64,000 nucleotides of DNA from sequence record MW269952.1. One strand, given 5' to 3'. The stretch is from Escherichia phage P479. A model generated the notes under the pieces. That model had not been told where the DNA came from. It saw nothing but the letters and a program-made list of their open reading frames with translations, and did no database searches. Of the stretch, positions 1 to 64,000 are shown piece after piece. The position numbers and the translations under genes are program-made. How positions within the stretch are numbered: position 1 is the stretch's first letter; each line of letters begins with the position of its first letter.

Positions 1-118
1 CTTTTGTATCTGGTCCGCCTAAACATTGAGGAACAACATGGTGAGATTCTTTGTATCCAGTCAATTTTCTAGATTTGGCTCGGTTCATTAAATTCTCATA
101 TATTAAAGCATAATTCAT
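1..118 (-). CDS. HNH homing endonuclease, N-terminal part (gene continues beyond the left window edge)
   Basis: Manual translation of the - strand from ATG at 116-118: MNYALIYENLMNRAKSRKLTGYKESHHVVPQCLGGPDTK..., with the same ESHH-(V/I)-(V/I)-P-(K/Q)-C-(L/M)-GG motif as the HNH ORF at 59552-60226. Not in the ORF track because truncated. Confidence 0.5.
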   Translation of the reverse strand, partial: MNYALIYENLMNRAKSRKLTGYKESHHVVPQCLGGPDTK

Positions 119-121
119 TGT

Positions 122-376
122 ATGTCCTCTTTGGTGATATACTATATTTATACTCAAGTAGTGGAGATGTGGAACCCTATGAATAATATCGAAAAGATTT
201 TTCGTACAATCGAAGAAATTGAAAAACGTAAATGCTTTTTCTTCGGCGTATGGCCTTTAACCGATGGACGTATTGGCCTGGATGTAATGGACTATAAAGA
301 TGAAGACAAGGTCGATGGCGGTATCTTTAAATCCGCTCCAGAACTCTTGACCTTCTTGGAAGAACATTATGTATAA
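122..376 (+). CDS. hypothetical protein (true start possibly ATG at 167)
   Basis: ORF track, 84 aa; no recognisable motif. Confidence 0.35.
   Translation: MSSLVIYYIYTQVVEMWNPMNNIEKIFRTIEEIEKRKCFFFGVWPLTDGRIGLDVMDYKDEDKVDGGIFKSAPELLTFLEEHYV
145..152 (-). promoter_or_regulatory. T4-type late promoter (TATAAATA on - strand) upstream of the partial HNH gene
   Basis: + strand tatttata = TATAAATA on -, 27 nt upstream of the ATG at 118. Confidence 0.45.
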
Positions 377-584
377 CAAACACCATGAAGTTGAAGAAGA
401 AGCTTATAAAGAGCTTCAGAAACTGGTAGGGCAGAATATGTCTCCTGCTCTTATCAACAACCTGGCTGCACTGCGCAATGACCTCAATGAACGGTACAAG
501 GGCGAATATTATGTTGAATTCGTTCCGCTGACTGAAGTCATTGACCGATTTATCGTTAATGTCAAGGTGCATACCGTCCATTAA
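369..584 (+). CDS. hypothetical protein
   Basis: ORF track, 71 aa; overlaps the upstream stop in T4-like fashion. Confidence 0.35.
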   Translation: MYNKHHEVEEEAYKELQKLVGQNMSPALINNLAALRNDLNERYKGEYYVEFVPLTEVIDRFIVNVKVHTVH

Positions 585-622
585 CGCTTTAAAAATTTTA
601 TGTTATAATGGGGTCTAGGTCC
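585..622 (+). promoter_or_regulatory. middle-promoter-like element (variant MotA box cGCTTTA, 14 nt, TATAAT) with conserved downstream GGGGTCTAGGTCC
   Basis: Box at 585-591, TATAAT at 604-609, conserved core 610-622; member of the TATAATGG(T/G)TCTAG family seen at five sites in this window. Confidence 0.4.
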
Positions 623-656
623 TTTGGATAACCCCAATAACTAAGCGAGAAAAGAA

Positions 657-935
657 ATGTTTCCTACATATTCTGAAATTGTTAAAGTAGTTTTTAGTCA
701 GATTGTATCTGATTATCTATACGAAAGCGTCGACACGTCGACTGAACTAAAGGTGCATGGTCGTTTGTCTGCTATTCTGGAAATCATGTTCCCGGATGCA
801 GTTGATGCAATCACTGTTCAACTCACACCTGGTGCAGCATTTGCAATTGTTCCGTTTAAAATTGATAACCACATTTTGGCTATTTCATGCAAAATGGACT
901 TCCAGAAACAAACGGTAGTTGTCGAAGCAATTTAA
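657..935 (+). CDS. hypothetical protein
   Basis: ORF track, 92 aa; preceded by the promoter-like element at 585-622. Confidence 0.4.
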   Translation: MFPTYSEIVKVVFSQIVSDYLYESVDTSTELKVHGRLSAILEIMFPDAVDAITVQLTPGAAFAIVPFKIDNHILAISCKMDFQKQTVVVEAI

Positions 936-937
936 GT

Positions 938-966
938 GTTTACTTTCACCACGGATGGTGTATAAT
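938..966 (+). promoter_or_regulatory. T4-type early promoter (GTTTAC, 17 nt, TATAAT)
   Basis: gtttac 938-943, tataat 961-966; followed by the conserved leader cacatgaggaaaacaaaATG, which recurs at 11513-11536. Confidence 0.55.
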
Positions 967-995
967 GAATTTCATCAACACATGAGGAAAACAAA

Positions 996-1517
996 ATGAG
1001 TAATTTCTTTGAAGAAGGCAAGTTTTACAAGTTCGCATCTGAAAATGCCAAAAAACAGTTTATTGCCGGAGGCTGGGCAGCTAATTACCAAATTGCCAAA
1101 TACATCGGTATGACTCCGTTTGAAGTGAAAATTGTACCTGATACCGCGAGCGGTGGAAGAAAAGTTTGTGAGATACGTTTGATTGATGAAAATGATTTTG
1201 TGGATTTGGCAAAAATATCTGGTGCAGAAAACAGGCATCATGGAGCAATGTTTGTTTCTGCTGGTCCATTGTCTGATGAATTTGATTATTTCATCCGGGC
1301 AGAAGTTGGTGTTAAGCCAGAAGTTGAACCTGTGCCAGTGAAACTTGCATCAGTTTGGAAATTGCTTGTGGTTAAAAATGGCAAGATTGAGATTAACTCT
1401 CGTCATGTGTCAAAAGAGCGAGCGGAAGGCGAAGCAGAGCGTCTGTTAAACCGTGGTACTGCAGAAGATTGCTATATTATCAAAGGCGATATCACAAAAG
1501 CTTCTATCATTAAATAA
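996..1517 (+). CDS. hypothetical protein, 173 aa
   Basis: ORF track; strong RBS gaggaaaacaaaATG; no recognisable catalytic motif. Confidence 0.5.
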   Translation: MSNFFEEGKFYKFASENAKKQFIAGGWAANYQIAKYIGMTPFEVKIVPDTASGGRKVCEIRLIDENDFVDLAKISGAENRHHGAMFVSAGPLSDEFDYFIRAEVGVKPEVEPVPVKLASVWKLLVVKNGKIEINSRHVSKERAEGEAERLLNRGTAEDCYIIKGDITKASIIK

Positions 1518-1537
1518 GTAAAACAGGAGACAATCTG

Positions 1538-1783
1538 ATGCTTAGCGAAACCCCAATTACTGTTGAAGAGTTCCACGAAAAAGTGAAGGCATTTGCTCAA
1601 GCGATGATTAATCACGTATCAGAGCGATTCCCTGCTGCGACTTTGCAAGTTATTCAGGAATCTGCACGCAGTTTTATGATTGTCATTAATCCGAAAATTA
1701 CTCTAAAAGGTGGTGACCAGTTGACCCAACTGAAATTGGGTTCTGACGGTCTGGTTGAAGCGCAGCGAGTGTATATTCAATGA
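1538..1783 (+). CDS. hypothetical protein
   Basis: ORF track, 81 aa; RBS aggag upstream. Confidence 0.45.
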   Translation: MLSETPITVEEFHEKVKAFAQAMINHVSERFPAATLQVIQESARSFMIVINPKITLKGGDQLTQLKLGSDGLVEAQRVYIQ

Positions 1784-2115
1784 TGAATTTAATGGATATT
1801 TTTCAGGAAGCACTTAAAAATGATTTGGGTGACCATCGTAAGTTGGACCCGGAGACAGCTGCATTTATCAAAGTAACGCTTGCGAATGATGCTCTGTTTA
1901 AAAGTATTCACCCAAGTAATTATGATGCGGTTGTTATCACAGAAGCTCCTGTAGAAATTGGTGAGCGAATGTTTGGGGTGATTTTTGACGATAAGAAAAA
2001 ACGCTTCAGCGATGGTGATAGTATAATTACAACACATGTTAAGAGCATTACTAAATTGCGACATGAATTATATCGTGTTGAAACTATTAAAACCAATTAT
2101 CTCGTGGTGATGTAA
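1780..2115 (+). CDS. hypothetical protein
   Basis: ORF track, 111 aa; ATGA start/stop overlap with the upstream ORF. Confidence 0.45.
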   Translation: MMNLMDIFQEALKNDLGDHRKLDPETAAFIKVTLANDALFKSIHPSNYDAVVITEAPVEIGERMFGVIFDDKKKRFSDGDSIITTHVKSITKLRHELYRVETIKTNYLVVM

Positions 2116-2697
2116 ATGAAACCAACTACTGTTCTGCAAATCGCATACCTTGTATCTCAAGAATCCAAATGTTGCTCCTGGAAAGTGGGAGCTGTTATTG
2201 AAAAGAATGGTCGCATTATTTCTACAGGGTATAATGGTTCCCCTGCGGGTGGGGTTAACTGTTGCGAGCATGCGGAAGAGCAAGGTTGGTTACTGAATAA
2301 ACCTAAACCAGTTCTCATCCCTGGTCATAAGTCAGAATGCGTGAGATTCAGTCAGGTTGACCGTTTTGTATTGGCGAAAGCTCATCGCGAAGCTCATTCG
2401 GCCTGGTCAAAGAACAACGAAATTCATGCCGAGCTTAATGCGATTCTGTTCGCAGCCAGAATGGGTTCGTCAATTGAAGGCGCTACTATGTATGTGACGC
2501 TTTCTCCTTGCCCTGATTGTGCAAAGGCAATTTCTCAATCAGGAATCAAGAAATTGGTTTACTGTGAAACGTATGATAAGAATATTCCTGGTTGGGATGA
2601 TATCCTGAAGAACGCGGGAATTGAGGTGTTCAATGTGCCTAAGCGTAGTCTAGACAAATTGAACTGGGAAAACATTAACGAATTTTGTGGTGAATAA
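2116..2697 (+). CDS. cd: dCMP deaminase
   Basis: 193 aa; zinc-binding deaminase motifs CEHAE and PCPDC visible; recalled similarity to T4 Cd; synteny upstream of gene 31. Confidence 0.85.
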   Translation: MKPTTVLQIAYLVSQESKCCSWKVGAVIEKNGRIISTGYNGSPAGGVNCCEHAEEQGWLLNKPKPVLIPGHKSECVRFSQVDRFVLAKAHREAHSAWSKNNEIHAELNAILFAARMGSSIEGATMYVTLSPCPDCAKAISQSGIKKLVYCETYDKNIPGWDDILKNAGIEVFNVPKRSLDKLNWENINEFCGE

Positions 2698-2930
2698 TGA
2701 AATTTCGTCTAGTTAAGTTTTCAGGTCTGAACTCAAAAGGTGAAAACCTGGTAGCCTATTCAGTAGAATATAAAAAGTACTTTTTCTCTCGTTGGAAATC
2801 GTACTATAAATCCGAGTGGGTTCGCCCCGAAATGAACTATAAAACGGTGCCTATTCTTGAAAATTGCCATAGCCTATTAAGAGCTCTAAAAGAGCGTAAT
2901 GCAACAACCATTAAAACTGTTTTGGAATAA
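2697..2930 (+). CDS. hypothetical protein (positional equivalent of T4 31.2)
   Basis: ORF track, 77 aa; synteny between cd and 31. Confidence 0.4.
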   Translation: MKFRLVKFSGLNSKGENLVAYSVEYKKYFFSRWKSYYKSEWVRPEMNYKTVPILENCHSLLRALKERNATTIKTVLE

Positions 2931-2932
2931 TT

Positions 2933-3232
2933 ATGATTTTAACTGAACAAGAAACAATTCGTCTCCGTGAAAAAGTCAAGACTATTTTGTCTGTTGGTTT
3001 TCACGAAGTTCTGTTTGAAAAAGCAGATGGTAGCATCCGCCGTATGACTTGTACTCGTGACCTGGACCTGCTGCCGCATAAAGAAATCCAGACCCCTGGA
3101 CCAGAAGCCAATAAAGAACCAGTTAGCTATATCCGGGTATTTGATACCAAGCTTAATGAATGGCGTTCATTCTGTTTCAATAAATTGATTTCCGTGAATG
3201 GTCTGCAGACCGAGACTCTGCTTGTCCTTTAA
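2933..3232 (+). CDS. hypothetical protein (positional equivalent of T4 31.1)
   Basis: ORF track, 99 aa; synteny. Confidence 0.4.
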   Translation: MILTEQETIRLREKVKTILSVGFHEVLFEKADGSIRRMTCTRDLDLLPHKEIQTPGPEANKEPVSYIRVFDTKLNEWRSFCFNKLISVNGLQTETLLVL

Positions 3233-3287
3233 TGCTTCAAACGGTGCGTGTTATTATTAATACATGACCAAACAACATGGATTAAAT

Positions 3288-3611
3288 ATGGAATTACCAA
3301 TTAAAGCAGTAGGTGAATATATTATTTTGGTTTCTGAGCCAAAGCAAGCTGGTGATGAAGAAACTACGGCATCAGGTATCGTTATCGGAAAACTCCATCA
3401 GGGTGAAATCCCAGAGATGTGCGAAGTATTTTCGGTTGGTCCGGATGTTCCCGAAGGTTTCTGTGAAGTGGGTGATTTGACTCCTCTTCCGGTTGGCAAG
3501 ATTGCAAACGTTCCACATCCTCTGGTTGCTCTGGGACTTAAGCAGGCTAAAGAAGTTAAGCAGAAATTTGTGACCTGTCATTATAAAGCTGTTCCTTGTC
3601 TTTATAAGTAA
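3288..3611 (+). CDS. 31: co-chaperonin for GroEL (GroES analogue) gp31
   Basis: Translation ...[33 protein letters not shown]...[14 protein letters not shown] matches recalled T4 gp31. Start chosen at the internal ATG (MELPIK); the ORF-track start 3264 is the alternative. Confidence 0.8.
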
Positions 3612-3768
3612 AATTAGCGTTATAAATAATAATATGGATTGGCTGCCGGACCAGTTAGTTAACCGGAGAATCCTAAACGGTGGACTACAACTGAGAGACT
3701 TGCCGAAAGGAAGTGAAATTCAGAAGAACGTGTCCACCAAATATTCACCTCATATTGAGGCTTCTAAA

Positions 3769-4023
3769 ATGTCTTTAAACAAACAATTACAACACGCTCT
3801 TGAACTGCAACGCACTGCATGGAATAACGGTCACGAAAACTACGGCGCATCTATTGATGTTGAAGCCGAAGCACTGGAAATTCTGCAGTATTTCAAACAT
3901 CTTAACCCGATTCAAACCGACCTTCGTGCAGTGCTCGAAGCAAAAGATGAACTGAAATTTGCTAAGCCACTGGCATCTGCTGCCCGTAAAGCTGTTCGCC
4001 ATTTTGTCGTAACTCTGAAGTAA
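3769..4023 (+). CDS. rIII: rIII lysis-inhibition accessory protein
   Basis: About 84 aa from the internal ATG; position immediately downstream of gene 31 as in T4. Assignment by synteny and size. Confidence 0.5.
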   Translation: MSLNKQLQHALELQRTAWNNGHENYGASIDVEAEALEILQYFKHLNPIQTDLRAVLEAKDELKFAKPLASAARKAVRHFVVTLK

Positions 4024-4422
4024 TTTATTGGAGATTCACTGCCTTAGTGTGAGCTAAAATCGAGGAGCCGTCGAATTGTCTGATTAATGATTTGCGAATC
4101 ATTATAGTTTTAAGACCTCGGCAATTTTATGGTGTACCTCTTGAATGTTATTCTTATAGCGGCAAGTGCATGCTACCCCGAGGTGATGGCCAATCGGGAG
4201 TACGCCTCAAGGCCTATATATCCATCAGTATATATCTTATCCTCGAGAAATCGAACCCGGAACCTTTAAGCTAACGGTGTGCAACAGATAAGAGCTATAA
4301 GGTATGATGACGAGGTTTATGGTTATCCTGTCGTAAAATATCCGAAACCTAATGTTCCCTTCGAGGGCTTGCGCAGGCAATGTCAATAAGTCCTGCATTC
4401 TATTTTAAAGAGAATTTAATAT

Positions 4423-4581
4423 GGCTAAGAAAGAAGTTAAAGTTGTTGATGGCTCCTCCAAACGCGCTGGTTACAAGCGTGCGTCCAACAAGCGAATCAA
4501 TCAGGTGACTGATAAACTTCAGGCTCGTGCTCGTGCGGTATTGCGTGCCGATGCAGCTTGCTTTGGTAAGCCGAAAGCATA
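4423..4581 (+). CDS. small basic protein, 52 aa
   Basis: ATG at 4423 with upstream agag; MAKKEVKVVDGSSKRAGYKRASNKRINQVTDKLQARARAVLRADAACFGKPKA; followed directly by a terminator. Below the ORF-track size cutoff. Confidence 0.4.
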
Positions 4582-4587
4582 AGTTCA

Positions 4588-4615
4588 GGGACTCTTCGGA
4601 GTCCCTTTTTTATTT
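4588..4615 (+). terminator. rho-independent terminator
   Basis: ggactc-ttcg-gagtcc hairpin followed by a T-run (ttttttatttt). Confidence 0.7.
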
Positions 4616-4626
4616 TCCATAAAGGG

Positions 4627-4656
4627 GTTTACAACAGGGTTTGACCAGTACATAAT
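4627..4656 (+). promoter_or_regulatory. T4-type early promoter (GTTTAC, 18 nt, CATAAT) with conserved leader gattccatactgagtta
   Basis: gtttac 4627-4632, cataat 4651-4656; a near-identical cassette lies at 27629-27699. Confidence 0.55.
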
Positions 4657-4697
4657 GATTCCATACTGAGTTACCAAATAAAACACTGGAGAATAAA

Positions 4698-5066
4698 ATG
4701 AAAATCAATCTTAACTCATACATCAAAGGTAAAGACCACGACGGGTACAAAGCCATTGAAACTAAAGAAATGCAATGGCACTTGTATAAAGAACAATTTG
4801 AATTTGTTGGTTGCATGACTCCAGAAGGTCCTTCTGATGACTTCTCTTGGAAAATTATGGTAACAAACTTTTTTACTGGTGATACCTACGAACTGAAAAC
4901 TATCGTAACTGGTAAGATTCGTTGTAAGACCTATGAAGATGAAGAAACTGGTTATTCTGAAGATGTTACATGGTATCAAAATGGTCGCACCACTGCAGAC
5001 CTTCTGATTGAAAAAATGAAAGCTAAGGGTGAATTAAATTTAGATAATTGGATTAAAGTCGCATAA
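4698..5066 (+). CDS. hypothetical protein, 122 aa
   Basis: ORF track; RBS ggag upstream. Confidence 0.5.
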   Translation: MKINLNSYIKGKDHDGYKAIETKEMQWHLYKEQFEFVGCMTPEGPSDDFSWKIMVTNFFTGDTYELKTIVTGKIRCKTYEDEETGYSEDVTWYQNGRTTADLLIEKMKAKGELNLDNWIKVA

Positions 5067-5137
5067 AACAGTTTACTTTGGTACAGGTTATGATATTATA
5101 GACCTGTACCAACAAATGAAAACAACTGGAGAATAAA

Positions 5138-5503
5138 ATGAACTACATCAACTTTGAACGCAAATATGTTTCTAACTGCATCCCAGGTTCTTCTGAAGTT
5201 ATTTGCTTGTGGAAACATAAAAATGGTTCAGTGTGCGAAATTGAACAGTATATGACTCCTAACTACGTTTATATGCGATTTGAAAATGGTATCACCCTTT
5301 CAATCACTATGACTGGTTCAACCTTTAAAATTGCTTTAGATGATGATTTCCGTGAACGTGATTTAGGGACTCATCCTTGCTGGAATGGTGTTAATCGCAA
5401 GCTGTTGGTTAAAACTTGGATTCGTCACATCCTGAGCAACAAAGCAAAACCTGAACACCTGGAAGCAATCTTTGATGTAGTTCTTAATGAATTTGATATC
5501 TAA
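5138..5503 (+). CDS. hypothetical protein, 121 aa
   Basis: ORF track; RBS actggagaataaaATG is shared with the 4698 ORF. Confidence 0.5.
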   Translation: MNYINFERKYVSNCIPGSSEVICLWKHKNGSVCEIEQYMTPNYVYMRFENGITLSITMTGSTFKIALDDDFRERDLGTHPCWNGVNRKLLVKTWIRHILSNKAKPEHLEAIFDVVLNEFDI

Positions 5504-5539
5504 TCTTAAATGGGGCGAAAGCCCCTTGAGGAAAATACT

Positions 5540-5827
5540 ATGTTTATGACTACCTACTTTGATACACGCAAAAATTTCTGTGAAGTTGTTTTCTCTAAAA
5601 AAGGCCCTAATGTTCCTGCTGGGCGTGAACCAACTAAAGAATCCATTAAAAACTATGTGGATATAGTTTGCCCAGTTGAATTCAGGACTGTTAATGGATG
5701 TGATACCCTGGCAATCACCAAGCTTAGACGCGACATTGATATTGAACCAATTGCAGCACGTGAAATTAATTCGTCTGATATTAATGGCGGTAATGTTAAA
5801 TCACACGGTTTTCAGATGAGGTTCTAA
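5540..5827 (+). CDS. hypothetical protein
   Basis: ORF 5510-5827; internal ATG at 5540 has a better RBS (gagga). Confidence 0.4.
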   Translation: MFMTTYFDTRKNFCEVVFSKKGPNVPAGREPTKESIKNYVDIVCPVEFRTVNGCDTLAITKLRRDIDIEPIAAREINSSDINGGNVKSHGFQMRF

Positions 5828-6021
5828 TGCAACTATTCTTATCGCAAACTGTTCAGTTAAAAGGTGTGGGTATTCCTGGAATGATTTCTAAGGTTTTGCC
5901 TGCTTTTAAATTCGGTGGTATTGTAATTAAAGAAGCGTATCTAGTCTTGTGGGTTGATGGAACAGAAGACGTTCGCATGAGCGGTGAACTGTCTGTAATC
6001 AAATGTTTAAGGCGAGGATAA
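5827..6021 (+). CDS. hypothetical protein
   Basis: ORF track, 64 aa; coupled to the upstream stop. Confidence 0.35.
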   Translation: MQLFLSQTVQLKGVGIPGMISKVLPAFKFGGIVIKEAYLVLWVDGTEDVRMSGELSVIKCLRRG

Positions 6022-6022
6022 T

Positions 6023-6235
6023 ATGTTTAAGAAACTGATTCAGAAAATTTTGGGAACAGAAATGGTTGAAGTTACTTATTCAGTTATTGACCATAGTCCT
6101 TATCTTCAAGATAACAAAGAAAAAGTTATTAAAAAGATTATCCTTAAAAAGCATAACAGCTTATCTATTGAAGACCGTCTACCTGGTTATGGTCATTGGG
6201 CTGATGTAGATATTATCAGTGTCAAAGATGTCTGA
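6023..6235 (+). CDS. hypothetical protein
   Basis: ORF track, 70 aa. Confidence 0.4.
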   Translation: MFKKLIQKILGTEMVEVTYSVIDHSPYLQDNKEKVIKKIILKKHNSLSIEDRLPGYGHWADVDIISVKDV

Positions 6236-6686
6236 GTTAGAAATCAGAAGCAATTTCCCATGGCCGTCATGTGCATTAAGTAACTTTGCTAAATGGCCTT
6301 TTGTTATGGATGGCATCCAGTTTGGAGGTCTTGAAGGCTTCCTCCAAGGGTGCAAGGTGAGAAATAATGAACAACAAAAACGTATATTTGGGATGTCCGG
6401 ATTGGCCGCCCAGCAAAGTGGAAGAGCTTATGCAAGAGCTGCGGACCGTGGGACGCTTTTCTGGCGTGGAATTCCCTTTTCAAGATACTCTACAGCATGG
6501 AAAGAGTTGTATACAAATGCATATTTTGAAGCAGCGCTCCAAAACAAAGGATTCCGCGACGCATTACAAGCCACAAAGGGCAAAGTTTTAAAGCATTCGA
6601 TGGCGAGCCACCTTACTGTTCATGATACAATATTGACTGAACAAGAATTTATTGACATACTTAACCAATTGAGAGATGCATTATGA
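6228..6686 (+). CDS. NADAR-family (YbiA-like, DUF1768-type) protein; positional equivalent of T4 30.3
   Basis: Motif LSNFAKWPFVMDGIQFGGLEGFLQGCK matches the SNFA-WP...DG...E...K pattern of E. coli YbiA/NADAR as recalled; synteny in the 30.x cluster. Confidence 0.55.
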   Translation: MSELEIRSNFPWPSCALSNFAKWPFVMDGIQFGGLEGFLQGCKVRNNEQQKRIFGMSGLAAQQSGRAYARAADRGTLFWRGIPFSRYSTAWKELYTNAYFEAALQNKGFRDALQATKGKVLKHSMASHLTVHDTILTEQEFIDILNQLRDAL

Positions 6687-7531
6687 AACCCGTTATTTTA
6701 ACCGATATTGATGGCGTATGTTTGTCATGGCAGTCTGGCTTGCCTTATTTCGCTCAAAAATATAATTTACCCCTGGAACATATCCTTAAGATGATTCAGG
6801 ATGAAAAATTTGTGACCCCTGGTAAACTGTTCAATTGTGATGAAGAGTTAGGAGCGCAGTTAATTGAAAAATATAACTGTTCAGATTTTATTCGCTATTT
6901 GTCTCCTTACACAGATGCGTTAAGGGTTATTAATAACCTCAAAGAGCAATATGATTTTGTGGCTGTTACAGCCCTGGGTGATTCTATTGATGCTCGCCTG
7001 AATCGTCAATTCAACCTGAATGCTTTGTTCCCTGGGGCGTTTAAAGAAGTGATGATGTGTGGTCATACAGCCTCTAAAGAAGAGTTATTCCAGAAAGCGA
7101 AGACCAAATATAATGTCGTTTGTTATATTGATGACCTTGCACACCATTGCGACCATGCGAGTGAAATCCTTGAAGTCCCGGTTTATTGGATGGCTCGTGG
7201 TGAACGTGATGCTATTCCTAAAACAGCTTCCAAAGTTTTTAATTGGGACGATGTTGCTGGACAGCTTAAACTGAAACACAAAGATGAACCGGTCAAGCCA
7301 GAATACACCCCTGATGAACTCCGTAAACTGGACGAGCTGTTTCGTGAAACTCGCCGTCTTCAGCAGCAAATGCAGCAAGGCTGGCAGCCAGGTCAACCAT
7401 GGACTCCTGGATATAATCCAGCGTATCCATATCAATATAATCCAGCGTACCCATATCAATATGGTCCACGCGTAGGTACTGGCATTGAATATTGGTACAA
7501 TCAACCGACCGGTGGCCAAGGGGGTAATTGA
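6683..7531 (+). CDS. HAD-superfamily-like hydrolase with Q/P/Y-rich low-complexity C-terminal tail (positional equivalent of T4 30.2)
   Basis: N-terminal ILTDIDGV resembles the HAD phosphatase motif I (DxDG); C-terminus ...QQQMQQGWQPGQPWTPGYNPAYPYQYNPAYPYQYGPRVG... is encoded by a tandem 24-bp repeat. Confidence 0.5.
   Translation: MKPVILTDIDGVCLSWQSGLPYFAQKYNLPLEHILKMIQDEKFVTPGKLFNCDEELGAQLIEKYNCSDFIRYLSPYTDALRVINNLKEQYDFVAVTALGDSIDARLNRQFNLNALFPGAFKEVMMCGHTASKEELFQKAKTKYNVVCYIDDLAHHCDHASEILEVPVYWMARGERDAIPKTASKVFNWDDVAGQLKLKHKDEPVKPEYTPDELRKLDELFRETRRLQQQMQQGWQPGQPWTPGYNPAYPYQYNPAYPYQYGPRVGTGIEYWYNQPTGGQGGN
7414..7461 (+). repeat. tandem 24-bp direct repeat x2 (one mismatch) inside the 6683-7531 CDS
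   Basis: taatccagcgtatccatatcaata / taatccagcgtacccatatcaata; encodes the duplicated NPAYPYQY. Confidence 0.85.
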
Positions 7532-7809
7532 TGTTTGTCGTTCATACTATTTCAGACCATGGTCCAGTCACCACGATGGATTACGGTCATGTTAACCAGT
7601 TTATTCGTCATGTGAATCATAATTACTCGTTTGATATTAATCCGGCCAAGGATAACCCCATCTGGCGGGAATGTGTTGAACAAGGATTTATCTATGTTCA
7701 CTTCATGACTAAAATGAAACCAGATGGGGCGACTAAATTTGTGTTCACTTATCATAAGCGGTTGGATTTGCTTTTGGAAGATGTGGCATATAATAGAGCC
7801 AACGACTAA
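7528..7809 (+). CDS. hypothetical protein (positional equivalent of T4 30.1)
   Basis: ORF track, 93 aa; ATGA overlap with the upstream gene. Confidence 0.45.
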   Translation: MMFVVHTISDHGPVTTMDYGHVNQFIRHVNHNYSFDINPAKDNPIWRECVEQGFIYVHFMTKMKPDGATKFVFTYHKRLDLLLEDVAYNRAND

Positions 7810-7812
7810 GAG

Positions 7813-9351
7813 GTGATTATGATTTTAGATATTTTAAATGAAATTGCTGCAACCGATTCCACTAAAGAGAAACAAGCTATCCTGGAATCGTATTCTGACA
7901 ATGAAACCCTCAAACGTGTGTATCGTTTGACATATTCCAAAGGCATCCAGTTCTATATTAAGAAATGGCCAAAACCTGGGACAACGACTCAAAGCTTTGG
8001 TATGCTGAATATCGATGATATGCTTGACTTTATTGAATTCACATTAGCCTCTCGTAAATTAACAGGTAATGCTGCAATCGAGGAATTATCTGGCTATATT
8101 GCTGATGGTAAAAAAGCAGATGTTGAAGTCCTGCGGCGTGTTATGATGCGTGACCTGGAATGCGGGGCATCCGTATCAATTGCGAATAAGGTTTGGAAAG
8201 GTTTAATTCCTGAACAACCACAGATGCTCGCTTCTTCCTATGATGAAGCCGGTATTGCCAAGAACATTAAGTTCCCGGCCTTTGCGCAATTGAAAGCCGA
8301 CGGCGCTCGGTGTTTTGCAGAAGTTCGTGGCGATGAGTTGGATGATGTTCGATTGCTATCCCGAGCTGGTAACGAATACCTTAAGCTTGACCTCCTTAAA
8401 AAGGAATTGATTGAAGCTACCCGTGAAGCGCGTGAGAGGCATCCTGAGGGCGTTTTGATTGACGGCGAGTTAGTATATCATGAACAGAAAATAGCTCCAC
8501 AGAATGATGGTTTGGGTTTCCTTTTTGACGATTCAGATGAGATTGCTCCTGCAAAAGAAACCGCAGAATCAAGAACATTTTCGAATGGTATGGCAAACAA
8601 ATCATTAAAAGGAACCATTTCTGCAACAGAAGCTTCTTGCATGAAATTCCAGGTTTGGGATTATGTTCCACTGATTGAAGTCTATTCTGATGTTAAGATT
8701 CTCAATCCGTTGAAATACGATGTGCGTTTTGCTGTTCTGGAAAAGATGATTGCAGATAACGTGGTGCTACATGGTTTCGACCGCATGATTCTGATTGAAA
8801 ACCATGTTGTTAACAATCTCGATGAAGCGAAGGTTATCTATAAGAAATATGTGGATGAAGGTCTTGAAGGTATTATCCTTAAGAACATGGCATCGATTTG
8901 GGAAAACAAGCGCTCAAAGAACTTGTACAAGTTCAAAGAAGTAATTGACATTGCAATGGAAATCATTGGATATTACGAGCACGATAAAGACCCGAATAAG
9001 ATTGGCGGTGTTGTGCTTCGTTCTTCTTGTGGTAAGATTACAAATAACTGTGGTTCTGGTTTTAAAGACACAACTCAAGTTAAAGATAAGAAAACCAAAA
9101 AATGGGTTACTATTCCGATTGAGGAGCGTCATGAAATGGACCGTGAAGCCTTGATGGTTAAAGCCCGTAAAGGTGAATTGGTTGGAATGATTGCCGACTG
9201 TGAATGTAATGGTTGGTTGACTTCCGAGACTCGTAAAGATAATACGGTTGCATTGTTCCTGCCGATTATCAAAGGGTTCCGTTTCGATAAAGACCATGCA
9301 GACACATTCGAAGATGTATTTGGCGACTGGTCAAAGACCGGGTTAAAATAA
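7813..9351 (+). CDS. 30: ATP-dependent DNA ligase gp30
   Basis: 512 aa; N-terminus MILDILNEIAATDSTKEKQAILESY... matches recalled T4 ligase; adenylation motif KADG (AQLKADGAR) present. Confidence 0.9.
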   Translation: MIMILDILNEIAATDSTKEKQAILESYSDNETLKRVYRLTYSKGIQFYIKKWPKPGTTTQSFGMLNIDDMLDFIEFTLASRKLTGNAAIEELSGYIADGKKADVEVLRRVMMRDLECGASVSIANKVWKGLIPEQPQMLASSYDEAGIAKNIKFPAFAQLKADGARCFAEVRGDELDDVRLLSRAGNEYLKLDLLKKELIEATREARERHPEGVLIDGELVYHEQKIAPQNDGLGFLFDDSDEIAPAKETAESRTFSNGMANKSLKGTISATEASCMKFQVWDYVPLIEVYSDVKILNPLKYDVRFAVLEKMIADNVVLHGFDRMILIENHVVNNLDEAKVIYKKYVDEGLEGIILKNMASIWENKRSKNLYKFKEVIDIAMEIIGYYEHDKDPNKIGGVVLRSSCGKITNNCGSGFKDTTQVKDKKTKKWVTIPIEERHEMDREALMVKARKGELVGMIADCECNGWLTSETRKDNTVALFLPIIKGFRFDKDHADTFEDVFGDWSKTGLK

Positions 9352-9352
9352 C

Positions 9353-9374
9353 AAAAGGGCTTCGGCCCTTTTTT
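9353..9374 (+). terminator. rho-independent terminator after the ligase gene
   Basis: gggc-ttcg-gccc hairpin followed by tttttt. Confidence 0.65.
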
Positions 9375-9376
9375 AG

Positions 9377-9384
9377 TATAAATA
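9377..9384 (+). promoter_or_regulatory. T4-type late promoter TATAAATA upstream of alt
   Basis: tataaata 25 nt upstream of the alt ATG. Confidence 0.6.
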
Positions 9385-9409
9385 CATCATATTTTATAAG
9401 GAACCTATT

Positions 9410-11470
9410 ATGTCTGAACAATTAAATGAACTCTTTGACAAATATATCGAAGCCTTCGATTATCCTGTCATTAATATGAATCCGAAATACAAGGTCCCAC
9501 AGGTTTGGCAATTCGGTGTTCCTGGGACCAATTCTCTTATGGCCCGTTTGATGCAATTCACGGGCAAAGAAACAGTTAAACAATATAAACGCGGCGATGC
9601 AATTGCCGAGGTATTCCTGCTCTCCGGGACTTCACATGGCCATGCTGTTCCTCTGAAGGGTGGTCTAGGTGAAAAACCTCTTGATGCGATTAACCTGATT
9701 TTTGTTACAGTCTGGGAAAGCATTAAACTAGGCAAACCTGATGTAGTCTTGTTCCGTTTCCCATCCAAAAAGATGAAAGGGCAAGACCAAGCTGTTATTC
9801 GTATTATGAATCGACTGATTCAAATGAAAACCAGCGGGCGTTATCATGTTCTTCCAAATGCTTCTGGTCTCGGTAAAAAGAACGCATACGTAATTATGTA
9901 CAAAAAGGGTGTTGACCTGCTTTCGGTTGATGGTATGCCACCAGTCCCTGAGAAATATCAAAAAGTTGAAACTAAAGTTGGCGATGTATTCACCAATAAA
10001 GATACAGGTGCACAAGTCTCCAAACAAGAAATCGCAGCCGAAGTTCTGATTGACGCAGCAAACAAAAAGACCGATGCTGCTGTTGCCCAGAAAACTAAAA
10101 TAAGTCGCCGAGCTATTGCACAAGCCCAGTATGCTCCAAGTGATTCCGTGCCCGATGGCTGGGACGAAATTGATGCAGAAGCTGCTAAGTTTAGTCGACC
10201 GGCTACGGCAGAACTTATCGATGATTATGAAGAACTGGAAATTTTTGTTCGACCTTCCGAAACGAATACTATGGCTCGTATGCGCGCAGCAGATGAGGCT
10301 ATGCGAGCAAATGGTGTTTGGAAAGAAGAAATTCGTGTTGAAGACTCTGACCCAATTTTTAACCGTATGCATCGTGAACTTAAACGTGCCCCTGTTGGCA
10401 GTATGAAGCAGATGCAGATTTTTGCCGAATCATGTGCCGAGATTCTTAACCTTCGCAAAGCCGCATTTATCGAAAGAAAAATGAATGATGCTCCTCCTAA
10501 CCTGGATGCAGCCACTTATGCAGCCTCGCTCTGGGAAAAAGAATACACAAGCGCCATTCGTGTTGCAGTTAAAGACTTTGCCGAAGAAGCATCAGAAAAT
10601 ACTCTTAATTTCACAGCAGGATATACTGACAACCGTTTCCATTATGGCCAGCGAGAAGCAATTGCAGATTATTGTGGAGCAAACTATGCCGATATTAATA
10701 ATTATTTGATGGGCAAATATTATGAAGAAGAAGCTGAATTCCTAAATCTAGACAGAGTTGTCGAAACAATTAAGGAATTGGATTCGGCCTTTGAAATTGG
10801 ACATAAGTTGCCGCCTAATACAACTCTTTGGCGTGGTCAATATTTAAACGTTCCTACATTTGATAAAATTAAGAAATCTAAATTATTTTATTTCAGGAAC
10901 TATGTATCAACGTCGTTTAAACCGATTATCTTTGGTGGCTGGGTGGCGAACGTTGCTATGGCTGCAGTTCATCAGGACTATCGTGATGGGACATCTTTCC
11001 AGGCTGATGACGAAATTGTTTTACCAGATATGCCAGCTGTACGCCGCGACCATGTAATGATGCATGTTGGTTGGAAAATTTCTGGGGCGGACTTAATTAA
11101 CGTAATTGTTCCTGGGGAATTGTCAAGCAACCCGTCCGAGCAGGAAGTTATTCTTCCTCGTGGGACTGTAGTTAAGATTACCAAAATTACTGATGCTTCG
11201 TATCAAGGAAACGCGAACGTCAAAATGCTGGAAGCTGATATCCAGACTACGGACCAACTGGATGAAAATGCAGTTATCTATGATGGTGATGTGTTGATGG
11301 AAACTGGTGAGCTTGTCGTTTATCAGGGCGAGGAATCAGAAGAGCCAGTAGAATCTGTTGACTTTGCATCGTTTGCATCCTCTGGGGTGACGAAGAAAGT
11401 CAATCAAGGTCTTGGTATTCTTGCTAGTTGTATTAATTTGGAAGCTATTCCTCCTAAATTCCTTTCGTAG
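9410..11470 (+). CDS. alt: Alt-like ADP-ribosyltransferase (virion-packaged)
   Basis: 686 aa (T4 Alt about 680 aa); position adjacent to gene 30 as in T4; C-terminal block ...NVVLPGELSSNPSEQEVILPRGTVVKITKITDASY... resembles recalled T4 Alt. Confidence 0.75.
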   Translation: MSEQLNELFDKYIEAFDYPVINMNPKYKVPQVWQFGVPGTNSLMARLMQFTGKETVKQYKRGDAIAEVFLLSGTSHGHAVPLKGGLGEKPLDAINLIFVTVWESIKLGKPDVVLFRFPSKKMKGQDQAVIRIMNRLIQMKTSGRYHVLPNASGLGKKNAYVIMYKKGVDLLSVDGMPPVPEKYQKVETKVGDVFTNKDTGAQVSKQEIAAEVLIDAANKKTDAAVAQKTKISRRAIAQAQYAPSDSVPDGWDEIDAEAAKFSRPATAELIDDYEELEIFVRPSETNTMARMRAADEAMRANGVWKEEIRVEDSDPIFNRMHRELKRAPVGSMKQMQIFAESCAEILNLRKAAFIERKMNDAPPNLDAATYAASLWEKEYTSAIRVAVKDFAEEASENTLNFTAGYTDNRFHYGQREAIADYCGANYADINNYLMGKYYEEEAEFLNLDRVVETIKELDSAFEIGHKLPPNTTLWRGQYLNVPTFDKIKKSKLFYFRNYVSTSFKPIIFGGWVANVAMAAVHQDYRDGTSFQADDEIVLPDMPAVRRDHVMMHVGWKISGADLINVIVPGELSSNPSEQEVILPRGTVVKITKITDASYQGNANVKMLEADIQTTDQLDENAVIYDGDVLMETGELVVYQGEESEEPVESVDFASFASSGVTKKVNQGLGILASCINLEAIPPKFLS

Positions 11471-11472
11471 GG

Positions 11473-11502
11473 GTTTACAAGCACAAGGAAGTGCGATACA
11501 AT
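11473..11502 (+). promoter_or_regulatory. T4-type early promoter (GTTTAC, 18 nt, TACAAT)
   Basis: gtttac 11473-11478, tacaat 11497-11502; followed by the same leader cacatgaggaaaacaaaATG as at 976-998. Confidence 0.5.
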
Positions 11503-11533
11503 GTTCATATCAATTGCACATGAGGAAAACAAA

Positions 11534-11824
11534 ATGAAATCATCTTTTCGCTTTAATGGTCAGGAACTGGTAGTTGAGAATGTTATCCCGGCTTCAGAAG
11601 AGTTTGACAGCGCGGTGGGTAATGAACTGCGGCGCGTGTTTGGCGAAGATAAGAAGTTTGACCTTCGCCCTGTTGAAAACTTTGTAAATTCTGAACAAAC
11701 AGAAAATATTTTTAATGGTGTAGTAACTGGGCAACTTGAATCTGAAGCACCAATTGCAATTACAGTCTTTGCTAAGAAAGAAGTTGTAATGACTGCAGCA
11801 GGTTTCATTTCATTCCGCAAATAA
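11534..11824 (+). CDS. hypothetical protein (alt-downstream small ORF)
   Basis: ORF 11501-11824; internal ATG at 11534 with RBS gaggaaaacaaa. Confidence 0.45.
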   Translation: MKSSFRFNGQELVVENVIPASEEFDSAVGNELRRVFGEDKKFDLRPVENFVNSEQTENIFNGVVTGQLESEAPIAITVFAKKEVVMTAAGFISFRK

Positions 11825-11853
11825 AAAAGGGACCTTCGGGTCCCTTTCTTTTT
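11823..11853. terminator. bidirectional terminator hairpin (GGGACC-ttcg-GGTCCC) between the convergent 11534 ORF and gene 54
   Basis: Perfect 6-bp stem flanked by an A-run on the left and a T-run on the right. Confidence 0.7.
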
Positions 11854-12811
11854 ATAATATACGTTGACTTCCACCAGAGACTGTTCTCCCAGAACCAGTG
11901 AACGTATTGTACAGACTTGTTAATCCAGATTGAGCACCAGACAAGCGGCTCAATTTGGCAACTTCTGAGTTCAAGTTGTTATCTGAACTAATACCAGATA
12001 CACCCTTAATAACCTTATCTTCCAACCATTCCAATGCCGCAGCTCTTCCCACCGCACCAGTTGACATAACGCGATAAGCAAAAGTCACATCAAATGTAGC
12101 TATCTGATTATCCCCTTCATAGCTCAATTCAGGCGCAGATACACTTACAGGAACACAACCAGTTAACATAACAACCGTGTGCGGTAACCCATTACGTGAA
12201 TGAAGGTTAACCTGAATATCAGCTTCAACGTCTTCAGGCAAAGCCCTTAGCTGGGTAACTGGGTCCTGTACAGAGTTAACCCAATCGTTAAATGCTCTGA
12301 AGTTCCCTGCCTCTGAATCCATTCTAAAGCTCAATACCAACGGAGAATATTCTCTCCCGGTTATCTTGATATTTGGTGCATTATGGTTAAGGTCCATTTC
12401 GTAGTTCAATGTGTTATCCGGAAGCTTAACAGAGTGAACTAATAGACCAGCCGTTGGATATGCCATATTAAAGAAATCAAGTAGGTAAGTACCAACCTCA
12501 AATTCCCCCAATAATGATTGCACAACACGGTTACTCATTGCACCGATAAGATATTTGCTTATCCCTGATTTACGAATAAGCTTTTGTGTTCCGGCCGTAA
12601 CAAGAGTTGTTATCCCCTGAGTTAAGTCACCTTGTGTTAATCCGAACCAATCTGAGTTAACAGGAAGGTTACTGAATAATGCACCCCCGAACTGGTCCAG
12701 AAGATTCTGAGATTTGGAGGAAGGCGTGGTCGCGAAGACCACACTAAAAAGGTTATTCCTCTGCAAGTCGATATTAATCGCTTGTGTTTGAAATTCTTGT
12801 AAAGTAAACAT
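11852..12811 (-). CDS. 54: baseplate tail-tube initiator gp54
   Basis: 319 aa (T4 gp54 320 aa); synteny 54-48-29-28-27-51. Confidence 0.8.
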   Translation of the reverse strand: MFTLQEFQTQAINIDLQRNNLFSVVFATTPSSKSQNLLDQFGGALFSNLPVNSDWFGLTQGDLTQGITTLVTAGTQKLIRKSGISKYLIGAMSNRVVQSLLGEFEVGTYLLDFFNMAYPTAGLLVHSVKLPDNTLNYEMDLNHNAPNIKITGREYSPLVLSFRMDSEAGNFRAFNDWVNSVQDPVTQLRALPEDVEADIQVNLHSRNGLPHTVVMLTGCVPVSVSAPELSYEGDNQIATFDVTFAYRVMSTGAVGRAAALEWLEDKVIKGVSGISSDNNLNSEVAKLSRLSGAQSGLTSLYNTFTGSGRTVSGGSQRIL

Positions 12812-13905
12812 TAGAAACCTTCCGCATATAGTGAGCCACGGTTAAGCGTAATGATTTCACGGAAAGTGATTTCAAGTACAAAAGTCGATGGCAGGTTAGG
12901 AGCAATAGCTAATCCACCGAAATGACCATCCGGAGATTTATCGAATCTTATACTCTGAATCTGACACGGCCCAAATAGCTCCCCACGGCCATCGTATGAG
13001 CTTGTATCACCGAAGTTGCGGATATACCAGATGGTAGGGTTAGAGACCACCAGAACGTTCGTTAGGAAGCTTGTTATCTCTTCACCGAGCAACTTGCCGT
13101 CAAAGTTATCGATTGCTTCTTTTTTGAAGGTGGATTTATACCATGTGTCGATTTTATCTTTCAACTCGGAAGCAAACGAACTTTTACCGGTTTCCCCATA
13201 GGAATAATAGTTAAAAATCTCGTATATCTTCACTATCTGGATTAAGTCCTGGGCCGAACGTGGAGTCATTTCCCAGGTGTAAACTTTTGTCCTGTTATCC
13301 GGACCAGCATACATGCTTCGTGCGGTTGTGTAAATCTGTTCGCCATGGTCGGCCATTACACCGTTTGTAACTGATTCGAGTGCGCCGAAAACTGCAGTCG
13401 ATGCGATGTTACTAAGAATACCTGTAGCTGAGCCGCCCCCTTTCGTAATAAGAGATTCACCAACATCGTTGAATCGGTGTGATACGGATTCTACATCAGA
13501 CTTCGAACGAGGCAACAGGATATTTGCAACAGCGTTTGAATCAAAACTTTTACCTGTTGAGCCCGCCCCGGTTAATTTCGATTTAGCAAAAGATGTTAAA
13601 CTTTTAACCGGGTTAAATGAAGCACCATTGGAAACTTTCTTTAATGAAGTCAATTGGCTTGACCTATCTGAGCGTAATTCCGGAGATGTTCTTGAACTGA
13701 AATTGTATGCCGTGAATAACAGACCATTTTTATAAAGGTCATTAACTCGCATATCATCTGAAGAATCATTACCGGAAGCTCGTTCTGCTGGATATTGCGC
13801 CACAATAGTAGCTTGAGTCTGGGCAGCTTTTGACTGCCCAGCGGAGGTCTTAGAACCTCCGTTAAATAAACCCGCAATATCAATATCGAGTTCTTTTACT
13901 TTCAT
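12811..13905 (-). CDS. 48: baseplate tail-tube cap gp48
   Basis: 364 aa (T4 gp48 364 aa); synteny. Confidence 0.8.
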   Translation of the reverse strand: MKVKELDIDIAGLFNGGSKTSAGQSKAAQTQATIVAQYPAERASGNDSSDDMRVNDLYKNGLLFTAYNFSSRTSPELRSDRSSQLTSLKKVSNGASFNPVKSLTSFAKSKLTGAGSTGKSFDSNAVANILLPRSKSDVESVSHRFNDVGESLITKGGGSATGILSNIASTAVFGALESVTNGVMADHGEQIYTTARSMYAGPDNRTKVYTWEMTPRSAQDLIQIVKIYEIFNYYSYGETGKSSFASELKDKIDTWYKSTFKKEAIDNFDGKLLGEEITSFLTNVLVVSNPTIWYIRNFGDTSSYDGRGELFGPCQIQSIRFDKSPDGHFGGLAIAPNLPSTFVLEITFREIITLNRGSLYAEGF

Positions 13906-13913
13906 GTTATTCC

Positions 13914-15659
13914 TTAGTTAATTCTCGTGGCCTGTCTCATGCCAGGGGCAGGGGTTGAACTTTGAGGAGGCATATTGTATTGCGTCCTGGAAGTCTTCTG
14001 AATATTATTGACCGTGTTAATTTGTGCCTGAGCTGGTACATCCTTGTATTTATTTTCTTTGGCCTTCATGCCTTCGTCAACCTTCGCAGCTTGTTGTGCA
14101 TCCGGAGAAGTCTTAACATCCGGCGGTTTAACTTTCGGTTCGTCTTTGAACTTCTCGAGAGACTTATCAAGTTTTTCCAACAGGGCGCGCATATTCAGGT
14201 CTTTCGGAGCTCCACCTTTTGCCATAGCTGGGTCAGCTAATTGTTTTTCAATGTTAGCTCTCATTTCCATCGCATTCTTTTTATCGGTTGCGTCTGGCTT
14301 CATTAGGTTGTCAGCAGTTTGTGTCAAACGAATAATATCAGCCTGTGCTTTGTCACGCTTCTTGAAATAGTCCAGACGTTCTTCTTCCGGAAGGTCTCTG
14401 AAGCTTGTGTCAATCCCACCTGCGCGAAGCTGGTCAGCTTGTTCCTTGGTAAGGTTACCATATTTTTCGGCTTGATTAATTAGTTCAGGTTTATCCTTAT
14501 ACTTCTTATTCATCTTCTCTGCAGCTTCCATTGCTTCGGCCGAACGTTTGTCATGATATTTTGCTATCTTGGTTTGGTCTTCATCATCCAGAGTTGCCCC
14601 TGTATTTTGCTGATAAGACATCAAAGCTGAGGCTTCCACATTATCTGCTAAATCACCCATCCCAGGGATTTTGCTTAAGATAGCTGAAATCAGTTTCGAA
14701 ATACCAAGCATAAGAAGTTGAGCCATGTTCTTCGTTAAGTTGACCATCCCACGGATAATAGCTTCAGCTAATCCTAACCAGTTCCTTTCACTAAACATCG
14801 CTTCGGCGTTCTTAGCCCAGGTCATTAGTCCTTCAAGCAACGGTCCCCATTCTTTGAACTTATCATTAAATTCGGCCCATCCTTTTTCGAATTGCTTCAT
14901 GAAATATTGGAAGTAAACTCGTATCGCATCGATACCAAATACCAACAACAATAATCCACCAATAAGCTTGGCTGCTTCGGCTGCTGCCGTAATTGTATAT
15001 TTGAACAGCATTCCGGAGATTCGGTCAGCAACAGAAACCGATGCCTTAAATCCTTTTTCGGTTATCTTCGAAAGGGTATCAAGCTTATCACCAAGTGACC
15101 AGGTATTAGTCTCTTTACCTTCTGCATCGTTTTTTGGCTGTTCTGGTTCCGGAATGAAGTCAGCGTCGGGCTTTTGTTCTTCTGGCGGTATGAGCGCTGG
15201 AACGCTCGCTGTGGGCTTATTCTCTTCAGGCTCTGGTAGTGCATCCTCCACAGGTTTAAGGCTTTCAGAACCAGCCACAGGAGACGTGACGCCTATTTTA
15301 CCGCTTATCATTGCACTGAGTTTGTCGAGCTTATCCGAGAGAATATCCGTGAGGTTTTTAATCCCTTGTTGAGTCTTCTCGGTGGCTTCGGCCGTTAGTT
15401 CAACTCCGGCACTGATATCCTGGAGGACTCCATTGTTGGTCTGGATATTCTCAATAATCTGATTACCCTTATCCTCAATAGCTTCCGATACAAGTTCGGT
15501 TGCAGCCTGAGTATTTGTAAGGGTTGTGTTCAGATTCGATAATTCATCATTCTGTTCAGCAGAGAGGGCTTCCGCCCTCCTTTGTGGTGCTAATTCTTCG
15601 ATAAGCTTTTTATTAGGCCCACCGCGTCTGAAGCTTGTTTGTTCGGAGTTCTTATTCAT
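13914..15659 (-). CDS. 29: tail tape-measure protein gp29
   Basis: 581 aa (T4 gp29 about 590 aa); synteny. Confidence 0.8.
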   Translation of the reverse strand: MNKNSEQTSFRRGGPNKKLIEELAPQRRAEALSAEQNDELSNLNTTLTNTQAATELVSEAIEDKGNQIIENIQTNNGVLQDISAGVELTAEATEKTQQGIKNLTDILSDKLDKLSAMISGKIGVTSPVAGSESLKPVEDALPEPEENKPTASVPALIPPEEQKPDADFIPEPEQPKNDAEGKETNTWSLGDKLDTLSKITEKGFKASVSVADRISGMLFKYTITAAAEAAKLIGGLLLLVFGIDAIRVYFQYFMKQFEKGWAEFNDKFKEWGPLLEGLMTWAKNAEAMFSERNWLGLAEAIIRGMVNLTKNMAQLLMLGISKLISAILSKIPGMGDLADNVEASALMSYQQNTGATLDDEDQTKIAKYHDKRSAEAMEAAEKMNKKYKDKPELINQAEKYGNLTKEQADQLRAGGIDTSFRDLPEEERLDYFKKRDKAQADIIRLTQTADNLMKPDATDKKNAMEMRANIEKQLADPAMAKGGAPKDLNMRALLEKLDKSLEKFKDEPKVKPPDVKTSPDAQQAAKVDEGMKAKENKYKDVPAQAQINTVNNIQKTSRTQYNMPPQSSTPAPGMRQATRIN

Positions 15660-16170
15660 TTAGGAGTTCCATTATTTTCAGTAACCCCTTAACAGGACCA
15701 TTCGGACCCGGGATTGCTAATGTGCTTGTGATATCGTCTGCCCACTTAGCAACAAAAGCAGGCATATCCAGAAAGTCTGGAACATCTTCCCCGAGATAAA
15801 GGGTCTCCAGGAGATTGTCAACTGGTCCGAATTCTTCATACGGTTTATTGGAGCGGAATTTAAATGTCTTTCCTTGATAAGAAAATTCAAGGCGCTGACA
15901 GATATAAACAGCATCCAGCTTATATGTAAATCCATTAATCTCGCGTTTGTCTTTTAGCTTACCATTAAATTCCAGAAGATGTAAAGATACAAAGTCGGAT
16001 TCGGCTGCTGTAAGATTAGGGAATATCGATTGCATAATCTTTCTTAATGCAACATAAGGATTAGGTTCGTTTTTAATCAGATTGTGATGCTTGAGTCCAA
16101 GCTTGGGAACGTGAATCTCTTTATCACCCAGCTGTATTTTCTTCGTCGGCAGAATCAGTTTTAAGTTCAT
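15652..16170 (-). CDS. 28: baseplate hub distal subunit gp28
   Basis: ORF 15652-16212; start placed at internal ATG 16170 ([10 protein letters not shown]...) by recalled similarity to the T4 gp28 N-terminus; overlaps the 3' end of gene 27. Confidence 0.6.
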
Positions 16171-17293
16171 TTTTAACCTTCGGTGGTTCTTCAACTTCGA
16201 TAGGCTTACCATTGGTAAACATATAGAGGTTTGTAATTGATGTATTGTTACTCACTTCATGAATAACTTCGTCTACGTAAAAATCATATTTGAATTGGTT
16301 CTTAGGGTCAAAGAAATTTATCTTATCGCCCGGGGTTAATTCAAAGTTCCCGTATGTTTTGCAATGCGCGTAACCGTCATATTGTGACATGGTTATCAAT
16401 CGTTGTGCTTCCTCGAAACCATTTCGGTATGTATAATCTGCATAGCCACCGGAACGAGATACCAGAATACTGTTTTGTCCTTCCCCAAAAGTTATTCTGG
16501 TTGCGTTCTTATCAAGGAATGAATGCGCATACACGGTTGCGTTTTCGTATGGTTTTCTTGTGTGTTGGTTTGCCTTTGTTAACCATTCAAAATCGAAGGC
16601 TAAAGGAGTAGTCAGGTTTTGTACAAATTGACCAACCAATCGAGGTTCACCCACCACAAAATTAATTGGCTCTTGTGATGTTAACCATTCATAATCCTGG
16701 ATACTTATTCCATCAATATCTTCCCATACAAAAACAAATTTATCAGTTTCTACCGACAGGCCAACTTCCCTTATGAATTCCATATATTGGTTCATCGAAT
16801 CACACCATGGAACGTTAGGAGCATAAACGTTTATGCCGTTTATTGGTGGGGAAAGTAATGGTCTATCTTGATAAATTACCCCGGTCATTTCGACTAATGT
16901 TTCCTGTACGCTCGGGTAAAACATACGACTAAATTTCAAGTCTTCAATTTCGTGAATAGGAGCCAGCTGAATTGTAATTATGTTATCACCCTTTGAATCC
17001 ACGGAAACAGCAAAGTGTTTACTTCCATATATTCTGGATTGTGTTCGGTCGGAGTTAGCATTCTTAACGGAAATCTGAATAACCTGTTCACCATTCATTT
17101 TTGTATGCAGGTTTTTCGTATCATAGAATTGCAAGAGCCCCTCGTTTCTTCCATAAAGGGAATCACGCATGGTTAACGTTGTAAAGGTGGCAGCTAGTTC
17201 CACAAAACGGTGTTCAAGCCATGCATCATAATCTTCGTAAAGGCGGATGCTGATATTAGGAAAGCCTTCACGCTGCATAGATTTAACTGTCAT
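16124..17293 (-). CDS. 27: baseplate hub subunit gp27
   Basis: 389 aa (T4 gp27 391 aa); synteny. Confidence 0.8.
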
Positions 17294-18042
17294 TTTTTCA
17301 AGTCCTTCTCAACTAGTGATAAAGCAATACCTCGTTCAATAGGAATCATATGCATGATGCTATCTAGCGAATATTGATTCTTTACCAGCAAGTGGTTAAT
17401 TTGATAAAATACAAAGACTTCATCCGGGTTAAGGATAAGCTTAAAGACGTCAAGCAGGTCAGTATATTCGGTTTTGTGTTTTTCGCAGCAACCATATGTA
17501 AATGGGATATAAACTGAATGCATTTTCTTAAGGAGTGCTTCAAGGCTCTCTATATCAATTGCATCGATAACCTGCATCTTTGTTTCTTCGGGGAGGTCTT
17601 CCCAATTGTATTTTTGTTCCGAGTCTTCGACAGTCTGGATGGTGTTTAGAACAAGCTCCGACTTATCTTTATATTCCACTTCAGGGAACTTAAATTGTAT
17701 TTTTATCCCGGCGGTTTCCATTGTTGGATTTATCAATGGACCCTGATTCATGTTAAACAAAGTCTGCTTTGTCTTTTTACATTTTTGACATTCGAACGCT
17801 ACCGGGACTTTTGTCTTACCGATAGAGGAAGTGAATACCTTCAGGAATATGTAAGGCCTCCATGCTTTTGGATACTCTCCAAAATAATCTTCCAACAGTT
17901 CGTCTAATAATTGTTTTTGTTCTTCGACGGGTTTGTTGTTCATGTCGTTTCGCACAAGCAGTAAATCACGGTAATCAGCGACTGTAAACGGTTTGAAACG
18001 ATGAACTCCGTCTGGCATTTCACATCTTACGATATTGGCCAT
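17290..18042 (-). CDS. 51: baseplate hub assembly catalyst gp51
   Basis: 250 aa (T4 gp51 249 aa); synteny. Confidence 0.75.
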
Positions 18043-18066
18043 AGAATCCCCTTTTATCTTTATTGA

Positions 18067-18078
18067 TATTTATAAATA
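18067..18078. promoter_or_regulatory. overlapping divergent late promoters (TATAAATA on both strands) for genes 51 and 26
   Basis: tatttataaata: - strand TATAAATA at 18067-18074 (25 nt before the gene 51 ATG), + strand TATAAATA at 18071-18078 (17 nt before the gene 26 ATG). Confidence 0.6.
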
Positions 18079-18095
18079 CAGTAAAGGAGCAAATT

Positions 18096-18719
18096 ATGAC
18101 TTATGAATTTATTGTCCAAATTAAAAATAAAACTATAAATTGTAGGGCTTTTACCTTGCGCGAATACAAAGATTTGCTTCAGGCAAAATTAGAAAAGCGC
18201 ATGGAACCTGCAATAATTGAACTGCTTAATAAATGCACTGATGCTAAAGGGTTAAACAAACAGGAAGCCGAGCTGCTTCTTATTAATCTCTGGGCAAATA
18301 GTCTCGGAGCTGTTAACGTCGAGCATACATGGGTATGTGAGTGCGGAAAGGAACAAGATATTCCTGTGACTATAAGTCGCGCAAGCATCGTGGATGAGTC
18401 TGAGGTTATTCGTGATTTCGGGGCGTTTAAAATTAAATTCCGTTATCCTGGACTGTTTGAAGATGGCGATAAAGGAAAAATGATTGCTTGTTGTATCGAA
18501 TATATTATCACGGAAGGCGGTGAGCGTATCGTTGTTGATGACTTAAATGAGGCCGAAATCGAGGACCTGTACAATGCAATTACCCTCGATGATATAAATG
18601 CACTAACAGAAGAACTTCTCAAGCCACAGGTCCAAATGGCTATTCCTATCTCTTGCGAGTGTGGAGCACATTCTGTCCATGTAATTAAGGGGCTTAAAGA
18701 ATTCTTTAAGTTTATGTAA
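18096..18719 (+). CDS. 26: baseplate hub subunit gp26
   Basis: 207 aa from the internal ATG with RBS aaggag (T4 gp26 208 aa); synteny. Confidence 0.75.
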   Translation: MTYEFIVQIKNKTINCRAFTLREYKDLLQAKLEKRMEPAIIELLNKCTDAKGLNKQEAELLLINLWANSLGAVNVEHTWVCECGKEQDIPVTISRASIVDESEVIRDFGAFKIKFRYPGLFEDGDKGKMIACCIEYIITEGGERIVVDDLNEAEIEDLYNAITLDDINALTEELLKPQVQMAIPISCECGAHSVHVIKGLKEFFKFM

Positions 18720-19109
18720 ATGAATATAAACAAAATGTATAGCGATGTGTCTCCCGACTTATCTACAAGTTGGGATAAAGACGTTGCTAAAGTAACTGGT
18801 GCAAGGTCTGTTAAGAACAGTCTTTTGGGAATAATCACCACAAGAAAAGGGTCAAGGCCTTTTATGCCTGAATTTGGATGTGATATAAGTAATCAGCTTT
18901 TTGAGAATATCACTCCATTAATCACAGATACCATTAAACGCAACATCGTCTCCGCGGTGCGGAACTTTGAACCAAGGATAAGCAATCTGCAGGTTGCAGT
19001 TGTCCCTATGTATGATGATAACTCCATTATCGTAACGGTTCAGTTCAGCATTGTTGATGACCCTGATACCCTCGAACAAATCAGGATTCAGCTAAGTCAA
19101 AACGGTTAA
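18720..19109 (+). CDS. 25: baseplate wedge protein gp25 (gpW/lysozyme-like fold family)
   Basis: 129 aa (T4 gp25 132 aa); synteny between 26 and uvsY. Confidence 0.8.
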   Translation: MNINKMYSDVSPDLSTSWDKDVAKVTGARSVKNSLLGIITTRKGSRPFMPEFGCDISNQLFENITPLITDTIKRNIVSAVRNFEPRISNLQVAVVPMYDDNSIIVTVQFSIVDDPDTLEQIRIQLSQNG

Positions 19110-19146
19110 TGCTTTAATTTTATGGCTGTATAATGGTTCTAGACCC
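19107..19146 (+). promoter_or_regulatory. MotA-box middle promoter upstream of uvsY (equivalent of T4 P_uvsY)
   Basis: aTGCTTTA box 19109-19116, TATAAT 19129-19134, conserved GGTTCTAGACCC 19135-19146; the same position as the classical T4 uvsY middle promoter. Confidence 0.6.
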
Positions 19147-19162
19147 TTACATTGGATACATT

Positions 19163-19597
19163 ATGAAAACAGAGATTGAATATAAGTTAGAAGTCTTTCA
19201 GGATGAGTTGGATGCAGATTTAAAAATTGATGGTACACAACTTCAATATGAAACACAAAACAACGTTTTGTTGCATAGCAAATGGTTGAGATTGTATACT
19301 AACTGCAAGAAAGAAATAATGCGTCTTGAGATTCAGAAGAAAACTGCACTGAAAAAACGACTAGACCATTATACAGGAAGGGGTGACCCAGGGGAAGAAG
19401 TATGCATGGATGTATACGAGAAGTCAGAATTGAAAACAGTCATGGCCGCAGATTCAAGCGTGTTGAAGATTGATACTTCAATTCAGTATTGGGCACTGCT
19501 CCAGGACTTCTGTAGCGCTGCATTAGATGGTGTTAAGTCACGAAGTTTCGCACTTAAACATATGTTAGAAATAAGACAATTTGAGGCGGGCAAGTAA
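19163..19597 (+). CDS. uvsY: recombination mediator UvsY
   Basis: Translation ...DGTQLQYETQNNVLLHSKWLRLY...LQYWALLQDFCSAALDGVKSRSFALKHMLEIRQFEAGK matches recalled T4 UvsY; start at the internal ATG. Confidence 0.85.
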   Translation: MKTEIEYKLEVFQDELDADLKIDGTQLQYETQNNVLLHSKWLRLYTNCKKEIMRLEIQKKTALKKRLDHYTGRGDPGEEVCMDVYEKSELKTVMAADSSVLKIDTSIQYWALLQDFCSAALDGVKSRSFALKHMLEIRQFEAGK

Positions 19598-19830
19598 TGC
19601 GATATTCTATCGACGATGCGTTTAACCAAGACGAAGAGTTCGAAGAAGAAATTAAGTATATGATGAAGGAATGGAAATTGAATCGTGCAGATATTCGTAT
19701 CTGCGCTGACCACCCTTGTGGTGAAGATGTTATCTATGTTAAAGGTAAATTTGCGGGATACATCGATGATGCGTTCTATTCTCACAATATGGGAATAGAT
19801 ACTGGTATGAGATACTTTAAGGAAAATTAA
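19597..19830 (+). CDS. hypothetical protein (uvsY.-1 position)
   Basis: ORF track, 77 aa; ATGA overlap with the uvsY stop. Confidence 0.45.
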   Translation: MRYSIDDAFNQDEEFEEEIKYMMKEWKLNRADIRICADHPCGEDVIYVKGKFAGYIDDAFYSHNMGIDTGMRYFKEN

Positions 19831-19970
19831 ATGAAAAATATTAGTAAGATTCTCGACGAGATGGTTATCTCTGCAAACCGAATAACCGAAATTGTTAATG
19901 AGATGAAAGCTCGTGCTGCTATTATGAAGAACACTAAATAGATATGTAAGTTTAACTGAGGAGACAATCA

Positions 19971-20138
19971 TGTCAGATAAGATTTGTGTTGTCTGTAAAA
20001 CTCCAATCGATTCTGCATTGGTTGTGGATACAGACCAAGGTCCGGTGCATCCGGGCGCCTGTTATAATTATGTTCAGAGTTTGCCAGTTACGGAAAATAC
20101 AGAAGAGCAACTGAACGAGACCCAACTTTTAATTTAGC
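19971..20138 (+). CDS. small Cys-containing protein, 55 aa (uvsY.-2 position)
   Basis: ATG at 19971 with RBS gaggag; MSDKICVVCKTPIDS...HPGACYNY suggests a possible CxxC...C metal site. Below the ORF-track cutoff. Confidence 0.35.
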
Positions 20139-20194
20139 TAGTGTTGTTAACCATTTTTGGTTTTGCCCCTTCCTTTTGGTTGGGGCCTTTTTAT

Positions 20195-20422
20195 TTAGAA
20201 ATCTTCGTCTTCTTCGTCGTCCATATCCTCAAGCTCGGCGCGTTTACCGGCAAGAGCATCACGAACACTGATATCATCGGAATCTTTCAGTTCAGCTTCT
20301 TTGCTGCGTTTCTTATAATAGCCTTCCAACTCCTTCAGACCGTCCATGGTCTGACAGGAACCAATCTTAGCCATAAAGCCTTCAATTGATGCTTCGTACA
20401 TAATTTCTTCGAAGGATTTCAT
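20195..20422 (-). CDS. small acidic protein (positional equivalent of T4 UvsW.1)
   Basis: 75 aa with an acidic C-terminus (EDMDDEEDEDF); lies downstream of uvsW, separated from it by the HNH gene. Confidence 0.45.
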   Translation of the reverse strand: MKSFEEIMYEASIEGFMAKIGSCQTMDGLKELEGYYKKRSKEAELKDSDDISVRDALAGKRAELEDMDDEEDEDF

Positions 20423-21207
20423 TATATTTCCACCTGTTTAATAAATTTATCGACCATTTTCCCATAGTGTACTTTAGGATATCCAGCTTCGACAGCGATT
20501 TTGGTAAATCCCGTTACTTTAGGTTTATTGTTATTTATCCAAAGTAAAAATAACTCGTCATATAATAGCCAATGCGGATATTTTTTGGCATGAGTCTCTT
20601 TCCAATTTTTGGAATGGTCTTCACTTCTAAAAGATTTTTTAACACCTTTATTTGCCTTTCCCGCCTTAGAACATGTCGCATAATCACCCGCCTTGACAGG
20701 AGTAAATCCTTTCATAGCTTTAGATTTTTTGTCACGCGTTTCCTGAGACTGTTTGGACCCGGTGTTTTTTGCCCAGGCCTTTTCCAAAGCTTTTAATTTC
20801 GCGGGAGTGAATCCGACTTTTCGCATGGCGTCAATATGTATTTGGAGACGTTCTGCGGACCATTCATATGAACCATGATTATTACCCATCAAAGCTTCAC
20901 TAATTAAATGTGATGCCTTTTCTTTAAGCAGTGTAATGGTTCTTGAACTAACTTCTTTTAGGCGTCGACCGTTTGTCATACCAAATGCTGCGCGCCATAA
21001 TTTACCACCTTGTGCTTTTGCTAAAATAACATGAGCTAATATATGTTCACGAACTGTTAAAGCAACTAAATTATTAGGATGGTTGGAACCTCCAACCGAC
21101 TTTGGTATAATATGATGTATTTCAATTCGACAAGGAGCAGAGGTCTTTGTCCAACCCCTTGTCCTTGCATTTGAAATTAAATCATCGTAAATTTTTTGAT
21201 AATTCAT
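20422..21207 (-). CDS. HNH-family homing endonuclease (Mob-like)
   Basis: 261 aa; N-terminal EIHHIIPKSVGGSNHPNNLVALTVREH is an HNH motif; ATGA-type overlaps with both neighbours. Confidence 0.7.
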   Translation of the reverse strand: MNYQKIYDDLISNARTRGWTKTSAPCRIEIHHIIPKSVGGSNHPNNLVALTVREHILAHVILAKAQGGKLWRAAFGMTNGRRLKEVSSRTITLLKEKASHLISEALMGNNHGSYEWSAERLQIHIDAMRKVGFTPAKLKALEKAWAKNTGSKQSQETRDKKSKAMKGFTPVKAGDYATCSKAGKANKGVKKSFRSEDHSKNWKETHAKKYPHWLLYDELFLLWINNNKPKVTGFTKIAVEAGYPKVHYGKMVDKFIKQVEI

Positions 21208-22703
21208 AGTTCCACATGTTTCACTACATAGTTAAAACGTTCATCAGCATATCGTTGAATACGTTCAAGGCCGTGTTTAAGAAGATAGTTCAAATGAACA
21301 TATTTCTTTTTAGCGTTTGCTGATTTAGGACGGACCCCCATGTCGTCAACGATATCCCAAACATTTGCTTGCGATTTGGATGCGTGTTTTCGAAGTACAC
21401 GACCGATTGTTTGAAGGACAATTACCTTTGATTTTACACCGTGGGCGAAAATAATATGATGGAGGTTTTTAACGGAAATCCCCGTCGAGAATACACCGTA
21501 TGAAGCTACAACAATAATTCCCTTTCCATTCTCTGCCATGACCTTCAGAGCATTACGGGTTTCGGTATCGACTTCCCCAGAAACATAATACACTTTTTCA
21601 TGACCAGCTTCTTTAAGCATTTCAAACATCGATTTGCCGTGCTCGATATTCTTAAACATCAAAAAGACGTTTTCATCTTTTTTAGAAAGCTTGAGTGCAA
21701 GGTTTGTTACCCATTTATTTCGGCGTGTAGCTTTTGTAATTACCTTGATTTCATCCTGATAAGTTTTACCTTTCATTTTAACGGTGAATTCATCAGGGTA
21801 ACGAAGGAAAATACTATTTATTTTAAGGTCAGTAACCTGACCATCTTCCATCAATTTCGATGTTGATACTGGTTTAAAGATATCACCAAACAGACCCATA
21901 TATTGCATAAGGTTGGCTTTGCCATCACGGAGTGAACCTGACAGACCAAATTTAAACATGCAATTCGTAAGGCCTTCGATAACCGTCGAAATCGATTTAC
22001 CTGTAGCCATGTGGCATTCGTCATTCATAAACTGGCCAAACTGTTCAAACCATTCTTTAGGTTGTTTTACAGCCGTCTGATAAGTCGATACATAAATCAT
22101 CGCATCAGAATCGCGTTTAGTCCCAGAACGAATACCCAGACAAGCTGCACGAGGGAAAAGCCGATAATCAACAAAGTCATTAATCATCTGGTCAACAAGG
22201 GCCGTTGTAGGAACAAGGATAAGCACCTTGCCTTCATAGTTCTCGAGATAATATCGCGCCAGAAGCGCCTGGATGAGGCTTTTACCTGCAGACGTAGGTA
22301 AGTTCAGAATCTTTCTTCTGTTGACCAGACCATCATATACGGCGTCAGATTGATACCAATGGGGCGTTATCTTGGTATTGCCTGAATAGATTTCTTTTGA
22401 CTCGACCCATTTGTCGAATTCTTCGCGAGAGATTTCTTCTTTCTCGGTGATTTGCGGGTCAATCCAGAATGAATAACCAAACTGGTCAGCGAACTTTTTA
22501 ATTTGATTAACCAAACCGTATGGTAATTTACGATTGTAATCCAGGAGGCGGATTCGTCCGTCCCAAACTCCCTGCTTGAACTTTGGATTGAAGCGATAGT
22601 TTTCAGCTTCGAAGCTGAAGTAATCACGGAGTTCGTAGAAGATTCCATCTTCACATTCAACATGCACGTGACTAAAATTTAGAAAGTTGATTTTAATATC
22701 CAT
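21204..22703 (-). CDS. uvsW: UvsW DNA/RNA helicase
   Basis: N-terminus MDIKINFLNFSHVHVECEDG...LPTSAGKS (Walker A) and DECH box; matches recalled T4 UvsW. Confidence 0.85.
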   Translation of the reverse strand: MDIKINFLNFSHVHVECEDGIFYELRDYFSFEAENYRFNPKFKQGVWDGRIRLLDYNRKLPYGLVNQIKKFADQFGYSFWIDPQITEKEEISREEFDKWVESKEIYSGNTKITPHWYQSDAVYDGLVNRRKILNLPTSAGKSLIQALLARYYLENYEGKVLILVPTTALVDQMINDFVDYRLFPRAACLGIRSGTKRDSDAMIYVSTYQTAVKQPKEWFEQFGQFMNDECHMATGKSISTVIEGLTNCMFKFGLSGSLRDGKANLMQYMGLFGDIFKPVSTSKLMEDGQVTDLKINSIFLRYPDEFTVKMKGKTYQDEIKVITKATRRNKWVTNLALKLSKKDENVFLMFKNIEHGKSMFEMLKEAGHEKVYYVSGEVDTETRNALKVMAENGKGIIVVASYGVFSTGISVKNLHHIIFAHGVKSKVIVLQTIGRVLRKHASKSQANVWDIVDDMGVRPKSANAKKKYVHLNYLLKHGLERIQRYADERFNYVVKHVEL

Positions 22704-22731
22704 GATGATTCCAAGGTAATAAATATATCTA

Positions 22732-22739
22732 TATTTATA
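22732..22739 (-). promoter_or_regulatory. T4-type late promoter for uvsW
   Basis: + strand tatttata = TATAAATA on -, 29 nt upstream of the uvsW ATG. Confidence 0.55.
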
Positions 22740-22757
22740 CACTAACCGAGGTTCATC

Positions 22758-23423
22758 ATGATTGACAAGAACTACATTGAGGAAATTCGTGTCCTCGAGA
22801 AAAAAGAAGCCAAAGAAAAATTAGCCGAATATGCAGCATCACTTGGTGTTGATGTTAAGAAAACAAAAACCTTTGATAATATGTTGGCTGACCTGGAAGC
22901 AGGACTTAAAGCATTTGCTGACATGCCTATGCCTGATGATAATGAAGGCCTGAGCATCACTGACCTTATCGATGCCGATGATGAATTGTCAGGTGCTAAA
23001 TTTGATGGTGATGAGTCAGCTAAAGAAGAAGCTAAGCTCTTATTTGATGCTCCAACCGAAGCAAAGGTTGAAGTTGTTGAAATCGAAGAACCAGTTGTTG
23101 TGGTTGAAGAAGATGCTCCTTTTGTCGAAGAAAAGTTCGAAGCTGCTGTTGCTAAGGTTATCGAATCTGAAAAACCCGTATTTGCTCTGCCAAAAAACTT
23201 TAGCCCGAATTTAATGCTTATTGGTAAGAACCCTGGATTCTGCACTGTTCCATGGTGGATTTATCAGTGGATTGCCGAGACTCCAGATTGGAAAGAACGT
23301 CCAACTGCTTTCCCACATCCCACCGCACACCAAACTCTATTCAGTTTGATTTATTACATCAATCGTAATGGGTCTGTTCTAGTACGAGAAACTCGTAACT
23401 CATCTTTTGTCACTTTAAAATAA
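22758..23423 (+). CDS. Inh-like protein (positional equivalent of the T4 inhibitor of prohead protease)
   Basis: 221 aa (T4 Inh about 226 aa); lies directly upstream of hoc as in T4; acidic, Ala/Glu/Lys-rich N-terminal half. Confidence 0.4.
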   Translation: MIDKNYIEEIRVLEKKEAKEKLAEYAASLGVDVKKTKTFDNMLADLEAGLKAFADMPMPDDNEGLSITDLIDADDELSGAKFDGDESAKEEAKLLFDAPTEAKVEVVEIEEPVVVVEEDAPFVEEKFEAAVAKVIESEKPVFALPKNFSPNLMLIGKNPGFCTVPWWIYQWIAETPDWKERPTAFPHPTAHQTLFSLIYYINRNGSVLVRETRNSSFVTLK

Positions 23424-23432
23424 GGGTTTATT

Positions 23433-24566
23433 ATGGCTTATACCGTAACTATTGCTCCTTTGGCGGCTACGGCCGTTATTGGGGCAACAACAAATTTCAC
23501 TGCAACCGGTTCCGGTGCTGCAGCTGAAGGTACCGAATCATTTGTCTGGACCGTTGATGGCGTTCCTCAATCTTCTGTGACTGCTGCAATGGATTATGTC
23601 GCTGTTGGTCCAGCAGGCAGTAAGACTATTAAAGTTGTTGCAACCACCACTCCGGCAGACGGGGAACCGGAAACTGCTGAAGCTGAAACAACTTTAACTA
23701 TCCAGAATAAAACAATGCCGGCAATCACGCTGACTTTAGACCCGGCCTCTGTTACTAAAGAAATAGGGCAATCTCAAGTTGTTACTGCTAACGTGACAGG
23801 CGCTCCTTCTGGTGCAACAATCGCTTATGTTTGGAAACGAAATGCCGACGTAATCCCAGGACAAACTGGTAAAACAATCACCGTCACCGAATCGGCTGAA
23901 GCAAATTATACATTGAACTGTGAAGTTACTGTTTCAGCAGCAGATTATGATAATGGCACAGCAACTGAAGGTGCTGCTGTTATCTTTGTTAAGAAAACTA
24001 TGTCAGGTGTTTCTGTAACATTAACCCCAGAATCAATTAATGTTCCGGAAGACACCCCAGCCTCTTTTAAAGCGGATGTAGTCGGCGCACCGAGTGGAGC
24101 TACTTTTGCCTATTCTTGGAAGAAAGACGGTTCTCCTGTGGTTGGCAACACGGATACTCTAGCAATCGATACAAGCGCTGAAGGTTCACAGGTTATTGAA
24201 GTTTCTGTTGTGGTTTCGGCGACTGATTATAACCCGGCGACTGTCACAAAAACTGGTAATGTAACAGTCACGGCTAAAGTCGCACCAGTTCCAGATGGTG
24301 AACTACCTTACGTTCATCCGCTGCCAGTTCGTAATTCAGCTTATATCTGGTGTGGTTGGTGGGTTATGGACGAAATTCAGAAAATGACTCTTGCTGGACA
24401 AGACTGGAAAACTGATGCTCCAGATAGCCCGTATTATTTGCACCGATATACACTTCAAAAAATGATTACCGACTATCCAGAGGTTGATGTACAAGAATCT
24501 CGTAACGGTCGAATTATTCATCGCACCGCTTTAGAAGCTGGTATTATATACGATTACGTTTATTAA
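23433..24566 (+). CDS. hoc: Hoc, highly immunogenic outer capsid protein (Ig-like domains)
   Basis: 377 aa; repeated Ig-like segments; C-terminal ...GELPYVHPLPVRNSAYIWCGWWVMDEIQKMT...YYLHRYTLQKM...PEVDVQESRNG... matches recalled T4 Hoc. Confidence 0.85.
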   Translation: MAYTVTIAPLAATAVIGATTNFTATGSGAAAEGTESFVWTVDGVPQSSVTAAMDYVAVGPAGSKTIKVVATTTPADGEPETAEAETTLTIQNKTMPAITLTLDPASVTKEIGQSQVVTANVTGAPSGATIAYVWKRNADVIPGQTGKTITVTESAEANYTLNCEVTVSAADYDNGTATEGAAVIFVKKTMSGVSVTLTPESINVPEDTPASFKADVVGAPSGATFAYSWKKDGSPVVGNTDTLAIDTSAEGSQVIEVSVVVSATDYNPATVTKTGNVTVTAKVAPVPDGELPYVHPLPVRNSAYIWCGWWVMDEIQKMTLAGQDWKTDAPDSPYYLHRYTLQKMITDYPEVDVQESRNGRIIHRTALEAGIIYDYVY

Positions 24567-24568
24567 TT

Positions 24569-24598
24569 AAAAAGGGACCTTCGGGTCCCTTTGTTTTT
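24569..24598 (+). terminator. rho-independent terminator (GGGACC-ttcg-GGTCCC) after hoc
   Basis: Hairpin plus T-run. Confidence 0.7.
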
Positions 24599-24682
24599 AT
24601 GGTACTGTACAAACGTTGCCTGGCATAAAAACCCTGTTTACAAGTTAAAAATTCTATGATAGGATAGCTTCACTAACTCAAC

Positions 24683-24886
24683 ATGAGAATCATTATGGAT
24701 AAGGTTAAAGTACATTTTCTGCATGAATCTGGTATGACATTTATTGAAATCGCCAAGGTATTAGGCGGGACTGCTAAAGAGATGGCAAAGGCCTGGGTTG
24801 ATGTAGAACAAGCTAAAGCTAAATTTAAAACGAAAGAAAAGATTGTTTATCGTAAACGTTTGAATAACAAAAAGGTGAAGAAATGA
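24683..24886 (+). CDS. hypothetical small protein (24.3 position)
   Basis: ORF track, 67 aa; basic C-terminus. Confidence 0.4.
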   Translation: MRIIMDKVKVHFLHESGMTFIEIAKVLGGTAKEMAKAWVDVEQAKAKFKTKEKIVYRKRLNNKKVKK

Positions 24887-25146
24887 CATTCGCAGAAGAA
24901 CTACGTCAAATCGCAAAAGAATCCCAAGATAAAGTTGCAAATGACTTTATTGCTATATTCCGCAAAGTGGCAGTTGCCGCCGCTGAAAATGGCAAAGATG
25001 CTGTTAATATGGCAGTTTCTGAAAAAGAGTATGAAGAAGGAAACCGCGCAAAGATATCTGAATTTCTGCGAGCAGAAAAATTTACATCATTTACCTGGAA
25101 TTATGATTGGCAAGAAGCCAAGCCAATGCTGTATGTAAAATTCTGA
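24883..25146 (+). CDS. hypothetical small protein (24.2 position)
   Basis: ORF track, 87 aa; ATGA overlap. Confidence 0.4.
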   Translation: MTFAEELRQIAKESQDKVANDFIAIFRKVAVAAAENGKDAVNMAVSEKEYEEGNRAKISEFLRAEKFTSFTWNYDWQEAKPMLYVKF

Positions 25147-25150
25147 CCCT

Positions 25151-25190
25151 TTTTGCTTCAAATAAAAATGCGGTATAATGGTTCTAGACC
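25151..25190 (+). promoter_or_regulatory. MotA-box middle promoter upstream of rnlB
   Basis: TTTGCTTCA box 25151-25159, TATAAT 25173-25178, conserved GGTTCTAGACCCC 25179-25191. Confidence 0.55.
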
Positions 25191-25273
25191 CCTTTGCGAC
25201 TATTAATTCCTTTCAGAGAAAGTATAGTGGGTCTAATTTATAATGATATTTATAACATCAAAAGTGAGAGATT

Positions 25274-26281
25274 ATGTTTAAGAAATACAACAGCCTTGAA
25301 AATCACTATAACAACAAGTTCATTGAAAAGATTCGCCTGCAAGGCTTCACCAGCGGTGAATGGGTAGCTCGCGAGAAGATTCATGGTACCAACTTTTCAT
25401 TAATCATTGAACAAGACAATGTGACATGTGCGAAACGCACTGGACCTATCCTGCCTGCAGAAGATTTCTATGGTTATGAAATTGTACTAAAGAATTATGC
25501 TGATTCTATTAAATCTGTGCAGAAACTTTTGCAGGATATTAATTACCAGGCATACCAGATTTACGGTGAGTTTGCCGGGACAGGTATCCAGAAGAATGTG
25601 GATTACGGTGATAAAGATTTTTATGTATTTGATATCCGCGTTACTAAAGAAGATGGTTTTGAATCCGTCCTGACTGACACACTTATGGAAGCCTTTTGTA
25701 TTATTCATAAGTTTAAAGTTGCCCCGCGCCTGGCTACAGGTAGTTTTGAAGAATTAATTAAGCTACCTAATGACCTGGATTCTGTGGTCCCTGATTACAA
25801 TTTTACAGTGGATAACGCAGGATTGACTACAGCAAATACCACTGATTTTGATGCAAAGGTGGAAGGTAAAGTATTCACTGCTGAAGGATTTGTATTAAAA
25901 CCTGATGTTCCTGCATGGTTACCTAACGGCGAGCGTGTAGCGATTAAATGTAAGAACTCTAAATTCAGTGAAAAGAAAAAGTCTGATAAGCCTATTAAGG
26001 CTGCAGTGGTTCTGAGCCAAAATGATATGGATTTACTGTGGAATTTCACTGATTATGTGACTGTTAACCGTATCAACAATGTTATCAGTAAAATTGGGGA
26101 AGTAACACCGAAGGATTTTGGAAAGGTAATGGGGTTAACAGTTCAAGATATTCTGGAAGAAGCCGGGCGCGAAGGTCTTGAATTGTCCCTGACGGAAAAT
26201 CCTGTTGAAGTTAAAAAGCAACTCATCGCAAATGTAAGAGAAACATTAAGACATGTTTGGATTGCATTAGTTAGTGAATAA
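25274..26281 (+). CDS. rnlB: RNA ligase 2
   Basis: 335 aa; N-terminus [19 protein letters not shown]...[13 protein letters not shown] (ligase KxHGxN-type motif); matches recalled T4 Rnl2. Confidence 0.9.
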
Positions 26282-26283
26282 AA

Positions 26284-26312
26284 ATAAAGGGACCCGAAGG
26301 TCCCTTTTTTAA
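26284..26312. terminator. bidirectional terminator hairpin (GGGACC-cgaa-GGTCCC) between convergent rnlB and gene 24
   Basis: Hairpin with a T-run on + and an A-run on the other side. Confidence 0.7.
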
Positions 26313-27589
26313 TTTATTTCAGTCAGAACTTTAGGAAGTTTCACACCAAGCAGTACAGACATATCTGAACGTCCTGCCATCAAATCCATATTTGTTGCAT
26401 CAATAATACGAGCTTGTTTATCATCAGCAGTCACTGTATAAGGGTTAGCTGCTAACGCATAACGAACCATTAATGCAATAGACGGCTGCAAACTTTCTGG
26501 GTCAACGACAACTTTGAACGAACCAACATGTTCAGGGTCTTCCAGGTCAAGACCTTCGGTATAAGGTGCATAAAACAGTGAACCCACCATCTCTTTCCCA
26601 CCGAAATCTTCTTTAACACCAACAGTCACATAATCAAATGGAGTGTTCGTATCGCAATAAAGCGGTAGACCATTATCCAAGAAACCATACGCATTATCGG
26701 AGAGATATTTCTCATCTTGTGGACGATGCTTCAACCAACCGGAACCAGCCAAAACTGCAGCTACACGCGTAGAAGCAACAACGTATGTTGCGGTGTAAGA
26801 AGTTGCCCGCTGAATATGGGAGACCATCTCACACATGATTTCGTACAACTTGCGTGAAGCTTCCGGAGAGTTGGTATAAGACAGGTCAATCAGGCCATCA
26901 TCACAGAGCCCAGCAACTTTATAACGCTTGGAAACTGTTACCAGGGATTGCAGGATATCTTTGTTAATTTCATCAGCCATTTCGGTAGCTAACAGGTCTT
27001 CCAGGAAGTTTGGAGCGTCAAAACCGTTTGCTTCCAGGTCCTGGGCCAGTTCCACTGTAACAGTGCTTTTCAGCTTACGAGATTTAACCGGAGCATTCCA
27101 TTTGTTAACCAAAAATTTAGCTTCGGCAATTTCAACTTCCTGTGGTCCTTCAAAACGTTCGGTGATTGCAGCTTCGGACATAATACGGATGGTCAATTTA
27201 ACCATCGCTTCTTGAAGCTGGTCATACTCATCGCCCGTTGCTCCAGCAAATGGAGTTGCTACCAGCGCTTTATAAACTACATTTTCAAACTGGAACAAAT
27301 CGTCTTTAGCATAAACTGCGCCAGCAACAAAAACCGGAATGGTCGCACGGTCTTTTGCTGATACTGCACCAGAATAGGTTGCACCAGTCTGGAAAGATAA
27401 TTCATCTTGCTGAGTCAGGTATTTAAGACCGTATAATGCCGCCAGTGGCTGGGATGTGCGCTGTTGTGCTACTAAATCGGTGTAAATCAGTTTAGTCGTA
27501 GCTCTGGTTAAAGCTACTAGATTCGGTCGACCAATCGAAGAACTTGTGGTCGTGGTCGACTCTTTTAAGAGTTCGTTAATTTTAGCCAT
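26309..27589 (-). CDS. 24: capsid vertex protein gp24
   Basis: 426 aa (T4 gp24 427 aa); synteny next to gene 23. Confidence 0.85.
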   Translation of the reverse strand: MAKINELLKESTTTTSSSIGRPNLVALTRATTKLIYTDLVAQQRTSQPLAALYGLKYLTQQDELSFQTGATYSGAVSAKDRATIPVFVAGAVYAKDDLFQFENVVYKALVATPFAGATGDEYDQLQEAMVKLTIRIMSEAAITERFEGPQEVEIAEAKFLVNKWNAPVKSRKLKSTVTVELAQDLEANGFDAPNFLEDLLATEMADEINKDILQSLVTVSKRYKVAGLCDDGLIDLSYTNSPEASRKLYEIMCEMVSHIQRATSYTATYVVASTRVAAVLAGSGWLKHRPQDEKYLSDNAYGFLDNGLPLYCDTNTPFDYVTVGVKEDFGGKEMVGSLFYAPYTEGLDLEDPEHVGSFKVVVDPESLQPSIALMVRYALAANPYTVTADDKQARIIDATNMDLMAGRSDMSVLLGVKLPKVLTEIN

Positions 27590-27614
27590 TGCTATTTCCT
27601 TTTGTGATATACTT

Positions 27615-27622
27615 TATTTATA
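27615..27622 (-). promoter_or_regulatory. T4-type late promoter for gene 24
   Basis: + strand tatttata = TATAAATA on -, 26 nt upstream of the gene 24 ATG. Confidence 0.6.
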
Positions 27623-27628
27623 AAAGTT

Positions 27629-27658
27629 GTTTACAACCAGATTAAGATAAGACATAAT
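27629..27658 (+). promoter_or_regulatory. T4-type early promoter (GTTTAC, 18 nt, CATAAT), second copy of the 4627 cassette
   Basis: gtttac 27629-27634, cataat 27653-27658, followed by gattccatactgagtta as at 4657-4673. Confidence 0.55.
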
Positions 27659-27699
27659 GATTCCATACTGAGTTAACAAACAAAACCTGGAGTTTAAAA

Positions 27700-27981
27700 A
27701 TGAACAAAGCAACTTTCCTTCTGAACACCTTTAAAAATCTGGAAATTGAAGTTATTGCCTTGGTCAACAAATACCCAAATGGTGTTAATGGTAATGCTCT
27801 GAACAAACTAGTTAAAAAATATGAAAACTTAGCATATGACACTGATTTCTGGTGGAATGGTAATTATTCTACTCACACTAAAGATAAAAATTGTAACTGG
27901 TTGAAACTTCAAGAAAACAATGTTAACTTCAGAGACCTCATCAAGCGCCGGGTAGAAGTTCATTTAAATGGTATGGTATGA
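27700..27981 (+). CDS. hypothetical protein, 93 aa, inserted between late genes 24 and 23 on the opposite strand
   Basis: ORF track; own early-type promoter upstream and terminator downstream. Confidence 0.5.
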   Translation: MNKATFLLNTFKNLEIEVIALVNKYPNGVNGNALNKLVKKYENLAYDTDFWWNGNYSTHTKDKNCNWLKLQENNVNFRDLIKRRVEVHLNGMV

Positions 27982-27985
27982 AAAC

Positions 27986-28017
27986 AAGAAAGGGACCTCA
28001 AGGGTCCCTTTTTATTT
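27986..28017. terminator. bidirectional terminator hairpin (GGGACC-tcaag-GGTCCC) between the 27700 ORF and gene 23
   Basis: Hairpin followed by tttttattt. Confidence 0.7.
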
Positions 28018-28031
28018 AACTTAATCTAGGA

Positions 28032-29591
28032 TTAAATTCCTTTAACATATACGCGGCGGAAGTAACCGTTCAAGCCAAGGCTGTTAACGATGTCCGGCAT
28101 GCCGTTCTGAATGCGCTTGGTCGGAGCCTGAGCAGCAGGGTCAGCAAACGGGTTGATACCGATACCGTAACGGGTTTTGAAGCCCATAACCGGCTGGAAG
28201 TTTTTCGGGTCAGAACCACGCAGCGGGGTCAGTGCAACATATGGTGCGTAGTAGATACCAGCATCCATTTCGTTAGCGCCTTTGTAACCAATGGTGAAGT
28301 AATCTGCACGAGCATACTGGTCGATATAGACACGGTATTTGCCACCCAGAACACCAGCGAACACAGCTTTAGTGGTGTCAACGTTGAAACCTTTACCCAG
28401 ACCCTGAGCAGCATAACTAACAGAAGTATCAACAGCAGCCAGCACGTTAACTACGTTACGGGAAGCGATGATGAAGTTACCTGCACCACGACCGGTCTGA
28501 CGAGCGATTTCAGCGGCTTCTTTATCAATCTGGAACAGTAAAGCTTTGAAGCTTTCACCAGCCCAACGAGCACCACGGATATCAATCGGGTCCTGGAAGT
28601 CAAACACACCAGCTTTAGCACCAACGGTGTTGGTCATACCAGATTTACCAACCTGTGCGGAGTAGTTAATCCAATCGATAACTTCGCGGTTGATTTCCAG
28701 CATAATTTCGGTAGCCAGAATACCACTCAATTCGGCATCAGCATCCATACCGTGAACAGCGCGGAGGTCCTGTGCCAGTTCGATGGAGTAGCTTGCTTTC
28801 AGCTGACGGGATTTAGCTTCGATAACTTGTTTGTCGATGCGGAAGCCCATTTCGTTCCACGGGTTATCAGAGGAACCGTTAAAACCTTCTTGCAGTTCGG
28901 CGATGGAGGTAGCCATACCTTCAGCCAATTCAGCCAGCTGACCAGCTTCGAGCAGTTTGGTAACTTCAGCGTCAAGTTTAGCAGCATCGGTAGCAGCAGC
29001 ATCAACAGTTACAGCTTCAACAGCCTGGAAGTGTGCAGAACCGGTTGCTTCGAAGAAGTGAGAATAAATTTTACCAACTTCCAGAACTTTGCTTGCAGCC
29101 AGTGCTTCAAAAGTCTTAGCAGCGCCCTGACCAGAGAACATAGCGTTCGGAGCATACATCGGATGGAAAGCTTCTTTAGCACCAGATGCAACAGGGTCTT
29201 TACCGTATACTGCACGCAGTGCAAATACCTGGCCAGTCGGGTTGTTCAGAGGCTGTACGCCACAAATGTCAAACGCAATCAGATGCGGGATAGCACGACG
29301 AACCATACCCATAACTGCCGGCCCAATCTGAGTTACTGCACCAGAGGTCTGGCCAGCAGCAATATTGGTAGCATCATAACCATGGTCACCACCGATTTCA
29401 GCTTCGGTCAGGAAAGAACCAAATGCTTCGGAGATTTTTTCGTCACGGTATTCAGGAGCGGTCAGAATATCTTGTTCCTGGTTTTCAAAGATTTTAGCGA
29501 TGATAGCTTGTTTAGAAGCACCAACGATTTCCGGAAGAGCTTCGTTTTCCAGCAGAGCGGACCATTTTTGAACTAATGCATTCTTTTTCAT
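28032..29591 (-). CDS. 23: major capsid protein gp23
   Basis: 519 aa (T4 gp23 521 aa); synteny. Confidence 0.9.
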   Translation of the reverse strand: MKKNALVQKWSALLENEALPEIVGASKQAIIAKIFENQEQDILTAPEYRDEKISEAFGSFLTEAEIGGDHGYDATNIAAGQTSGAVTQIGPAVMGMVRRAIPHLIAFDICGVQPLNNPTGQVFALRAVYGKDPVASGAKEAFHPMYAPNAMFSGQGAAKTFEALAASKVLEVGKIYSHFFEATGSAHFQAVEAVTVDAAATDAAKLDAEVTKLLEAGQLAELAEGMATSIAELQEGFNGSSDNPWNEMGFRIDKQVIEAKSRQLKASYSIELAQDLRAVHGMDADAELSGILATEIMLEINREVIDWINYSAQVGKSGMTNTVGAKAGVFDFQDPIDIRGARWAGESFKALLFQIDKEAAEIARQTGRGAGNFIIASRNVVNVLAAVDTSVSYAAQGLGKGFNVDTTKAVFAGVLGGKYRVYIDQYARADYFTIGYKGANEMDAGIYYAPYVALTPLRGSDPKNFQPVMGFKTRYGIGINPFADPAAQAPTKRIQNGMPDIVNSLGLNGYFRRVYVKGI

Positions 29592-29612
29592 GTGTTGTAT
29601 AACCTTATTAAA

Positions 29613-30431
29613 TTAAGAAATTCGTGATGCTGCGAGAGCAGACAAGTCCGCGAAGGACAGGGTAGGCTTGGCGCCTTTTTCTTCAACTGCTTCTGAAATG
29701 TAATTCAGTGCCGCAGCATCGTCTACATTTTTATTTATAGCGGCTTCGGTGATTGGTTTGTCGGTGGGTTCTACCTGACCTTTAACCATTTCAACGATAG
29801 CGCCAATTTTGGTACCGAATGCATCAGAGTATTCCATGCCTTCTACCAGAGAACCAACTTTTTCTTTCTGAGATTCAGTCAGGTCTTTAGTTGCTTCAGT
29901 CAACGCAACTTCACGTTGGACATAATTGATATAAGCATCACGCTTAGAAACTTCTTCGAACAGGCTAGCGGTTTCTTCTTTCTGTTCAGCCAGTTCTTCC
30001 TGCATTTCTGCGACAACATCGACAGATTCTTCCGGAACAACAACGTTGTGCTCAACGAACAGTTCTTTCATGCCGGTGAACATGGATTCGAACAGGTCAG
30101 CTTTAATGCCACGGTCGACAGCCAGTTTATTTTCAGCAAGCCATTCTTTAGCAACGTGGTCCAGGAATTTAGCTGCAGATTCTTTCAGTTTTTTCTCTGC
30201 TTTTTCGTCGGATTCTTCTTTATTCTTTTCGACTTCTTCTTCAGCTTTTTCAGCGATGGCGTGAATGTGAGATTCTGCCAGTTTGATGGCGTGTTGCTTG
30301 ACGGTAGCTTCGAATACAGTGCCGAAGGTAGCTTTCGCTTCCGGGGACAAATTAACTGATTCGAAAATACTATCGAGAGCAACGGAAGCATCGATATTCT
30401 GAGCTTCGGCAATGAGTTGTTCTTTAAGCAT
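29613..30431 (-). CDS. 22: prohead core scaffold protein gp22
   Basis: 272 aa; acidic, coiled-coil-like composition; synteny. Confidence 0.85.
   Translation of the reverse strand: MLKEQLIAEAQNIDASVALDSIFESVNLSPEAKATFGTVFEATVKQHAIKLAESHIHAIAEKAEEEVEKNKEESDEKAEKKLKESAAKFLDHVAKEWLAENKLAVDRGIKADLFESMFTGMKELFVEHNVVVPEESVDVVAEMQEELAEQKEETASLFEEVSKRDAYINYVQREVALTEATKDLTESQKEKVGSLVEGMEYSDAFGTKIGAIVEMVKGQVEPTDKPITEAAINKNVDDAAALNYISEAVEEKGAKPTLSFADLSALAASRIS
29732..29739 (-). promoter_or_regulatory. candidate late promoter for gene 23 inside the 3' end of gene 22
   Basis: + strand tatttata = TATAAATA on -, about 140 nt upstream of the gene 23 ATG. Confidence 0.35.
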
Positions 30432-30460
30432 TTTGTAGTCCTGTTGTTAAGATATACATT

Positions 30461-30468
30461 TATTTATA
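30461..30468 (-). promoter_or_regulatory. T4-type late promoter for gene 22
   Basis: TATAAATA on -, 30 nt upstream of the gene 22 ATG, overlapping the gene 21 stop. Confidence 0.55.
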
Positions 30469-31102
30469 ACGTCTTTAAAGCCTCTGCGAGAGCCATAAAG
30501 GCGTCATCGGCACTGGTATCGGCAACAGCCGTTTGTGATTCTGTAATCTGCTTTGGTTTGACCCAAGCGTCCGGAGCACTTGGCCCCCATACTGCGTCTA
30601 CTCCAACCGTCAATTTAAAACCTTCATTAACGATGCTATAACCTTTTGCTGATTTAGTCAGGGAACCAAGTCCACGACTAGATACACCAGGAATCCAACC
30701 TGCTCTTATATTCGCAGCAAGTTTATCACCTGGGCCATGGTCGCCTTCGATAATACGAGCGCGGCCATATACATCATTCCCTTTCCACCACATTTCCTCG
30801 ATAATAATTGCCGCCTGCATAGGGTCAACGTTTGCACGAGGTGGATGGTTTAATTCTCCAAGAGACTGCTTGGTTTCAACCTGTTCGGCGATATAGTCCG
30901 CAACGGCTTTTTCCAAAATATGTTTAGGATAAAGTCGTTTATTACGGTTAACAACTTCAGCTTGTAGGAAAATACCTTCAATATAAAGTCCTGGCTTTAA
31001 ACCGCTGCTGGAACCATCATGAGATTCCAACATCGGTACACCATCTTTAATTTCGCCCGGTTGACCCCAGTGTTCGATTAGTAACTCTGGTTTCTGTTCC
31101 AT
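30464..31102 (-). CDS. 21: prohead protease gp21
   Basis: 212 aa (T4 gp21 212 aa); synteny. Confidence 0.85.
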   Translation of the reverse strand: MEQKPELLIEHWGQPGEIKDGVPMLESHDGSSSGLKPGLYIEGIFLQAEVVNRNKRLYPKHILEKAVADYIAEQVETKQSLGELNHPPRANVDPMQAAIIIEEMWWKGNDVYGRARIIEGDHGPGDKLAANIRAGWIPGVSSRGLGSLTKSAKGYSIVNEGFKLTVGVDAVWGPSAPDAWVKPKQITESQTAVADTSADDAFMALAEALKTL

Positions 31103-31530
31103 TAATCAAGTCCGAATGCTTTACGCTTAGCTCGAGCTTTTTTGCGCTTGCGCTCTGCTCTGATTTGCGTAGATGGGTTTGCTCTTTTCGTTTTAGTAGC
31201 CAGACGGGCAATTTGACGACGTTTAGCTTTAGAAAGACCAGTTGTTTGGAAAGCGTTACGCTTACGAGTAGCTCGGTCTTTTGTGCGGGTTAACTCACCG
31301 CGAGACGATACATGTTTAACGATAAATTCGTTAAGCTGAACACCTTCATTCAGAGCGCCGATAACCGTTGCTTTTTCGTATTCACCGGCTGCAAACATGT
31401 TTTCTACAATAATATTTATATCGTCTTTTTCTAAGGCTTCAGATAATGAATCAAATTGTCCCTGAGCTTCTTCGGAAACACTTTCGATGTTTTCAAGAGT
31501 TAATTCGTAATCATCAGGGATAATAAACAT
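31102..31530 (-). CDS. 68: prohead core protein gp68
   Basis: 142 aa; synteny between 67 and 21. Confidence 0.75.
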
Positions 31531-31784
31531 TATTCATCGTCCTCATCTTCATCGTCGTCGCCTTCGTCAGCGTCATCAGATTCTTTTTTGTCTTTCTTTT
31601 CTGCTTTACCGTCATCTTCATCTTCATCATCTTTAGGCTCTTCGCCTTCAATCATGATGGAACGTGCAATTTCAATCTTACGTTCTTCAATCAAACTACC
31701 GCATACTGGGCCAATGTTTTCAGCAAAATATTTGCGAACGGCTACGAGGTCGTTTGATTTAATGGCTTCAAATAAATCATCCAT
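31530..31784 (-). CDS. 67: prohead core protein gp67
   Basis: 84 aa with a highly acidic C-terminus; synteny. Confidence 0.75.
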
Positions 31785-33358
31785 TAGAAATCCTCTTCTT
31801 CTTCTTCAGGGTTTTGGAAACGAGCCTCTTTGGACTCCAATTCAATTTGCTTAGCTTCTTGATTAATTTCTTCATCAGACATCTGGAGGAAATCCTTCAT
31901 AGCCGTTTGATGCGAAATATATTTACCGATAAACGGTTCAGCCATCGTTAGCATATTGATTCTGCGTTCCATGATTTCTGCATCTTTCATTTCAGTGAAA
32001 TAGCTATCACGGTTGAACGTAACTTTAATATTATTTAGTTCCTTTTCCCATTCCTCTTCTGAAATAATTTTTTTCAGGATAAGGTTGGTTTTAAGTGGGT
32101 CGAGGAAAACTTCTTCAAATTTATTCTGTAGCTGTCGAATCCATTTAGAGAAATTCAATTCATCGCGAGTAATTGTCGCGCCCGCATCAAACATAACACC
32201 ACTGTTTTGGTCATTAGGGATACGAGATAATGGAATTCGGAGAGCCTGATATAGGTTGTTCTTAAACCAGCGAACATCGTCCATATCCGACATGCCTTGT
32301 GCACCCGGGAGTGTATCAACTTCAGTGACTGCTTTACCATCACGACGTTGCAACCAATAGTCTTCTGTCATTGACATGTTGTGCTGTTGGTTTTTGATTT
32401 TACCCGTAGTTGCATCATATACGACACGGTTTTTCATCGTGTTCATAATATGTTGCATGTGTGCTGCTGCTTTACGGGACGGCATATTCCCGGTATCGAT
32501 ATAAAAGACTCGGCGGTCCGGGGCACGAGTTATACGATAAATGACTAAAGCATCTTCTAATAGTTTTAATTGGTTTGCAGGTTTAATTGCTCGTTGCAAG
32601 TATCCGATGATATTCTTGCCACAACAATCAAGTAATCCAGAATGCGCATATACAATCGCCGCACGAGGAATTTTTATTTTAGTACCTGCTTCATATATAC
32701 GACCATCGGCACAATAACTTTCATGGCCAGTATCGTATACAAAATATTCTCTGTAACCGTCGACAATTTTTGTACCGTTTTCCATGCGTGTAACGATTTC
32801 ACGGATGAACTGGATTTGTCTTGGGTCAAGGCGACGAAGTTCTTGAACACCATCTTTAAGTTTTGATGGGTTGATAATTTTGTGGAAGAAAATTCGAGAA
32901 TCCACATACCAACGTTTAAAGTGGTCAGAACCTTTGCGCTCGAAATTAAGGAGGTTATTGACTTCCGAGAATTCTTCGAGGATTCGGTCTTTAATTTTCT
33001 GACTAAATTCGGTAGCATCAAGGTTAAGAGCTACAACATCTTTACCGTCTTCAAAAACGATAGCATCAGACACAATTTCTTGCACTGCGTTATCAACTTC
33101 ATAATTATTTAGTAAGTTGCGGTAGGTGTCAATTAATTCCCTGGTATTTTTTACTTCAGGTTCATTGCTCCCGAACATCTGTTGCATCAATGCATTATAC
33201 GGGACGTTTTGTTCTTGTGACTCAATTTCGCGAGCCCCATCATCAAACTTCGGCCCGGTCATTGACTCTAAATTATTTTTTTCTTGTTGCTTATATTCTT
33301 GTTCATCTTCTTTAGCCCAAGGCTTAAGAAAATTTAGTATTGTGTTAAAACCTGCCAT
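31784..33358 (-). CDS. 20: portal vertex protein gp20
   Basis: 524 aa (T4 gp20 524 aa); synteny. Confidence 0.9.
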
Positions 33359-33406
33359 TAGAGTCTCCGAAGTTTGGGAAATGAGGCCGAAGCCTCATAA
33401 TAACTT

Positions 33407-33414
33407 TATTTATA
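33407..33414 (-). promoter_or_regulatory. T4-type late promoter for gene 20
   Basis: TATAAATA on -, 49 nt upstream of the gene 20 ATG. Confidence 0.5.
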
Positions 33415-33415
33415 C

Positions 33416-33907
33416 TTATTCCCACCAGTCAATTGCGAACGTTGCTTCGAACGTTTCAATTTCGTTGTTTGAATCCCAATCCATCTGGACTTCCCCAACG
33501 TTGGTTGGCCACATGCCGGTAATAACAACTTCTTTCGTAATGGTCTTGCCATCACGATGGAACTGGCGGACAGTAGCGGTTTTCTTATAATCAGCAGGAG
33601 CTGCACCGGTGATTTCGTTAGTCATACCGTGACACAGATTTTGCCAATCAACAATTGCTTGACGAACTTTATGAGCATCGTCGTTATAAATCGTAATAGT
33701 CCAGTCATCAAATGTACGGTCGCCCGCAACGTTGATTTTACGGTTCATGTAACCGACAGGAACTTTTTCTACAATGCCTGCAGGCATCGGGGCTGCTTTA
33801 CAATGGAAAGCAAAGTTTTTGCCCAGGAATGGGATTTCGACTTCGAACAGGTTAGGGCGAGCAAAGTCGCCGGATTCGAAAGCGCGTGTGATATCGGTCA
33901 ACTCCAT
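33416..33907 (-). CDS. 19: tail tube protein gp19
   Basis: Start placed at the internal ATG (MELTDITRAFESGDFARPNLFEVEIP...), matching the recalled T4 gp19 N-terminus; 163 aa. Confidence 0.85.
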   Translation of the reverse strand: MELTDITRAFESGDFARPNLFEVEIPFLGKNFAFHCKAAPMPAGIVEKVPVGYMNRKINVAGDRTFDDWTITIYNDDAHKVRQAIVDWQNLCHGMTNEITGAAPADYKKTATVRQFHRDGKTITKEVVITGMWPTNVGEVQMDWDSNNEIETFEATFAIDWWE

Positions 33908-33959
33908 TAAGGAATCCTCTTTATAGACACAGGTTGCGTGAACGCGTCCCTGATGCATG

Positions 33960-33967
33960 TATTTATA
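33960..33967 (-). promoter_or_regulatory. T4-type late promoter for gene 19
   Basis: TATAAATA on -, 53 nt upstream of the gene 19 ATG. Confidence 0.55.
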
Positions 33968-34024
33968 CTAGGTAATATGATTCATCATCTCAAGATAATG
34001 GCTTCCCAGAATCAACCACAGGAG

Positions 34025-34075
34025 CCCGTAGAACCGATTATGCTTTTATTTATAACACTGTATAATGGTTCTACG
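34025..34075 (+). promoter_or_regulatory. middle-promoter-like cassette (TGCTTTTA box, TATAAT, GGTTCTA) enclosed by a perfect 10-bp inverted repeat, oriented antisense to gene 18
   Basis: Inverted repeat ccgtagaacc (34025-34034) / ggttctacgg (34066-34075); box 34040-34047; TATAAT 34060-34065. The - strand also carries TATAAATA at 34046-34053. Confidence 0.45.
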
Positions 34076-34107
34076 GTTTCTAACTGATTAATTCTAAGCG
34101 ATGATAA

Positions 34108-36087
34108 TTATTGTGGCCCAATCAGCTCATCGAAATTAGCACCGGTGCTTGTTGCTACGAAATTAAGCGTGATGTAGTTGATGCTGCGCGCCGGTTTGAA
34201 ATAAATGCTAGCAACAAACTCATTTCGGTCTATGACCGACGGGGTGTTGTTAGTAGTATCACAAACCACACGACCTTCATAAATGCCACCGAGCGCACGA
34301 ATACCATCCAAGTATTGAGAAGTTTCCATACGGAATGATGCACGAGTGAAGTTATCGTTAAGCTCAAACAGTTTATATTTGGATGCGTCACCGATATTTT
34401 TCTTCAGCATATTCGTAAGACGGCGAACGTTGATATGGTCCATCGGAGATGGAACTTTAGTTGCAGTCTTATCACCATACAGAACAAAACCATCACCACC
34501 TGCGAAACCAACAACCGGGTTGATAGCTTCCTGATACATGCGGTCACGTTGGGTCTGACGTGGTTCAACAGCCAATTTCAGAACGTTCAGAATCTGACCA
34601 CGATTATAACCTGCCGGAGACATCCAAGGCTGAGAAACATCATCAGTACGAGCACACAGTCCAGCCATATCAGCTGCCAGAGGAACCCAACGGTTAACGT
34701 CGTTATATTTATCATACTGATATTTATAGTTGCCATCAATCGCTGCATAAGTTGTGCTGATATTCATATTATCAGTATCAAATGCACCAGCACCTGTACG
34801 CCAGTCAATCAGGTTATCCACTGCACGGGTCAGAGGAACGTTAACCAACAGACCTTTCGGCGGGGAAATGAATGCCAAGCAATCCTGACGTTCGTCAGCA
34901 ATAGAAACTACGTGCTTCTGAACAGTGGAAGCGGTCGCATCACCTTCACCAGCACAAGCACCAGCGATAAGCAGGTTGATATGCAGAGCTTCACGGTCAG
35001 CGAACAGGTCCCAACCTTGCATCAAATCACCAGCGGTAATCTTATCGTTTGCAGAAATACCGCCAGACAGATTGATGATACCACTGAAGCCTACAGGCCA
35101 GTTGCGAGATGTTGCATAGATGTAGTTGGAAGTACCTTTTGCAAAGTAGTCATCCAGGTAAATGTTATTACCATAAACATCTTTTTCGCCCTGCTTAGTA
35201 GACAAAACAACGTTTTCGACGATTGCACCATCGCGGCGAACGATAATAGCATATTGGTTTTCGGTCTGAGGACCATAGTTAAACACCGCACGAGCTATAG
35301 AAGCGCGGGAACCACCACCAGGGAAAATATCCAGATTTGCAGTTGCGCCTTTTTCAAATTCAGCTTTGGATACGATTTCAACTTCAAGAGTCGAACCAAT
35401 TTCACCAGGATAAAGAGCAACAACACCCGGCATTGCATATTTTGCCAATGATGCCTGGAATTCCAGAGAAGTAATTGCTTCTTCACTGTTTTCTGCTTCA
35501 GTCAACAGAATGCCAGAATCGGTAACAATTTTTCCGACAGTGATGGTACCAGATACACCGGAAGAAGTGGTCGTAACTTCTGCAGTCCATGCACTGCCCA
35601 AATTAGGATACTGATTAATAGTTTTAGCAAATGCAATAATCTTATTGGTAGGAATAAAGATTGCCAGAATTTTACCATCAACATCGACCTTGGTCACACG
35701 GCCAGCTGGTTCAACAACAGTCTGGTTGTGTTTAACCTGAATAACATCACCGACAGCATAGTTTGTACCAGCAGTTACGATGGTAGTTTCAATATTGCCA
35801 GCAATAGGGGATGCGTTTTTAGCTTCGTCACGGTTAACAACACGTACAGTACGGAGGTCATTACCATATTGCAGGAAGTTCATCCCACTCATAAAGTAAT
35901 CTGCTGTTTCATTATTCGGACCACCAAACAAATCAACAAGTTCAACTTCGTTTGTAATCTGAGTTACCTGGAAAGCTGGGCCCCACTGGAATTTACCAAC
36001 CAGCGCCGCACGACCCGTCGCGTTACGAACAACAGTGCTTTGGACCGTTGTTTCTTTGAGCTCAATGCCCGGGGATAATAAAGCCAT
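34108..36087 (-). CDS. 18: tail sheath protein gp18
   Basis: 659 aa (T4 gp18 659 aa); synteny. Confidence 0.9.
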   Translation of the reverse strand: MALLSPGIELKETTVQSTVVRNATGRAALVGKFQWGPAFQVTQITNEVELVDLFGGPNNETADYFMSGMNFLQYGNDLRTVRVVNRDEAKNASPIAGNIETTIVTAGTNYAVGDVIQVKHNQTVVEPAGRVTKVDVDGKILAIFIPTNKIIAFAKTINQYPNLGSAWTAEVTTTSSGVSGTITVGKIVTDSGILLTEAENSEEAITSLEFQASLAKYAMPGVVALYPGEIGSTLEVEIVSKAEFEKGATANLDIFPGGGSRASIARAVFNYGPQTENQYAIIVRRDGAIVENVVLSTKQGEKDVYGNNIYLDDYFAKGTSNYIYATSRNWPVGFSGIINLSGGISANDKITAGDLMQGWDLFADREALHINLLIAGACAGEGDATASTVQKHVVSIADERQDCLAFISPPKGLLVNVPLTRAVDNLIDWRTGAGAFDTDNMNISTTYAAIDGNYKYQYDKYNDVNRWVPLAADMAGLCARTDDVSQPWMSPAGYNRGQILNVLKLAVEPRQTQRDRMYQEAINPVVGFAGGDGFVLYGDKTATKVPSPMDHINVRRLTNMLKKNIGDASKYKLFELNDNFTRASFRMETSQYLDGIRALGGIYEGRVVCDTTNNTPSVIDRNEFVASIYFKPARSINYITLNFVATSTGANFDELIGPQ

Positions 36088-36116
36088 TTTGAGTCCTCTA
36101 ATAGTTTGCTTTACTT

Positions 36117-38423
<2,307 letters not shown>

Positions 38424-38427
<4 letters not shown>

Positions 38428-39299
38428 AATGGTACCCTATTTTTTCTTGGGGCTGGAGGTGTTGGGTCAACCGGTACAGGAATATCCTGCGAGTAGGTTT
38501 GAACAGATTCACCTTGCCAGTCTTCTTGGTCGACGTCTCGTGGAACGGCTTCCGAATCAACAGATTCGAAATTACCTTCCGGTGCAAGCTCTCTAGAATT
38601 TGCAAAGAAGTCAAGATAGATAGTACGGATTTCCCCTGCTACTTCCTTGACTGGTGGATATAACCAACCGTTGACTTCGAACATAATGGACCATTCGAGT
38701 CTACGGCGAGTCATTGCATCACCTTCAATTTGCTCATCCATAGCAATGGACTGGAGCACGATTCTTATATCACGTTCGAACGTAATTTCATTCGTATAAA
38801 GTTCAGTGATAGTTGTATTAAAATGTGGTTGGAAGTAAGGCATGATTTGTTCGATAATCTGGAACATATCATCTTGATGTCTTGTATATATTCCAAGTTC
38901 GAAAATCATTTTGACCGGCACAGGAGAATATTGAGATATCTGCTTGCGGGGGTCGTTATTAGCAAATCGCGCCTGTGTGTGATTCTGGAGAGCCGTTTTA
39001 TATTGCCCGTTATACATCAAGTCAACCATATGTAGGTTCATACGGGGCAATACGGTCTCGATTTTAGCCTTCTGAGCAGCACGTTCTTGTGGTGTCATGT
39101 CAGGAGTAGGTGTATTCTGAATAGCGGTCCATTTTCCAAGCTGCATCATGAATTTTTCTTTTGAAGCATAAGAAATAGGGACCTTAATATATTTAAGTCC
39201 AGTGTCTTCTCTGGTTCTGGCCACTTGTACATGGGAAAATAAATCGCCCATTAAAACGATATAGCGACGCAGAGACGAATTATAAAAATGCCCAAACAA
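38424..39299 (-). CDS. 15: tail sheath stabiliser / tail completion protein gp15
   Basis: N-terminus [22 protein letters not shown]... matches recalled T4 gp15. Confidence 0.85.
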
Positions 39300-39342
39300 A
39301 GTAACCTCCAGGCGCCCAATTCGGGCGCATTAATAAATGTAT

Positions 39343-40128
39343 TTATTCATCAAAGAAACTATCGTCAAAGCTATCCTGTTTTGTCTTAGGAGGAGCCTCA
39401 AGCCCACGGCCATTCTGCACAAAATATGGTTTAACATATTCAGCTGCTTCTGCGTTAATCTCATCAGATTCTGCATAAGGGATATCGCTGATATCTGTAA
39501 GGCCATCGATATTGTGGATTGGTTGTAAATCGAGCTCGCTGAATTCTGAAATATTAATACCTTCATTCCGTTGCAATTCAGGTTTAAGTTCTTCCCCGGA
39601 GTAAATGTATTTGCTCGCGGTGATTTTACGAATGGCGTTTTGACCTACCTGATAGAATGGGTCGTAAGGTTGTACCCAGGTTATCTCGAACAGACTGTTA
39701 TCAAGAGGGAAATAAATCAAATCCCCGGCAATAGGTTCAGTCCCATTGCATTGGTGTTTAAACAGATTAGGGTTAATCGATACTGTGATTTCATCGTTCA
39801 CAGACATACCCCATTTACTAAAGATAGAACCATCACCCTGATATGCGTCAAACGTATCCAGATAACCTGCAAATTTCCATGCTTTATCAAATTTACTCTG
39901 GAGGTCTTCACCGAATAACAAATCCGGTTTAACAAATTGTCTTGGGATATAATAGAGAGACATTCCGCGCATCTGAATACTTTCAGCAACAATAGCATCA
40001 GCTAAAGTCTGGGTATTTTCATGATGCATAAAGTTGACATAAGGGTTCAATATCTCTGTAGCATTGGTATTGTCATACCCGGTCCCGTCTTCGAGCCGGG
40101 CGAATAATCTTGAGTCATAAGTAGCCAT
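39343..40128 (-). CDS. 14: neck protein gp14
   Basis: 261 aa (T4 gp14 256 aa); synteny. Confidence 0.8.
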
Positions 40129-41066
40129 TAGCCCACCAATATAGGAGTCGGTGCATCCAGCAAGTCAAGTTCTTCGCGAAGACGTTCTTTTTCCATACGA
40201 GCTTCTTCGATTAAACGGACACCATCAACTGTGACGCCACCTGGCATCATCATCCCCTGGTGTTTAGCCAATACGTTGCCGTTAACTTCCTTAACAAGCG
40301 CCGTGGCATAGTCTTTCACCCAACGGTTGTTGTATGCACCATCTTGAAGTCCAAGGTCCTCACCGGCTCTCATACCGCTTATTCTGCGCGCTGGGTTATC
40401 CCACTGTGCACCAGCATTCCACGGATTATCACAATCAGCCGAAGCAAAACCATAGCCAGCTGTATTGCCTACCATTGAATCCACACCGTTATATGATTTG
40501 GTATAAACTTCAATTACAATCACATCTCCCTGACGGAAGTTGCCCATAATTTTGAGTTGTTCAGTATCGTCATTATACCAATAATCTGGCAGCGGAACCA
40601 TCAGGTCTTGCATCATTGAACGGTATTGCATAAGCTGTGTAAAATAACCAAGGTCTGCACCAAAAGCATTTGGGCCAAAGCTGTTACATGAGCTACCCAT
40701 TCCACCGTTAATCCCAGCAAGTCCCAGAACGAAATCTGTGAACCACGGATATGTGGCTTGTCCGTCCATCGAAGTTAATGAACCGACGTTAGTACGAATA
40801 ATCTGCGTTACTGCAAAAATATTACGGCCTTTTAAATCGAAAACACCATCGCGGAATTTCTGCTGTGAAACTTCATCATGGCCAATATAAAAAGCCTGAT
40901 AACCTTTGTTATAACCATTATAGTGATATTCGCCATATAATTCTAATGCGCGCTGGATGCAATCATAAACCTGTTCGGTCGTAACTTCGATATTCGTGAT
41001 TGGAGCACCAAGACGGCGAAGGATTGCATCTTTTAATTGTTTCGGGTTGTATGATTCAGTTGCCAT
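40128..41066 (-). CDS. 13: neck protein gp13
   Basis: 312 aa (T4 gp13 309 aa); synteny. Confidence 0.8.
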
Positions 41067-41084
41067 ATGTTTTCCTCTTTACTG

Positions 41085-41092
41085 TATTTATA
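41085..41092 (-). promoter_or_regulatory. T4-type late promoter for gene 13
   Basis: TATAAATA on -, 19 nt upstream of the gene 13 ATG. Confidence 0.5.
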
Positions 41093-41094
41093 CG

Positions 41095-41116
41095 AAAAAA
41101 GGGCCGAAGCCCTTTT
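41095..41116 (-). terminator. rho-independent terminator after wac
   Basis: gggc-ttcg-gccc hairpin flanked by A/T runs (aaaaaagggccgaagccctttt). Confidence 0.6.
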
Positions 41117-41117
41117 A

Positions 41118-42749
41118 TTATGGTGCTGGATTTAATGTCACAAATGTTGACAAAAGAACCCATGCATTATCAACTAGAACATACGGGAGACCATCGGCCA
41201 CAGGAGCAACAGGAGGCCTTTTGGCGAGCTCTGTTTCTAAGGCTGATACTTTACCTTCTAAAGTAGTTATCTTCGCCTCGGCCTCATCCAGGCGACCAGG
41301 GAGCGGAGTTACTGTACCTTCAAGGGTTGTCACACGAGTGGTTAATGGTGCAATTTTTGCAGTATCAAGTTTAATTGCATCAATCTCGGTTTCAGCATCG
41401 ATAATTTCAGTCCAGGTTCCTTGCTTGCGACCATATAACTTATTGTCCAATGGTGCATCGTTCAGCTTGGACGCCATCAACATATCCAAGTTAATTACAA
41501 CAGGAAGAACACCACGTTCAGCCACAGTAGCACCGTTAGGGTTTGTACCATTCATCTGACTAGTTAAAGTCAAAATAGAACCTTTCATACCAGTGTTATT
41601 TGTACCAATTTCAGCTTGTACATCCTGGAGACCTGATGCAGTTTCGTTAGCCAGCGTAGTGGTTGCATTCAACTTATACGTGATAGTGTTTGGCTCTGGA
41701 GATTGCTCTGTACCGATTCTCTGAGAAAGCCATGCAGTGGTACCACGCAAACCGGAACTTGAATCCTGGCCAACAACAACCTGTAATCCATTGACATCCG
41801 CTCGTAAAGCACTGATTCGACCATTAATTGTCAATGGCTCCAGTGCTGTTCCAATATCAGCTTCAACCTTAGTGAGTCTTGGTTTGATATTCGCAATATC
41901 TGTTTCATTGACCGAAACACGCCCACCAAGATTTTCAACGCGGGTTGTAATTGCAATCCCTGTACCAAAACCAATAGCTTCTTGAATGTTGGCAATATCT
42001 TCGTCAATTTCGACTGCTTTACCATCAAGAGTATTCAGTCTAACAAATACAGCCGGTTTACCTATTGCTAAAGTAGACTCACCTAATTCTTCGCGAATTT
42101 TAATTACTTTTACGTTAAGAGAACCAACATCAGAATCATGGTAATTGTCCTCAAGAGTCTTAATACGAACTCCATGAGCAACAATAGCCGAACTGTTATC
42201 GATGATGCGGCGTTTCATGCCTTTTGACGGATTGCCGATAACCTGGAGACCATTTATATCTTGGTCAACATACTGGCCTAATTCATTTTTAATCCACACA
42301 AGGTCATTACGAACTGTGCGATAATATGAATCAGTTAACGGGTCATAAGCACCAACATCTTCTTTTAAATTTTTAAGGCCTTCGGATGTTTCGCTTGACA
42401 GTAATTCGGTATTAAATTGACGTTCATCAAGGTCAAGAATATCCGTACGGTTTTTTTCAATTTGTTTAACAACTTCCGTGTTAGTTGTTATATCCAAAGC
42501 TTCCTGGATATTATTGACGTTATCAATAATTTCGTTGATTTTTTCTTTAGATGTATTTGAGTTGTCGTCGAGTGTATCTACGTTTGTTTGAACGCTCACC
42601 GCAGCGGCGTTCAAATTACCATCATGACCATATTTGGTACTGGCCGCAGTCATACAATCGCCGTTTTGTATCCAACGAATTCTCTGTTGACCTTCGTCTG
42701 GAATACCGATGCTATACGGCAGTTCTTTGAGACTGAGTTTATTAATCAT
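41118..42749 (-). CDS. wac: fibritin (whiskers/collar), coiled-coil with C-terminal foldon
   Basis: C-terminus ...DGLPYVLVDNAWVLLSTF resembles the recalled T4 foldon; N-terminus ...LKELPYSIGIPDEGQQRIRWIQNG similar to T4 Wac; start at the internal ATG. Confidence 0.8.
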   Translation of the reverse strand: MINKLSLKELPYSIGIPDEGQQRIRWIQNGDCMTAASTKYGHDGNLNAAAVSVQTNVDTLDDNSNTSKEKINEIIDNVNNIQEALDITTNTEVVKQIEKNRTDILDLDERQFNTELLSSETSEGLKNLKEDVGAYDPLTDSYYRTVRNDLVWIKNELGQYVDQDINGLQVIGNPSKGMKRRIIDNSSAIVAHGVRIKTLEDNYHDSDVGSLNVKVIKIREELGESTLAIGKPAVFVRLNTLDGKAVEIDEDIANIQEAIGFGTGIAITTRVENLGGRVSVNETDIANIKPRLTKVEADIGTALEPLTINGRISALRADVNGLQVVVGQDSSSGLRGTTAWLSQRIGTEQSPEPNTITYKLNATTTLANETASGLQDVQAEIGTNNTGMKGSILTLTSQMNGTNPNGATVAERGVLPVVINLDMLMASKLNDAPLDNKLYGRKQGTWTEIIDAETEIDAIKLDTAKIAPLTTRVTTLEGTVTPLPGRLDEAEAKITTLEGKVSALETELAKRPPVAPVADGLPYVLVDNAWVLLSTFVTLNPAP

Positions 42750-42757
42750 TTTGGTCC

Positions 42758-44308
42758 TTAGTAATGAATTTTGATAATATAGTTTAAAGACATATTCCAT
42801 GGGCGAGTTTCATAACCAATAAGACCTTCACGGTTTAATGTACCTAAAGCATCTCTGCCGCCACCGAGTTCAAATCCATCGTTAGTAAAATATGAAGCGT
42901 TATCCCAGTCTGCATATTTTCTTGTGCCCAGATAACCCTGATAAACTGATGCACCAAATGGAGCTTCGTTACGTTGGTATTCACCCCAACCACCCGCGTG
43001 TTTATGATATGACATTTGCTGAGCTTGTACACCACCGACCCATGAACCATCACAACCAACACCCAAACGGTCTTTACCATAACCATCTTGGCCGCGGTTA
43101 TTCAGAATATGTCCACCGGTACCAGCACCACGAACAAACAAACCACGCATATCAGGAATACCGACGTTGGTCCAATCGCCACCGAAACGAGTTCCAACAG
43201 TATTTCGATAGTCAGGGAATTGGTCACCATTAACGGTGCCACCATGGCACATAATCCAACCAGGAGGAGCACTATCACCTGCAAACATCATCACGGTTCC
43301 GACAGGAACACGTTCAGAAGCATAACGCTGTGTAGAAAGTAATTCGCCACCCATGTGAGCTGTATTGGAATCAAAATTACCGGTGGAAATATAATCTAAA
43401 GAAAGACTTCCATTAATTCGTTGACCGCCGCGAGTGTTAATTACATCAGCGTTCCAAGCCAGCGCGCCTGCACCATCGCCGCCGGGAGCAACCCCTGCCT
43501 GAGTAGTTAATCTAACAACACCGCGAATATCGGTTGTAGCACCACGACCATTAAGAGTTGCTCCGGTTACCGCAACACCATCAGCACTGTTATTAATCTC
43601 TGACTGAGTACCAAGACGAATAATCCCCGCGCGGTCTTGTGTTGCTGTACGAGCATTTAAACCAGCCGGAGAAATTGCTACACCATCACCCAAAGTTCCT
43701 GCTTGTACTTCAGCATTTGTGGCAATTCGTACTAAACCGGAAACAGTTTGTGTGGCAGTTGAATAAGTCGGAAGAGCTGCTGTTGCCTTACCAATTGCCA
43801 GAGCAACTTTCAACGGAGACATAGCTGTTGTGTCGTCTGTACCAGCTAAAGCCGCATCCTCGGTACTAATACGAAGAACGCCCAAATTATTTTCGGTACC
43901 GACACGAACAGTAAAAACATCATCAATTGTTGCTTTTAATGAAGATGGAACAATAGCCGCATCGGTTACTGTCCCGGCAATTGCTTCAGCATCGGTTGCA
44001 TAACGGGTAATACCTACATAAGTTTCTGTGGCTTGCGTAGGGATGTCTAAACGAGCTTTTAAGGTTGCTGGAGTAACTGCAGAGTCTGGACTAATACCAT
44101 CAATAACTTCTTGTGTGGTGGCTAGTCTGATGAGTCCTGCAGTCGTTTCGGAAGAGGCTGGGATATATCCATCTAACGCAATTTTATTAAGAGACCCTAA
44201 AGCCTCTTGTACGTTGGTAACAGTCGACGGGAAGGCTGTCCCCGTCGGGTCGAACGTTTTATATTCGGATTTATCGCTAATGTGTTTTAGCGTGTTAGTC
44301 GTTGTCAT
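42758..44308 (-). CDS. 12: short tail fibre protein gp12
   Basis: 516 aa; C-terminal ...HKHAGGWGEY...TRPWNMSLNYIIKIHY matches recalled T4 gp12. Confidence 0.85.
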   Translation of the reverse strand: MTTTNTLKHISDKSEYKTFDPTGTAFPSTVTNVQEALGSLNKIALDGYIPASSETTAGLIRLATTQEVIDGISPDSAVTPATLKARLDIPTQATETYVGITRYATDAEAIAGTVTDAAIVPSSLKATIDDVFTVRVGTENNLGVLRISTEDAALAGTDDTTAMSPLKVALAIGKATAALPTYSTATQTVSGLVRIATNAEVQAGTLGDGVAISPAGLNARTATQDRAGIIRLGTQSEINNSADGVAVTGATLNGRGATTDIRGVVRLTTQAGVAPGGDGAGALAWNADVINTRGGQRINGSLSLDYISTGNFDSNTAHMGGELLSTQRYASERVPVGTVMMFAGDSAPPGWIMCHGGTVNGDQFPDYRNTVGTRFGGDWTNVGIPDMRGLFVRGAGTGGHILNNRGQDGYGKDRLGVGCDGSWVGGVQAQQMSYHKHAGGWGEYQRNEAPFGASVYQGYLGTRKYADWDNASYFTNDGFELGGGRDALGTLNREGLIGYETRPWNMSLNYIIKIHY

Positions 44309-44973
44309 TACGATACTCGCTTATAATGGTAAAGTGAAATTGCGCCATTTGCTGTGCCACCTGATAATGTCTGGGTTGAAGTTCCAAGATATTCCCATGA
44401 ACCATAACCACCGCGCGGTTGCTGTGTAATAGTCTGGCTAAGCGTACAACCATATTGAGTGAAAGGTACAAAATTATGGTTTTGGTAGTCGTTATATGTA
44501 ATATTTAATATAGACTGGTCCACACTATCAATTGCAGAGCTTGACACAATTAAACTATCAGCAACAGCCGTCAGCAAAGCATCGTTAACCTTGGAAGCAA
44601 CTAATACAGCCGAATCCCCGACAATAACCTCGACCGGAATACCAAAAATGAAAAATAAAACAGTATCACCGACCCCTGCGCCAGAAATAGACCCGGTGAA
44701 TTTAATTTTATCCGACTGACTAATTGCCGCAGGAGAAAGGTTATTCGTATTAGTAATTACACTGCCAACCGGAAGCTCATATCGAAACGCAATATCATCT
44801 ATTGCGCTCTGAACTGTTGGATAAAAAATACCCTCGGTTGTTTGTGTTGCGGATGGGCCGCCGATTGCTCGTTGACCCATGACAGCCGTAATATTTTTTG
44901 ATGTATTTTGAAATTCTAAGTAACTAGCAAGGCGGGAAATTACTCCAGCCTTTTTATTCGTTAATGTTTTCAT
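44308..44973 (-). CDS. 11: baseplate wedge / short-fibre attachment protein gp11
   Basis: 221 aa (T4 gp11 219 aa); synteny. Confidence 0.8.
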   Translation of the reverse strand: MKTLTNKKAGVISRLASYLEFQNTSKNITAVMGQRAIGGPSATQTTEGIFYPTVQSAIDDIAFRYELPVGSVITNTNNLSPAAISQSDKIKFTGSISGAGVGDTVLFFIFGIPVEVIVGDSAVLVASKVNDALLTAVADSLIVSSSAIDSVDQSILNITYNDYQNHNFVPFTQYGCTLSQTITQQPRGGYGSWEYLGTSTQTLSGGTANGAISLYHYKRVS

Positions 44974-46784
44974 TAAGCAATCCTTACCCAGCGATGAGCA
45001 ATCAAATATGGAGGCATTGTATAAACCGGTTGAGCTTGAGGGTCTTGCGCCTGATTAATAGTGGCTTTGTCTTCTCTGTATTTGGTATAGGCTGGACCTT
45101 GTGCATCTGGGTCTACCTGACAACCGCCAACAACAATCGGACCATTATCATCAACAACCAAAACTTTCTCATCGGTTTCAAGTTTAGGTACGTTTATATC
45201 TTTAATATGAACTTCAACACTACCACCTGTGCCACCCGCTGTCGCTTGTGGGTTACCACCAGAATCCAGGTCATTATTGTTTGTATGGAAGTTTGAGGCA
45301 GGGTCATCAGACCAGGCAACGATTACACGTTCTTTCAAACGTTTCCATGAACCGAATCCCATATAAGTAACCGGGTTATTCGGGTTAACCGTATTTTCGT
45401 AAATTGTACCAACCGGATAGAATAATTCAAAGATAGCGCCAACAGAAGATGGAACAACTTCCTGAAGACCGACAGGTTCAACGTTTGGTGCAAACGGATT
45501 ATCAAAATCTGTAATACGTACACGACCAGTTAGGCTCAATGTATTTCCCTGAGAAACATAAAGAGTGTCAGTCTCATCACGGATTTCATCCATGGTCATA
45601 GTTGTGCCGATATCGTTATTGTACCAAATGACCGACAGAATATCACCGTCTTCAAATTCACGATAAATGCTAATACCTTCGATGCGGTTGTCATCATCAA
45701 ATTGCAGCAAATAATCCTGGGTCGATTCAGACCAGCTACCACCATTTGCACTACATTCTGCAGCAGTAGAACCTTGTGCACCTTCGCAATAAAATACTGG
45801 AGTTCCTGCAGTCCCGGCTTGGTGTTGTAAAATACTGTTAATGAATACCTGACATGCGTTTGGGTTAATTGGACTACCCGGAGAAATACCAAGTTCTTCA
45901 ATTGTAAAGGTGTGTTTGGATGTCAAATCTGTAACAATCAAAGAACCATTAATTGTTGTTTCTTTGGTCCTGTCCTGACTACGAACAAGTACATCACGAC
46001 GATTATACGAACTACGCCATTGCGCAATACCATCATTAAATGTTCGGATGATAACCGTATCACCTTCGGCACATGGCATTTTCAAACGGATACTTTTGCC
46101 GTCAAGCGCAACAATTTCGCCAGGGTTTGCACCAGGGGAACCAAATTCAGCATTCACCGGGTCGAAAATATCATCTTTACCATAAAACAGGTCGTTACCA
46201 CGATGTTTGACTTCTAAGTTCGATACGCTATACGGAATAGCACCAAACACATTGATAAAGTCAGTTTGTCCTTCGGTAGCAATAAACTGTTGGGATGCAA
46301 CTGTAGCAACGTCATTATTTGAAATTTTATCGACTTGTTTATTATCGATATATTCCCAACGACCTGGTGAACAATATACAAGTTCAAGGTCAGCTAAGTT
46401 GCGTTTAATTTCTACTGGATTTGGTGAGCCTTTAATAGTATCCCCGACTGCAGGAACAATTGTCACCGGGTTGATTTGCCAAGTAGCAAACACGTCACGC
46501 AAGCGAATTACATAATTGTATTCTTGAGTTGTTCCTTTCGGGAGGACGACTCGAACTGCACCGGCTGATGTATCGATGGTATAGCTTCGACCCATAACAG
46601 CAGACAACTCGGTGCCTTCTTGTGTAGTCCAAGTTTTCCACGCACCAGCCGCATGAGGATTTTCACCGTCACCCAGCTGATAATAAAGGTCGTCAAAGTT
46701 ATTGTTTATTTTTTGACCGCCGAGACGAAGGTAATCACCAGTACCATCATCAACCATATTGCCAATTTTTAAATTCTGTTTCAT
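44973..46784 (-). CDS. 10: baseplate wedge protein gp10
   Basis: 603 aa (T4 gp10 602 aa); synteny. Confidence 0.85.
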   Translation of the reverse strand: MKQNLKIGNMVDDGTGDYLRLGGQKINNNFDDLYYQLGDGENPHAAGAWKTWTTQEGTELSAVMGRSYTIDTSAGAVRVVLPKGTTQEYNYVIRLRDVFATWQINPVTIVPAVGDTIKGSPNPVEIKRNLADLELVYCSPGRWEYIDNKQVDKISNNDVATVASQQFIATEGQTDFINVFGAIPYSVSNLEVKHRGNDLFYGKDDIFDPVNAEFGSPGANPGEIVALDGKSIRLKMPCAEGDTVIIRTFNDGIAQWRSSYNRRDVLVRSQDRTKETTINGSLIVTDLTSKHTFTIEELGISPGSPINPNACQVFINSILQHQAGTAGTPVFYCEGAQGSTAAECSANGGSWSESTQDYLLQFDDDNRIEGISIYREFEDGDILSVIWYNNDIGTTMTMDEIRDETDTLYVSQGNTLSLTGRVRITDFDNPFAPNVEPVGLQEVVPSSVGAIFELFYPVGTIYENTVNPNNPVTYMGFGSWKRLKERVIVAWSDDPASNFHTNNNDLDSGGNPQATAGGTGGSVEVHIKDINVPKLETDEKVLVVDDNGPIVVGGCQVDPDAQGPAYTKYREDKATINQAQDPQAQPVYTMPPYLIAHRWVRIA

Positions 46785-47653
46785 TATACCGGTACTCCGA
46801 TTGTTTGGGCGGAAATTACTTTAATAGCGAGCTTCATGGCAGTGGGTGAGCTTATAGCCGCCTGAATGATATCCTGGTTATCAATTCTAAAATCGATGGC
46901 ATATATCTCATCTTCTTCATTAGTTTGTCCACGTCTGATTACAGCGTATTCTGTGCTATATACCTTGCGGTCCTTAAGGTCGATGTAAAGTAATATTTCT
47001 GATGCTTTGTATTTAGTTTCGTCTGTTGAAATAGCTGTCAGCATCAATTTGATAGTTTTATAATCTGCGCGGAAAGCAAGTGGAATATCACGAACAACCG
47101 AGCTCATATTGTATGTTTTGTCGAGCAATACAGATTGGTTGCCAAACATACTTTCAATTTTGTAGTCCCAGGTCCCTACACCGTTAGCATCGTCAATACA
47201 CCACAATGTAATTTTTGTATAAGGCTGAGTAAATTTCATTTTGTTCGTTGCAGCAGTCAGGAATGAATCCGTGCCTTGTAGTTCAACTTCCAAAGGCAAC
47301 GAGGTGGATAATGAACCATTGGAGTTAATAAAGATAACACCTTCGCCTGCTTTACCTTTTGCAATTCTTGCGGTGATAACACCTTCGGCAGTATTGACAT
47401 CTCGCATAGAACCGAGAGCAACAGTTGAGTTCCATTCGATGATATTTGTGGCTTTTTGATAGTAGCCAGTCGCATGAAGTACCTGGGAGTTTTCTCCATT
47501 GTTCACAGAGTACAGACGCTGGTCGCCGAATGTATTATACAAACTGTCTAAATCCACGTTCAGTTTACGACCGCCTTCATATAGAATATCACCGGTGCTG
47601 GCGTTACCAATCTCGCCGATGTCTACTAATAATTTTGGGGTTTGATTAATCAT
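46784..47653 (-). CDS. 9: baseplate wedge / long-tail-fibre socket protein gp9
   Basis: 289 aa (T4 gp9 288 aa); synteny. Confidence 0.85.
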   Translation of the reverse strand: MINQTPKLLVDIGEIGNASTGDILYEGGRKLNVDLDSLYNTFGDQRLYSVNNGENSQVLHATGYYQKATNIIEWNSTVALGSMRDVNTAEGVITARIAKGKAGEGVIFINSNGSLSTSLPLEVELQGTDSFLTAATNKMKFTQPYTKITLWCIDDANGVGTWDYKIESMFGNQSVLLDKTYNMSSVVRDIPLAFRADYKTIKLMLTAISTDETKYKASEILLYIDLKDRKVYSTEYAVIRRGQTNEEDEIYAIDFRIDNQDIIQAAISSPTAMKLAIKVISAQTIGVPV

Positions 47654-47680
47654 AGGTAAGCCTCGTTATTGATATAGCTA

Positions 47681-47688
47681 TATTTATA
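47681..47688 (-). promoter_or_regulatory. T4-type late promoter for gene 9
   Basis: TATAAATA on -, 28 nt upstream of the gene 9 ATG. Confidence 0.55.
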
Positions 47689-47692
47689 GAAT

Positions 47693-47716
47693 AAAAAAGG
47701 GACCCGAAGGTCCCTT
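47693..47716 (-). terminator. rho-independent terminator (GGGACC-cgaa-GGTCCC) after gene 8
   Basis: Hairpin directly after the gene 8 stop, followed on - by a T-run. Confidence 0.65.
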
Positions 47717-47717
47717 G

Positions 47718-48722
47718 CTAGAATTCAAAAATAATGTTAACTTCTTCTGTCTGGTCCATTGCACGAATAATCGGTGGGCGGTTTTCCATATAAATCATTT
47801 CCCCGGAATGACGGTCTAAATCAATTGCATCGTAGTATTCTTTGATTGCTTTGATATTTGGGTCATTAGGATGTACTTTAACTTCAAGTGGGTTGGATAT
47901 AATCGACAGCTGGCGGAAGCCTTTGTTCCCCGGGAGACTGAACTCTGGGAAATAAATGGAATCCATAAATGCTTTAAATCTGATTGTATATCCTTTGATT
48001 CTGTATATTAAACCGAAATCATCTTGTTGCCAGCTGATATTGTCTTTGTAGCCCCAACGTGATGGGTCTTCTTCGATTTCTTCAGGCCATGGAACAACAA
48101 TATATTCGTTAGTACAACGGTTGATGGATACATCAGGTGGAATCTCATACAAATATTCCCAGAGATAACCATCGCCCATATCGACTCGTCCTTCTGTATC
48201 ACCAGTCCCAGCTGGAGCTCTCGTCGAGTTATATTCTGCAGTCCATTTACCACCGAGTTTTAAACACTCTTCTTTATTGATAATAGAATAAATGGAGCAA
48301 GTCCCAACATCAGGAACGTCTACACAACGATAAACCATCCAACCTTTACCAACATCAGTTCGGTTATACGGAGCACTGTTAGCTACAACAATTTCCCCTA
48401 CTTGGAAGTTAAGCGGATTAGGATATCTGATATCGCCCCAGTCTTTACGTGGGACAACACAATCAAGCATTGACTTATAAACTTTGACTGCACCCATCAT
48501 ATTTGTCCAAGTATCTTCAACACCTTGCGCTGTGTCAACCGGATAAGGAGGGGCGAACCCCGGGTCATTCTCATTCGAAGCCCAGGGTTCAGCGCGCCCA
48601 AATGTTACATACATCGTATTCTGGTCGGGCTCGTTACCAATCATTTTATAAAAGTTATACATTTTTTCAGTTCGAAATTTCGAGGTAATTATCGAACGAT
48701 AAACTACAGATGAATTATTCAT
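47718..48722 (-). CDS. 8: baseplate wedge protein gp8
   Basis: 334 aa (T4 gp8 334 aa); synteny. Confidence 0.85.
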   Translation of the reverse strand: MNNSSVVYRSIITSKFRTEKMYNFYKMIGNEPDQNTMYVTFGRAEPWASNENDPGFAPPYPVDTAQGVEDTWTNMMGAVKVYKSMLDCVVPRKDWGDIRYPNPLNFQVGEIVVANSAPYNRTDVGKGWMVYRCVDVPDVGTCSIYSIINKEECLKLGGKWTAEYNSTRAPAGTGDTEGRVDMGDGYLWEYLYEIPPDVSINRCTNEYIVVPWPEEIEEDPSRWGYKDNISWQQDDFGLIYRIKGYTIRFKAFMDSIYFPEFSLPGNKGFRQLSIISNPLEVKVHPNDPNIKAIKEYYDAIDLDRHSGEMIYMENRPPIIRAMDQTEEVNIIFEF

Positions 48723-51700
48723 TTACCTTTACCTGTGTTGGGTCTTTCGGGTCGCGTGGATTACCAATATCATCCTTAAGACGTTGATTAACCAAATTGC
48801 GCCAGTTAGCAAAAGTCACGGCGGACTGGTCAAACAATGGACTGTATTTTTTACGACGTTCAGACGGGAGAGTCCCATGAAAATCTGAAAAATCGTTTTC
48901 GGCATCATAATCTGCCGGTAATGGGAACGGTAAACCTGCGTTAGGAGCAATATTATATACTGCTTCGCCTGTAACAGCATTATGCTCAATGTTTCCATCG
49001 GCTCCAATAACTGCGATACGGTCACACCATTCTGACGGAATACCCGACGACCAACGATAGTTGTTCAGTTTATTGATAATGGTTTCTGTGTGTTTTAATG
49101 ACAGACCAGCATTAACAAACATTGTCAATAATGTAATTCCAACGAATCCAAATCCAACCGGATGAACAAATCGCAATACGTCATTACGATAACGAGATGT
49201 CGGGAGACTTGATTTAATGGTCATTACATAGTAAGAACGATTTCGGTTGATATAATCGATGTTATTGCTAAGTAATTCTTTCCCGCGAACGCCCTGAACA
49301 ATCATGCCTTCAAAGGAAGTCCTTTCGGATTTAATTTCTTGCCCAACAATAAAGCGACCAAGCAAGTTATGAATTGTGATACGCCATCTCAATTTACCCT
49401 GTTTGTAGTCACGCTCCATATAGGTAACGTTACTGCGGCCAGTTGGTGTGTAAATTGTTTGCCCAACAATATCTTCGCTGATATTATCAGATTCGACGAT
49501 TATGTCATACTCGGTTCCGTTCTTGGATTCAATATCGATTTCAACGTCTTCATTATATAACAATTTGAATAAAAACTTATAGGATGCTTCAGTCCCCTTG
49601 GTTGCCCAAAAATCAGACTGTCTTGCTTCAAAGAAACGAACTACTTCGTCCCGCTTGGTCTTTGACAAATATATATTTCTTTTGTACATTTCACTCCAAA
49701 GGTATTCCCATGCATCTTCCTCGCGTGGGTACTGGTTGCGAATCAAGTTCAAAAGGTTGTTATAATATGTGCCAGAACCATCACTGATAAACTGTAAATA
49801 ATATTCACAGAATTTTTCGAAGTTGCTATCCTGGAGCAAATAACTATCCGGAACCATCTTTGTTAAAAGAGGACGCAAGTCCGGGTCTTTCTCTTGTTCA
49901 TCATTATCCGGGGTCCATGGAATATCATGTTCCTGGTTCTGTAATTCTGCAGTGAACATAACTTCTTTCGGTTTCCAGATTAATCTAACTTCATCACGCA
50001 TACGATAGTCGAATTCAAAATAACCAATAAGCTCACCAGTATTTTTATGTAACATAATACCCGAGGCATATTTTTTAAAGCCATTGAATTCGATGTTAGG
50101 AGAAGTAACTTTCACTTGACCTTTATTCCAGTATTCGTGCACAATACGTTCAGGGGATGAACCACCAAAGGTATCGATAATCTTTTGATACAGCATGTCA
50201 TTATATACAACCAGAGCTTTGTCTGATGTAGTAATCCAGCAACGAGTATCATCACGGCGAGACCAGTTAAAGAACGGTTCTGCGTAATATGACATACGTC
50301 CAGGTTTAAACTCTTCCCAACCTGAATCTTTATTTGACCTAAAACTCATCATCAAATAATGCTTGTCATGTATCCATTGTTCATCATACACATATTTGAC
50401 TGCTTCGTTAACTTCTTCAGGATACTTAGCGGGGAGTTCGGTATCTGGCTCAACGGAATAACGGAAGTTACTTGAACTGATAAAAAGTTCAATTCCATCA
50501 GTTGACATGCTTGTGTAACCATGTTCAATACGGCGACGTTCATCCTCTGTATTACCAAAAACTCGTGTCCATGTATCGGTATCGGTATTTAATTTATAAA
50601 CGCCCTTTGATAATGAATCGACAACATTTTCAGGCTTAGTCGGGTCTTGACGTTCTTCCTTTACTTCACCCGTGATTAATGCAAACACTTCACCGTCAAT
50701 TGAATCCATCTTGTAACAAACAGCTTTTGGGTTGCCGCTTATTGTGCTATATCCAGCTTCAAATAATTTTTCACCGAATGTTGGGGAGTTAGGGTCGTTA
50801 TCAATTGGAGCATCAGAAGATTTAGCTTTGTATACACGGTCGCGGCCAGCAACGTAAATCATGGAATCGGTCGTAGTAATTGCTTCGGCAATTGTTGAGA
50901 TATATGCCGGAAGTCTTGCGTATGTGCCAAATATTTCAATATCAAATCCGAGATTAATATCCGAACCAATTTTTGCAAATGTTATATCTTGAGAACTGAA
51001 TCGAACATCATCAGCAGACCATCTTATGTCACTTGATTTACGACCGTAAAAAATTCGGTCATACCCGAGTACGTAAGTTGTCGTATTTGATTGATAATAA
51101 ATCGTGCGCGATACCGGGTTACCGATACGGTCATTAAACAATTTTACATAATACCAGTTCTGCCCTTTATCATTGGAGACTTTGACAGTTGTCTGGAATC
51201 GTTCAAACAAATACAGTACACCACCGAGTTCAGCAATCATCGTACGATTAACATCGTTACACACTGGCTGAATACTACCCTGAATTTCATGGTATTGGTC
51301 TTCTTTTAATACATAGTTTGAAATTGAAGACAAATGAGAATAAGCAGGAGTAAAGCTAAAATCTTCAGACATCAACGATGCCATAATTGCATCATTATTA
51401 AAGTTGATATAAGCCTGATTATTGTTTGTGAATTTTTCTTCGATGAATTTATTTGTTAATGTAAACTCACGCATGTGTTCAAATGTGTATGCGTTAGTTG
51501 CAAAGGTTTCAAATTCTTCGGTATAAACCCAATCAGATTGTTCAAAACCCATTGCTGCAACAGCAACACGCATTTTGTAAAATGATACTGGACGAATAAA
51601 ATCTTGTTCGAACCATTCATTGTCTGGAGTATAACCTAAATTCCTCCATAACAGATTTTCTTCTGGAATAGCAACACCATTTTCTTTTGTCGGAGCAATC

Positions 51701-51813
51701 TCAACAAAATAATAAAAGTTGGCGCCAACATTATCCCATTTTATGCTAACCTGGTTAGCAGATAGTTTATCAATCCGTAAGCTGGTTACATAAGGGGCTT
51801 TAACACTCATCAT
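48715..51813 (-). CDS. 7: baseplate wedge initiator gp7
   Basis: Start at the internal ATG (MMSVKAPYVTSLRIDKLSANQV...) matching the recalled T4 gp7 N-terminus; about 1032 aa as in T4. Confidence 0.85.
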   Translation of the reverse strand: MMSVKAPYVTSLRIDKLSANQVSIKWDNVGANFYYFVEIAPTKENGVAIPEENLLWRNLGYTPDNEWFEQDFIRPVSFYKMRVAVAAMGFEQSDWVYTEEFETFATNAYTFEHMREFTLTNKFIEEKFTNNNQAYINFNNDAIMASLMSEDFSFTPAYSHLSSISNYVLKEDQYHEIQGSIQPVCNDVNRTMIAELGGVLYLFERFQTTVKVSNDKGQNWYYVKLFNDRIGNPVSRTIYYQSNTTTYVLGYDRIFYGRKSSDIRWSADDVRFSSQDITFAKIGSDINLGFDIEIFGTYARLPAYISTIAEAITTTDSMIYVAGRDRVYKAKSSDAPIDNDPNSPTFGEKLFEAGYSTISGNPKAVCYKMDSIDGEVFALITGEVKEERQDPTKPENVVDSLSKGVYKLNTDTDTWTRVFGNTEDERRRIEHGYTSMSTDGIELFISSSNFRYSVEPDTELPAKYPEEVNEAVKYVYDEQWIHDKHYLMMSFRSNKDSGWEEFKPGRMSYYAEPFFNWSRRDDTRCWITTSDKALVVYNDMLYQKIIDTFGGSSPERIVHEYWNKGQVKVTSPNIEFNGFKKYASGIMLHKNTGELIGYFEFDYRMRDEVRLIWKPKEVMFTAELQNQEHDIPWTPDNDEQEKDPDLRPLLTKMVPDSYLLQDSNFEKFCEYYLQFISDGSGTYYNNLLNLIRNQYPREEDAWEYLWSEMYKRNIYLSKTKRDEVVRFFEARQSDFWATKGTEASYKFLFKLLYNEDVEIDIESKNGTEYDIIVESDNISEDIVGQTIYTPTGRSNVTYMERDYKQGKLRWRITIHNLLGRFIVGQEIKSERTSFEGMIVQGVRGKELLSNNIDYINRNRSYYVMTIKSSLPTSRYRNDVLRFVHPVGFGFVGITLLTMFVNAGLSLKHTETIINKLNNYRWSSGIPSEWCDRIAVIGADGNIEHNAVTGEAVYNIAPNAGLPFPLPADYDAENDFSDFHGTLPSERRKKYSPLFDQSAVTFANWRNLVNQRLKDDIGNPRDPKDPTQVKVNE

Positions 51814-51841
51814 GGTTTCCTTAAAAAGCCTCCGAAGAGGC

Positions 51842-53788
51842 TTATAGTGTAATTGGTTCAAGGTCAATCTTTGTATATTGCGGACGAAGGTCATTCTCAA
51901 ATACAATCAGTGAACCATCTTGCGTGTATATATTATCTTGGTTAGGACTTGCATAAAGTTCGATTGATTGAACTTCAAAGCGGTCGGAGGTCAATCCAAT
52001 CGCAGCGATATCCCAAAAAATATAATCAGAGTAATAGTCAATTTCGCCAATTGCGTAATAAACTGTTTGGTCAGCCGGAGCTTCCATTTTATTAAAGTCA
52101 TCTTGCAGGTAAGGCTGGATGTTTACATTTTCAATAACATCGCCTGGACGGAATGGACCAATTACCATTTTACCATCACCACGAGAATCTTTATCAGTTG
52201 CAACAATGCGAACGTTATAGGCTTCACCCGTGGTCGGAACAAATTCAAATTCACTTGATTCGACTGAACGGTTGCCATACTGGTTATAGTATTTAATGCC
52301 GGATTCTGGAGTCTTAAAGAAGTTCAGGACTTCACGCACCATCGAAATGGTTGCAGATGAACCAAGAATACTATGGTCAGTATTATCCACATACGTAAGC
52401 ATTTTTGACTTAGCAAAACTTCTGTTAAAGATTTCAACTTCATCGATATAATAACGGTCAATCTGATTAATGATTTGTGCTTGCAGCCATTGTTCAGATT
52501 CTTGTAATTTGTTCAGCGCATAAGATACTTTGATATTATGTTTAAGGAACAAATAATCCGGAGAAATTACCGAGGGTGTAATTGTTGATACGTTGAACTC
52601 ACTAAGATAGTTCTGGATGTCCTCACGCTGCACTGCAGTGAGATACAAACCCGATTTAGGCTTAACTGATATAAACGCATACCCAGGCTTATTTGCGTCT
52701 GTAAACGTCTGTACGGCTTGCACGATTGAGCCAAATCTTTCGGATACAAAGGTATCATAATCTGTTCCGGTGACAGCACGCATCTGCGCTTCACGTTTAA
52801 CAACAGCCAGTTCACGGATACGTTCGATATCTTCTGGGTCACCACCGCCATCGGCACCGACATAATCAGGGTCGTCATTGTAGTTTTCAGTAATTTTATC
52901 CACTGTGATATAAGACAAAGTATCGGCATAACTGAAATCAACAGCACCGTTTGCATCGGCCCCTGAGGTACGAAGATATTCAATAACAATTGTCGAATCT
53001 TGCACAGGTTTGAGACCGCCAATATAGTTGGCTTCCATAACGCCGCCGGCTACGGATTTGGTGGATTCACCTTCACCAAAGAAAAATTCAGTATAGCCAT
53101 CGATTGTTTCACGCATATAAAATATGGTGGAGGTCGAACCAGCATGGACCATTGATTTGTTCGTCCAGTCAACCCACTCAACACCGTTCACATATAACTT
53201 AACTTCTTTGCGGTCGATATCCGGGTCGCGAATAAGAATAGGTTGTTTCGGGTCATATAAAAGTTCTGTACGAATAATACGGCCCTGGGCTAGAGATACA
53301 ATCGGAAGGTATTGGTTGTTAATATCTTTAACCGCAATAACGTTTTCCGTGGTAACAAAAACATAAGGGTCAGCTGATGTATCACGAGCATATGCCAGGA
53401 ATTTAGTTCCTCGTGGGATTTCAATATTCGATGGTTGCAGAGCATGAGAACATGTCAACATAACCGAAGTCTTTGCGGCCGAACGTGAAGATGGAAGATA
53501 TCCATTATCCTGTGCTGCCTGAACAACCGAAGACCTTAAGTTTGCAGTTCCGATAAATGATTCATAAACTGCCGTGTTAGCAAACTGCTGCATATACAAT
53601 GTATTATATGCAAGCATGTCAATCAGGATATTCATTCGCGAACCTACGAAATCATAATCCTTAAATTCATCCTGGCTTGATAACCAGTCGATGATATTCT
53701 TTTTAATTTCTTCAAACGTAGCTCCCACAAATACTTTTGGGATAGCGTTAACGGTTCTTGTTAATTGGTAATTCGTAGGAGTAGCCAT
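51842..53788 (-). CDS. 6: baseplate wedge protein gp6
   Basis: 648 aa (T4 gp6 660 aa); synteny. Confidence 0.85.
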   Translation of the reverse strand: MATPTNYQLTRTVNAIPKVFVGATFEEIKKNIIDWLSSQDEFKDYDFVGSRMNILIDMLAYNTLYMQQFANTAVYESFIGTANLRSSVVQAAQDNGYLPSSRSAAKTSVMLTCSHALQPSNIEIPRGTKFLAYARDTSADPYVFVTTENVIAVKDINNQYLPIVSLAQGRIIRTELLYDPKQPILIRDPDIDRKEVKLYVNGVEWVDWTNKSMVHAGSTSTIFYMRETIDGYTEFFFGEGESTKSVAGGVMEANYIGGLKPVQDSTIVIEYLRTSGADANGAVDFSYADTLSYITVDKITENYNDDPDYVGADGGGDPEDIERIRELAVVKREAQMRAVTGTDYDTFVSERFGSIVQAVQTFTDANKPGYAFISVKPKSGLYLTAVQREDIQNYLSEFNVSTITPSVISPDYLFLKHNIKVSYALNKLQESEQWLQAQIINQIDRYYIDEVEIFNRSFAKSKMLTYVDNTDHSILGSSATISMVREVLNFFKTPESGIKYYNQYGNRSVESSEFEFVPTTGEAYNVRIVATDKDSRGDGKMVIGPFRPGDVIENVNIQPYLQDDFNKMEAPADQTVYYAIGEIDYYSDYIFWDIAAIGLTSDRFEVQSIELYASPNQDNIYTQDGSLIVFENDLRPQYTKIDLEPITL

Positions 53789-53796
53789 TTTATTTC

Positions 53797-54090
53797 CTAT
53801 TTTATAAAGACTTTTGATGAGGCTTGAGCCACAGTATCACCACATGAAATTGGGTCTGCCATTTGAACAGCTTTCTTACCGGTAACAAATACTTTTGATG
53901 TGCGCGGTTGTGTTACTCCGCCGTGAGTTTCATATGGTTTTTTAATTTCGGTATGCTCGGTAATAGGGTCTCCGGCAACTAACACCGGAATTCCCCCGGT
54001 GAATACTTTACCTTGAGTTGCATTAATTACAGTCGGTGGCCATGCTTCGTGGCCTGCTGTAACACATTGATTGAAACTTAATCCAGCCAT
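53797..54090 (-). CDS. 5.4: PAAR-repeat spike-tip protein gp5.4
   Basis: 97 aa; position downstream of gene 5; size equal to T4 gp5.4. Confidence 0.7.
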
Positions 54091-54611
54091 TAATCCCTCG
54101 CGTATACGTATGAACGCAGTTTATCTGCCCATCTTGACCAGTTGCCAACGATAGTTTTTGTGTAAACTTTTGTCATTGTTTTTCTTACTGGAGCAGGAGG
54201 TGGGTCGGTCTCATTACCTGCACGGCTATTACTGCCGCCAGAGCTCCCTGTGTCTCCACCAGAGCTCTCTTCTTGAAAGTCATAGGTCAGGGTTACCGTG
54301 TATGAAAAGACCTTCTGGAGGCTCGCTGGGGCCCTCCAGAGATACAATTGAGTACTCTTATCGGTAGGAAGGTCTTCCCATGAACCGGCAGTTTTGAATT
54401 CATCATTAAGCCGATATTTAAGTGCATCATCTGCGAATCCGAACACGGATTCGTAAACACCATAAAGATGATTCTCCTCAACATTAACGCCAGGGGTGGC
54501 CTCATATTCAGTTATATTTATTTCGACTAATGTTTCGTTTGTTTCTAATTGAGCTGTAAACGTAACATCGATTGAGGCTCCTTCCATGGAGTCTCCTAAG
54601 TCAGTGCTCAT
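54090..54611 (-). CDS. hypothetical protein (gene 5.1 position)
   Basis: ORF 54090-54671; start at the internal ATG placed just after the gene 5 stop. Confidence 0.45.
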
Positions 54612-54621
54612 TGGAAGTATA

Positions 54622-56364
54622 TTAGCCAATGTCAATCCTCGAACCATCAATAGTATATTGACCAGATGCAATAGAACTCATTGTTGACATTGTTTCGGAC
54701 CAATTGCCAGCCACGGTCATATCAACGTTTCCATTAACGGACCATTTGACATTACCATTTACCGTATAATCATGGTTACCTTCGACAAGAGTTTTTGCGT
54801 CACCTTTAACAGTTATTTCAGCATTACCTTCGACCAGAATACTTACATTACCTTTGACAATAATTGTACCGTCACCTTCAATGGTTTTGGTTTCATTCCC
54901 ACGAATATGAATGCTTTCGTTTCCATCGGTCTGACGACGAACGTTAGCCATATTGTAATAGGTTTCATCACCACCAACGTTGACTTTATTATTACCACCA
55001 ACATAAGTACTCGAATCACCCTGGGTCATATAATAACCATCAGCTACAGTCTTCGAAGTCTTACGACCATCCGGTGCAACTTCCTCGTAGGAACCGGTCG
55101 GGTGAATCAGTCGATAACGTTCTTGTCCAGGGGTGTTATCGAATTCCTGAACATGTCCGCCTTCAGTTTGCATTGTCTGCACATAAGGATATTCGCCCTT
55201 GTAACTGGATTCTGGCTCTTTAAATAGAATCCTCGTATCTTCTGGAGTCCACGGGTCGGCTGGGTCAGAATTTGTAGGGGCTGCAAAGGTTTGAATCATC
55301 CTATATGAACGTCCTTTAAATGACATTTCTTTAGGGGCCATAATACCATATGATTCCATGTTACCTGTGAGGATAATCATTGATACCCTTGATGCACGGC
55401 CTTTAGTTTGGTTAAACCATACAGAATCACGAGCGGCATCAAATGCTTTCTTATAATCTCCGGCTAACATTGCAGCGAGCATCGTTTTAAATTTAGCAAG
55501 CCCACTCAATCCCATTTGGAAAGCCATGTTTTCAAGAGCCATTTGTCTCGAACGGTTTTCTTTATTGTAAACTGGACCCACAACACTATGCCGGCCTATA
55601 TCGTTTTGTACTTTTTTAAGGTCTTCTTGGAATAATTTAGAGGCCTCGTCCATTGATATTGCACCAGGGTTACCTTTAACTTCACGACCTATTTGATTAG
55701 ATAATATTTTGTTTATCTGATTCATATCTCTAATAGGTTGTGGTGCAATTAAGTGTCCTATACCTATAGTAGGATAACCTTCGGTGTCCCAATATACTTT
55801 CAAACGAAGACCTTCATCACGGTGAAGCATATTTTCAATTGTGAAATTAGGATTATCATCTGGCTTAACTTGACTCAAATCAAGGCCATCGGGGTTAATA
55901 CCAAGGTCAAGGTTTGCATCCTGAATTACGTTCGAAGTTGCATCATAACCGACCTCACCGCCTCGGTTGAGCGCAGCAGCATCATTACCTACATAAAGTG
56001 GATATTGTCCTGTTGGGTCAGAGAATCCTTCGTTGGGATTTGCTTTTTGTCTTGAGGCTGAACCATATGTACCAATAACAAGCCCGTTGAGTTTCCACTT
56101 GTCTAAAAAGTGACCATATACTTGAGTCCCTGGCACCATACCGGTCATTGCAGTTTGAATACCAGAAACTGATGCAGATGATGTTGGCATCAATACAGAC
56201 ATCCATGGCAGGTCTTCAGTTCTGATACCTTTTACAGGCCCTTGCGATTTCTCATATGGATGCATACCCCATACACGAACACGAACACGACCTTGTTGAA
56301 GTGGGTCCATTCGGTCTTCGACAACACCGACGAACCAACTTACATTATCTGACATATTAATCAT
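54622..56364 (-). CDS. 5: baseplate central spike with tail lysozyme domain gp5
   Basis: 580 aa (T4 gp5 575 aa); C-terminal beta-helix repeats (VxGxxxxxV-type periodicity); synteny. Confidence 0.85.
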   Translation of the reverse strand: MINMSDNVSWFVGVVEDRMDPLQQGRVRVRVWGMHPYEKSQGPVKGIRTEDLPWMSVLMPTSSASVSGIQTAMTGMVPGTQVYGHFLDKWKLNGLVIGTYGSASRQKANPNEGFSDPTGQYPLYVGNDAAALNRGGEVGYDATSNVIQDANLDLGINPDGLDLSQVKPDDNPNFTIENMLHRDEGLRLKVYWDTEGYPTIGIGHLIAPQPIRDMNQINKILSNQIGREVKGNPGAISMDEASKLFQEDLKKVQNDIGRHSVVGPVYNKENRSRQMALENMAFQMGLSGLAKFKTMLAAMLAGDYKKAFDAARDSVWFNQTKGRASRVSMIILTGNMESYGIMAPKEMSFKGRSYRMIQTFAAPTNSDPADPWTPEDTRILFKEPESSYKGEYPYVQTMQTEGGHVQEFDNTPGQERYRLIHPTGSYEEVAPDGRKTSKTVADGYYMTQGDSSTYVGGNNKVNVGGDETYYNMANVRRQTDGNESIHIRGNETKTIEGDGTIIVKGNVSILVEGNAEITVKGDAKTLVEGNHDYTVNGNVKWSVNGNVDMTVAGNWSETMSTMSSIASGQYTIDGSRIDIG

Positions 56365-56996
56365 AATGCCTTCCTCTGTTTTAAAATATTTTTAACTATG
56401 GAAATATTATGCTCACATATATTTCGATTGAATTGGTAAAAATCAAATCCTAACTTTTTAATATGTCGAGACACATAACGGGTTTCAACCGACGTTGGTA
56501 TAAACCCCATGTTCTTAGTTATTGTCTGCTCATTTTCAAAATGCTTTTTAAGCTTATCAGAAAGAATCTTCTTTTTCTCTTCTGAACATTTTTTGCCATA
56601 ATTTGGTGCATTTACTCCATGCTGGTCTCGCTTTTTTCCATACATGGGATTATTTTTACCTGAGTTATTTGCACTCATAATATCTTTAGTTTTCTGGCTA
56701 TGTTTTCGACCTTTAAAGTTATCATGTTTTAAAAATCCACCGGAGCCGCCTGGTTTTAAATTGTATGAGTTTTCATTAAGAACAACAAGTTCCTTTTCAA
56801 GTTCATACATTTCTTGTTTGGAATCAACAAATTTTAATATTTCTTTTTTGAAATTTTCAATGCCATATTTTAGTATGGCACGTTTAATTAATTTACCTGA
56901 GCCCATATATCCATCATCCATATTTGATGTACTATGCGCCCCGATATAAAATTTGCCGTTAATATTATTGGTTATTTTATATACATAATAAAACAT
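56361..56996 (-). CDS. GIY-YIG homing endonuclease (Seg-like) inserted between genes 53 and 5
   Basis: N-terminus YYVYKITNNINGKFYIGAHS is a GIY-YIG motif; NUMOD3-like repeats (NPMYGKK, NAPNYGKK); start and stop overlap the neighbouring genes. Confidence 0.75.
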   Translation of the reverse strand: MFYYVYKITNNINGKFYIGAHSTSNMDDGYMGSGKLIKRAILKYGIENFKKEILKFVDSKQEMYELEKELVVLNENSYNLKPGGSGGFLKHDNFKGRKHSQKTKDIMSANNSGKNNPMYGKKRDQHGVNAPNYGKKCSEEKKKILSDKLKKHFENEQTITKNMGFIPTSVETRYVSRHIKKLGFDFYQFNRNICEHNISIVKNILKQRKAL

Positions 56997-57598
56997 TAGA
57001 GTGCCTTTTCCATTTCACGGATTAATGCCGAAATAAATGATTCGATATCATTAGGGTCGATTATCTTTATTTCTCGTTTATATTCATTTTTACGAATAGC
57101 ATCTTCATAGATATCTACTGCAGCTAATGGACCTTCATATTGTGGGTACAATTTATTCTTATCACCTTTATCATACCAGGTGTACGGATTATCAGGATAA
57201 GAAACAAGATTCCAGAATTTTTCACCATCTTCATTTACATGATAAAGAACCTGATTACCACCTATATTCGAATAGCGTTGAATTGATGCCTGATACGATG
57301 ATTCTTGTGAACATATCCAACCATAATACGGGTCATAGATATCATTAAGCATAAGGAGAACCCAATAGAGTTGAGTATTACCATAGAGCTGATATGCAAG
57401 TTCTTCAGGTCTTGGAGCTCCAGCGATGTAATATGTTTTCGGTGTATAATTAACCGCAACCTTATCAAAATAGGCGCGATAGTTTCTGAAGATGTCAGTC
57501 ATTGGGATGCTTAAGACGTCTTCTTTCGTTAATGATGCCGAGTTTTTTCTGATTGTTTTAGCATCATAATCAATTGGGTTAAAAAATGAAAAAAGCAT
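56996..57598 (-). CDS. 53: baseplate wedge protein gp53
   Basis: Start at the internal ATG (MLFSFFNPIDYDAKT...) matching the recalled T4 gp53 N-terminus. Confidence 0.8.
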   Translation of the reverse strand: MLFSFFNPIDYDAKTIRKNSASLTKEDVLSIPMTDIFRNYRAYFDKVAVNYTPKTYYIAGAPRPEELAYQLYGNTQLYWVLLMLNDIYDPYYGWICSQESSYQASIQRYSNIGGNQVLYHVNEDGEKFWNLVSYPDNPYTWYDKGDKNKLYPQYEGPLAAVDIYEDAIRKNEYKREIKIIDPNDIESFISALIREMEKAL

Positions 57599-57610
57599 AA
57601 AGCCTCCATT

Positions 57611-57618
57611 TATAAATA
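57611..57618 (+). promoter_or_regulatory. T4-type late promoter for gene 4
   Basis: tataaata 28 nt upstream of the gene 4 ATG, with RBS aggagg. Confidence 0.55.
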
Positions 57619-57646
57619 AGTATATCAATATTTATTAGGAGGCTAT

Positions 57647-58099
57647 ATGGCATACTCCGGGAAATGGCAACCTAAAAACGTTGCAAAGTACAAAGGAGAC
57701 TGGAAGAAAATTACCTACAGGTCAAACTGGGAAAAATTTGTATTTAACTGGTTGGATAATCATCCAGATGTGGTGCAATGGGGGTCAGAGACCGTTATCA
57801 TTCCATATTTTAGTAATGCGGATGGTAAAAAACGCAGGTATTACATGGATATGTGGGTAAAATTTTCAAATGGTCAACAATTTTTCTTTGAGGTTAAACC
57901 CAAAAAGGAAACAAGACCTCCAGCAAAACCAGTTAATACGACCGCTGCGAGCAAGAAGAGATTTATGAACGAAATGTATGTTTGGGCTGTTAATTCGGAT
58001 AAATGGAAAGCCGCTCAAGCTGTAGCTGATAAAATGGGCATCCAATTTAGATTGATTACTGAAGATGCACTTAGGAAAATGGGTTATAAGGGTTTATAA
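57647..58099 (+). CDS. 4: head completion protein gp4
   Basis: 150 aa; MAYSGKWQPKNVAKYKGDWKKITYRSNWEKF... matches recalled T4 gp4; divergent from gene 53 as in T4. Confidence 0.75.
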   Translation: MAYSGKWQPKNVAKYKGDWKKITYRSNWEKFVFNWLDNHPDVVQWGSETVIIPYFSNADGKKRRYYMDMWVKFSNGQQFFFEVKPKKETRPPAKPVNTTAASKKRFMNEMYVWAVNSDKWKAAQAVADKMGIQFRLITEDALRKMGYKGL

Positions 58100-58746
58100 T
58101 GTATACGGTATATCAAATAACAAATAAAATTAATAACAAAATTTACATCGGTGTGCACAAAACCGACAATATCGATGACAAGTATATGGGCACAGGGAAA
58201 TTAATATTAAAAGCTCATAAAAAATATGGTATTGAAAATTTTCAAAAGGATATTTTATTTGTTTTTGATTCCATCAATGAATCAGAGAACGAAAATTTAG
58301 CCTTTGCTAAAGAGGCTGATTTAGTCGACCAAGAATTTGTTAATCGGCCCGACACGTACAACATTGATTTGGGTGGTAGAGGCGGTCGCGGCCGCTCCGC
58401 TTCTGTTAGAAAACGTATTGGTGATGCCCAGCGAGGAAAACCTGGTAAAAAACCATCAAAAGAATCTCGTTTAAAAATGAGTTTGGCACACAAGGGTAAA
58501 AAATTATCCGAAGAACATAAGATAAAAATTGGCAATGCTGGCCGTGGTAAAAAGCGTCCTGAAAGTGCAAATGAAGCGGTTAGACAACATTTATTAGGGG
58601 TTCCTCGTAAAGAAGAACATAAAAATAATATGAGAATTGGTTTTCTAAATACACCTACCAAAATATGTCCACACTGTGGATTAGAATGCAAACCAGCCCC
58701 ATTTAAAAGATGGCATGGCGATAATTGCAAAGCGAGGAAAGGATGA
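58099..58746 (+). CDS. GIY-YIG homing endonuclease (Seg-like) inserted between genes 4 and 2
   Basis: N-terminus [19 protein letters not shown] is a GIY-YIG motif; NUMOD3-like repeats; C-terminal CPHCG...HGDNC zinc-finger-like; overlaps the gene 4 stop and gene 2 start. Confidence 0.75.
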
Positions 58747-59570
58747 GTATTTTTACATTTATCAATGAATCTGCAGATAAACCAGGTCCGAAACCCAGTA
58801 AATCAGAACAACAATGGGTTGAAATAGGGGTTGAATTTTATACAGCAAAAGAAAAGGGAATGACCTCGAAGAAGTTTGCTGAAGAGAAAGGAATCAACTA
58901 TTCGACCTTTACCAAAAGCATGTCAAGATATCATTCGAGAATTCAGACTGCTTATAAAGTATCCAAGCTCAAAAAGAAACCTGCCGGTAAACTTACGAAG
59001 GCTGAACGTCAGCTGATAATGGTGAATAGCTTTAGAAAGAGCATAAGAGATAAGATTGCTAACGAAGGCGCTGCAAGCAACACCAAATCTGCCAGATGGT
59101 TCGCTGAGACAATTAAGAAATCAGTTCGTGGTCACGTAACGGCTAAACCTCAACCGGGTAAGATTTATGCTTATATCTATGATGCAAAGCATAAGGATAC
59201 TCTTCCGTACTGGGATAAATATCCGTTAATCATTTATCTTGGGCTAGGTAAGCACAATTTGATGTATGGTTTGAACTTGCACTATATTCCACCGAAGGCA
59301 CGTCAAGAGTTCCTTGAGGAACTTCTTAAGCAATATGCTAATACTCCTACGATTACGAACAAGACTCATCTGAAGATTGATTGGTCAAAGGTGAAGGGAT
59401 TTAAAGGGGCTGACCAGATGATTAAAGCATATATACCTGGCAATATAAAAGGTACTATTACTGAAATCAAGCCCAGCGACTGGGCAAACGTTGTATTACT
59501 CCCCCTTCAGCAGTTTTTTTCAAAAGGCAAAAGATTTTCTTCACAGAAAGTATGGAGAAATTCACTTTGA
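58743..59570 (+). CDS. 2: DNA end protector protein gp2
   Basis: About 275 aa from the internal ATG (T4 gp2 274 aa); synteny 4-2-3-1. Confidence 0.75.
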
Positions 59571-60226
59571 ATTATCAGTTTATATATTCATCGTTAATTG
59601 AAAGGGCCCGTAACAGGGCCCTGATTTCATATAAAGAATCTCATCACATCATTCCGAAATGTATGGGCGGTTCAAATGCTCCGGATAACCTAGTCGATTT
59701 GACTCCCGAAGAACATTATGTAGCCCATCAACTATTGGTTAAAATATATCCTACAAATCCAGGTTTAAGTTTTGCTGCCACATCTATGAGCCAGTCAAGC
59801 AAGTATTTGAAACGCAATAATAAATTATTTGGCTGGTTAAGACGCAGACACGCTGACAATATTTCTAAAAGCCAAACCGGTAAAGTTTACTTTAATAATG
59901 GTGTCAAATCGATAAAACTATTTCCATGGGAAGATGTTCCGGATGGGTTTGTCAAAGGAAGACATTACAGTCCAACCAAGGGTACAAAACATTCTCGCAA
60001 TAATGGACATTTTAAAAATAAAGAGATTCAGGATGAATTGAGAAAGCGCCGGTGGGAAAAAGATAGGCAAGAAATGTGTAAAAACTTCGGAGTTGATACC
60101 ATCGAGCAAGCTCGAGAGTTGGTCCTAGCATATAAAAAGGAATTGCATCCTCGATACTGGGTAAAGCCAATGTTGGAACGTTATCCGTTTATGACTAAGC
60201 TAAGACTTAACACATTAATAAAATAA
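59552..60226 (+). CDS. HNH-family homing endonuclease (Mob-like) inserted between genes 2 and 3
   Basis: [30 protein letters not shown] motif; paralogous to 20422-21207 and to the partial gene at 1-118; overlaps the gene 2 3' end. Confidence 0.7.
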
Positions 60227-60261
60227 TCTATTATCGGTCAGTGTTATTGGTATGGACAAAA

Positions 60262-60298
60262 GGTCTAGAACCATTATAACACTGATTGTTTTAAAGCA
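60262..60298 (-). promoter_or_regulatory. middle-promoter-like element on - strand (TGCTTTA box, TATAAT, GGTTCTAGACC), antisense to the upstream HNH gene
   Basis: Reverse complement reads tttgctttaaaacaatcagtgtTATAATggttctagacc, with the same box-to-TATAAT spacing as the other family members. Confidence 0.4.
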
Positions 60299-60311
60299 AA
60301 CAAGGCGCACT

Positions 60312-60911
60312 ATGTCAGGTTTATATAATCAAACTAACACGACTAACTTTATATTAGAGGTAAGCGATTCAAACCTCACACAGACCTTTAAACTCAACGT
60401 TCAAGACGTTACCCTCCCAGGAGTTCACATTCCTGTGACGGATGTCCCTGGGGGAACACAAGGTATAAATCGCTCCAGTCTTCCTGGTAGTACAATAGAA
60501 TTCGACCCGCTGATTGTTAACTTTCTGTGTGACAAAGACCTAAGAGCGTGGCTTGACATCTATAAATGGATGCTCTCGCTCAACAACTACATCACACACG
60601 AATCAAAAGCATGGCATCCGAAAGGTCGTCCCGAAGCGGTCACGCTTCATATCTTAGATAACAACAAGGACAAAATTGTCATGTCAATCCATTACTATGG
60701 AGCATGGCCGTCCGACCTGTCAGAGATTCAGTATTCATATAAAGAAGATTCTGACCCGGCCATCAATGCAACAGCGACTTTTAACTTTAAGTCTTTTGCT
60801 GTAGAAATTGATGGTATAATAATAGAAGGTAGACCACAGATTGATAGTAATGCAACAATGCAACAGGAAATCAGGTCTAAGTCAATGCATCCATCTATGA
60901 GAAACGTATGA
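60312..60911 (+). CDS. 3: tail completion / sheath terminator protein gp3
   Basis: ORF 60252-60911; start placed at the internal ATG 60312 (uncertain); synteny between 2 and 1. Confidence 0.6.
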   Translation: MSGLYNQTNTTNFILEVSDSNLTQTFKLNVQDVTLPGVHIPVTDVPGGTQGINRSSLPGSTIEFDPLIVNFLCDKDLRAWLDIYKWMLSLNNYITHESKAWHPKGRPEAVTLHILDNNKDKIVMSIHYYGAWPSDLSEIQYSYKEDSDPAINATATFNFKSFAVEIDGIIIEGRPQIDSNATMQQEIRSKSMHPSMRNV

Positions 60912-61584
60912 AATTAATTGCGATTGTGGGTAAAAAACGCAGTGGTAAAGATACGACTGCTGATTATGTTATTAGTCAAAACGGAACAAAGTGGCAGCTT
61001 GCAGGTCCGATTAAAGAAGCGCTTTATAAAGCGTGGATTCGTCAAGACCTGCCACACAATTTGACCCTGGAAAATTTTGATGGACAAGGTTACGACCGTG
61101 AAAAAACCTTAATAATGAACAACACCGAAGCTTATATTCTTCTGGTTGATGCTCTTGAATGGTTGAAACAACAATACAATCTTGACCTTCCGAATCCGGA
61201 TATGGTTCGTAAAATTATTGAATTTCACACACTAAATAATGTTGAGCCCTGGACAGTTAGACGTTTCATGCAGACCCTTGGAACTGATATTGTTTGTACA
61301 GAGTTCGACAGCATGTTTTGGATTAAAACTTTTGCCTGCGACTATCTTGACAACCTCTATTCTGGATATAAATATTACGTTGTCCCAGATGTTCGCCAAA
61401 AGAACGAACTTGATTCGCTTCGGGCGATGGGTGCTACAATAATCTTTGTAGAACGCGATGAAGCAAATCATTCTACTGATACACACATTACGGAAGCTGG
61501 ACTTCCACCACTAGCTAGTGACATTGTTATTAAAAACGATGGCACACTCGAAGAACTTTTTGATAAAATTAATAAGGTAATATA

Positions 61585-61585
<1 letters not shown>
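60908..61585 (+). CDS. 1: deoxynucleoside monophosphate kinase gp1
   Basis: MKLIAIVGKKRSGKDTTADYV... P-loop; ...VPDVRQKNELDSLRAMGATIIFV...THITEAGLP... matches recalled T4 gp1. Confidence 0.85.
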
Positions 61586-62276
<691 letters not shown>

Positions 62277-62315
62277 TGTACAAATGAGTGTAGGTGCAGT
62301 ATTATGTTCCTACAC
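62277..62315 (+). promoter_or_regulatory. promoter-containing stem-loop cassette (TGTACA, 17 nt, TATTAT; stem gtgtagg/cctacac)
   Basis: -35-like tgtaca 62277-62282, -10-like tattat 62300-62305 in the loop of a 7-bp stem (62288-62294 / 62309-62315). Confidence 0.5.
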
Positions 62316-62336
62316 CAACGAACAAACGGAGTTAAT

Positions 62337-62669
62337 ATGAACATCAAAACTTACAACGAGTTTTTAGCCGAATCCGCCATCAATGAGACCAAATCAATTG
62401 ATGATAGTGAAGGCTCTCTGAAATTTGGTTTAACCAAAAATGCAGATGGTGTTTTCTTTCAGATTGGTAATGAACGTTTTCAAACGTCCAAATATTCCAA
62501 AGCTGCAGTTGAAGCTGTCCTGAAATCTGGTGGCAAGTGGAAAGGCAAAGAAGGTACTAAAGAAATTGGTATCGCTGTTGACGGTGGTATGGCTTATTTT
62601 AAAATTGGCGATGAACAATTTATTATGTCTGCTCGCGGACGTAAAGAACTGGCAAAACTTTATAAATAA
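62337..62669 (+). CDS. internal-protein-like small protein 1 (CTS-like N-terminus MNIKTYNEFLAE)
   Basis: Internal ATG with RBS ggag; N-terminus fits the T4 capsid targeting sequence pattern ending in a hydrophobic-x-E cleavage motif; internal repeat FFQIGNERF / YFKIGDEQF. Confidence 0.55.
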   Translation: MNIKTYNEFLAESAINETKSIDDSEGSLKFGLTKNADGVFFQIGNERFQTSKYSKAAVEAVLKSGGKWKGKEGTKEIGIAVDGGMAYFKIGDEQFIMSARGRKELAKLYK

Positions 62670-62677
62670 GGTTTCTT

Positions 62678-62950
62678 ATGAAAACTTTCAATGAATTTTT
62701 CAACGAGTCCCAACTGAACGAAGAAGTAAAAATTAGTAAAGCAGTCAAAGCTATGATTGACAATATCAATCACCTGTATAGCATTGACTTAACTGACCAT
62801 ATAACAATTGGCAACAAACGCAACTTTTTCGCGTTTGACATTTCAGAACTTGACCAGAACCAAATTAATAACATTGAGCGATTTGCCAATGACAAGGGTC
62901 TCCGTCATGAGACAGCTGGTTATAAAAAATATGCAATTTATCTAAAATAG
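62678..62950 (+). CDS. internal-protein-like small protein 2 (CTS-like N-terminus MKTFNEFFNE)
   Basis: ORF track, 90 aa; CTS-like N-terminus. Confidence 0.55.
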   Translation: MKTFNEFFNESQLNEEVKISKAVKAMIDNINHLYSIDLTDHITIGNKRNFFAFDISELDQNQINNIERFANDKGLRHETAGYKKYAIYLK

Positions 62951-62958
62951 GATTTCAA

Positions 62959-63258
62959 ATGCAAACTTTTCATGAATTTTTGGTAGAAAACAATTACCTG
63001 GCAGAAGCAAAAACCTGGCCTCTGGGTCTTCAGAAGAAAAACACCTACAAATGGGTTGACTTCAAAGGTAAAGGCGACGCTGAAGACTTTGACCAGCTAC
63101 GCAAAAATGGTTATACCTTCCTTGACTCCAACTATAACAAAATTACCTCTTTTAGTCAGAAGTCAAGCATTGCCTTCATTGAAACTGGTAAGAACTCTCC
63201 TAAAGATATTTCTGACGACTTCGCCGCTTATGGTGTAATTCGTGGTTCAAAAATGTAA
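62959..63258 (+). CDS. internal-protein-like small protein 3 (CTS-like N-terminus MQTFHEFLVE)
   Basis: ORF track, 99 aa; CTS-like N-terminus. Confidence 0.55.
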   Translation: MQTFHEFLVENNYLAEAKTWPLGLQKKNTYKWVDFKGKGDAEDFDQLRKNGYTFLDSNYNKITSFSQKSSIAFIETGKNSPKDISDDFAAYGVIRGSKM

Positions 63259-63266
63259 AAATGTAA

Positions 63267-63304
63267 TGTACACGATGGGATAGTTGCAGTATAATTATCC
63301 CATC
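63267..63304 (+). promoter_or_regulatory. promoter-containing stem-loop cassette (TGTACA, 17 nt, TATAAT; stem gatgggata/tatcccatc)
   Basis: 9-bp perfect stem 63274-63282 / 63296-63304 with loop gttgcagTATAAT. Confidence 0.55.
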
Positions 63305-63321
63305 AACTACTGGAGCTACTA

Positions 63322-63600
63322 ATGAAAACTTATCAAGAATTTATTAACGAATCAATTAATCACCCGGATATGCTGGAAGACCTGAAAGGACATCTGATGG
63401 TTAAGGCCCGACCGGTTGATGGTGGCGCATTTGAGTTGTTTCTTGTTAAAGGCGAAAACGGTCCTGATAACAAGAAAGTTTCAGCAATGATGTTGACTAA
63501 AGGTTACAAAGTCAGTTCTTCCTGGAATGCTCCATTCACTTACGCGGTAAGCCCTCGTGAACTGAAAAAAGTTAAAGCTGGACAATATACAAAAATTTAG
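63322..63600 (+). CDS. internal-protein-like small protein 4 (CTS-like N-terminus MKTYQEFINE)
   Basis: ORF track, 92 aa; first ten residues nearly identical to the recalled T4 CTS MKTYQEFIAE; RBS ggag. Confidence 0.6.
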   Translation: MKTYQEFINESINHPDMLEDLKGHLMVKARPVDGGAFELFLVKGENGPDNKKVSAMMLTKGYKVSSSWNAPFTYAVSPRELKKVKAGQYTKI

Positions 63601-63601
63601 T

Positions 63602-63639
63602 GTACGTGATGGGATAGTTGCAGTATGATTATCCCATCA
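63602..63639 (+). promoter_or_regulatory. promoter-containing stem-loop cassette (TGTACG, 17 nt, TATGAT), third copy
   Basis: Same 9-bp stem (63609-63617 / 63631-63639) and loop gttgcagtatgat as the 63267 copy. Confidence 0.5.
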
Positions 63640-63657
63640 ACTACTGAGGAGAATAAA

Positions 63658-63843
63658 ATGAAACGTTGTGAATTAATTAGAAATGCTACTGCCCTTGTTG
63701 CTGTTACCGCTTTTGGTTTTAGCATGTTTGCTGGCTTTATGTTGAATATGCTTTCAACTTCTGAGAATATAATCTCTTTAGTAGTTGCATTTTTAATTGG
63801 TTCAATCTCTTTCGTTATGGATAAAATCTCCAAAGGTGAGTAA
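63658..63843 (+). CDS. small predicted membrane protein (about 61 aa, two hydrophobic segments)
   Basis: Internal ATG with RBS gaggag; hydrophobic stretches ALVAVTAFGFSMFAGFML and IISLVVAFLIGSISFV. Confidence 0.45.
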   Translation: MKRCELIRNATALVAVTAFGFSMFAGFMLNMLSTSENIISLVVAFLIGSISFVMDKISKGE

Positions 63844-63844
63844 A

Positions 63845-64000
63845 ATGTATAAAGTGTATGCGGATTATCAGGCAAATCCATCTGAAAAACCAGATTGTCA
63901 AATTGGGTGGGCGCATGACACCCTGCTTGAAGCGGTAAATGAAGCACAGAAATTAGGATATAGTTATGTAGATATTGTTCAACCTAGTGGAACAGTTATT
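63845..64000 (+). CDS. hypothetical protein, 5' part (continues beyond the right window edge)
   Basis: ATG at 63845; open to the end of the window (MYKVYADYQANPSEKPDCQIGW...). Confidence 0.35.
   Translation, partial: MYKVYADYQANPSEKPDCQIGWAHDTLLEAVNEAQKLGYSYVDIVQPSGTVI

Follow-up and report, generated by a model that had tools for sequence, protein, structure and literature searches.

Among the Mob proteins of phage T4, we take MobE to be the best characterised. MobE nicks one strand of T2 nrdB, requires its HNH motif and co-converts the flanks, while its gene lacks a promoter of its own and relies on upstream transcription (PMC2790892). The mob and seg genes of T4 have been reviewed (PMC2988022), and MobB, MobC and MobD are listed there as 'activity not determined'. 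Among the T4 Mobs, cleavage data are available for MobE and MobA only (PMC2988022, PMC2790892). The segD gene is the only free-standing T4 endonuclease gene that faces against its neighbours (PMC2988022).

The window, that is, the whole stretch of 64,000 nucleotides analysed here, belongs to a T4-like coliphage of the SP18/VR20 group (Gaprivervirus). Judged from sequence comparison, three of its genes are Mob-type HNH homing endonuclease genes, selfish elements each located precisely at a gene junction: copy 1 (HNH1) beside pseT, copy 2 (HNH2) between uvsW and uvsW.1, and copy 3 (HNH3) between genes 2 and 3. An earlier note on this DNA had placed three HNH frames, and all of them were found there, the start of copy 3 being probably 59567. 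With respect to the empty sites of VR20, the insertions comprise window positions 1-178, 20443-21205 and 59565-60222. Each insertion is seamless, and the junctions show that all three genes are free-standing, between host genes and in neither an intron nor an intein. Mapping against related genomes, as that note had proposed, puts all three at gene junctions that are empty in relatives. Its count of five homing endonuclease genes in the window (three HNH and two GIY-YIG, both of the latter real) is correct, and comparison of the whole window with VR20 reveals no gene-sized insertion beyond these five. The combination of the three HNH genes with both GIY-YIG genes was found in no deposited genome of the collection.

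Relationship to the T4 Mob proteins

At the N-terminus the three copies have in common a homologous nuclease domain, about 100 aa long, which extends well past the HNH core. Copy 1 is truncated by the window edge and was represented in comparisons by its SP18 orthologue, which is identical over the 39 available codons. In BLASTP comparisons, copies 1 and 3 are 56% identical over 97 aa (E 7e-39), copies 2 and 3 are 37% identical over 110 aa (E 4e-17), and copies 1 and 2 are 38% identical over 86 aa (E 8e-13). With N-terminal alignments of 86-110 aa, the similarity is not restricted to the generic HNH signature, a limit that had been raised beforehand. The C-terminal halves of the three copies do not align with each other. 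These regions (NUMOD3 and a zinc finger in copy 1, a MobD-like region in copy 2 and one of its own in copy 3) presumably bind DNA; for that of copy 3 no family match was detectable.

The label 'Mob-like', given in the earlier note, was tested against T4 MobA to MobE taken from NC_000866, and it is well founded. All three copies match MobB to MobE with E values of 1e-14 to 1e-28 (BLASTP), and 21 positions are invariant over the N-terminal domains of eight aligned sequences (the copies or their orthologues, and T4 MobB to MobE). The invariant positions include MNY, Y7, L10, E-x-HH, P, GG, N-x-V-x-LT and H-x-x-AH, and the Mob-type N-terminal signature can be written as MNY..IY..L ... E.HH..P...GG.....N.V.LT...H..AH. 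The shared motif described previously is homologous among the copies, but its spelling fails for copy 2, which reads EIHHIIPKSVGG (I for S, S for C and V for M/L), and the N-L-V element attributed to copy 1 falls outside the window and is N-R-V in relatives. Matches to phrog_655 'homing endonuclease' have E values of 3e-62, 1e-45 and 4e-56 for copies 1, 2 and 3, respectively. In Pfam, copy 2 passes the 21.4-bit gathering threshold of HNH (PF01844) with 22.9 bits, the copy 1 surrogate scores 13.6 bits, and copy 3 has no match at E<=0.01. The general Pfam HNH model is insensitive to the Mob subfamily; the comparisons with PHROG families and with the T4 Mobs leave no ambiguity. We assign all three copies to the T4 Mob family, whose members are free-standing HNH homing endonucleases.

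MobE resembles the three copies in its Mob-type N-terminal domain, with 51-61% identity over 64-77 aa (61% over 64 aa for copy 3), and mobE, located between nrdA and nrdB, resembles copies 2 and 3 in being promoterless and in lying between two conserved genes. However, MobE, at 141 aa, has a short C-terminal region, and the three copies have other sites and other C-terminal domains. MobB shares 49% identity with copy 3 over 107 aa and with copy 1 over 97 aa in the N-terminal domain, but it shows no relationship to them in the C-terminal half, and its gene has another site, a-gt/a-gt.2. The annotators of VR7 and VR25 call the copy 3 orthologue 'similar to T4 MobB'. MobD can be aligned with the entire copy 2 protein (275 columns, 30% identity, E 7e-27), including a C-terminal segment of the form ..LWI..N.PK....F......GYPK..Y..., whereas T4 mobD sits at 56429-57208, between nrdC.11 and mobD.1. 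A positional orthology of copy 2 with T4 MobD was rejected, because copy 2 and its orthologues are all found at the uvsW 3' end. Unlike MobD, copy 2 has host-junction sequence as its last seven codons.

The copy 1 cassette beside pseT

The first 39 codons of copy 1 occupy 1..118 on the minus strand (Mob-type HNH; translation MNYALIYENLMNRAKSRKLTGYKESHHVVPQCLGGPDTK), and the remainder of the gene lies to the left of the window. These residues are the N-terminal start of a 241-aa protein in SP18 (SP18_gp235) and PSD2001, so the full length of copy 1 (about 241 aa) is taken from relatives, and its N-terminal Mob-type domain was tested on the 39 window codons together with the SP18 and PSD2001 orthologues. 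Over the 39 codons, the deposited orthologues SP18_gp235 and VR25 gp208 are 100% identical in amino acids. The C-terminal region of the surrogate contains NUMOD3 (22.4 bits against a cut-off of 20.4) and a zinc finger common to T4 I-TevIII and to the GIY-YIG gene at 58099, where it is C-terminal.

Relative to the early genes that flank it, pseT and cd.4, copy 1 runs antisense. The cassette leader (119..178, minus strand) carries a Shine-Dalgarno sequence (AGAGGA, 125-130) and, as the earlier note had seen, a late-type promoter, TATAAATA, at 145-152, 26 nt upstream of the copy 1 ATG. The window contains 22 occurrences of this motif, where 4.7 would be expected. The T4 gene segD, antisense to genes 23 and 24, is similar to copy 1 in orientation, but it encodes a GIY-YIG protein and its promoter is not identifiable, whereas copy 1 is of the HNH type and brings a TATAAATA of its own.

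The right edge of the cassette is at 178/179, from which point onward the endonuclease-free relatives align, and its plus strand provides a GGAG upstream of the cd.4 ATG at 179. Copy 1 lacks a stop codon of its own, so that its reading frame runs 87 nt into antisense pseT. Window positions 1-178 are identical to SP18 in 178/178 nt and to VR25 in 176/178 nt. Between SP18 and VR25 the cassette is 94-100% identical, while the flanks are only 54-86% identical.

Copy 2 at the uvsW/uvsW.1 junction

Copy 2 (20422..21207, minus strand) encodes a Mob-type HNH protein of 261 aa. It had been described as wedged between uvsW and uvsW.1 with overlapping codons, and it does share 4 nt with the uvsW stop (ATGA) and 1 nt with the start of uvsW.1 (TAATG). 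The junction was compared among the window, VR20, SP18 and P8. The terminal 23 nt of copy 2 (20422..20444, minus strand; ATTAAACAGGTGGAAATATAATG, encoding ..IKQVEI*) are exactly the native uvsW 3' end plus the uvsW.1 ribosome-binding and start junction of endonuclease-free phages. By virtue of this copy, uvsW.1 retains its ribosome-binding site and a stop/start overlap.

The uvsW 3' end adjoining copy 2 (21204..21500, minus strand) is hypervariable and ends in a diverged copy of the junction (..VKHVEL*). Its identity to VR20 is 76-88%, compared with 97-100% elsewhere in uvsW and 100% on the uvsW.1 side; nucleotide differences number 55 in the last 100 codons of uvsW and 17 in the first 400. 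This stretch is predicted to hold the polymorphisms of a nicking target or of immunity. The late promoter TATAAATA upstream of uvsW (22732..22739, minus strand) is the likely source of a uvsW-HNH2-uvsW.1 transcript, and no TATAAATA is present between it and copy 2.

Copy 3 between genes 2 and 3

Copy 3 (59567..60226, plus strand) encodes a Mob-type HNH protein of 219 aa in a frame that is open from 59552. Its insertion point directly precedes the stop codon that gene 2 originally had, and copy 3 terminates on this original TAA. The most likely homologous start is the TTG at 59567, which forms a TTGA overlap with the new stop of gene 2 and is preceded, at a distance of 9 nt, by a GGAG. An alternative ATG, at 59552, is gene 2 coding sequence that occurs in the endonuclease-free VR20 and is missing in VR7.

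Upstream of copy 3, roughly 100 nt at the end of gene 2 (59446..59566, plus strand) are diverged, with 85% identity to the endonuclease-free VR20 and 96% to the endonuclease-carrying VR25; the rest of gene 2 shows 96-99%. The nucleotide differences in gene 2, mostly synonymous, amount to 15 in the last 34 codons versus 14 in the first 240. This segment is a predicted target or immunity region for copy 3. A late promoter upstream of gene 4 (57611..57618, plus strand; TATAAATA) is the likely source of a transcript covering gene 4, GIY-YIG, gene 2, HNH3 and gene 3. Copies 2 and 3 have no TATAAATA of their own and are thus probably carried on the late transcripts of uvsW and gene 4.

The companion GIY-YIG genes

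A Seg-like GIY-YIG homing endonuclease gene is located between genes 4 and 2 (58099..58746, plus strand; phrog_314, E 2e-53). In Pfam, NUMOD3 is above its cut-off and the GIY-YIG matches, at 21.1 bits, are slightly under theirs. The 3' end of this gene (GGAAAGGATGA) reuses the native end of gene 4. The second one, SegE-like, lies between genes 53 and 5 (56361..56996, minus strand) and matches Pfam GIY-YIG, SegE_GIY-YIG and NUMOD3. The two proteins are 50% identical over 96 aa. Both genes are missing in VR20 and most relatives, and PSD2001 has both. Their GIY-YIG domain with NUMOD3, free-standing position and sporadic distribution are those of the Seg family.

Distribution among relatives

Among about 35 close relatives, each HNH gene is present or absent independently of the others. 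Copy 1 is carried by 10 records and lacking in the remaining relatives. The sole relative with copy 2 is Yersinia phage P8 (89% nt); another Mob gene occupies its junction in SP18, UPEC01, DK-13, TH40 and pEC-M719-6WT.2, and the junction is empty in about 17 records, VR20 also being without copy 2. Copy 3 is present in 8/34 matching records and absent from 26/34. In VR7, the copy 3 gene (88%) has diverged further than its flanks, a pattern more in line with an earlier or separate acquisition than with ongoing spread.

Each copy has orthologues at the same site elsewhere. Those of copy 2 adjoin uvsW in Bp7 (76%), Enterobacter phages (63%), Acinetobacter phages (54%) and an Aeromonas phage (42%). 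Those of copy 3 adjoin gene 2 in Klebsiella, Citrobacter, Serratia, Erwinia and Kosakonia phages, and those of copy 1 adjoin pseT in Salmonella KM16 and Erwinia Kaldavass. Deposited orthologues of copy 2 (Yersinia phage P8 ORF003, 89.7% aa; Bp7 gp019, 76% aa), of copy 3 (VR25 gp282, 98% aa; VR7 gp161, 87% aa) and of copy 1 occupy the same sites and are annotated as homing or mobile endonucleases.

Short hypervariable patches occur at the 3' ends of uvsW, gene 2 and pseT, linked to the endonuclease gene. The earlier note had called the family 'actively spreading', and the independent presence or absence of the genes, these linked flanks and the identity of the copy 1 cassette lend comparative support to this view. 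Sporadic presence, flank patches and cassette identity fit recent homing, as far as sequences can tell. Ordinary mosaic recombination, instead of endonuclease-driven conversion, could also be the source of the hypervariable flanks.

Origin and presumed activity of the three genes

The explanation that we favour, and regard as highly probable, is that the three genes are separate Mob-family lineages of free-standing HNH homing endonuclease genes in a T4-like Gaprivervirus. By analogy with T4 MobE and MobA, the enzyme would, late in a mixed infection, nick the endonuclease-free allele of a co-infecting relative close to the insertion point, the predicted targets being the 3' ends of pseT, uvsW and gene 2. 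Repair by recombination would take the endonuclease-carrying genome as template and transfer the endonuclease gene, together with a short flanking stretch of host gene, to the recipient. Substitutions in the transferred flank would presumably shield the donor allele from cutting.

Unlikely, though deserving of some weight, is the reading of the genes as inactive or domesticated relics, which would no longer cut and would be kept through their coupled neighbours or through a gained role of benefit to the host. T4 itself contains a defective mobA and I-TevIII, an architecture that copies junctions makes clean deletion costly, and TTG start codons suggest low expression. However, the three ORFs are intact and keep every invariant Mob residue; a copy 1 cassette that is 94-100% identical across flanks of 54-86% requires recent lateral movement, and independent assortment in close relatives is hard to explain without mobility.

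It is very improbable that the copies arose recently by duplication and transposition of a single Mob gene inside this genome. The N-terminal domain and the first residues, MNYxxIY, are common to all three copies, but identity between copies reaches just 37-56%, in that domain only, and is no higher than identity to T4 MobB and MobE, whereas same-site orthologues in distant genera are 54-76% identical over their full length. These orthologues imply that the lineages split before these phage genera arose. The term 'paralogous', used in the earlier note, holds at the level of the family and does not hold as an expansion within this genome. The copies are better read as separate, site-faithful lineages than as recent duplicates of each other. 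Hardest of all to credit is a non-selfish housekeeping function, as terminase-associated HNH nucleases or as repair nucleases with UvsW or gp2: the neighbours do handle DNA (uvsW helicase, gp2 DNA-end protector, pseT kinase), but each gene is missing in most relatives that are otherwise nearly identical and viable, each of the three directly matches the Mob family of homing endonucleases, and T4-like headful packaging is not known to need an accessory HNH.

Returning to the three genes as separate homing endonuclease lineages, near-identical genes already carry public annotation as homing endonucleases, so that these are an ordinary, well-known type of phage element. The detail of use is that endonuclease ORFs terminate in a copy of the host junction.

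Endonuclease genes of the window

The genes of the window follow the order of a T4-like myovirus: cd.4...cd, 31, 30, alt, 54-48-29-28-27-51, 26, 25, uvsY, uvsW.1, uvsW, inh, hoc and rnlB, followed by 24, 23...5, 53, 4, 2, 3, 1 and 57B. Its megablast matches assign it to Gaprivervirus; SP18, VR20, VR25, VR7, PSD2001 and UPEC01 are 95-97% identical to it over most segments. Ten other ORFs of the window are ordinary T4 genes according to Pfam. The gene-57B homologue (61821-62276, +) matches Pfam Acb1, an anti-CBASS protein (E 1.5e-59), and gene 24 (26309-27589) is single, VR20 having two tandem paralogues.

The endonuclease-poor phage VR20 was used as the empty-site reference. In a whole-window blastn comparison, the segments 1-178, 20443-21205, 56374-56999, 58042-58735 and 59565-60222 have no VR20 match. 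Further stretches lacking a match are a 152-nt indel, uvsY.-1 (19597-19830, missing from VR20) and the divergent wac/gene-12 region. The segments correspond to three HNH genes and two GIY-YIG genes, one located between genes 4 and 2 (58099-58746, +) and the other between genes 53 and 5 (56361-56996, -). The latter, found by tblastn, is 50% identical over 96 aa to the former and matches the Pfam families GIY-YIG, SegE_GIY-YIG and NUMOD3. Neither tblastn with all five proteins nor the whole-window comparison with VR20 found more endonuclease genes in the window. An earlier note had counted five homing endonuclease genes, and the unmatched segments of the VR20 comparison, together with tblastn and Pfam, make this number exact.

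The three HNH copies

The first HNH copy is read from the reverse strand of 1-118 as MNYALIYENLMNRAKSRKLTGYKESHHVVPQCLGGPDTK and runs off the window edge. Its 39 residues are also the first of a 241-aa SP18 ORF (gp235, "homing endonuclease") and of an ORF left unannotated in PSD2001, and the SP18 gp235 protein served as its full-length surrogate. Copy 2 (20422-21207, -) is an ORF of 261 aa and copy 3 (59552-60226, +) one of 224 aa. In pairwise BLASTP, copy 1 (SP18 surrogate) and copy 3 share 56% identity over 97 aa (E 7e-39), copies 2 and 3 share 37% over 110 aa (E 4e-17), and copies 1 (SP18 surrogate) and 2 share 38% over 86 aa (E 8e-13); the C-terminal halves gave no significant mutual match. 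Translations and alignments thus agree with the earlier description of three HNH genes that are alike N-terminally and differ elsewhere. The likeness spans a domain of about 100 aa and is therefore not limited to the generic HNH signature, the point on which that description had been made to depend. The motif proposed for the shared N-terminal block needs amendment: the block is common to the copies, but copy 2 reads EIHHIIPKSVGG, and the N-L-V element of copy 1 falls outside the window, the corresponding element in relatives being N-R-V.

Mob proteins are free-standing HNH homing endonucleases, a family known since the T4 genome. All three copies match phrog_655, "homing endonuclease" (E 3e-62, 1e-45 and 4e-56 for copies 1, 2 and 3, respectively). 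For direct comparison, mobA-E were taken from the T4 genome (NC_000866). MobD matches copy 2 from end to end (30% over 275 columns, E 7e-27), copy 3 is 49% identical to MobB over 107 aa and 61% to MobE over 64 aa, and the copy 1 surrogate is 49% identical to MobB over 97 aa and 51% to MobE over 75 aa. An alignment of eight N-terminal domains contains 21 invariant positions (M1, N2, Y3, Y7, L10, E-x-HH, P, GG, N-x-V-x-LT, H-x-x-AH, L, K and A). The HH dyad corresponds to H31/H32 in copy 2 and to H26/H27 in copy 3, counted from the TTG at 59567. These three lines of comparison bear out the label "Mob-like". The general HNH model of Pfam is passed by copy 2 only; Pfam found no family for copy 3 or for the 39-aa fragment of copy 1, and NCBIfam returned only sub-threshold matches to IscB on the HNH core, results that are read as insensitivity of the models and not as counter-evidence. 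A PDB sequence search with the three proteins yielded no relative beyond weak matches to the HNH core (E≥0.07).

The C-terminal regions are of different kinds. That of copy 1 (SP18 surrogate) combines a NUMOD3 motif with a zinc finger, CPHCG...HFDNC. The finger (residues 190-215 of the SP18 gene at L002:1893-2618, -) shares 50% identity with the C-terminus of the GIY-YIG protein 58099-58746 (window 58660-58737) and 46% with that of T4 I-TevIII, indicating one presumed DNA-binding module common to HNH and GIY-YIG endonucleases. This is an instance of the module shuffling among phage endonucleases that has been described previously (PMC2988022, PMC10448857). The C-terminal region of copy 2 is MobD-like and that of copy 3 has no family match.

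Insertion sites

In VR20, uvsW ends in ...ATTAAACAGGTGGAAATATAATG (..IKQVEI*), its stop being overlapped by the ATG of uvsW.1. In the window, the same 23-nt string forms the 3' end of copy 2 (20422-20444; ..DKFIKQVEI*), while the end of uvsW is a diverged version of it, GTGAAACATGTGGAACTATGA (..VKHVEL*), with a stop codon that overlaps the ATG from which copy 2 starts. Copy 2 is therefore wedged between uvsW and uvsW.1 with overlapping codons, as had been proposed from the window alone. At the same junction, SP18 and UPEC01 carry a different Mob gene flanked by a 17-nt direct repeat of the uvsW-end string of VR20. This gene (L004:1623-2318, - in SP18; L005:1623-2318, - in UPEC01) is annotated at 199 aa, with a start past the catalytic HH, as "homing endonuclease" in SP18 and "group I intron endonuclease" in UPEC01. 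The true ORF of SP18_gp197 and its UPEC01 equivalent comprises 231 aa, is of Mob-type HNH and begins at a TTG overlapping the uvsW stop, and both shortened annotations can be corrected. It is a fourth Mob lineage, competing with copy 2 for uvsW/uvsW.1. Copy 2 and the SP18 gene share 28 of 33 nt at their 5' ends, as would be expected if one cassette had replaced the other through this common end; this explanation is rejected because T4 mobE, located at a different site, shares 26 of the 33. In Acinetobacter phage AbTZA1 (L019:1801-2877), the orthologue of copy 2 comes after uvsW, but the annotation shows no uvsW.1 beyond it, and the next genes lie on the opposite strand. A literature search found nothing specific linking uvsW.1 with homing endonucleases.

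Between genes 2 and 3, the empty site reads AAATTCA followed directly by TAATCT, and the occupied site has CTTTGAATTATC...TTAATAAAA between these two strings; gene 2 consequently gains one codon and a new TGA. Copy 3 probably starts at TTG 59567, overlapping this TGA, and ends in the original TAA of gene 2. At the pseT/cd.4 junction the empty site is GACTTTTAATGAAT and the occupied one is GACTTTTGA, about 700 nt and ATGAAT; its right boundary falls at window 178/179. Copy 1 runs antisense and, lacking a stop codon of its own, continues for 87 nt into antisense pseT; its cassette supplies the GGAG for cd.4. In phage P896, this junction holds a sense SegD-like GIY-YIG gene (L012:1789-2508, +) with its own TATAAATA. 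One junction is thus found in three states: empty (VR20), with an antisense Mob gene (window) and with a sense SegD-like gene (P896).

At their 3' ends, copy 2 and the GIY-YIG genes (58732-58746 and 56361-56375) carry copies of the native ends of uvsW, gene 4 and gene 53, respectively. They include the ribosome-binding site of the downstream gene and the stop/start overlap, the host gene ending in a diverged second copy. The same architecture, an ORF that ends in the exact host 3' end with its ribosome-binding site, is present in the alternative SP18 gene. A transposon-like mechanism would leave a target-site duplication of fixed length; this is rejected on the grounds that the duplication differs in length between sites, from 0 to about 23 nt, its extent following where the ribosome-binding site of the downstream gene lies. 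The copied junctions would preserve the ribosome-binding site and the stop/start coupling of the downstream gene, a reading that matches the view that invading endonuclease genes must suit the expression programme of the host (PMC2988022).

Expression signals

The late-type promoter ascribed to copy 1 was located: TATAAATA lies at 145-152 (-), 26 nt upstream of the ATG, and AGAGGA occupies 125-130. This motif occurs 22 times in the window, the expected number being 4.7. Copy 1 would be expressed from this late promoter. Copies 2 and 3 are probably expressed from the late promoters upstream of uvsW (22732-22739, -) and of gene 4 (57611-57618, +), respectively, and are comparable in this respect to the promoterless T4 mobE (PMC2790892). 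Two opposite-strand TATAAATA motifs that overlap by 4 nt at 18067-18078, between the divergent genes 51 and 26, look like compact back-to-back late promoters.

Distribution and mobility

Among relatives, copy 2 occurs only in Yersinia phage P8 (89% nt identity); the alternative Mob gene is found in five phages and the site is empty in about 17 records. Copy 3 is present in 8 records and absent from 26, copy 1 is present in 10, and both GIY-YIG genes occur together in PSD2001 only.

A hypervariable patch lies on the host-gene side of the junctions, its one-sidedness being seen for uvsW and gene 2. Over its last 300 nt, uvsW shares 76-88% identity with VR20, compared with 97-100% for the remainder of the gene and 100% on the uvsW.1 side; its final 100 codons contain 55 nt differences and its first 400 contain 17. 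For gene 2, identity over the last 100 nt is 85% with VR20 and 96% with the endonuclease-carrying VR25; for the last 100 nt of pseT it is 78% between carriers and non-carriers and 93-100% among carriers. Between SP18 and VR25, the copy-1 cassette and the pseT tail are 94-100% identical and the flanks 54-86%, which, judged from these identities, is the pattern of a recent lateral transfer. The independent presence and absence of the copies, the host-side patches and this cassette support the proposal that the genes are actively spreading.

Orthologues of copy 2 are found at the uvsW 3' end of Bp7 (76%), Enterobacter Karamvirus (63%), Acinetobacter Twarogvirinae (54%) and an Aeromonas phage (42%). 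Those of copy 3 adjoin gene 2 in phages of six other host genera (62-70%), and those of copy 1 adjoin pseT in Salmonella KM16 and Erwinia Kaldavass. Since each copy is closer to its same-site orthologues than to either of the other two, these are old separate lineages: the term "paralogous" holds at the family level but not in the sense of a recent expansion within the genome.

Identity to VR20 is about 80-82% over the baseplate block from gene 12 to gene 4 (43668-58041) and 94-96% over 58736-63692. The shift falls exactly across the GIY-YIG gene 58099-58746, which is thus located on a mosaic boundary, a position described for "HEG islands" (PMC10448857). The wac/gene-12 region (41259-43667), 65-68% identical to VR20 or unmatched, is probably divergent for host-range-related reasons unrelated to the endonuclease genes.

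Proposed mechanism and significance

T4 MobE nicks T2 nrdB in a strand-specific manner, requires its HNH motif and causes co-conversion of the flanks (PMC2790892). By analogy, each enzyme would nick the endonuclease-free allele near its own junction, late in a mixed infection, and repair templated by the carrying genome would transfer the gene and the adjacent patch, which presumably holds a resistant target variant. The insertion anatomy, the distribution and the patches are observations; nicking, target positions and immunity are all argued from this analogy. A broader joint reading can be put forward tentatively, with the balance somewhat against it: that the patches at the 3' ends of uvsW (21204-21500), gene 2 (59446-59566) and pseT (left of the window) mark the nicking sites of three Mob lineages, that copying of the junction is a general, selected rule for entering translationally coupled phage operons harmlessly, and that the copy-2 lineage is a model system. 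If true, this lineage, which keeps its uvsW address from Escherichia to Acinetobacter phages, would be a tractable model of long-term co-evolution between endonuclease and target.

Deposited genes with 89-100% protein identity to the window genes are annotated as homing or mobile endonucleases and, on the strength of these matches, the finding is already known. Current understanding of the homing endonucleases of T4-like phages is unchanged, and the value of the analysis lies mostly in correct annotation: five genes, about 5% of the window, are selfish endonuclease cassettes, and the local loss of identity near the 3' ends of uvsW, gene 2 and pseT is probably a by-product of these cassettes and not host-driven divergence. 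Besides the junction-copy architecture and the annotation correction for SP18_gp197, the analysis yields predicted regions in which three uncharacterised Mob lineages may have their targets, in a family where target mapping is confined to MobE and MobA. Single junctions can also be contested, uvsW/uvsW.1 by two Mob genes and pseT/cd.4 by an antisense Mob or a sense Seg gene.

Follow-up and report, generated by a model that had tools for sequence, protein, structure and literature searches.

Five probable MotA/AsiA-dependent middle promoters of a conserved subclass in Escherichia phage P479

Introduction

The closest described counterparts of the sites analyzed here are middle promoters of phage T4. 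T4 PuvsY (TATAATGAATCTAAGTCC) and PnrdC.7 (TATAATGGTTCTAAGCCC), for which MotA dependence and starts (115371 and 53325, respectively) have been mapped experimentally by others, combine a MotA box at about -30, a spacer of 11–13 bp and a sigma70 -10 element with no -35, and have a TCT-A start followed by an initial transcript that is C-rich and then T-rich. The same arrangement is present in the window, by which we mean the whole 64,000-nucleotide stretch of Escherichia phage P479 that was analyzed. Most of the 58 mapped T4 middle promoters differ in having A/T-rich discriminators without the block found in the window, GGTTCTAGACC, in agreement with the first-pass annotation of this DNA, which had placed the sequence past the -10 outside the T4 middle-promoter consensus.

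A second likeness is to promoters of the lambda PR type (GATAATGGTTGCA), described by the sigma70 rules for the discriminator (region 1.2) and core recognition element. The discriminator of lambda PR, GGTTGC-A, is nearly identical to that of the window copies, which share the GG after the -10 and a start 7 bp downstream. Overall the core fits four published start-site determinants, namely the 7-bp distance, a pyrimidine at -1 with a purine at +1, a non-template G at +2 and a GGG-type discriminator (PMC5730371). These rules cover -12 to +2 only, however, and extend neither to the conserved +3 to +10 nor to lineage-specific co-variation.

Thirdly, the copies resemble PeSL/PmSL cassettes (Arbiol 2010; Comeau 2014) in being short, multi-copy, conserved, intergenic promoter modules, and a PmSL with a MotA box has been reported in vibriophage nt-1 (PMC4122927). 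PeSLs carry a stem-loop just upstream of the promoter and cluster in hyperplastic regions beside indels, whereas the conserved part of the window copies is -10 to +10, only the orphan sites (sites 4 and 5) have inverted repeats around the promoter, and several copies occupy syntenic positions in conserved core regions.

Results

All five of the sites originally claimed were found in the window at the coordinates given for them (Table 1), each with a MotA box (T/C)GCTT(T/C)(A/T) and a perfect TATAAT, and the claimed distance of 14–15 nt from the end of GCTT to TATAAT held at every one. The last base of the MotA box at site 4 is T, not A. There was no -35 at any of the five sites, and a sigma70 scan likewise detected no -35 element at sites 4 and 5. 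The 13-mer TATAATGGTTCTA is exact in four of the five, and the pattern TATAATGGKKYTA has four exact matches in the window compared with a mean of 0.03 in 100 shuffles, none of which gave four. The core was said to follow TATAAT directly, exactly or as a close variant; site 1 has one extra G (GGGGTCTAGGTCC), and site 4 keeps the core through TCTA but then reads CGGTTTC. The A at +1 lies 7 nt 3′ of the -10 (8 nt at site 1), followed at +2 by G at sites 1, 2, 3 and 5 and by C at site 4. The copies have unrelated spacers between MotA box and -10 but the same sequence from -12 to +1, which argues that the core is under selection rather than recently duplicated. Two near-matches were rejected as promoters: the one at 2230 represents Tyr-Asn-Gly codons in cd, present in T4 cd too, and the one at 19373 (-) has no MotA box.

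Table 1. Positions of the promoter sites and associated predicted structures in the window.
Feature	Position	Strand	MotA box	-10 (TATAAT)	After -10	Predicted start	Description
Site 1	583..622	+	AACGCTTTA 583-591	604-609	GGGGTCT 610-616	A617	Putative MotA-type promoter upstream of cd.3 homolog
Site 2	19108..19146	+	AATGCTTTA 19108-19116	19129-19134	GGTTCT	A19141	PuvsY, ortholog of T4 oriF promoter
Site 3	25152..25192	+	TTTGCTTCA 25152-25160	25174-25179		A25186	Putative MotA-type promoter upstream of rnlB
Site 4	34039..34076	+	TATGCTTTT 34039-34047	34061-34066		A34073	Putative orphan MotA-type promoter, gp19/gp18 intergenic region
Site 5 (P3as)	60262..60300	-	TTTGCTTTA 60300-60292	60278-60273		A60266	Putative orphan MotA-type promoter, gap from HNH ORF/gp2 to gp3
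rnlB leader hairpin	25186..25234	+					Predicted, 5′-terminal; AGACCCC pairs with AGTGGGTCT at 25226-25234
Inverted repeat, site 4	34026..34076						Perfect, 10 bp, CCGTAGAACC / GGTTCTACGG; encloses site 4
Inverted repeat, site 5	60238..60285						Perfect, 10 bp, TCAGTGTTAT / ATAACACTGA; spans the -10 and first ~28 transcribed nt

The window belongs to Gaprivervirus (SP18/VR20/TH41-like), and the closest complete genome, TH41, is 97% identical. TH41 encodes motA (32% identity to T4 MotA, full length) and asiA (52%), these two genes being identified in TH41 only and lying outside the window. MotA box, spacing and -10 of the sites fit the T4 consensus as quoted in PMC1524935. Together with TH41 motA and asiA and the orthologs of T4 PuvsY and PnrdC.7, these features support the earlier reading, and the five sites very probably belong to a conserved subclass of middle promoters that depend on MotA and AsiA, with predicted start positions and presumed activity in the phage.

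Comparison with T4 showed that site 2 is orthologous by position to PuvsY (oriF) and that PnrdC.7 has its ortholog in a sixth copy, which lies outside the window. The mapped T4 starts at 115371, 53325 and 153011 all fall on an A 7 nt 3′ of TATAAT, and the start A of PuvsY and PnrdC.7 corresponds to the A of TCT-A in the window copies. T4 also has the core at two unlisted antisense intergenic sites, 11885 (+) between srd and modA and 75988 (+) between genes 3 and 2, the latter orthologous to site 5, but is without the cd.3, rnlB and 18/19 copies of the window lineage. The promoter 3′ of gp25 and the antisense gene-3 promoter are kept in Gaprivervirus, Dhakavirus, T4-like, CC31-like, Moon-like and Acinetobacter phages. 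There are five core copies in the window and about eight per genome in TH41. Unrelated metagenomic phages use UP-TTGCTT-N17-TATAATGGTTCTA, without MotA-type spacing.

From their sequence context, three of the sites would drive genes, namely cd.3, uvsY and rnlB. Site 1 is flanked by ORFs matching T4 cd.4 and cd.3 (the cd.3 homolog is ORF 657-935), and there is no counterpart at the corresponding T4 position; site 1 is therefore a lineage-specific extra copy. Site 2 is directly 3′ of the gp25 stop codon (19107-19109), with the likely uvsY start codon at 19163, and site 3 is upstream of rnlB (start codon 25274), whereas the T4 rnlB promoter is elsewhere and lacks the core. The hairpin predicted in the rnlB leader has an energy of -12.0 kcal/mol, and its pairing is retained in TH41, VR20 and SP18 as well as in divergent VR25/VR26-type leaders. 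What had been taken for a degenerate extra copy at 25224-25236 is present as sequence, although it is not a promoter copy and has no MotA box; its complementarity to the 5′ end predicted for the rnlB leader makes it the 3′ arm of the hairpin.

Sites 4 and 5 have no gene downstream, so any activity there would be without obvious coding purpose. Site 4 points antisense into gene 18, the next + strand gene being about 23 kb off in TH41, and no counterpart was found at the corresponding T4 position. Within the loop of its inverted repeat, the - strand carries a late-promoter-like TATAAATA (34054-34047) that precedes gene 19 and overlaps the spacer of site 4. Site 5 is on the - strand as first described but is intergenic, not within a gene (HNH ORF stop 60226; true gp3 start 60312); it diverges from gp3 and runs antisense to the HNH ORF (to gene 2 in TH41). 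In relatives an inverted repeat occupies the corresponding position, its sequence being different and co-varying. Each orphan copy is just 3′ of an opposite-strand gene and would fire back into it, in the window at 34073 (+) and 60266 (-), in TH41 at 128364 (-) and in T4 at 11885 (+) and 75988 (+). We infer that the role of sites 4 and 5 may be antisense transcription or an oriG-like R-loop.

Discussion

The first-pass annotation proposed that the sequence past the -10 might be an additional recognition or RNA element. For -12 to +2 this is unnecessary because the sequence matches all known RNA polymerase start-site determinants; approximately +3 to +10 remains unexplained. Polymerase contacts thus account for only part of the shared start-site sequence, and conservation beyond +2 is left over. 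This counts against the middle-promoter reading, as do the identification of motA and asiA in TH41 alone, the low identity of MotA to its T4 counterpart, the closing T of the MotA box and the overlapping late promoter at site 4, and the absence of a gene downstream of sites 4 and 5.

One alternative is that the orphans (sites 4 and 5 and the copy between srd and modA) act as antisense promoters at middle times and silence or clear convergent transcripts, either of late genes 18, 2, 4 and 34 or of the toxic early genes modA and modB, by transcriptional interference or double-stranded RNA. This is possible but doubtful. The back-firing layout of every orphan copy favors it, as does the synteny of orphan positions from T4 to Acinetobacter phages, and a T4 dRNA-seq study reports 22 antisense start sites. 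Neither a terminator nor a conserved RNA structure was found 3′ of the orphan copies, arguing against a discrete small RNA and to that extent for antisense action. Silencing by the orphans would nevertheless leave unexplained why the gene-driving copies share the core.

The subclass could also consist of MotA promoters with persistent R-loops that prime replication, as at T4 oriF and oriG, in which case the orphans would be unrecognised origins. Such a role concerns function and is compatible with the sites being promoters. We consider it unlikely, even though the oriF promoter has its ortholog in site 2 and sites 4 and 5 are, like oriG, antisense MotA promoters among late genes. The oriG promoter P34i of T4 and TH41 lies antisense within a late gene and has TATAATGG in common with the window sites, but the resemblance of the oriG core (GGTCCCAGAG) is loose. 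In TH41, a GG discriminator occurs in 4/4 antisense or orphan sites with MotA box and TATAAT versus 5/18 sense sites (hypergeometric p = 0.017, with uvsY reclassified as sense). T4 origins of this kind need only ~100 bp, comprising a middle promoter and an A+T-rich unwinding element, and what governs R-loop formation is regarded as an open question (PMC3016281). An HNH gene is inserted ~40 nt past the site 5 start, so any function of site 5 must lie in the promoter and the first ~40 nt. Against an origin role, the T4 copies at 11.9, 53.3 and 76.0 kb are off annotated oriA (16.76 kb) and oriE (79.36 kb), the PnrdC.7, cd.3 and rnlB copies resemble ordinary gene promoters, and A+T downstream is 0.6-0.8, the same as in the rest of the genome. 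G-poor, C/U-rich leaders do not favor R-loops, and the leaders predicted here are of that composition. According to the T4 review, moreover, the origins have no motif common to all of them (PMC3016281).

Conservation past +2 might instead reflect binding of a co-evolving phage factor, protein or RNA, to a block from -6 to +10, switching the promoter set jointly, which we judge distinctly unlikely. Beyond +2 the window has GACC(C)TTT compared with AAGTCC in T4, and these bases match between distant copies in the same genome but differ between lineages; the block is GGTTCTAGACC in the window lineage, TCTAAGTCC in T4, GGTTTTGAGTTC in CC31-like phages, GGTCCTA.GGT in JS98-like phages and GGTTCTACCGGTTCACC in Acinetobacter phages. 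PuvsY and P3as are ~40 kb apart yet have the lineage-specific block in common, and for this pair similarity within genomes exceeded that between genomes (exact permutation p = 0.0028) in a small sample of 7 lineages. The block extends over the start site, where operators typically lie, and in the window lineage identity stops abruptly, the spacers and flanks being unrelated; recombinational homogenisation would not leave such edges. On the other hand, the quasi-palindrome GGTTCTAGACC is lineage-specific, other lineages having direct-repeat-like or asymmetric versions; the Moon-like lineage is without co-variation; Acinetobacter repeats are ~100 nt with spacers included, which fits gene conversion; and there is no candidate for the factor.

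That the copies are PeSL/PmSL-like modules spread and homogenised by recombination, the core reflecting common descent and not function, is quite improbable, for although multi-copy cassettes including a MotA-type “PmSL” have been described in T4-like phages (PMC4122927), three copies (cd.3, rnlB and 18/19) are extra relative to T4, site 5 adjoins the HNH insertion and Acinetobacter phages have 5 near-identical ~100-nt copies per genome, the spacers and flanks of the window copies are unrelated, synteny holds at four positions despite very deep divergence, the stem-loop that defines such modules, just 5′ of the promoter, is absent and sites 1-4 are away from breakpoints in the TH41 alignment.

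If the sites are, as we prefer, MotA/AsiA-dependent middle promoters, MotA bound to the (T/C)GCTT box near -30 would replace the sigma70 -35 contact, and the downstream half would serve as a near-ideal core promoter with TATAAT, a GG-initial discriminator, a pyrimidine at -1 and A at +1. Initiation would thereby be fixed at the A of TCT-A, and open complexes should be strong and long-lived, with promoter strength as predicted from the core. The uvsY copy is orthologous to the primer promoter of T4 oriF, and RNA from the orphans would be antisense, to gene 18 for site 4 and to the HNH ORF for site 5 (to gene 2 in relatives). Because T4 carries the same subclass, it is not specific to P479.

Results

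Each of the five promoters described in the first-pass annotation was found in place by direct reading, with the (T/C)GCTT box, TATAAT 14–15 nt later, and then GG(T/G)TCTA (table). An exact 13-mer, TATAATGGTTCTA, is common to four of the sites, the degenerate pattern TATAATGGKKYTA has four matches in the window vs 0.03 expected from shuffles, and 17 nt (TATAATGGTTCTAGACC) are identical in sites 2, 3, and 5; site 1 has one extra G in the core and site 4 departs from it after TCTA. Positions −12 to +1 are invariant among the copies and the box-to-−10 spacers are unrelated. Loose matches were rejected as promoters at 2230, which is coding Tyr-Asn-Gly in cd and occurs also in T4, and at 19373 (− strand), which has no MotA box. 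Sequence near rnlB that had been read as a degenerate extra copy of the core is complementary to the 5′ end predicted for the rnlB leader. The window is 95–97% identical to the Gaprivervirus phages TH41, UPEC01, SP18, and VR20, its + strand is the counterpart of the T4 early/middle (−) strand, and flanking genes were named from the annotation of SP18 and with tblastn searches against T4.

Promoters and associated features in the window, in T4 (NC_000866), and in TH41; starts are predicted for window sites and published for T4
Feature	Position	Strand	Start	Sequence	Context
Site 1	583..622	+	A617	box AACGCTTTA, spacer 12 bp	upstream of cd.3 homolog
Site 2	19108..19146	+	A19141	box AATGCTTTA, spacer 12 bp	directly after gp25, before uvsY; syntenic with T4 rep_origin oriF
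Site 3	25152..25192	+	A25186	box TTTGCTTCA, spacer 13 bp	before rnlB
Site 4	34039..34076	+	A34073	box TATGCTTTT, spacer 13 bp	between genes 19 and 18
Site 5	60262..60300	−	A60266	box TTTGCTTTA, spacer 13 bp	between HNH ORF (follows gene 2) and true gene 3 start (60312)
Core copy minus one base	19355-19373	−		TATAATGGTCTAG	antisense within uvsY
Late-promoter-like sequence	34047-34054	−		TATAAATA	upstream of gene 19, inside site 4 spacer
Inverted repeat	34026-34076				encloses site 4
GIY-YIG (Seg-like) homing endonuclease ORF	58099-58746				between genes 4 and 2; absent from TH41
HNH endonuclease ORF	59552-60226				between genes 2 and 3; absent from TH41
Early-type promoters	938, 5071, 11473, 62276	+		GT(G/T)TAC(A/T)-N16-17-TATAAT	
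T4 PuvsY			115371	core TATAATGAATCTAAGTCC	oriF promoter
T4 PnrdC.7			53325	core TATAATGGTTCTAAGCCC	
T4 P34i			153011		oriG promoter
T4 11885	11885	+ (late-gene strand)		MotA box + TATAAT + TCTAAGTCC	srd/modA intergenic
T4 75988	75988	+ (late-gene strand)		MotA box + TATAAT + TCTAAGTCC; core TATAATGGGTCTAAGTCC	gene 3/gene 2 intergenic
T4 PnrdD			46440	TATAATGAATCTGACAC	nrdD middle promoter
TH41 92211	92211				PnrdC.7 ortholog
TH41 128364	128364	−			srd/modA orphan
TH41 157893	157893			looser core	oriG ortholog
TH41 98386	98386			TATAATGAATCTGACAC	nrdD middle promoter

By every sequence criterion the five sites belong to the T4 middle-promoter family, and the earlier reading of them as MotA/AsiA-dependent is supported by box, spacing, −10, and absent −35. 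They fit the published consensus (a/t)(a/t)(a/t)TGCTTtA-N11-13-TAtaAT (PMC1524935): the boxes agree with (a/t)(a/t)TGCTT(t/c)A near −30, with CGCTT in site 1, as in the verified T4 PnrdC.7, and a final T in place of A in site 4; spacers, counted after the 9-mer, fall within 11–13 bp, and all five sites have TATAAT as the −10. A sigma70 consensus scan did not call sites 4 and 5, so that they have no −35, and direct reading found no TTGACA-like hexamer at 16–18 bp at any of the five. Both motA and asiA are encoded in TH41, the closest complete genome, outside the stretch matching the window (MotA, 32% identity over 207 aa, full length, E = 5e-26; AsiA, 52% identity, E = 2e-22; tblastn). Starts about 7 nt after the −10, with dependence on MotA and AsiA, have been shown for the T4 orthologs PuvsY and PnrdC.7 (PMC2988021, Table 1), and the published starts of these two and of P34i are the A 7 nt past TATAAT, i.e. 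the A of TCT-A.

The same core occurs in T4 at four MotA-type sites, PuvsY, PnrdC.7, 11885(+), and 75988(+), of which the last two are in neither the 58-promoter table (PMC2988021) nor the two T4 database records. Site 5 is of the type that we call P3as, an antisense promoter divergent from gene 3; no T4 counterpart was found at the gene 1/3 junction, and once both homing-endonuclease insertions and the actual start of gp3 are allowed for, the counterpart is at the gene 3/2 junction, 75988(+). Genome-wide, TH41 has about eight members of the subclass, namely the five window sites and those at 92211, 128364, and 157893. The nrdD middle promoter, identical at this sequence in TH41 and T4, is a looser relative of the core and resembles T4 PuvsY.

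Sites 4 and 5 are orphans, with no same-strand gene downstream. Site 4 is antisense into gene 18, since genes 18 and 19 are both on the − strand, and site 5 points antisense into the HNH ORF or, in TH41, which lacks that insertion, into gene 2. At site 2 the longest uvsY ORF begins at the ATG of TATA-ATG-G, within the −10/discriminator (window 19133–19165), a start also annotated in SP18; this ATG is upstream of the predicted transcription start, and the true start codon is probably ATG 19163.

DNA adjoining gp25 and gp3 was taken from IMG/VR to compare lineages. A MotA-type promoter with TATAAT-GG(T/G)(T/C)(C/T)T-A follows gp25 in Gaprivervirus, Dhakavirus (JS98), T4-like, CC31-like, Moon-like, and Acinetobacter phages, and a P3as-type promoter is present in almost all lineages having it. 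Acinetobacter phages, e.g. Kimel, carry five near-identical copies of ~100 nt in each genome, among them one that follows gp25 and one at gene 3. Some repeat copies in Acinetobacter genomes L072, L057, and L077 have a strong hairpin and T-run ~150–170 nt downstream (AAAGGAGCC...GGCTCCTTT), which suggests a small non-coding RNA; no Rfam family matched either the window or the repeat loci of Acinetobacter phages. A literature search for JS98 middle promoters gave nothing.

A perfect 10-bp inverted repeat encloses site 4 and another encloses site 5. In relatives the P3as locus has a repeat in the corresponding place with different, co-varying arms, which suggests that a hairpin forms in DNA or in the late mRNA of the sense strand. 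Upstream of gene 3 in Dhakavirus and 175-kb relatives (L184–L191, L219), a 10–11 bp repeat surrounds the antisense promoter, with arms TCCTAGCCAGT/ACTGGCTGGGA and TCCCGGACAGT/ACTGGCCGGGA. At site 4 the late-promoter-like sequence and the promoter unit as a whole lie within the loop of the inverted repeat. In PeSL/PmSL modules the stem-loop stands just upstream of the promoter, whereas the repeats at sites 4 and 5 enclose it, and at sites 2 and 3 a search for inverted repeats turned up no stem-loop ahead of the promoter. Compared with TH41, sites 1–4 are in collinear blocks and site 5 alone borders an insertion, that of the HNH ORF. Lacking the upstream stem-loop, and for the most part apparently away from indel junctions, the sites do not fit the definition of PeSL/PmSL cassettes. 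The early-type promoters of the window, where short inverted repeats flank the −10 (e.g. GTGTAGG...CCTACAC at 62276), resemble the PeSL promoter/stem-loop modules of other T4-like phages.

Discussion

The first-pass annotation had suggested that the conserved initial transcribed sequence may be an additional recognition or RNA element, a suggestion that would concern only positions beyond +2. Start-site determinants described for sigma70-RNAP are a discriminator of GG(G) type, initiation 7 bp downstream of the −10, a −1 pyrimidine and +1 purine, and a non-template G at +2 (PMC5730371), and core positions −12 to +2, consensus −10 included, have every one of them. The same TATAATGGTTCTA occurs in metagenomic phages that are unrelated and have the canonical UP-TTGCTT-N17 as their upstream half, and early promoters of this phage type also have G-N-W-Y-C-Y-A after the −10, whereas typical T4 middle promoters have A/T-rich discriminators in place of GG. 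The subclass thus looks like a MotA box joined to an early-type, near-optimal core, so that −12 to +2 would need no new recognition element. Six metagenomic contigs of ~35% GC (L024, L052, L064, L066, L023, L060) have multi-copy promoters of the form AAAAAA-CTTGCTT-N17-TATAATGGTTCTATG; their predicted start coincides with ATG, so the mRNAs appear to be leaderless.

The next ~8–10 nt lie beyond the RNAP determinants and are also conserved, in lineage-specific versions common to copies ~40 kb apart. This phage has GACC(C)TTT, T4 has AAGTCC.TCC, CC31-like phages have GAGTTC, JS98-like phages have (N)GGT, and Acinetobacter phages have CCGGTTCACC. Between PuvsY and P3as, similarity over −6 to +10 is higher within genomes than between them (exact permutation p = 0.0028, 7 lineages). 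It is possible that the block co-evolves with a trans-acting partner, which is favored in this phage by sharp-edged identity between copies with unrelated spacers. An alternative explanation could be gene conversion, plausible where the spacers too are identical, as in the Acinetobacter phages. A palindromic operator (GGTTCTAGACC) is rejected because the palindrome is not kept in other lineages, an opposite-strand late promoter as the source of conservation was found only at site 4, and an NAD-capping context is set aside on account of the −1 pyrimidine, which is not favored for capping.

As to function, one reading that fits the orphans is antisense transcription at middle times, entering convergent genes at their 3′ ends. 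TH41 has 22 strict MotA+TATAAT sites, and a GG discriminator is present in all four antisense or orphan ones vs 5 of 18 sense sites, the uvsY site being counted as sense (hypergeometric p = 0.017). The HNH ORF is inserted, relative to TH41, ~40 nt past the start predicted for site 5, so any conserved function would be confined to the promoter plus the initial ~40 nt. Scans for terminators beyond the orphans gave nothing convincing, which argues against a discrete small RNA. No fold was shared among 13 predicted transcripts (first 60–160 nt), individual 5′ hairpins occurring only in the rnlB leader and T4 P3as.

A role as R-loop origins like oriG also fits, in that such origins use a MotA-dependent middle promoter, as these appear to be, and site 2 is syntenic with oriF. 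Origins of the oriF/oriG type are further defined by a persistent R-loop and by the ability of plasmids bearing the element to replicate autonomously in infected cells (PMC3016281). This reading is weakened, however, by the T4 copies at 11.9, 53.3, and 76.0 kb, which are off the annotated oriA and oriE, and by unremarkable A+T content downstream. Downstream 40-nt windows have an A+T fraction of 0.6–0.8 at all sites, like other intergenic DNA in this 40% GC genome, and an A+T-rich unwinding element is not discriminating as an origin signature.

We regard as unlikely the broader proposal that −6 to +10 is a distinct cis-element read by a co-evolving phage factor, defining a regulon of MotA promoters whose roles are non-coding. 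These roles would be R-loop origins like oriF and oriG or antisense control of late or toxic early genes; T4 would have two unrecognized members, predicted to start near 11897(+) and 76000(+), and the "rules" for T4 origin promoters, a listed open question, would gain a sequence component.

What appears new, judged from sequence comparison, is that a conserved subclass exists in which the start-site block is fixed, that T4 too has antisense members of it, and that the block co-varies. Descriptions of T4-type middle promoters have so far named a MotA box and a −10, and the present comparison indicates that in the subclass the discriminator, the start site, and an initial-transcript block are fixed as well. 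For annotation, the uvsY start codon given in relatives is upstream of the likely transcription start, and in practice the subclass may be a source of strong, precisely starting promoter cores. Its members are syntenic from T4 to Acinetobacter phages, include the oriF promoter, and include antisense promoters that are in neither the published list of T4 promoters nor the T4 database records checked and that are candidates for antisense regulation or further R-loop origins in the best-studied phage. The lineage-specific co-variation of the block could lead to an unknown regulator.

What the first reader, a model, noticed from the sequence alone, without database searches (positions are those of the whole stretch)
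996..1517. 173-aa protein of unknown function driven by its own early promoter cassette
Seen: the largest uncharacterised ORF in the early block; strong RBS and the duplicated early promoter/leader cassette (938-998). No motif I can recognise. Inference: accessory early gene; early, individually promoted genes in this region of T4-like phages are often host-takeover or anti-defence factors.
Basis: inference. Interest (0 to 1): 0.4.

Follow-up and report, generated by a model that had tools for sequence, protein, structure and literature searches.

The report
GoF-family early gene, SP18-like phage
The 173-aa ORF is a real early gene of an SP18-like T4-type phage and an extra, divergent member of the recently described GoF/Frd.2 family of small phage proteins, whose function is still unknown; it is a useful annotation but not a surprising find.

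The parts
938..966 (+). T4-type early promoter: -35 GTTTAC (938-943), 17-nt spacer, -10 TATAAT (961-966). It corresponds to T4 Pe133295 at the cd.3/cd.2 junction.
   Evidence: It is the only exact match in the window, with 0.02 expected. It aligns with the T4, JS98 and second window cassettes and is conserved in 6 relatives. The T4 record annotates the promoter. Unlike the T4 and JS98 versions, it has no stem of 6 bp or more.
967..995 (+). Short 5' leader with Shine-Dalgarno GAGG (984-987). The 21-nt block 979-999 is repeated exactly at 11517-11537.
   Evidence: Sequence read; blastn-short gives 21/21, E 8e-7; alignment.
996..1517 (+). CDS of 173 aa (stop included), homologue of SP18_gp231, JS98 orf212 and VR7_gp232; PHROG family phrog_5804.
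   Evidence: (phrog_5804, E 5.7e-66). dN/dS is 0.06-0.25 among Gaprivervirus copies.
996..1304 (+). N-terminal domain (residues 1-103): GoF/Frd.2-type small beta-barrel ('LSm-like', FeoA/SH3-like), acidic (pI 5.4).
1305..1349 (+). Linker (residues 104-118, EVGVKPEVEPVPVKL), predicted disordered and variable in length among relatives.
   Evidence: pLDDT below 50 for residues 106-117; indels in this stretch.
1350..1514 (+). C-terminal domain (residues 119-173): basic (pI 9.3) beta-beta-alpha-beta module, private to this subfamily.
1515..1517 (+). Premature TAA stop (CAA = Gln in SP18 and all relatives). It removes the tail QVKQETI and the TGATG stop/start overlap with cd.2.
   Evidence: The exact 173-aa sequence is absent from the 15-billion-protein collection.
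1538..1783 (+). cd.2 (81 aa, DUF7320), the next cistron. In T4 it sits directly behind the same promoter and leader.
11473..11537 (+). Second copy of the cassette type: GTTTAC-N18-TACAAT followed by the identical 21-nt leader and ATG, in front of a 96-aa ORF (11534-11824) downstream of alt.

Best explanation
The ORF is a genuine early gene of an SP18-like T4-type phage (Gaprivervirus). It is the first cistron of the transcript started at the conserved early promoter, which in T4 (Pe133295) lies directly in front of cd.2. It encodes a two-domain protein. The first part is an acidic ~100-residue small beta-barrel homologous to the N-terminal domain of T4 GoF and Frd.2, the 'LSm-like fold' family of non-essential Tevenvirinae early proteins. 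A disordered linker follows. The last part is a basic ~55-62-residue beta-beta-alpha-beta domain found only in this subfamily (phrog_5804). It is an additional paralogue, not the GoF orthologue: the related phage VR7 has a separate GoF. Shown: the gene, the promoter homology, the family membership of the N-domain, the domain architecture, the narrow distribution and purifying selection. Inferred only: by analogy with GoF, whose D25Y mutant stabilises gene 41 mRNA post-transcriptionally, the protein most likely acts early in infection on RNA or on host RNA-handling, transcription-termination or decay machinery. In this reading the shared N-domain is the common platform and the private C-domain supplies the target specificity. 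It is probably dispensable in standard laboratory growth. I put family membership at about 0.9 and the RNA-level mechanism at about 0.3.
For: Gene reality: ORF, RBS and promoter, 83 phage records with a full-length homologue, dN/dS 0.06-0.25. Early expression: the cassette aligns with the T4 Pe133295 cassette, including the leader AAATGAGGAAAACAAAATG, and is conserved across the genus. Family: the window protein hits phrog_2980 'goF' at 7.9e-9 and phrog_622 at 1.9e-4 over residues 5-105. phrog_622 is the family of T4 GoF (4.6e-38) and Frd.2 (4.1e-46), and is weakly hit by MotB.1 (1.3e-3). T4 GoF reciprocally hits phrog_5804 at 1.6e-5 over residues 1-99. hhalign of the family profile against T4 GoF gives E 2e-6, and BLASTP gives 5e-5. 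Structure: the AF2 model has pLDDT 80 with an N-domain, a disordered linker and a C-domain. [quoted passage not shown] Foldseek against BFVD gives 45 hits at E<=1e-3, all to phage proteins, most of those named from T4-like phages, and VR7 GoF at rank 48, E 1.1e-3. Functional analogy: GoF(D25Y) raises reporter RNA half-life, and frd.2 is the single fitness gene of unknown function in the T4 CRISPRi-ART screen.
Confidence: 0.4

Rival explanations
1. The protein is a protein-binding adaptor or inhibitor, a host-takeover or anti-defence factor. In this reading the SH3/Tudor-like N-barrel and/or the small C-domain bind a host protein (such as a defence effector, protease adaptor, or RNAP/Rho/NusG-type factor) rather than RNA.
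Against: There is no hit to PADLOC models and no similarity to any characterised anti-defence protein. ClpS and the other matches are weak and generic. The C-domain lacks the two helices that lie between the first two strands of ClpS (from my recollection of the ClpS structure, compared with the topology). No partner has been identified.
Confidence: 0.3
2. The protein is a small nucleic-acid (DNA) binding regulator acting through the basic C-domain, for example an early transcriptional or nucleoid modulator.
Against: The matches are at the same weak level as many unrelated alpha/beta folds. There is no helix-turn-helix or other DNA-binding motif in Pfam or NCBIfam. The C-domain's charge is only moderate.
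Confidence: 0.1
3. The protein is an accessory subunit or regulator of nucleotide metabolism, because it is co-transcribed with dCMP deaminase.
For: It lies in the cd operon, upstream of cd.2, cd.1 and cd.
Against: There is no enzyme or nucleotide-binding motif. T4 has the same operon without this gene. Distant homologues sit elsewhere, between 30.8 and 30.7, so the linkage to cd is not conserved.
Confidence: 0.05
4. In this particular phage the gene is decaying and is an incipient pseudogene, as signalled by the premature stop.
For: A CAA>TAA nonsense change is seen only in this window; the pattern carrying it is absent from IMG/VR.
Against: Only 7 of 180 residues are lost. In the model of a full-length relative the last ~17 residues are coil with pLDDT 69-77, outside the beta-beta-alpha-beta core. 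There is only 1 other non-synonymous difference from SP18. The promoter, RBS and reading frame are intact.
Confidence: 0.05

Closest known systems
T4 GoF (comC-alpha; 141 aa) and the GoF/Frd.2/MotB.1 'LSm-like fold' family of Tevenvirinae early proteins (Kim et al. 2025, PMC12152347)
   Same: The N-terminal ~100-residue barrel domain is homologous. It shares the motifs F-x-E-x-x-K-[WF]-Y, G-M-x-P-F-[EK]-[VI] and E-x-x-[FY]-F-x-E-V (seen by eye). The architecture is also N-domain, flexible linker, variable C-domain. Both are driven by an early promoter, restricted to T4-like phages, and share the FeoA/IdeR nearest PDB folds.
   Different: The C-domain is different: basic beta-beta-alpha-beta here, against the acidic, Glu/Gln-rich tail of GoF. 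The locus is different (cd.3/cd.2 rather than 39/cef). It is a separate PHROG (5804 rather than 622). It is an additional paralogue alongside a bona fide GoF in the same phage group (VR7 GoF). GoF D25 aligns with Gly-Gly-Trp here.
T4 Frd.2 (128 aa)
   Same: It belongs to the same PHROG superfamily neighbourhood: phrog_622 is hit by both. The weak hhalign alignment spans the whole N-domain, residues 6-109 against 2-95.
   Different: The pairwise match is not significant on its own (E 0.022). Frd.2 is widely conserved and scored as a fitness gene in T4, whereas this subfamily is confined to a few genera.
PeSL (promoter-early stem-loop) regulatory cassettes of T4-like phages (Arbiol et al. 2010; Comeau et al. 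2014, PMC4122927)
   Same: It is an early promoter of the TTTACW...TAYWAT type with SD and start codon at its 3' end. It lies at an indel boundary between related phages (T4 lacks the ORF). Leader sequences recur elsewhere in the genome.
   Different: The window copy has no stem-loop of 6 bp or more, whereas the JS98 and T4 copies carry a 10-bp and a 7-bp stem across the -10 box. There is only one cassette and no second flanking copy between the ORF and cd.2.
FeoA and the IdeR/SloR C-terminal SH3-like domains; Hfq/LSm
ClpS (N-degron adaptor of ClpAP)
   Different: The score is low and there is no sequence-level hit. The C-domain is a beta-hairpin, helix and strand, and lacks the helices that form the ClpS N-degron pocket (from my recollection of the ClpS structure, compared).

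Membership tests
GoF/Frd.2/MotB.1 LSm-like fold family (Tevenvirinae early proteins) | N-terminal domain homologous in sequence to the GoF/Frd.2 N-domain | tested here: met
   The window protein hits phrog_2980 (goF) at 7.9e-9 and phrog_622 at 1.9e-4 over residues 5-105. phrog_622 holds T4 GoF (4.6e-38) and Frd.2 (4.1e-46), and T4 GoF hits phrog_5804 at 1.6e-5. hhalign gives E 2e-6 and BLASTP 5e-5.
GoF/Frd.2/MotB.1 LSm-like fold family (Tevenvirinae early proteins) | Predicted bent antiparallel small beta-barrel N-domain whose nearest solved folds are FeoA/IdeR-type SH3-like domains (and Hfq) | tested here: inconclusive
GoF/Frd.2/MotB.1 LSm-like fold family (Tevenvirinae early proteins) | N-domain joined by a flexible linker to a variable C-domain | tested here: met
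   The linker (residues 106-117) has pLDDT below 50. The C-domain is a separate beta-beta-alpha-beta module. The linker region shows indels in relatives.
GoF/Frd.2/MotB.1 LSm-like fold family (Tevenvirinae early proteins) | Early gene of T4-like phages, with no homologues outside phages | tested here: met
   The early promoter is homologous to T4 Pe133295. The search of 1.84e9 representative proteins gave only 9 hits, of which 2 are spurious repeat proteins; the relatives traced to a source all come from T4-like phage records or contigs. Expression timing itself was not measured.
GoF/Frd.2/MotB.1 LSm-like fold family (Tevenvirinae early proteins) | Effect on RNA stability or RNA binding (shown only for the GoF D25Y mutant) | not testable with these tools
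   This needs reporter, CLIP or half-life assays. Sequence gives no support: the N-domain has pI 5.4.
PeSL mobile regulatory cassette | Sigma-70-like early promoter (TTTACW...TAYWAT) followed by SD and start codon | tested here: met
   GTTTACT...TATAAT at 938-966, GAGG at 984-987, ATG at 996. The consensus is taken from PMC4122927.
PeSL mobile regulatory cassette | Associated stem-loop structure | tested here: not met
   There is no inverted repeat of 6 nt or more in 880-1000, and the fold z-score is +0.75. The JS98 copy has a 10-bp stem (-20 kcal/mol, z -3.3) and the T4 copy a 7-bp core.
PeSL mobile regulatory cassette | Located at indel or replacement boundaries between related phages, with copies elsewhere in the genome | tested here: met
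   In T4 the same cassette abuts cd.2 directly; here the ORF lies between them. The 21-nt leader is repeated at 11517-11537.
ClpS adaptor family | Sequence membership (ClpS core) and N-degron pocket | tested here: not met
Known anti-phage-defence / anti-defence catalogues | Match to a PADLOC model or to a solved anti-defence protein | tested here: not met
   There are 0 PADLOC families at E<=1 for the window protein and three relatives, and no match in the PDB sequence searches.

The most novel reading that the evidence does not exclude
The two-domain subfamily (a GoF-type barrel plus a private basic beta-beta-alpha-beta domain) could be a diversifying set of early counter-defence or host-factor-hijacking proteins. 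It hops between slots of the cd-30 hyperplastic region behind PeSL-type cassettes and expands into tandem arrays in some phages. In this reading each C-domain variant targets a different host protein, for example an RNA-targeting toxin, Rho/NusG/RNAP, or ClpA through ClpS mimicry. That would also give the first clue to what wild-type GoF and Frd.2 do.
Probability: 0.12. Interest if true: 0.6.

Novelty: new member of a known kind. Interest (0 to 1): 0.3.

Why it matters
The result turns a 'hypothetical protein' annotated in more than 80 Gaprivervirus and Dhakavirus genomes into a recognisable member of the GoF/Frd.2 family. That family was defined only in 2025 and its wild-type function is still unknown. 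One member, frd.2, is the only unknown-function fitness gene found in a genome-wide T4 screen. A natural paralogue has a different C-domain, a different residue set at the GoF D25 position, and tandem-array relatives. This provides comparative material for working out what the family does. It is also a clean example of a gene sitting between a conserved early promoter/leader cassette and the gene that cassette serves in T4. Beyond that it is an ordinary accessory gene of a T4-like hyperplastic region.

Tried and rejected
These searches gave nothing.
- Pfam, NCBIfam and PADLOC scans returned no families for the window protein.
- PDB sequence searches with the single sequence and with the profile returned only chance hits (E 1.3 and 0.65).
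- The exhaustive HMMER search of 1.84e9 representatives gave 9 hits, of which 2 are spurious repeat proteins (P0039, P0040).
- Pairwise profile comparisons with T4 MotB.1 (E 0.14) and Frd.2 (E 0.022) were not significant alone. The link to them goes through the PHROG profiles.
- hmmsearch of all six-frame ORFs of the window with the N-domain and C-domain profiles found no paralogue in the window.
- The repeat finder in 1-8000 did not show the 'duplicated cassette'. A short-word blastn of the whole window was needed to find the 21-nt leader copy.

These could not be run or were unavailable.
- The AFDB50 fold library was not available.
- The supplementary tables of PMC12152347 are not held, so I could not check whether this subfamily is in their tree.

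These were considered and rejected.
- An IMG/VR pattern search for the TAA allele found none.
- I rejected ClpS membership, a nucleotide-metabolism role and pseudogene status, for the reasons given under the rival explanations.

Full report
**What is there**

Window 996-1517 (+) holds an ATG-initiated ORF of 173 codons. A GAGG Shine-Dalgarno lies 8 nt upstream (984-987). Upstream again is GTTTAC-N17-TATAAT at 938-966. This is the only exact match to that T4-early-type pattern in the 64-kb window, where 0.02 matches are expected by chance. A generic sigma-70 scan of 1-6000 is not enriched over shuffles (15 sites against 15.5). The case for the promoter therefore rests on the specific consensus and on conservation.

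The window is a T4-like phage of the genus Gaprivervirus. Positions 900-1600 are 99.3% identical to Shigella phage SP18, and 1-20000 is about 97% identical to SP18 and Escherichia phage 212. In SP18 the ORF is SP18_gp231, a 'hypothetical protein' lying between cd.3 and cd.2 upstream of cd.1 and the dCMP deaminase gene cd. The homologues JS98 orf212 and VR7_gp232 occupy the same slot.

**Is it a real gene?**

A full-length homologue occurs in 83 phage records: 32 at 80% amino-acid identity or above (Gaprivervirus) and 51 below 60%; those listed are about 43-46% identical (Dhakavirus/JS98 type). Nei-Gojobori dN/dS among six Gaprivervirus alleles is 0.06-0.25, which indicates clear purifying selection.

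The window's allele differs in one respect. All relatives are 175-184 aa and end in ...KQVKQETI, with the TGA stop overlapping the cd.2 ATG (TGATG). The window has TAA where SP18 has CAA at 1515-1517. This removes 7 residues and leaves a 20-nt gap before cd.2. The exact 173-aa sequence is not in the 15-billion-protein collection, and the pattern carrying the TAA is not in IMG/VR. In a model of the full-length C-domain the last ~17 residues are coil with pLDDT 69-77, outside the folded core. The truncation is therefore probably harmless. This is an inference.

**The promoter cassette**

The T4 record annotates an early promoter, Pe133295, between cd.3 and cd.2. The T4 sequence there reads GTTTAC-N18-TATTAT-...-AAATGAGGAAAACAAAATG and runs straight into cd.2. 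The window, JS98 and T4 cassettes align from the cd.3 stop through the start codon.

So the same promoter and leader that serves cd.2 in T4 is fused here to the 173-aa ORF, and cd.2 follows as the next cistron. No convincing terminator appears on the + strand until 4587-4606. The promoter is thus the head of a polycistronic early unit and is not private to this ORF.

The 21-nt leader 979-999 recurs exactly at 11517-11537, behind GTTTAC-N18-TACAAT (11473-11502) and in front of a 96-aa ORF downstream of alt. The promoter spacers are unrelated.

These features resemble the PeSL (promoter-early stem-loop) cassettes proposed to mediate modular shuffling in T4-like phages (PMC4122927). The window copy lacks a stem-loop, however. 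The JS98 and T4 copies carry a 10-bp and a 7-bp stem across the -10 box.

**What the protein is**

Pfam, NCBIfam, PADLOC and PDB sequence searches are empty. An exhaustive HMMER search of 1.84 billion representative proteins found only 9 hits, and 2 of those are spurious repeat proteins. The family is therefore very narrow.

PHROG profiles give the key link. The protein is a full-length member of phrog_5804 (5.7e-66). Its N-terminus also hits phrog_2980 'goF mRNA metabolism modulator' at 7.9e-9 and phrog_622 at 1.9e-4 over residues 5-105. phrog_622 is the family of both T4 GoF (4.6e-38) and T4 Frd.2 (4.1e-46), and is weakly hit by MotB.1 (1.3e-3). T4 GoF reciprocally hits phrog_5804 at 1.6e-5 over its residues 1-99. 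The family profile against T4 GoF gives hhalign E 2e-6, and plain BLASTP gives 5e-5.

[quoted passage not shown] They have an N-terminal 'LSm-like' five-stranded barrel, a flexible linker and variable C-domains, and their nearest PDB folds are FeoA, SloR, IdeR and Hfq (PMC12152347).

**Structure**

AlphaFold2 on a 15-sequence alignment gives pLDDT 80.
- The N-domain spans residues 1-103, with strands 10-13, 42-48, 55-62 and 99-101 plus short bridges, and two helices between strands 1 and 2.
- Residues 106-117 form a disordered linker.
- The C-domain is beta-beta-alpha-beta.

Foldseek against BFVD returns 45 hits at E<=1e-3, all to phage proteins; most of those with a name come from T4-like phages. 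Many are aligned over both domains, and VR7 GoF is found at E 1.1e-3. Because VR7 carries both GoF and this ORF, the ORF is an extra paralogue and not the GoF orthologue.

**Relatives elsewhere**

The most distant sequence homologues are P0038 (Serratia phage LC53 type) and P0041. They lie in the same hyperplastic region but in another slot, between 30.8 and 30.7. There they sit next to one or two further paralogues with the same N-domain, for example three tandem ORFs of 171, 173 and 172 aa in L008. The window itself has no second detectable member.

**How it probably works**

Shown here: the protein is an early, accessory, two-domain member of the GoF/Frd.2 family, under purifying selection, mobile within the cd-30 hyperplastic region.

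Inferred only: the function. The single functional datum in the family is that GoF(D25Y) raises gene 41 mRNA levels and reporter RNA half-life post-transcriptionally, whereas WT GoF and MotB.1 do not. frd.2 scored as a fitness gene in a T4 CRISPRi-ART screen, although amber mutants plate normally.

I therefore favour an early post-transcriptional or RNA-machinery role, at about 0.3. A protein-binding adaptor or inhibitor role is almost equally likely, also about 0.3. It is supported by the acidic barrel, the SH3/Tudor-like neighbours and the tandem diversifying arrays. A nucleotide-metabolism role and pseudogene status are unlikely.

GoF D25 aligns with G25-G26-W27 here. Whether that matters is untested.

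**Novelty**

No paper in the held library mentions this ORF. It is a new subfamily of a known, recently defined family. That is a helpful annotation and useful comparative material, but it is not a surprise for a T4-like hyperplastic region.

Noticed in passing
window 1515-1517 (and 1518-1537): A CAA>TAA nonsense change relative to SP18 and all other relatives removes the last 7 residues (QVKQETI). It also uncouples the TGATG stop/start overlap with cd.2. This allele was not found in the protein collection, and the pattern carrying the TAA was not found in IMG/VR.
   Followed up: yes
window 979-999 and 11517-11537 (second cassette 11473-11537): There is an exact 21-nt repeat of the leader, SD and start (CACATGAGGAAAACAAAATGA). 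The second copy follows GTTTAC-N18-TACAAT and precedes a 96-aa ORF (11534-11824) downstream of alt (9410-11470). It looks like a PeSL-type regulatory cassette reused at two loci.
   Followed up: partly
L003 (JS98) 2451-2480; L004 (T4) 5294-5321; window 938-975: The JS98 and T4 versions of the cd.3/cd.2 early promoter carry a 10-bp and a 7-bp inverted repeat straddling the -10 box (JS98 fold -20 kcal/mol, z -3.3). The Gaprivervirus version has lost it and keeps only a short CACCA(Y)GGATGGTG palindrome in the spacer.
   Followed up: partly
L008 3477-5042; L006 3523-4525: In Serratia-phage-like contigs the family forms tandem arrays of 2-3 paralogues (171, 173 and 172 aa) between 30.8 and 30.7. 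The 148-151-aa ORFs downstream of 30.7 show a similar C-terminal S-x-E-x-A...V-x-V pattern by eye.
   Followed up: partly
window 1-118, minus strand: The left end of the window cuts into the N-terminus of an HNH-type homing endonuclease (MNYALIYENLMNRAKSRKLTGYKESHHVVPQCLGGPDTK...). It is the homologue of SP18_gp235, which lies between pseT and cd.4 on the opposite strand.
   Followed up: no
window 3634-4023: The rIII ORF is 129 aa here, and is annotated the same way in SP18, against 82 aa in T4 and JS98. An internal ATG (MSLNKQL...) would give a T4-sized protein, so the long form may be an over-extended call.
   Followed up: no
window 983-1000: The conserved leader contains a 5-codon mini-ORF (ATG AGG AAA ACA AAA TGA) whose stop overlaps the start codon of the gene. 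The same arrangement is present in the T4 cd.2 leader and in the second window cassette.
   Followed up: no
window 7411-7458: There is a tandem 24-nt direct repeat (ATATAATCCAGCGTAYCCATATCA, two copies, 96% identical).
   Followed up: no
window 1524-1528: The cd.2 Shine-Dalgarno is GGAG (caGGAGac), the motif cleaved by the T4 RegB endoribonuclease in early mRNAs (from my general knowledge of T4). The ORF's own SD is GAGG, not GGAG.
   Followed up: no

What the first reader, a model, noticed from the sequence alone, without database searches (positions are those of the whole stretch)
4024..4422. About 400-bp ORF-poor, structured-looking stretch between rIII and the next early gene
Seen: no convincing ORF. 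The 60-aa track ORF at 4092-4274 has no RBS and odd composition. Several inverted repeats are present (for example cctcgg at 4125-4130 with ccgagg at 4189-4194, and ccctcgaagg-like elements near 4355-4366). The region ends in a small basic 52-aa ORF and a strong terminator. Inference: possible small RNA gene, a decayed gene remnant, or a regulatory region. I could not fit a tRNA cloverleaf.
Basis: seen in the sequence. Interest (0 to 1): 0.4.

Follow-up and report, generated by a model that had tools for sequence, protein, structure and literature searches.

The report
Unannotated folded RNA modules after rIII
The gap between the lysis-inhibition gene rIII and the small gene 30.9 of this T4-like phage is neither junk nor a dead gene: it is a string of conserved folded RNA modules, including a 151-base four-armed RNA found in about 400 phage genomes, matching no Rfam family and of unknown function.

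Summary
The ORF-poor gap is real (window 4024-4420, between rIII and gene 30.9 of a T4-like phage close to Shigella phage SP18). It is not a tRNA, not a match to any Rfam family, and not a decayed gene. Comparison with about 60 related loci shows a mosaic of self-contained RNA modules whose order and presence vary between phages.

The main module, B (4152-4302, + strand), is a perfect four-way junction closed by its own 9-bp stem, with a 6-bp kissing loop between two arms and a GAAA-capped hairpin. On 22 distinct variants, 98.6% of pair cells are paired and 21 of 42 pairs changed on both sides. Slid controls give 30-42% and 3-5. No reading frame is open in all variants. B is 92-95% identical across phages whose flanking genes are 70-83% identical. 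It occurs once per genome, always in this spacer, in about 400 phage records, and is absent from T4-type RB32, RB69 and the host collections searched.

The other modules are an H-type pseudoknot found in every relative examined (C1, 4309-4354), a 92-nt extended hairpin (A2) and several smaller hairpins.

The structure is well supported. The function is inferred: most likely an autonomous protein- or ligand-binding RNA domain carried on the rIII-30.9 transcript.

The parts
3769..4023 (+). Gene rIII, with the probable true start at 3769 (84 aa). The mechanical ORF starts at 3634.
   Evidence: ORF. (tblastn: 1116 phage records, annotated as rIII lysis inhibition accessory protein). (synteny cd-31.1-31-rIII-30.9-30.8).
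4028..4056 (+). Module A1: a small hairpin (stem 4036-4039 with 4049-4052) with a conserved loop, followed by GCUAAAA.
   Evidence: three inner pairs are always paired in 11 variants and two of them changed on both sides (CG/AU/UA and GC/AU). 90.9% of cells are paired against 16-70% in slid controls. In Klebsiella phages this module sits directly upstream of B instead.
4057..4148 (+). Module A2: a 92-nt extended hairpin. Helices are 4062-4065/4137-4140, 4067-4071/4129-4133 and 4073-4080/4120-4127, with an apical hairpin 4085-4092/4097-4104 and loop UGCG.
   Evidence: RNAalifold on 12 variants: 25 pairs, 5 with changes on both sides, e.g. AAUUG/CAAUU versus AACUG/CAGUU, and GCCGU/ACGGU versus GCCAU/AUGGU; z = -2.0 on the + strand and -0.8 on the - strand. 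Shared with RB69.
4152..4302 (+). Module B: a 151-nt closed four-way-junction RNA.
- P0: 4152-4160/4294-4302.
- Arm I: helix g 4161-4163/4212-4214, a conserved 8x6 internal loop, helix b 4172-4176/4200-4205, and helix a 4177-4181/4194-4198.
- Arm II: helix d 4215-4221/4228-4234.
- Arm III: P1 4235-4241/4287-4293, enclosing hairpin e 4243-4246/4251-4254 (loop GAAA 4247-4250) and helix f 4255-4259/4275-4280.
- Kissing loop: 4184-4189 (UGAUGG) with 4222-4227 (CCAUCA).
   Evidence: 98.6% of cells paired, 21/42 pairs changed on both sides, 0/500 shuffles reach this, slid controls 30-42%. RNAalifold finds the same nested helices on its own. P0 is paired in 88-100% of 26 distinct flank pairs over its first 5 bp, with 3-4 pair types per position; a covariance model scores 168 bits (E about 1e-36) and finds one copy in the window; no open frame; 98.6% of cells paired when read on the + strand, 95.0% on the - strand.
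4309..4354 (+). Module C1: a candidate H-type pseudoknot. Stem S1 is 4309-4311/4330-4332 plus 4313-4315/4327-4329. Stem S2 is 4316-4324 with 4346-4354. The conserved loops are GGUUAUCC and CGU(U/A)AAAUAUCC.
   Evidence: the outer S1 pairs are never broken in 32 variants (UA 18/AU 13/GC 1 and CG 21/GC 7/UA 4). S2 pair 23-52 is GC 23/AU 9 with no mismatch. Overall 79% of cells are paired against 31-48% in slid controls; every lineage keeps 5-12 complementary bases in S2 with different sequences; present in all 38 variants, including T4-type RB32; one copy in the window (74.7 bits).
4357..4367 (+). Module C2a: a short G+C hairpin, cccttcgaggg, followed by the conserved CUUG.
Evidence: a CCC..GGG hairpin with loops of 3-5 nt recurs in almost all relatives. 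In some it sits directly after the rIII stop codon.
4373..4396 (+). Module C2b: a stem-loop, GCAGG 4373-4377 with CCUGC 4392-4396, and a conserved 14-nt loop.
   Evidence: a stem is kept at the same position with different sequences, namely CAGG/CCUG (window), CUGG/CCAG (L161), GGGAGC/GCUCCC (Klebsiella phages), GGGAAC/GUUCCC (L152) and GGCGA/UCGCC (L169). Read by eye from those outputs; not counted formally.
4397..4415 (+). A weak hairpin, AUUCU 4397-4401 with AGAAU 4411-4415, overlapping the purine-rich Shine-Dalgarno region of gene 30.9.
   Evidence: -0.7 kcal/mol here. Most relatives have UUCUCC..GGAAGA at the same place (-2 to -6 kcal/mol). The sequence is conserved but there is little covariation, so this part carries little weight.
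4421..4582 (+). Gene 30.9: a 53-aa basic protein of unknown function.
   Evidence: annotated gp30.9 in RB69 and RB32; phrog_1427, unknown function; no Pfam family. AlphaFold2 predicts one long helix (residues 12-48, pLDDT 80); no solved relative.
4587..4656 (+). An intrinsic terminator (4587-4606) followed by an early-type promoter (TTTACA-17-CATAAT, 4628-4656). This ends the rIII-30.9 transcription unit.
   Evidence: The layout matches the PeSL cassette described for T4-type phages (TTTACW-N17-TAYWAT; PMC4122927).

Best explanation
The rIII-30.9 spacer is a noncoding, transcribed array of independently folding RNA modules, read on the + strand as part of the rIII-30.9 transcript.

Shown:
- Module B (4152-4302) is a self-closing four-way-junction RNA.
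- Arm I is interrupted by a conserved internal loop, so it could fold back and let its loop form the 6 base pairs seen with the loop of arm II.
- Arm III is itself a three-way junction carrying a GNRA tetraloop.
- Module C1 (4309-4354) is a pseudoknot present in every relative examined.
- Modules A1, A2 and C2 are further hairpins.
- Modules are swapped, reordered or missing between phages while each keeps its fold.

Inferred:
- B has its own closing stem. Its distance to rIII, to 30.9 and to the other modules varies. Its unpaired nucleotides are nearly invariant across phage genera.
- From this I infer that B works as an autonomous RNA domain, either inside the mRNA or after nuclease trimming at its A+U-rich flanks.
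- Its most likely role is to bind a conserved partner, a host or phage protein or possibly a small molecule. It is less likely to be an aptamer wired to a neighbouring expression platform.
- C1, C2 and the hairpin next to the Shine-Dalgarno site most likely form the structured leader that sets translation or stability of the 30.9 message.
For: Noncoding:
-.

Structure of B:
-. At least five different sequence versions are seen in helix a and in hairpin e, and at least four in the kissing loop: UGAUGG/CCAUCA, CGAUGG/CCAUCG, CUAUGG/CCAUAG, CAAUGA/UCAUUG.

Strand:
- 35 G-U cells would be A-C mismatches on the other strand.
- All neighbouring genes are on the + strand.

Transcription:
- There is no promoter-like or terminator-like site on the + strand inside 4024-4420. 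The unit ends at the terminator at 4587.
- In T4, rIII is served by early, middle and late promoters (PMC9409239).

Constraint:
- B is 92-95% identical where the rIII and 30.9 DNA is 70-83% identical.

Autonomy:
- B follows A2 in the window, follows the rIII stop codon directly in L166, and follows C1+A1 in Klebsiella phages.
- B and a 45-nt hairpin D occupy the same site in two otherwise near-identical loci, L132 and L131.

Distribution:
- One copy per genome, always in this spacer.
- About 400 of 1116 rIII-bearing phage records carry it.
- No true copies in E. coli genomes, plasmids or the bacterial genome collection.

Other modules:
- C1.
- A2.
- A1.
Against: - There is no expression or processing data for any phage that carries B, so a discrete RNA species is not shown.
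- The window sequence alone folds no better than shuffles (z = -0.2).
- Most B copies are more than 90% identical, so covariation rests on about 8-10 divergent lineages. Relatedness inflates the shuffle statistics.
- The kissing loop could equally form between two molecules.
- No binding partner is identified.
- T4-type RB32 and RB69 lack B, so it is dispensable in some backgrounds.
- S2 of C1 is poorly aligned and its energy z-scores are modest (mean -1.0).
Confidence: 0.6

Rival explanations
1. B is a riboswitch-type aptamer, or the whole spacer is one cis-regulatory leader, controlling translation of gene 30.9 in response to a ligand or to the basic 30.9 protein itself.
For: - B has aptamer-like complexity: a four-way junction, a long-range loop-loop contact, and invariant junction nucleotides.
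- It is always upstream of 30.9 in the same orientation.
- The Shine-Dalgarno region of 30.9 sits in a conserved hairpin in most relatives.
- C1 is a pseudoknot in the leader, like the T4 gene 32 operator (PMC3014915).
- gp30.9 is a basic single helix, which is plausible for RNA binding.
Against: - B's closing stem is followed by different modules in different phages: C1 in the window, hairpin h in Klebsiella phages.
- B lies about 130-340 nt from the ATG.
- There is no terminator between B and 30.9, so no coupled expression platform is visible.
- C1 also lies about 90 to 330 nt from the ATG.
- Half of the 30.9-bearing phages lack B.
Confidence: 0.2
2. The modules are passive mRNA processing or stability elements. 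They would act as barriers to RNase E scanning or to 3' exonucleases, or as RNase III/RegB processing sites that separate the rIII and 30.9 messages.
For: - They sit between two cistrons of one transcript.
- The linkers around B are A+U-rich.
- GGAG motifs occur at 4030-4033 and 4064-4067. That these are possible RegB sites is from my own knowledge of T4.
- A2 is a long irregular hairpin.
- Modules are interchangeable.
Against: A simple barrier needs stability, not near-invariant unpaired nucleotides, a covarying kissing loop and a perfect four-way junction. B's predicted stability is ordinary.
Confidence: 0.12
3. B is a self-cleaving ribozyme of a new class that cuts the polycistronic transcript.
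For: B has a compact tertiary fold with an invariant core (GCUAACGGUGUGCAACAGAU, AAGNGCAU). It lies between cistrons.
Against: No match to any Rfam ribozyme family at E<=10. No conserved candidate cleavage site was identified. Nothing here tests catalysis.
Confidence: 0.05
4. B is a selfish mobile DNA element (MITE-like, with terminal inverted repeats), or the repeats act at the DNA level, or the stretch is a decayed or small protein gene.
For: - The ends of B are inverted repeats (4152-4160/4294-4302).
- Its distribution among related phages is patchy.
- Some public records annotate short ORFs over it.
Against: - One copy per genome, always at the same locus.
- The terminal repeats covary instead of being conserved.
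- G-U pairs favour one strand.
- The loop-loop covariation has no DNA-level rationale.
- No frame is open across all variants and there are no protein-family hits.
Confidence: 0.03

Closest known systems
Four-way-junction riboswitch aptamers (SAM-I, cobalamin)
   Same: About 100-150 nt, a closing helix, a four-way junction, one arm bent at a conserved internal loop so that its loop makes a long-range pairing, and invariant junction nucleotides. There are even similar words (CUUAUC...GAUAAG; CCCGG.AACC; GGUG.). This comparison is from my own knowledge of the SAM-I consensus.
   Different: No Rfam hit at E<=10. In B the CUUAUC/GAUAAG helix closes only a three-way sub-domain. The long-range contact is loop-loop. 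No adjacent expression platform is present. Ligand unknown.
T4 gene 32 mRNA pseudoknot operator
   Same: Like C1, it is an H-type pseudoknot in the leader of a T4-type phage gene, next to A+U-rich UUAAA-type sequence (PMC3014915).
   Different: The gene and the sequence differ. The distance from C1 to the 30.9 start codon varies from about 90 to about 330 nt. Binding by gp30.9 or any other protein is untested.
phi29 pRNA
   Same: A phage-encoded structured RNA of about 120-170 nt in which two loops are complementary and covary among relatives (own knowledge).
   Different: pRNA loops pair between molecules to build a ring on the packaging motor. T4-type packaging needs no RNA. The two RNAs share no sequence or context.
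Orphan ornate RNAs often found in phages (ROOL, GOLLD)
   Same: Complex, covariation-supported folds with kissing loops, carried by phages, of unknown function (PMC12286853, listed).
   Different: Those are 500-800 nt, lie near tRNA genes, are in Rfam and form homo-oligomeric cages. B is 151 nt and matches none of them.
PeSL cassettes of T4-type genomes
   Same: Short noncoding cassettes that are shuffled between related T4-type phages (PMC2839356, PMC4122927).
   Different: A PeSL is an early promoter plus a simple stem-loop. B, C1 and A2 have no promoter and fold in far more complex ways. The true PeSL-like element here is at 4587-4656.
T4 stable RNAs C and D
   Same: Phage-encoded, stable, structured RNAs of about 120-140 nt with unknown function in T-even phages (own knowledge).
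   Different: Those lie in the tRNA cluster and are processed like tRNAs. No tRNA genes are found anywhere in this window. I could not compare sequences.

Membership tests
tRNA / tmRNA | A canonical cloverleaf with D, anticodon and T arms, detectable by ARAGORN | tested here: not met
   no tRNA or tmRNA gene in the whole window. B is four-armed, but its arms are 7-13 bp or branched.
Any described RNA family (Rfam 15, 4227 models, including riboswitches, ribozymes, group I introns and sRNAs) | A covariance-model match | tested here: not met
   in 3 kb at E<=10, no hit inside 4024-4420; in 431 nt with lax filters, 0 hits.
Riboswitch | A conserved aptamer with tertiary structure | tested here: met
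Riboswitch | An expression platform (terminator or Shine-Dalgarno sequestering helix) directly coupled to the aptamer's closing helix | tested here: not met
   no terminator before 4587; what follows B differs between phages. B lies about 130-340 nt from the 30.9 ATG.
Riboswitch | Specific ligand binding | not testable with these tools
   Needs in-line probing or ITC.
Pseudoknot translational operator (T4 gene 32 type) | Two stems in H-type topology, kept by compensatory change | tested here: met
   S1 outer pairs are 100% paired with 3 pair types each, and one S2 pair is GC 23/AU 9. S2 complementarity is kept with different sequences. The outer part of S2 is weakened by alignment register.
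Pseudoknot translational operator (T4 gene 32 type) | A fixed position next to the ribosome-binding site, and binding by the regulated gene's product | tested here: inconclusive
   Position varies from about 90 to about 330 nt. Protein binding is not testable here.
PeSL cassette | An early sigma-70-type promoter joined to a stem-loop | tested here: not met
   no + strand promoter-like site inside 4024-4420. The feature is met only by 4587-4656.
Protein-coding gene or gene remnant | A reading frame kept among relatives, codon-position bias in substitutions, or a family match | tested here: not met
   stop codons in all three frames, variable positions 27/25/21; no family.
MITE or other transposable element | Conserved terminal repeats, several dispersed copies, and target-site duplications | tested here: not met
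   a single copy at one locus; the terminal repeats covary.
Self-cleaving ribozyme | Site-specific self-cleavage | not testable with these tools
   No known ribozyme family matches. Catalysis needs an in vitro assay.

The most novel reading that the evidence does not exclude
Module B is the first member of a new class of phage-encoded, autonomously folding RNA. It is a 151-nt four-way junction locked by a kissing loop, and it acts in trans on a conserved host or phage factor, for example as a decoy against a host defence or RNA-processing protein, or as a small-molecule sensor. It is exchanged between T4-like phages as an RNA cassette in the way accessory protein genes are. On this reading the rIII-30.9 spacer is a hyperplastic region built from RNA modules rather than ORFs.
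Probability: 0.3. Interest if true: 0.85.

Novelty: new variant of a known kind. Interest (0 to 1): 0.68.

Why it matters
T4-like phages are among the best-studied viruses and are widely used in phage therapy against Klebsiella, Enterobacter and E. coli. Even so, this RNA is unannotated or mis-annotated as tiny hypothetical proteins in hundreds of deposited genomes. A likely reason is that the T4-type and RB69 genomes examined here lack it.

B is better conserved than the neighbouring protein genes and has tertiary-structure covariation. This points to a specific molecular partner and to a function that matters on natural hosts.

The natural with/without pairs of near-identical genomes (VR26 carries B; VR20, VR25 and VR7 lack it, and VR20 has hairpin D at the site) make the function directly testable. 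The pseudoknot C1 would be a second T4-type leader pseudoknot. A 2010 review called the gene 32 pseudoknot possibly the only viral example used in translational autoregulation.

Tried and rejected
- **tRNA or tmRNA:** none.
- **Rfam:** no hits inside 4024-4420 in two scans at E<=10.
- **Promoter inside the spacer:** none on the + strand. A MotA-box reading of A1 (TTTGCTAC) was considered by eye and dropped because the box is not conserved and A1 covaries as a hairpin.
- **Coding potential:** rejected.
- **Host origin or antisense target:** no similarity in 5,426 E. coli genomes or in plasmids beyond chance 30-mers. The only bacterial-genome pattern hit is a chance match.
- **16-nt degenerate pattern for the C2 hairpin:** the viral-contig scan returned mostly unrelated contigs and was abandoned.
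- **Alternative pairings for B** (by eye from the, 27 sequences):
  - 5' GGCAAG with CUUAUCC, a purine-riboswitch-like P1, fails in L145 and L148.
  - GAGGCG with CGCCUC fails in L148 and L162.
  - A local 3-bp helix in loop a, predicted by RNAalifold, competes with the kissing loop. It has C-A mismatches, while the kissing loop is 100% paired.
- **Extra copies:** a weak model hit at 8155-8251 (E = 0.29) lies inside a 512-aa ORF and is noise.
- **More distant phages:** Morganella MP1, Acinetobacter AM101 and Yersinia MHG19 have no B.
- **gp30.9:** no Pfam family, no solved relative, and a featureless single-helix model.
- **Literature:** seven searches found no description of an RNA element here. 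The large phage RNA-motif screen (PMC10690425) has no held supplement to check.

Full report
**Context.** The window is a T4-like (Tevenvirinae) phage. The closest public genomes are Escherichia virus TH40 (98.1% over 1.1 kb) and Shigella phage SP18 (99.5-99.6%). The local gene order is cd (2116-2697), 31.1, gene 31 (3264-3611), rIII (ends 4023), gene 30.9 (4421-4582), a terminator at 4587-4606, an early-type promoter at 4628-4656, and 30.8 (4698-5066). All are on the + strand. The finding is therefore the rIII-30.9 spacer.

**Observation.**
- The gap is genuinely ORF-poor. ORFs are 60 aa or shorter and have no Pfam or PHROGs match.
- No tRNA is found.
- The folding energy of the window sequence alone is unremarkable (z = -0.2 for 4159-4296). 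The case for structure rests entirely on comparison with relatives.

**Comparative anatomy.**
- BLAST finds this spacer in about 1000 T4-like phage records, but only 179 cover 80% or more of it.
- I aligned the spacers of 39 IMG/VR loci retrieved through gp30.9, plus GenBank loci.
- The spacer is a mosaic of recurring modules:
  - A1 (4028-4056)
  - A2 (4057-4148)
  - B (4152-4302)
  - C1 (4309-4354)
  - C2 (4357-4396)
  - a hairpin next to the Shine-Dalgarno site
- T4-type RB32 has only C1+C2. RB69 has A2+D+C1+C2. The window has A1+A2+B+C1+C2. Citrobacter phage CF1 (L166) has B+C1+C2. Klebsiella phages have X+C1+A1+B+C2.
- In two near-identical loci, L132 and L131, B and a 45-nt hairpin D occupy the same slot.

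**Module B: conservation and distribution.**
- The core of B is 92-95% identical between E. coli and Klebsiella/Enterobacter phages, whose rIII and 30.9 DNA is only 70-83% identical.
- Pattern scans found true copies only in T4-like phage contigs (viral; metagenomic). The single bacterial-genome hit is a chance match.
- E. coli genomes and plasmids have nothing.
- About 400 phage records carry B: Klebsiella 158, Escherichia 129, Enterobacter 27, and also Shigella, Yersinia, Citrobacter, Salmonella, Serratia and Erwinia. This is out of 1116 records with rIII.
- It occurs once per genome, always in this spacer.
- Divergent copies occur in Escherichia phage EcS1, Yersinia phage fHe-Yen9-01, Serratia phage PS2 and Erwinia phage COW86c.
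- It is absent from Morganella MP1, Acinetobacter AM101 and Yersinia MHG19.

**Module B: structure.**
- I read seven helices from the variants and then tested them on a MAFFT alignment of 22 distinct sequences.
  - 98.6% of 921 pair cells are standard pairs.
  - 21 of 42 pairs changed on both sides.
  - 0 of 500 shuffles reach this.
  - Slid controls give 30-42% paired and 3-5 such pairs.
- RNAalifold predicts the same nested helices on its own.
- The 6-bp kissing loop (4184-4189 with 4222-4227) is paired in all 22 sequences, in four sequence versions.
- A scan of all column pairs then revealed that the bases flanking the core pair with each other.
  - On 26 distinct flank pairs, the first five positions are paired in 88-100%, with 3-4 pair types each.
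  - In the window this closing stem, P0, is 9 bp (4152-4160/4294-4302).
- B is therefore a closed four-way junction with no linker nucleotides between P0, arm I, arm II and arm III.
- By my own geometric reasoning, the g+d stack (3+7 bp) and the b+a arm (5+5 bp) are equal in length. A U-turn at the conserved 8x6 internal loop would bring the two loops together within one molecule. An intermolecular kiss is not excluded.
- No reading frame is open in all variants, and variable sites are spread 27/25/21 over codon positions.
- Read on the opposite strand, 35 G-U cells become A-C mismatches: 95.0% paired against 98.6%.

**Other modules.**
- A2 is a 92-nt extended hairpin. RNAalifold predicts 25 pairs, 5 with changes on both sides.
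- A1 is a small hairpin with two covarying pairs.
- C1 occurs in all 38 variants, including the T4 type.
  - Its outer stem S1 is never broken and shows three pair types at two positions.
  - A second stem, S2, joins the S1 loop to sequence downstream of S1, giving H-type pseudoknot topology.
  - S2 keeps complementarity with quite different sequences in different lineages.
  - C1 is single-copy in the window.
- C2 is a short CCC..GGG hairpin plus a stem that keeps its position with varying sequence.
- The pairing at the Shine-Dalgarno site is conserved in sequence but weak.

**Mechanism.**
- Shown:
  - The stretch is noncoding.
  - It lies inside one transcription unit with no internal promoter-like or terminator-like site on the + strand.
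  - It consists of modules whose folds are maintained by selection.
- Inferred:
  - B has its own closing stem, variable neighbours, variable distance to both genes, and near-invariant unpaired nucleotides.
  - It most likely functions as an autonomous domain that binds a conserved partner, within the mRNA or after trimming.
  - A classical riboswitch is less likely because no expression platform is coupled to P0.
  - A passive stability element does not explain the invariant core and the tertiary covariation.
  - C1 and C2 probably shape translation or stability of the 30.9 message. The 30.9 product is a basic single helix of unknown function.
- In T4, rIII is expressed from early, middle and late promoters (PMC9409239). 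If the same holds here, these RNAs would be made throughout infection.

**Comparison with what is known.**
- Nothing in Rfam 15 matches.
- Seven literature searches found no description.
- A 2010 review of T4 post-transcriptional control does not mention rIII or 30.9. It calls the gene 32 pseudoknot possibly the only viral example used in translational autoregulation (PMC3014915).
- B resembles four-way-junction riboswitch aptamers in architecture. It resembles phi29 pRNA in having covarying complementary loops, and ROOL/GOLLD in being an orphan phage-borne ornate RNA. It fails or cannot be given the membership tests for each.
- Module shuffling recalls PeSL cassettes, but these modules lack the promoter that defines a PeSL. 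The real PeSL-like element is the terminator-promoter pair after 30.9.

**Verdict.**
- The 'RNA or regulatory' reading is supported and the 'gene remnant' reading is rejected.
- The structural claim is strong. The functional claim is an inference.
- This is a new RNA class of a known general kind, present in hundreds of deposited genomes, often unannotated and in some records covered by short hypothetical-protein CDSs.

Noticed in passing
window 3621-3768: The mechanical rIII ORF starts at 3634 (129 aa), but relatives align only from the ATG at 3769 (84 aa). A T4 late-promoter-like TATAAATA sits at 3621-3628. The 157-nt gap between gene 31 and rIII may be another noncoding leader, and the in-frame extension is probably accidental.
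   Followed up: partly
window 4587-4656: The terminator hairpin plus TTTACA-17-CATAAT promoter right after gene 30.9 has the layout of a PeSL cassette, as described for T4-type phages (PMC4122927).
   Followed up: partly
L003 1383-1745; L201 896-1030; phage records NC_055831.1 and PQ341120.1: Public records annotate 30-45-aa 'hypothetical proteins' over module B and its neighbours. Two records label this spacer '1,4-alpha-glucan branching enzyme'. Given the covariation and the lack of a conserved frame, these look like mis-annotations.
   Followed up: partly
L147 / L206 1706-1760; L164 1166-1186; L003 1383-1416: Relatives carry further small hairpin modules in the same spacer. They include GUUGCCGGAAGGCAAG, CUGAGAGGUGAAAGUCCUCUCA, UUUGUACGCCCACCAUGUGUACGCAUGGGUAAC, and a long GGGAGC...GCUCCC stem with two CGAAAG motifs. 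Several have GNRA-type loops.
   Followed up: no
L001 1291-1342; L131: Hairpin module D (ACUAUCACGCGUCAGAAAAAGGUUAUCUGUCUAAGUCGUGG) shares GGUUAUCUGUC with C1. It may be a partial duplicate of the pseudoknot. It replaces B at the same site in near-identical genomes.
   Followed up: no
window 4030-4033 and 4064-4067: Two GGAG motifs lie in A1 and A2. GGAG is the target sequence of the T4 RegB endoribonuclease (own knowledge). RIII itself was reported to bind ribosomal protein S1 and inhibit RegB activation (PMC9409239). A possible link to processing of this spacer was not tested.
   Followed up: no
window 8155-8251: A weak hit of the module-B covariance model (12 bits, E = 0.29) lies inside a 512-aa ORF (7813-9351). 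I judged it to be noise.
   Followed up: yes
phage records MG065645.1, MG065689.1, PQ898399.1: Records named Campylobacter phage A145 and A110a match this T4-like region of enterobacterial phages. Enterobacter phage SonariX is a 248-kb 'partial genome' with the same locus. These may be mislabelled or chimeric records.
   Followed up: no
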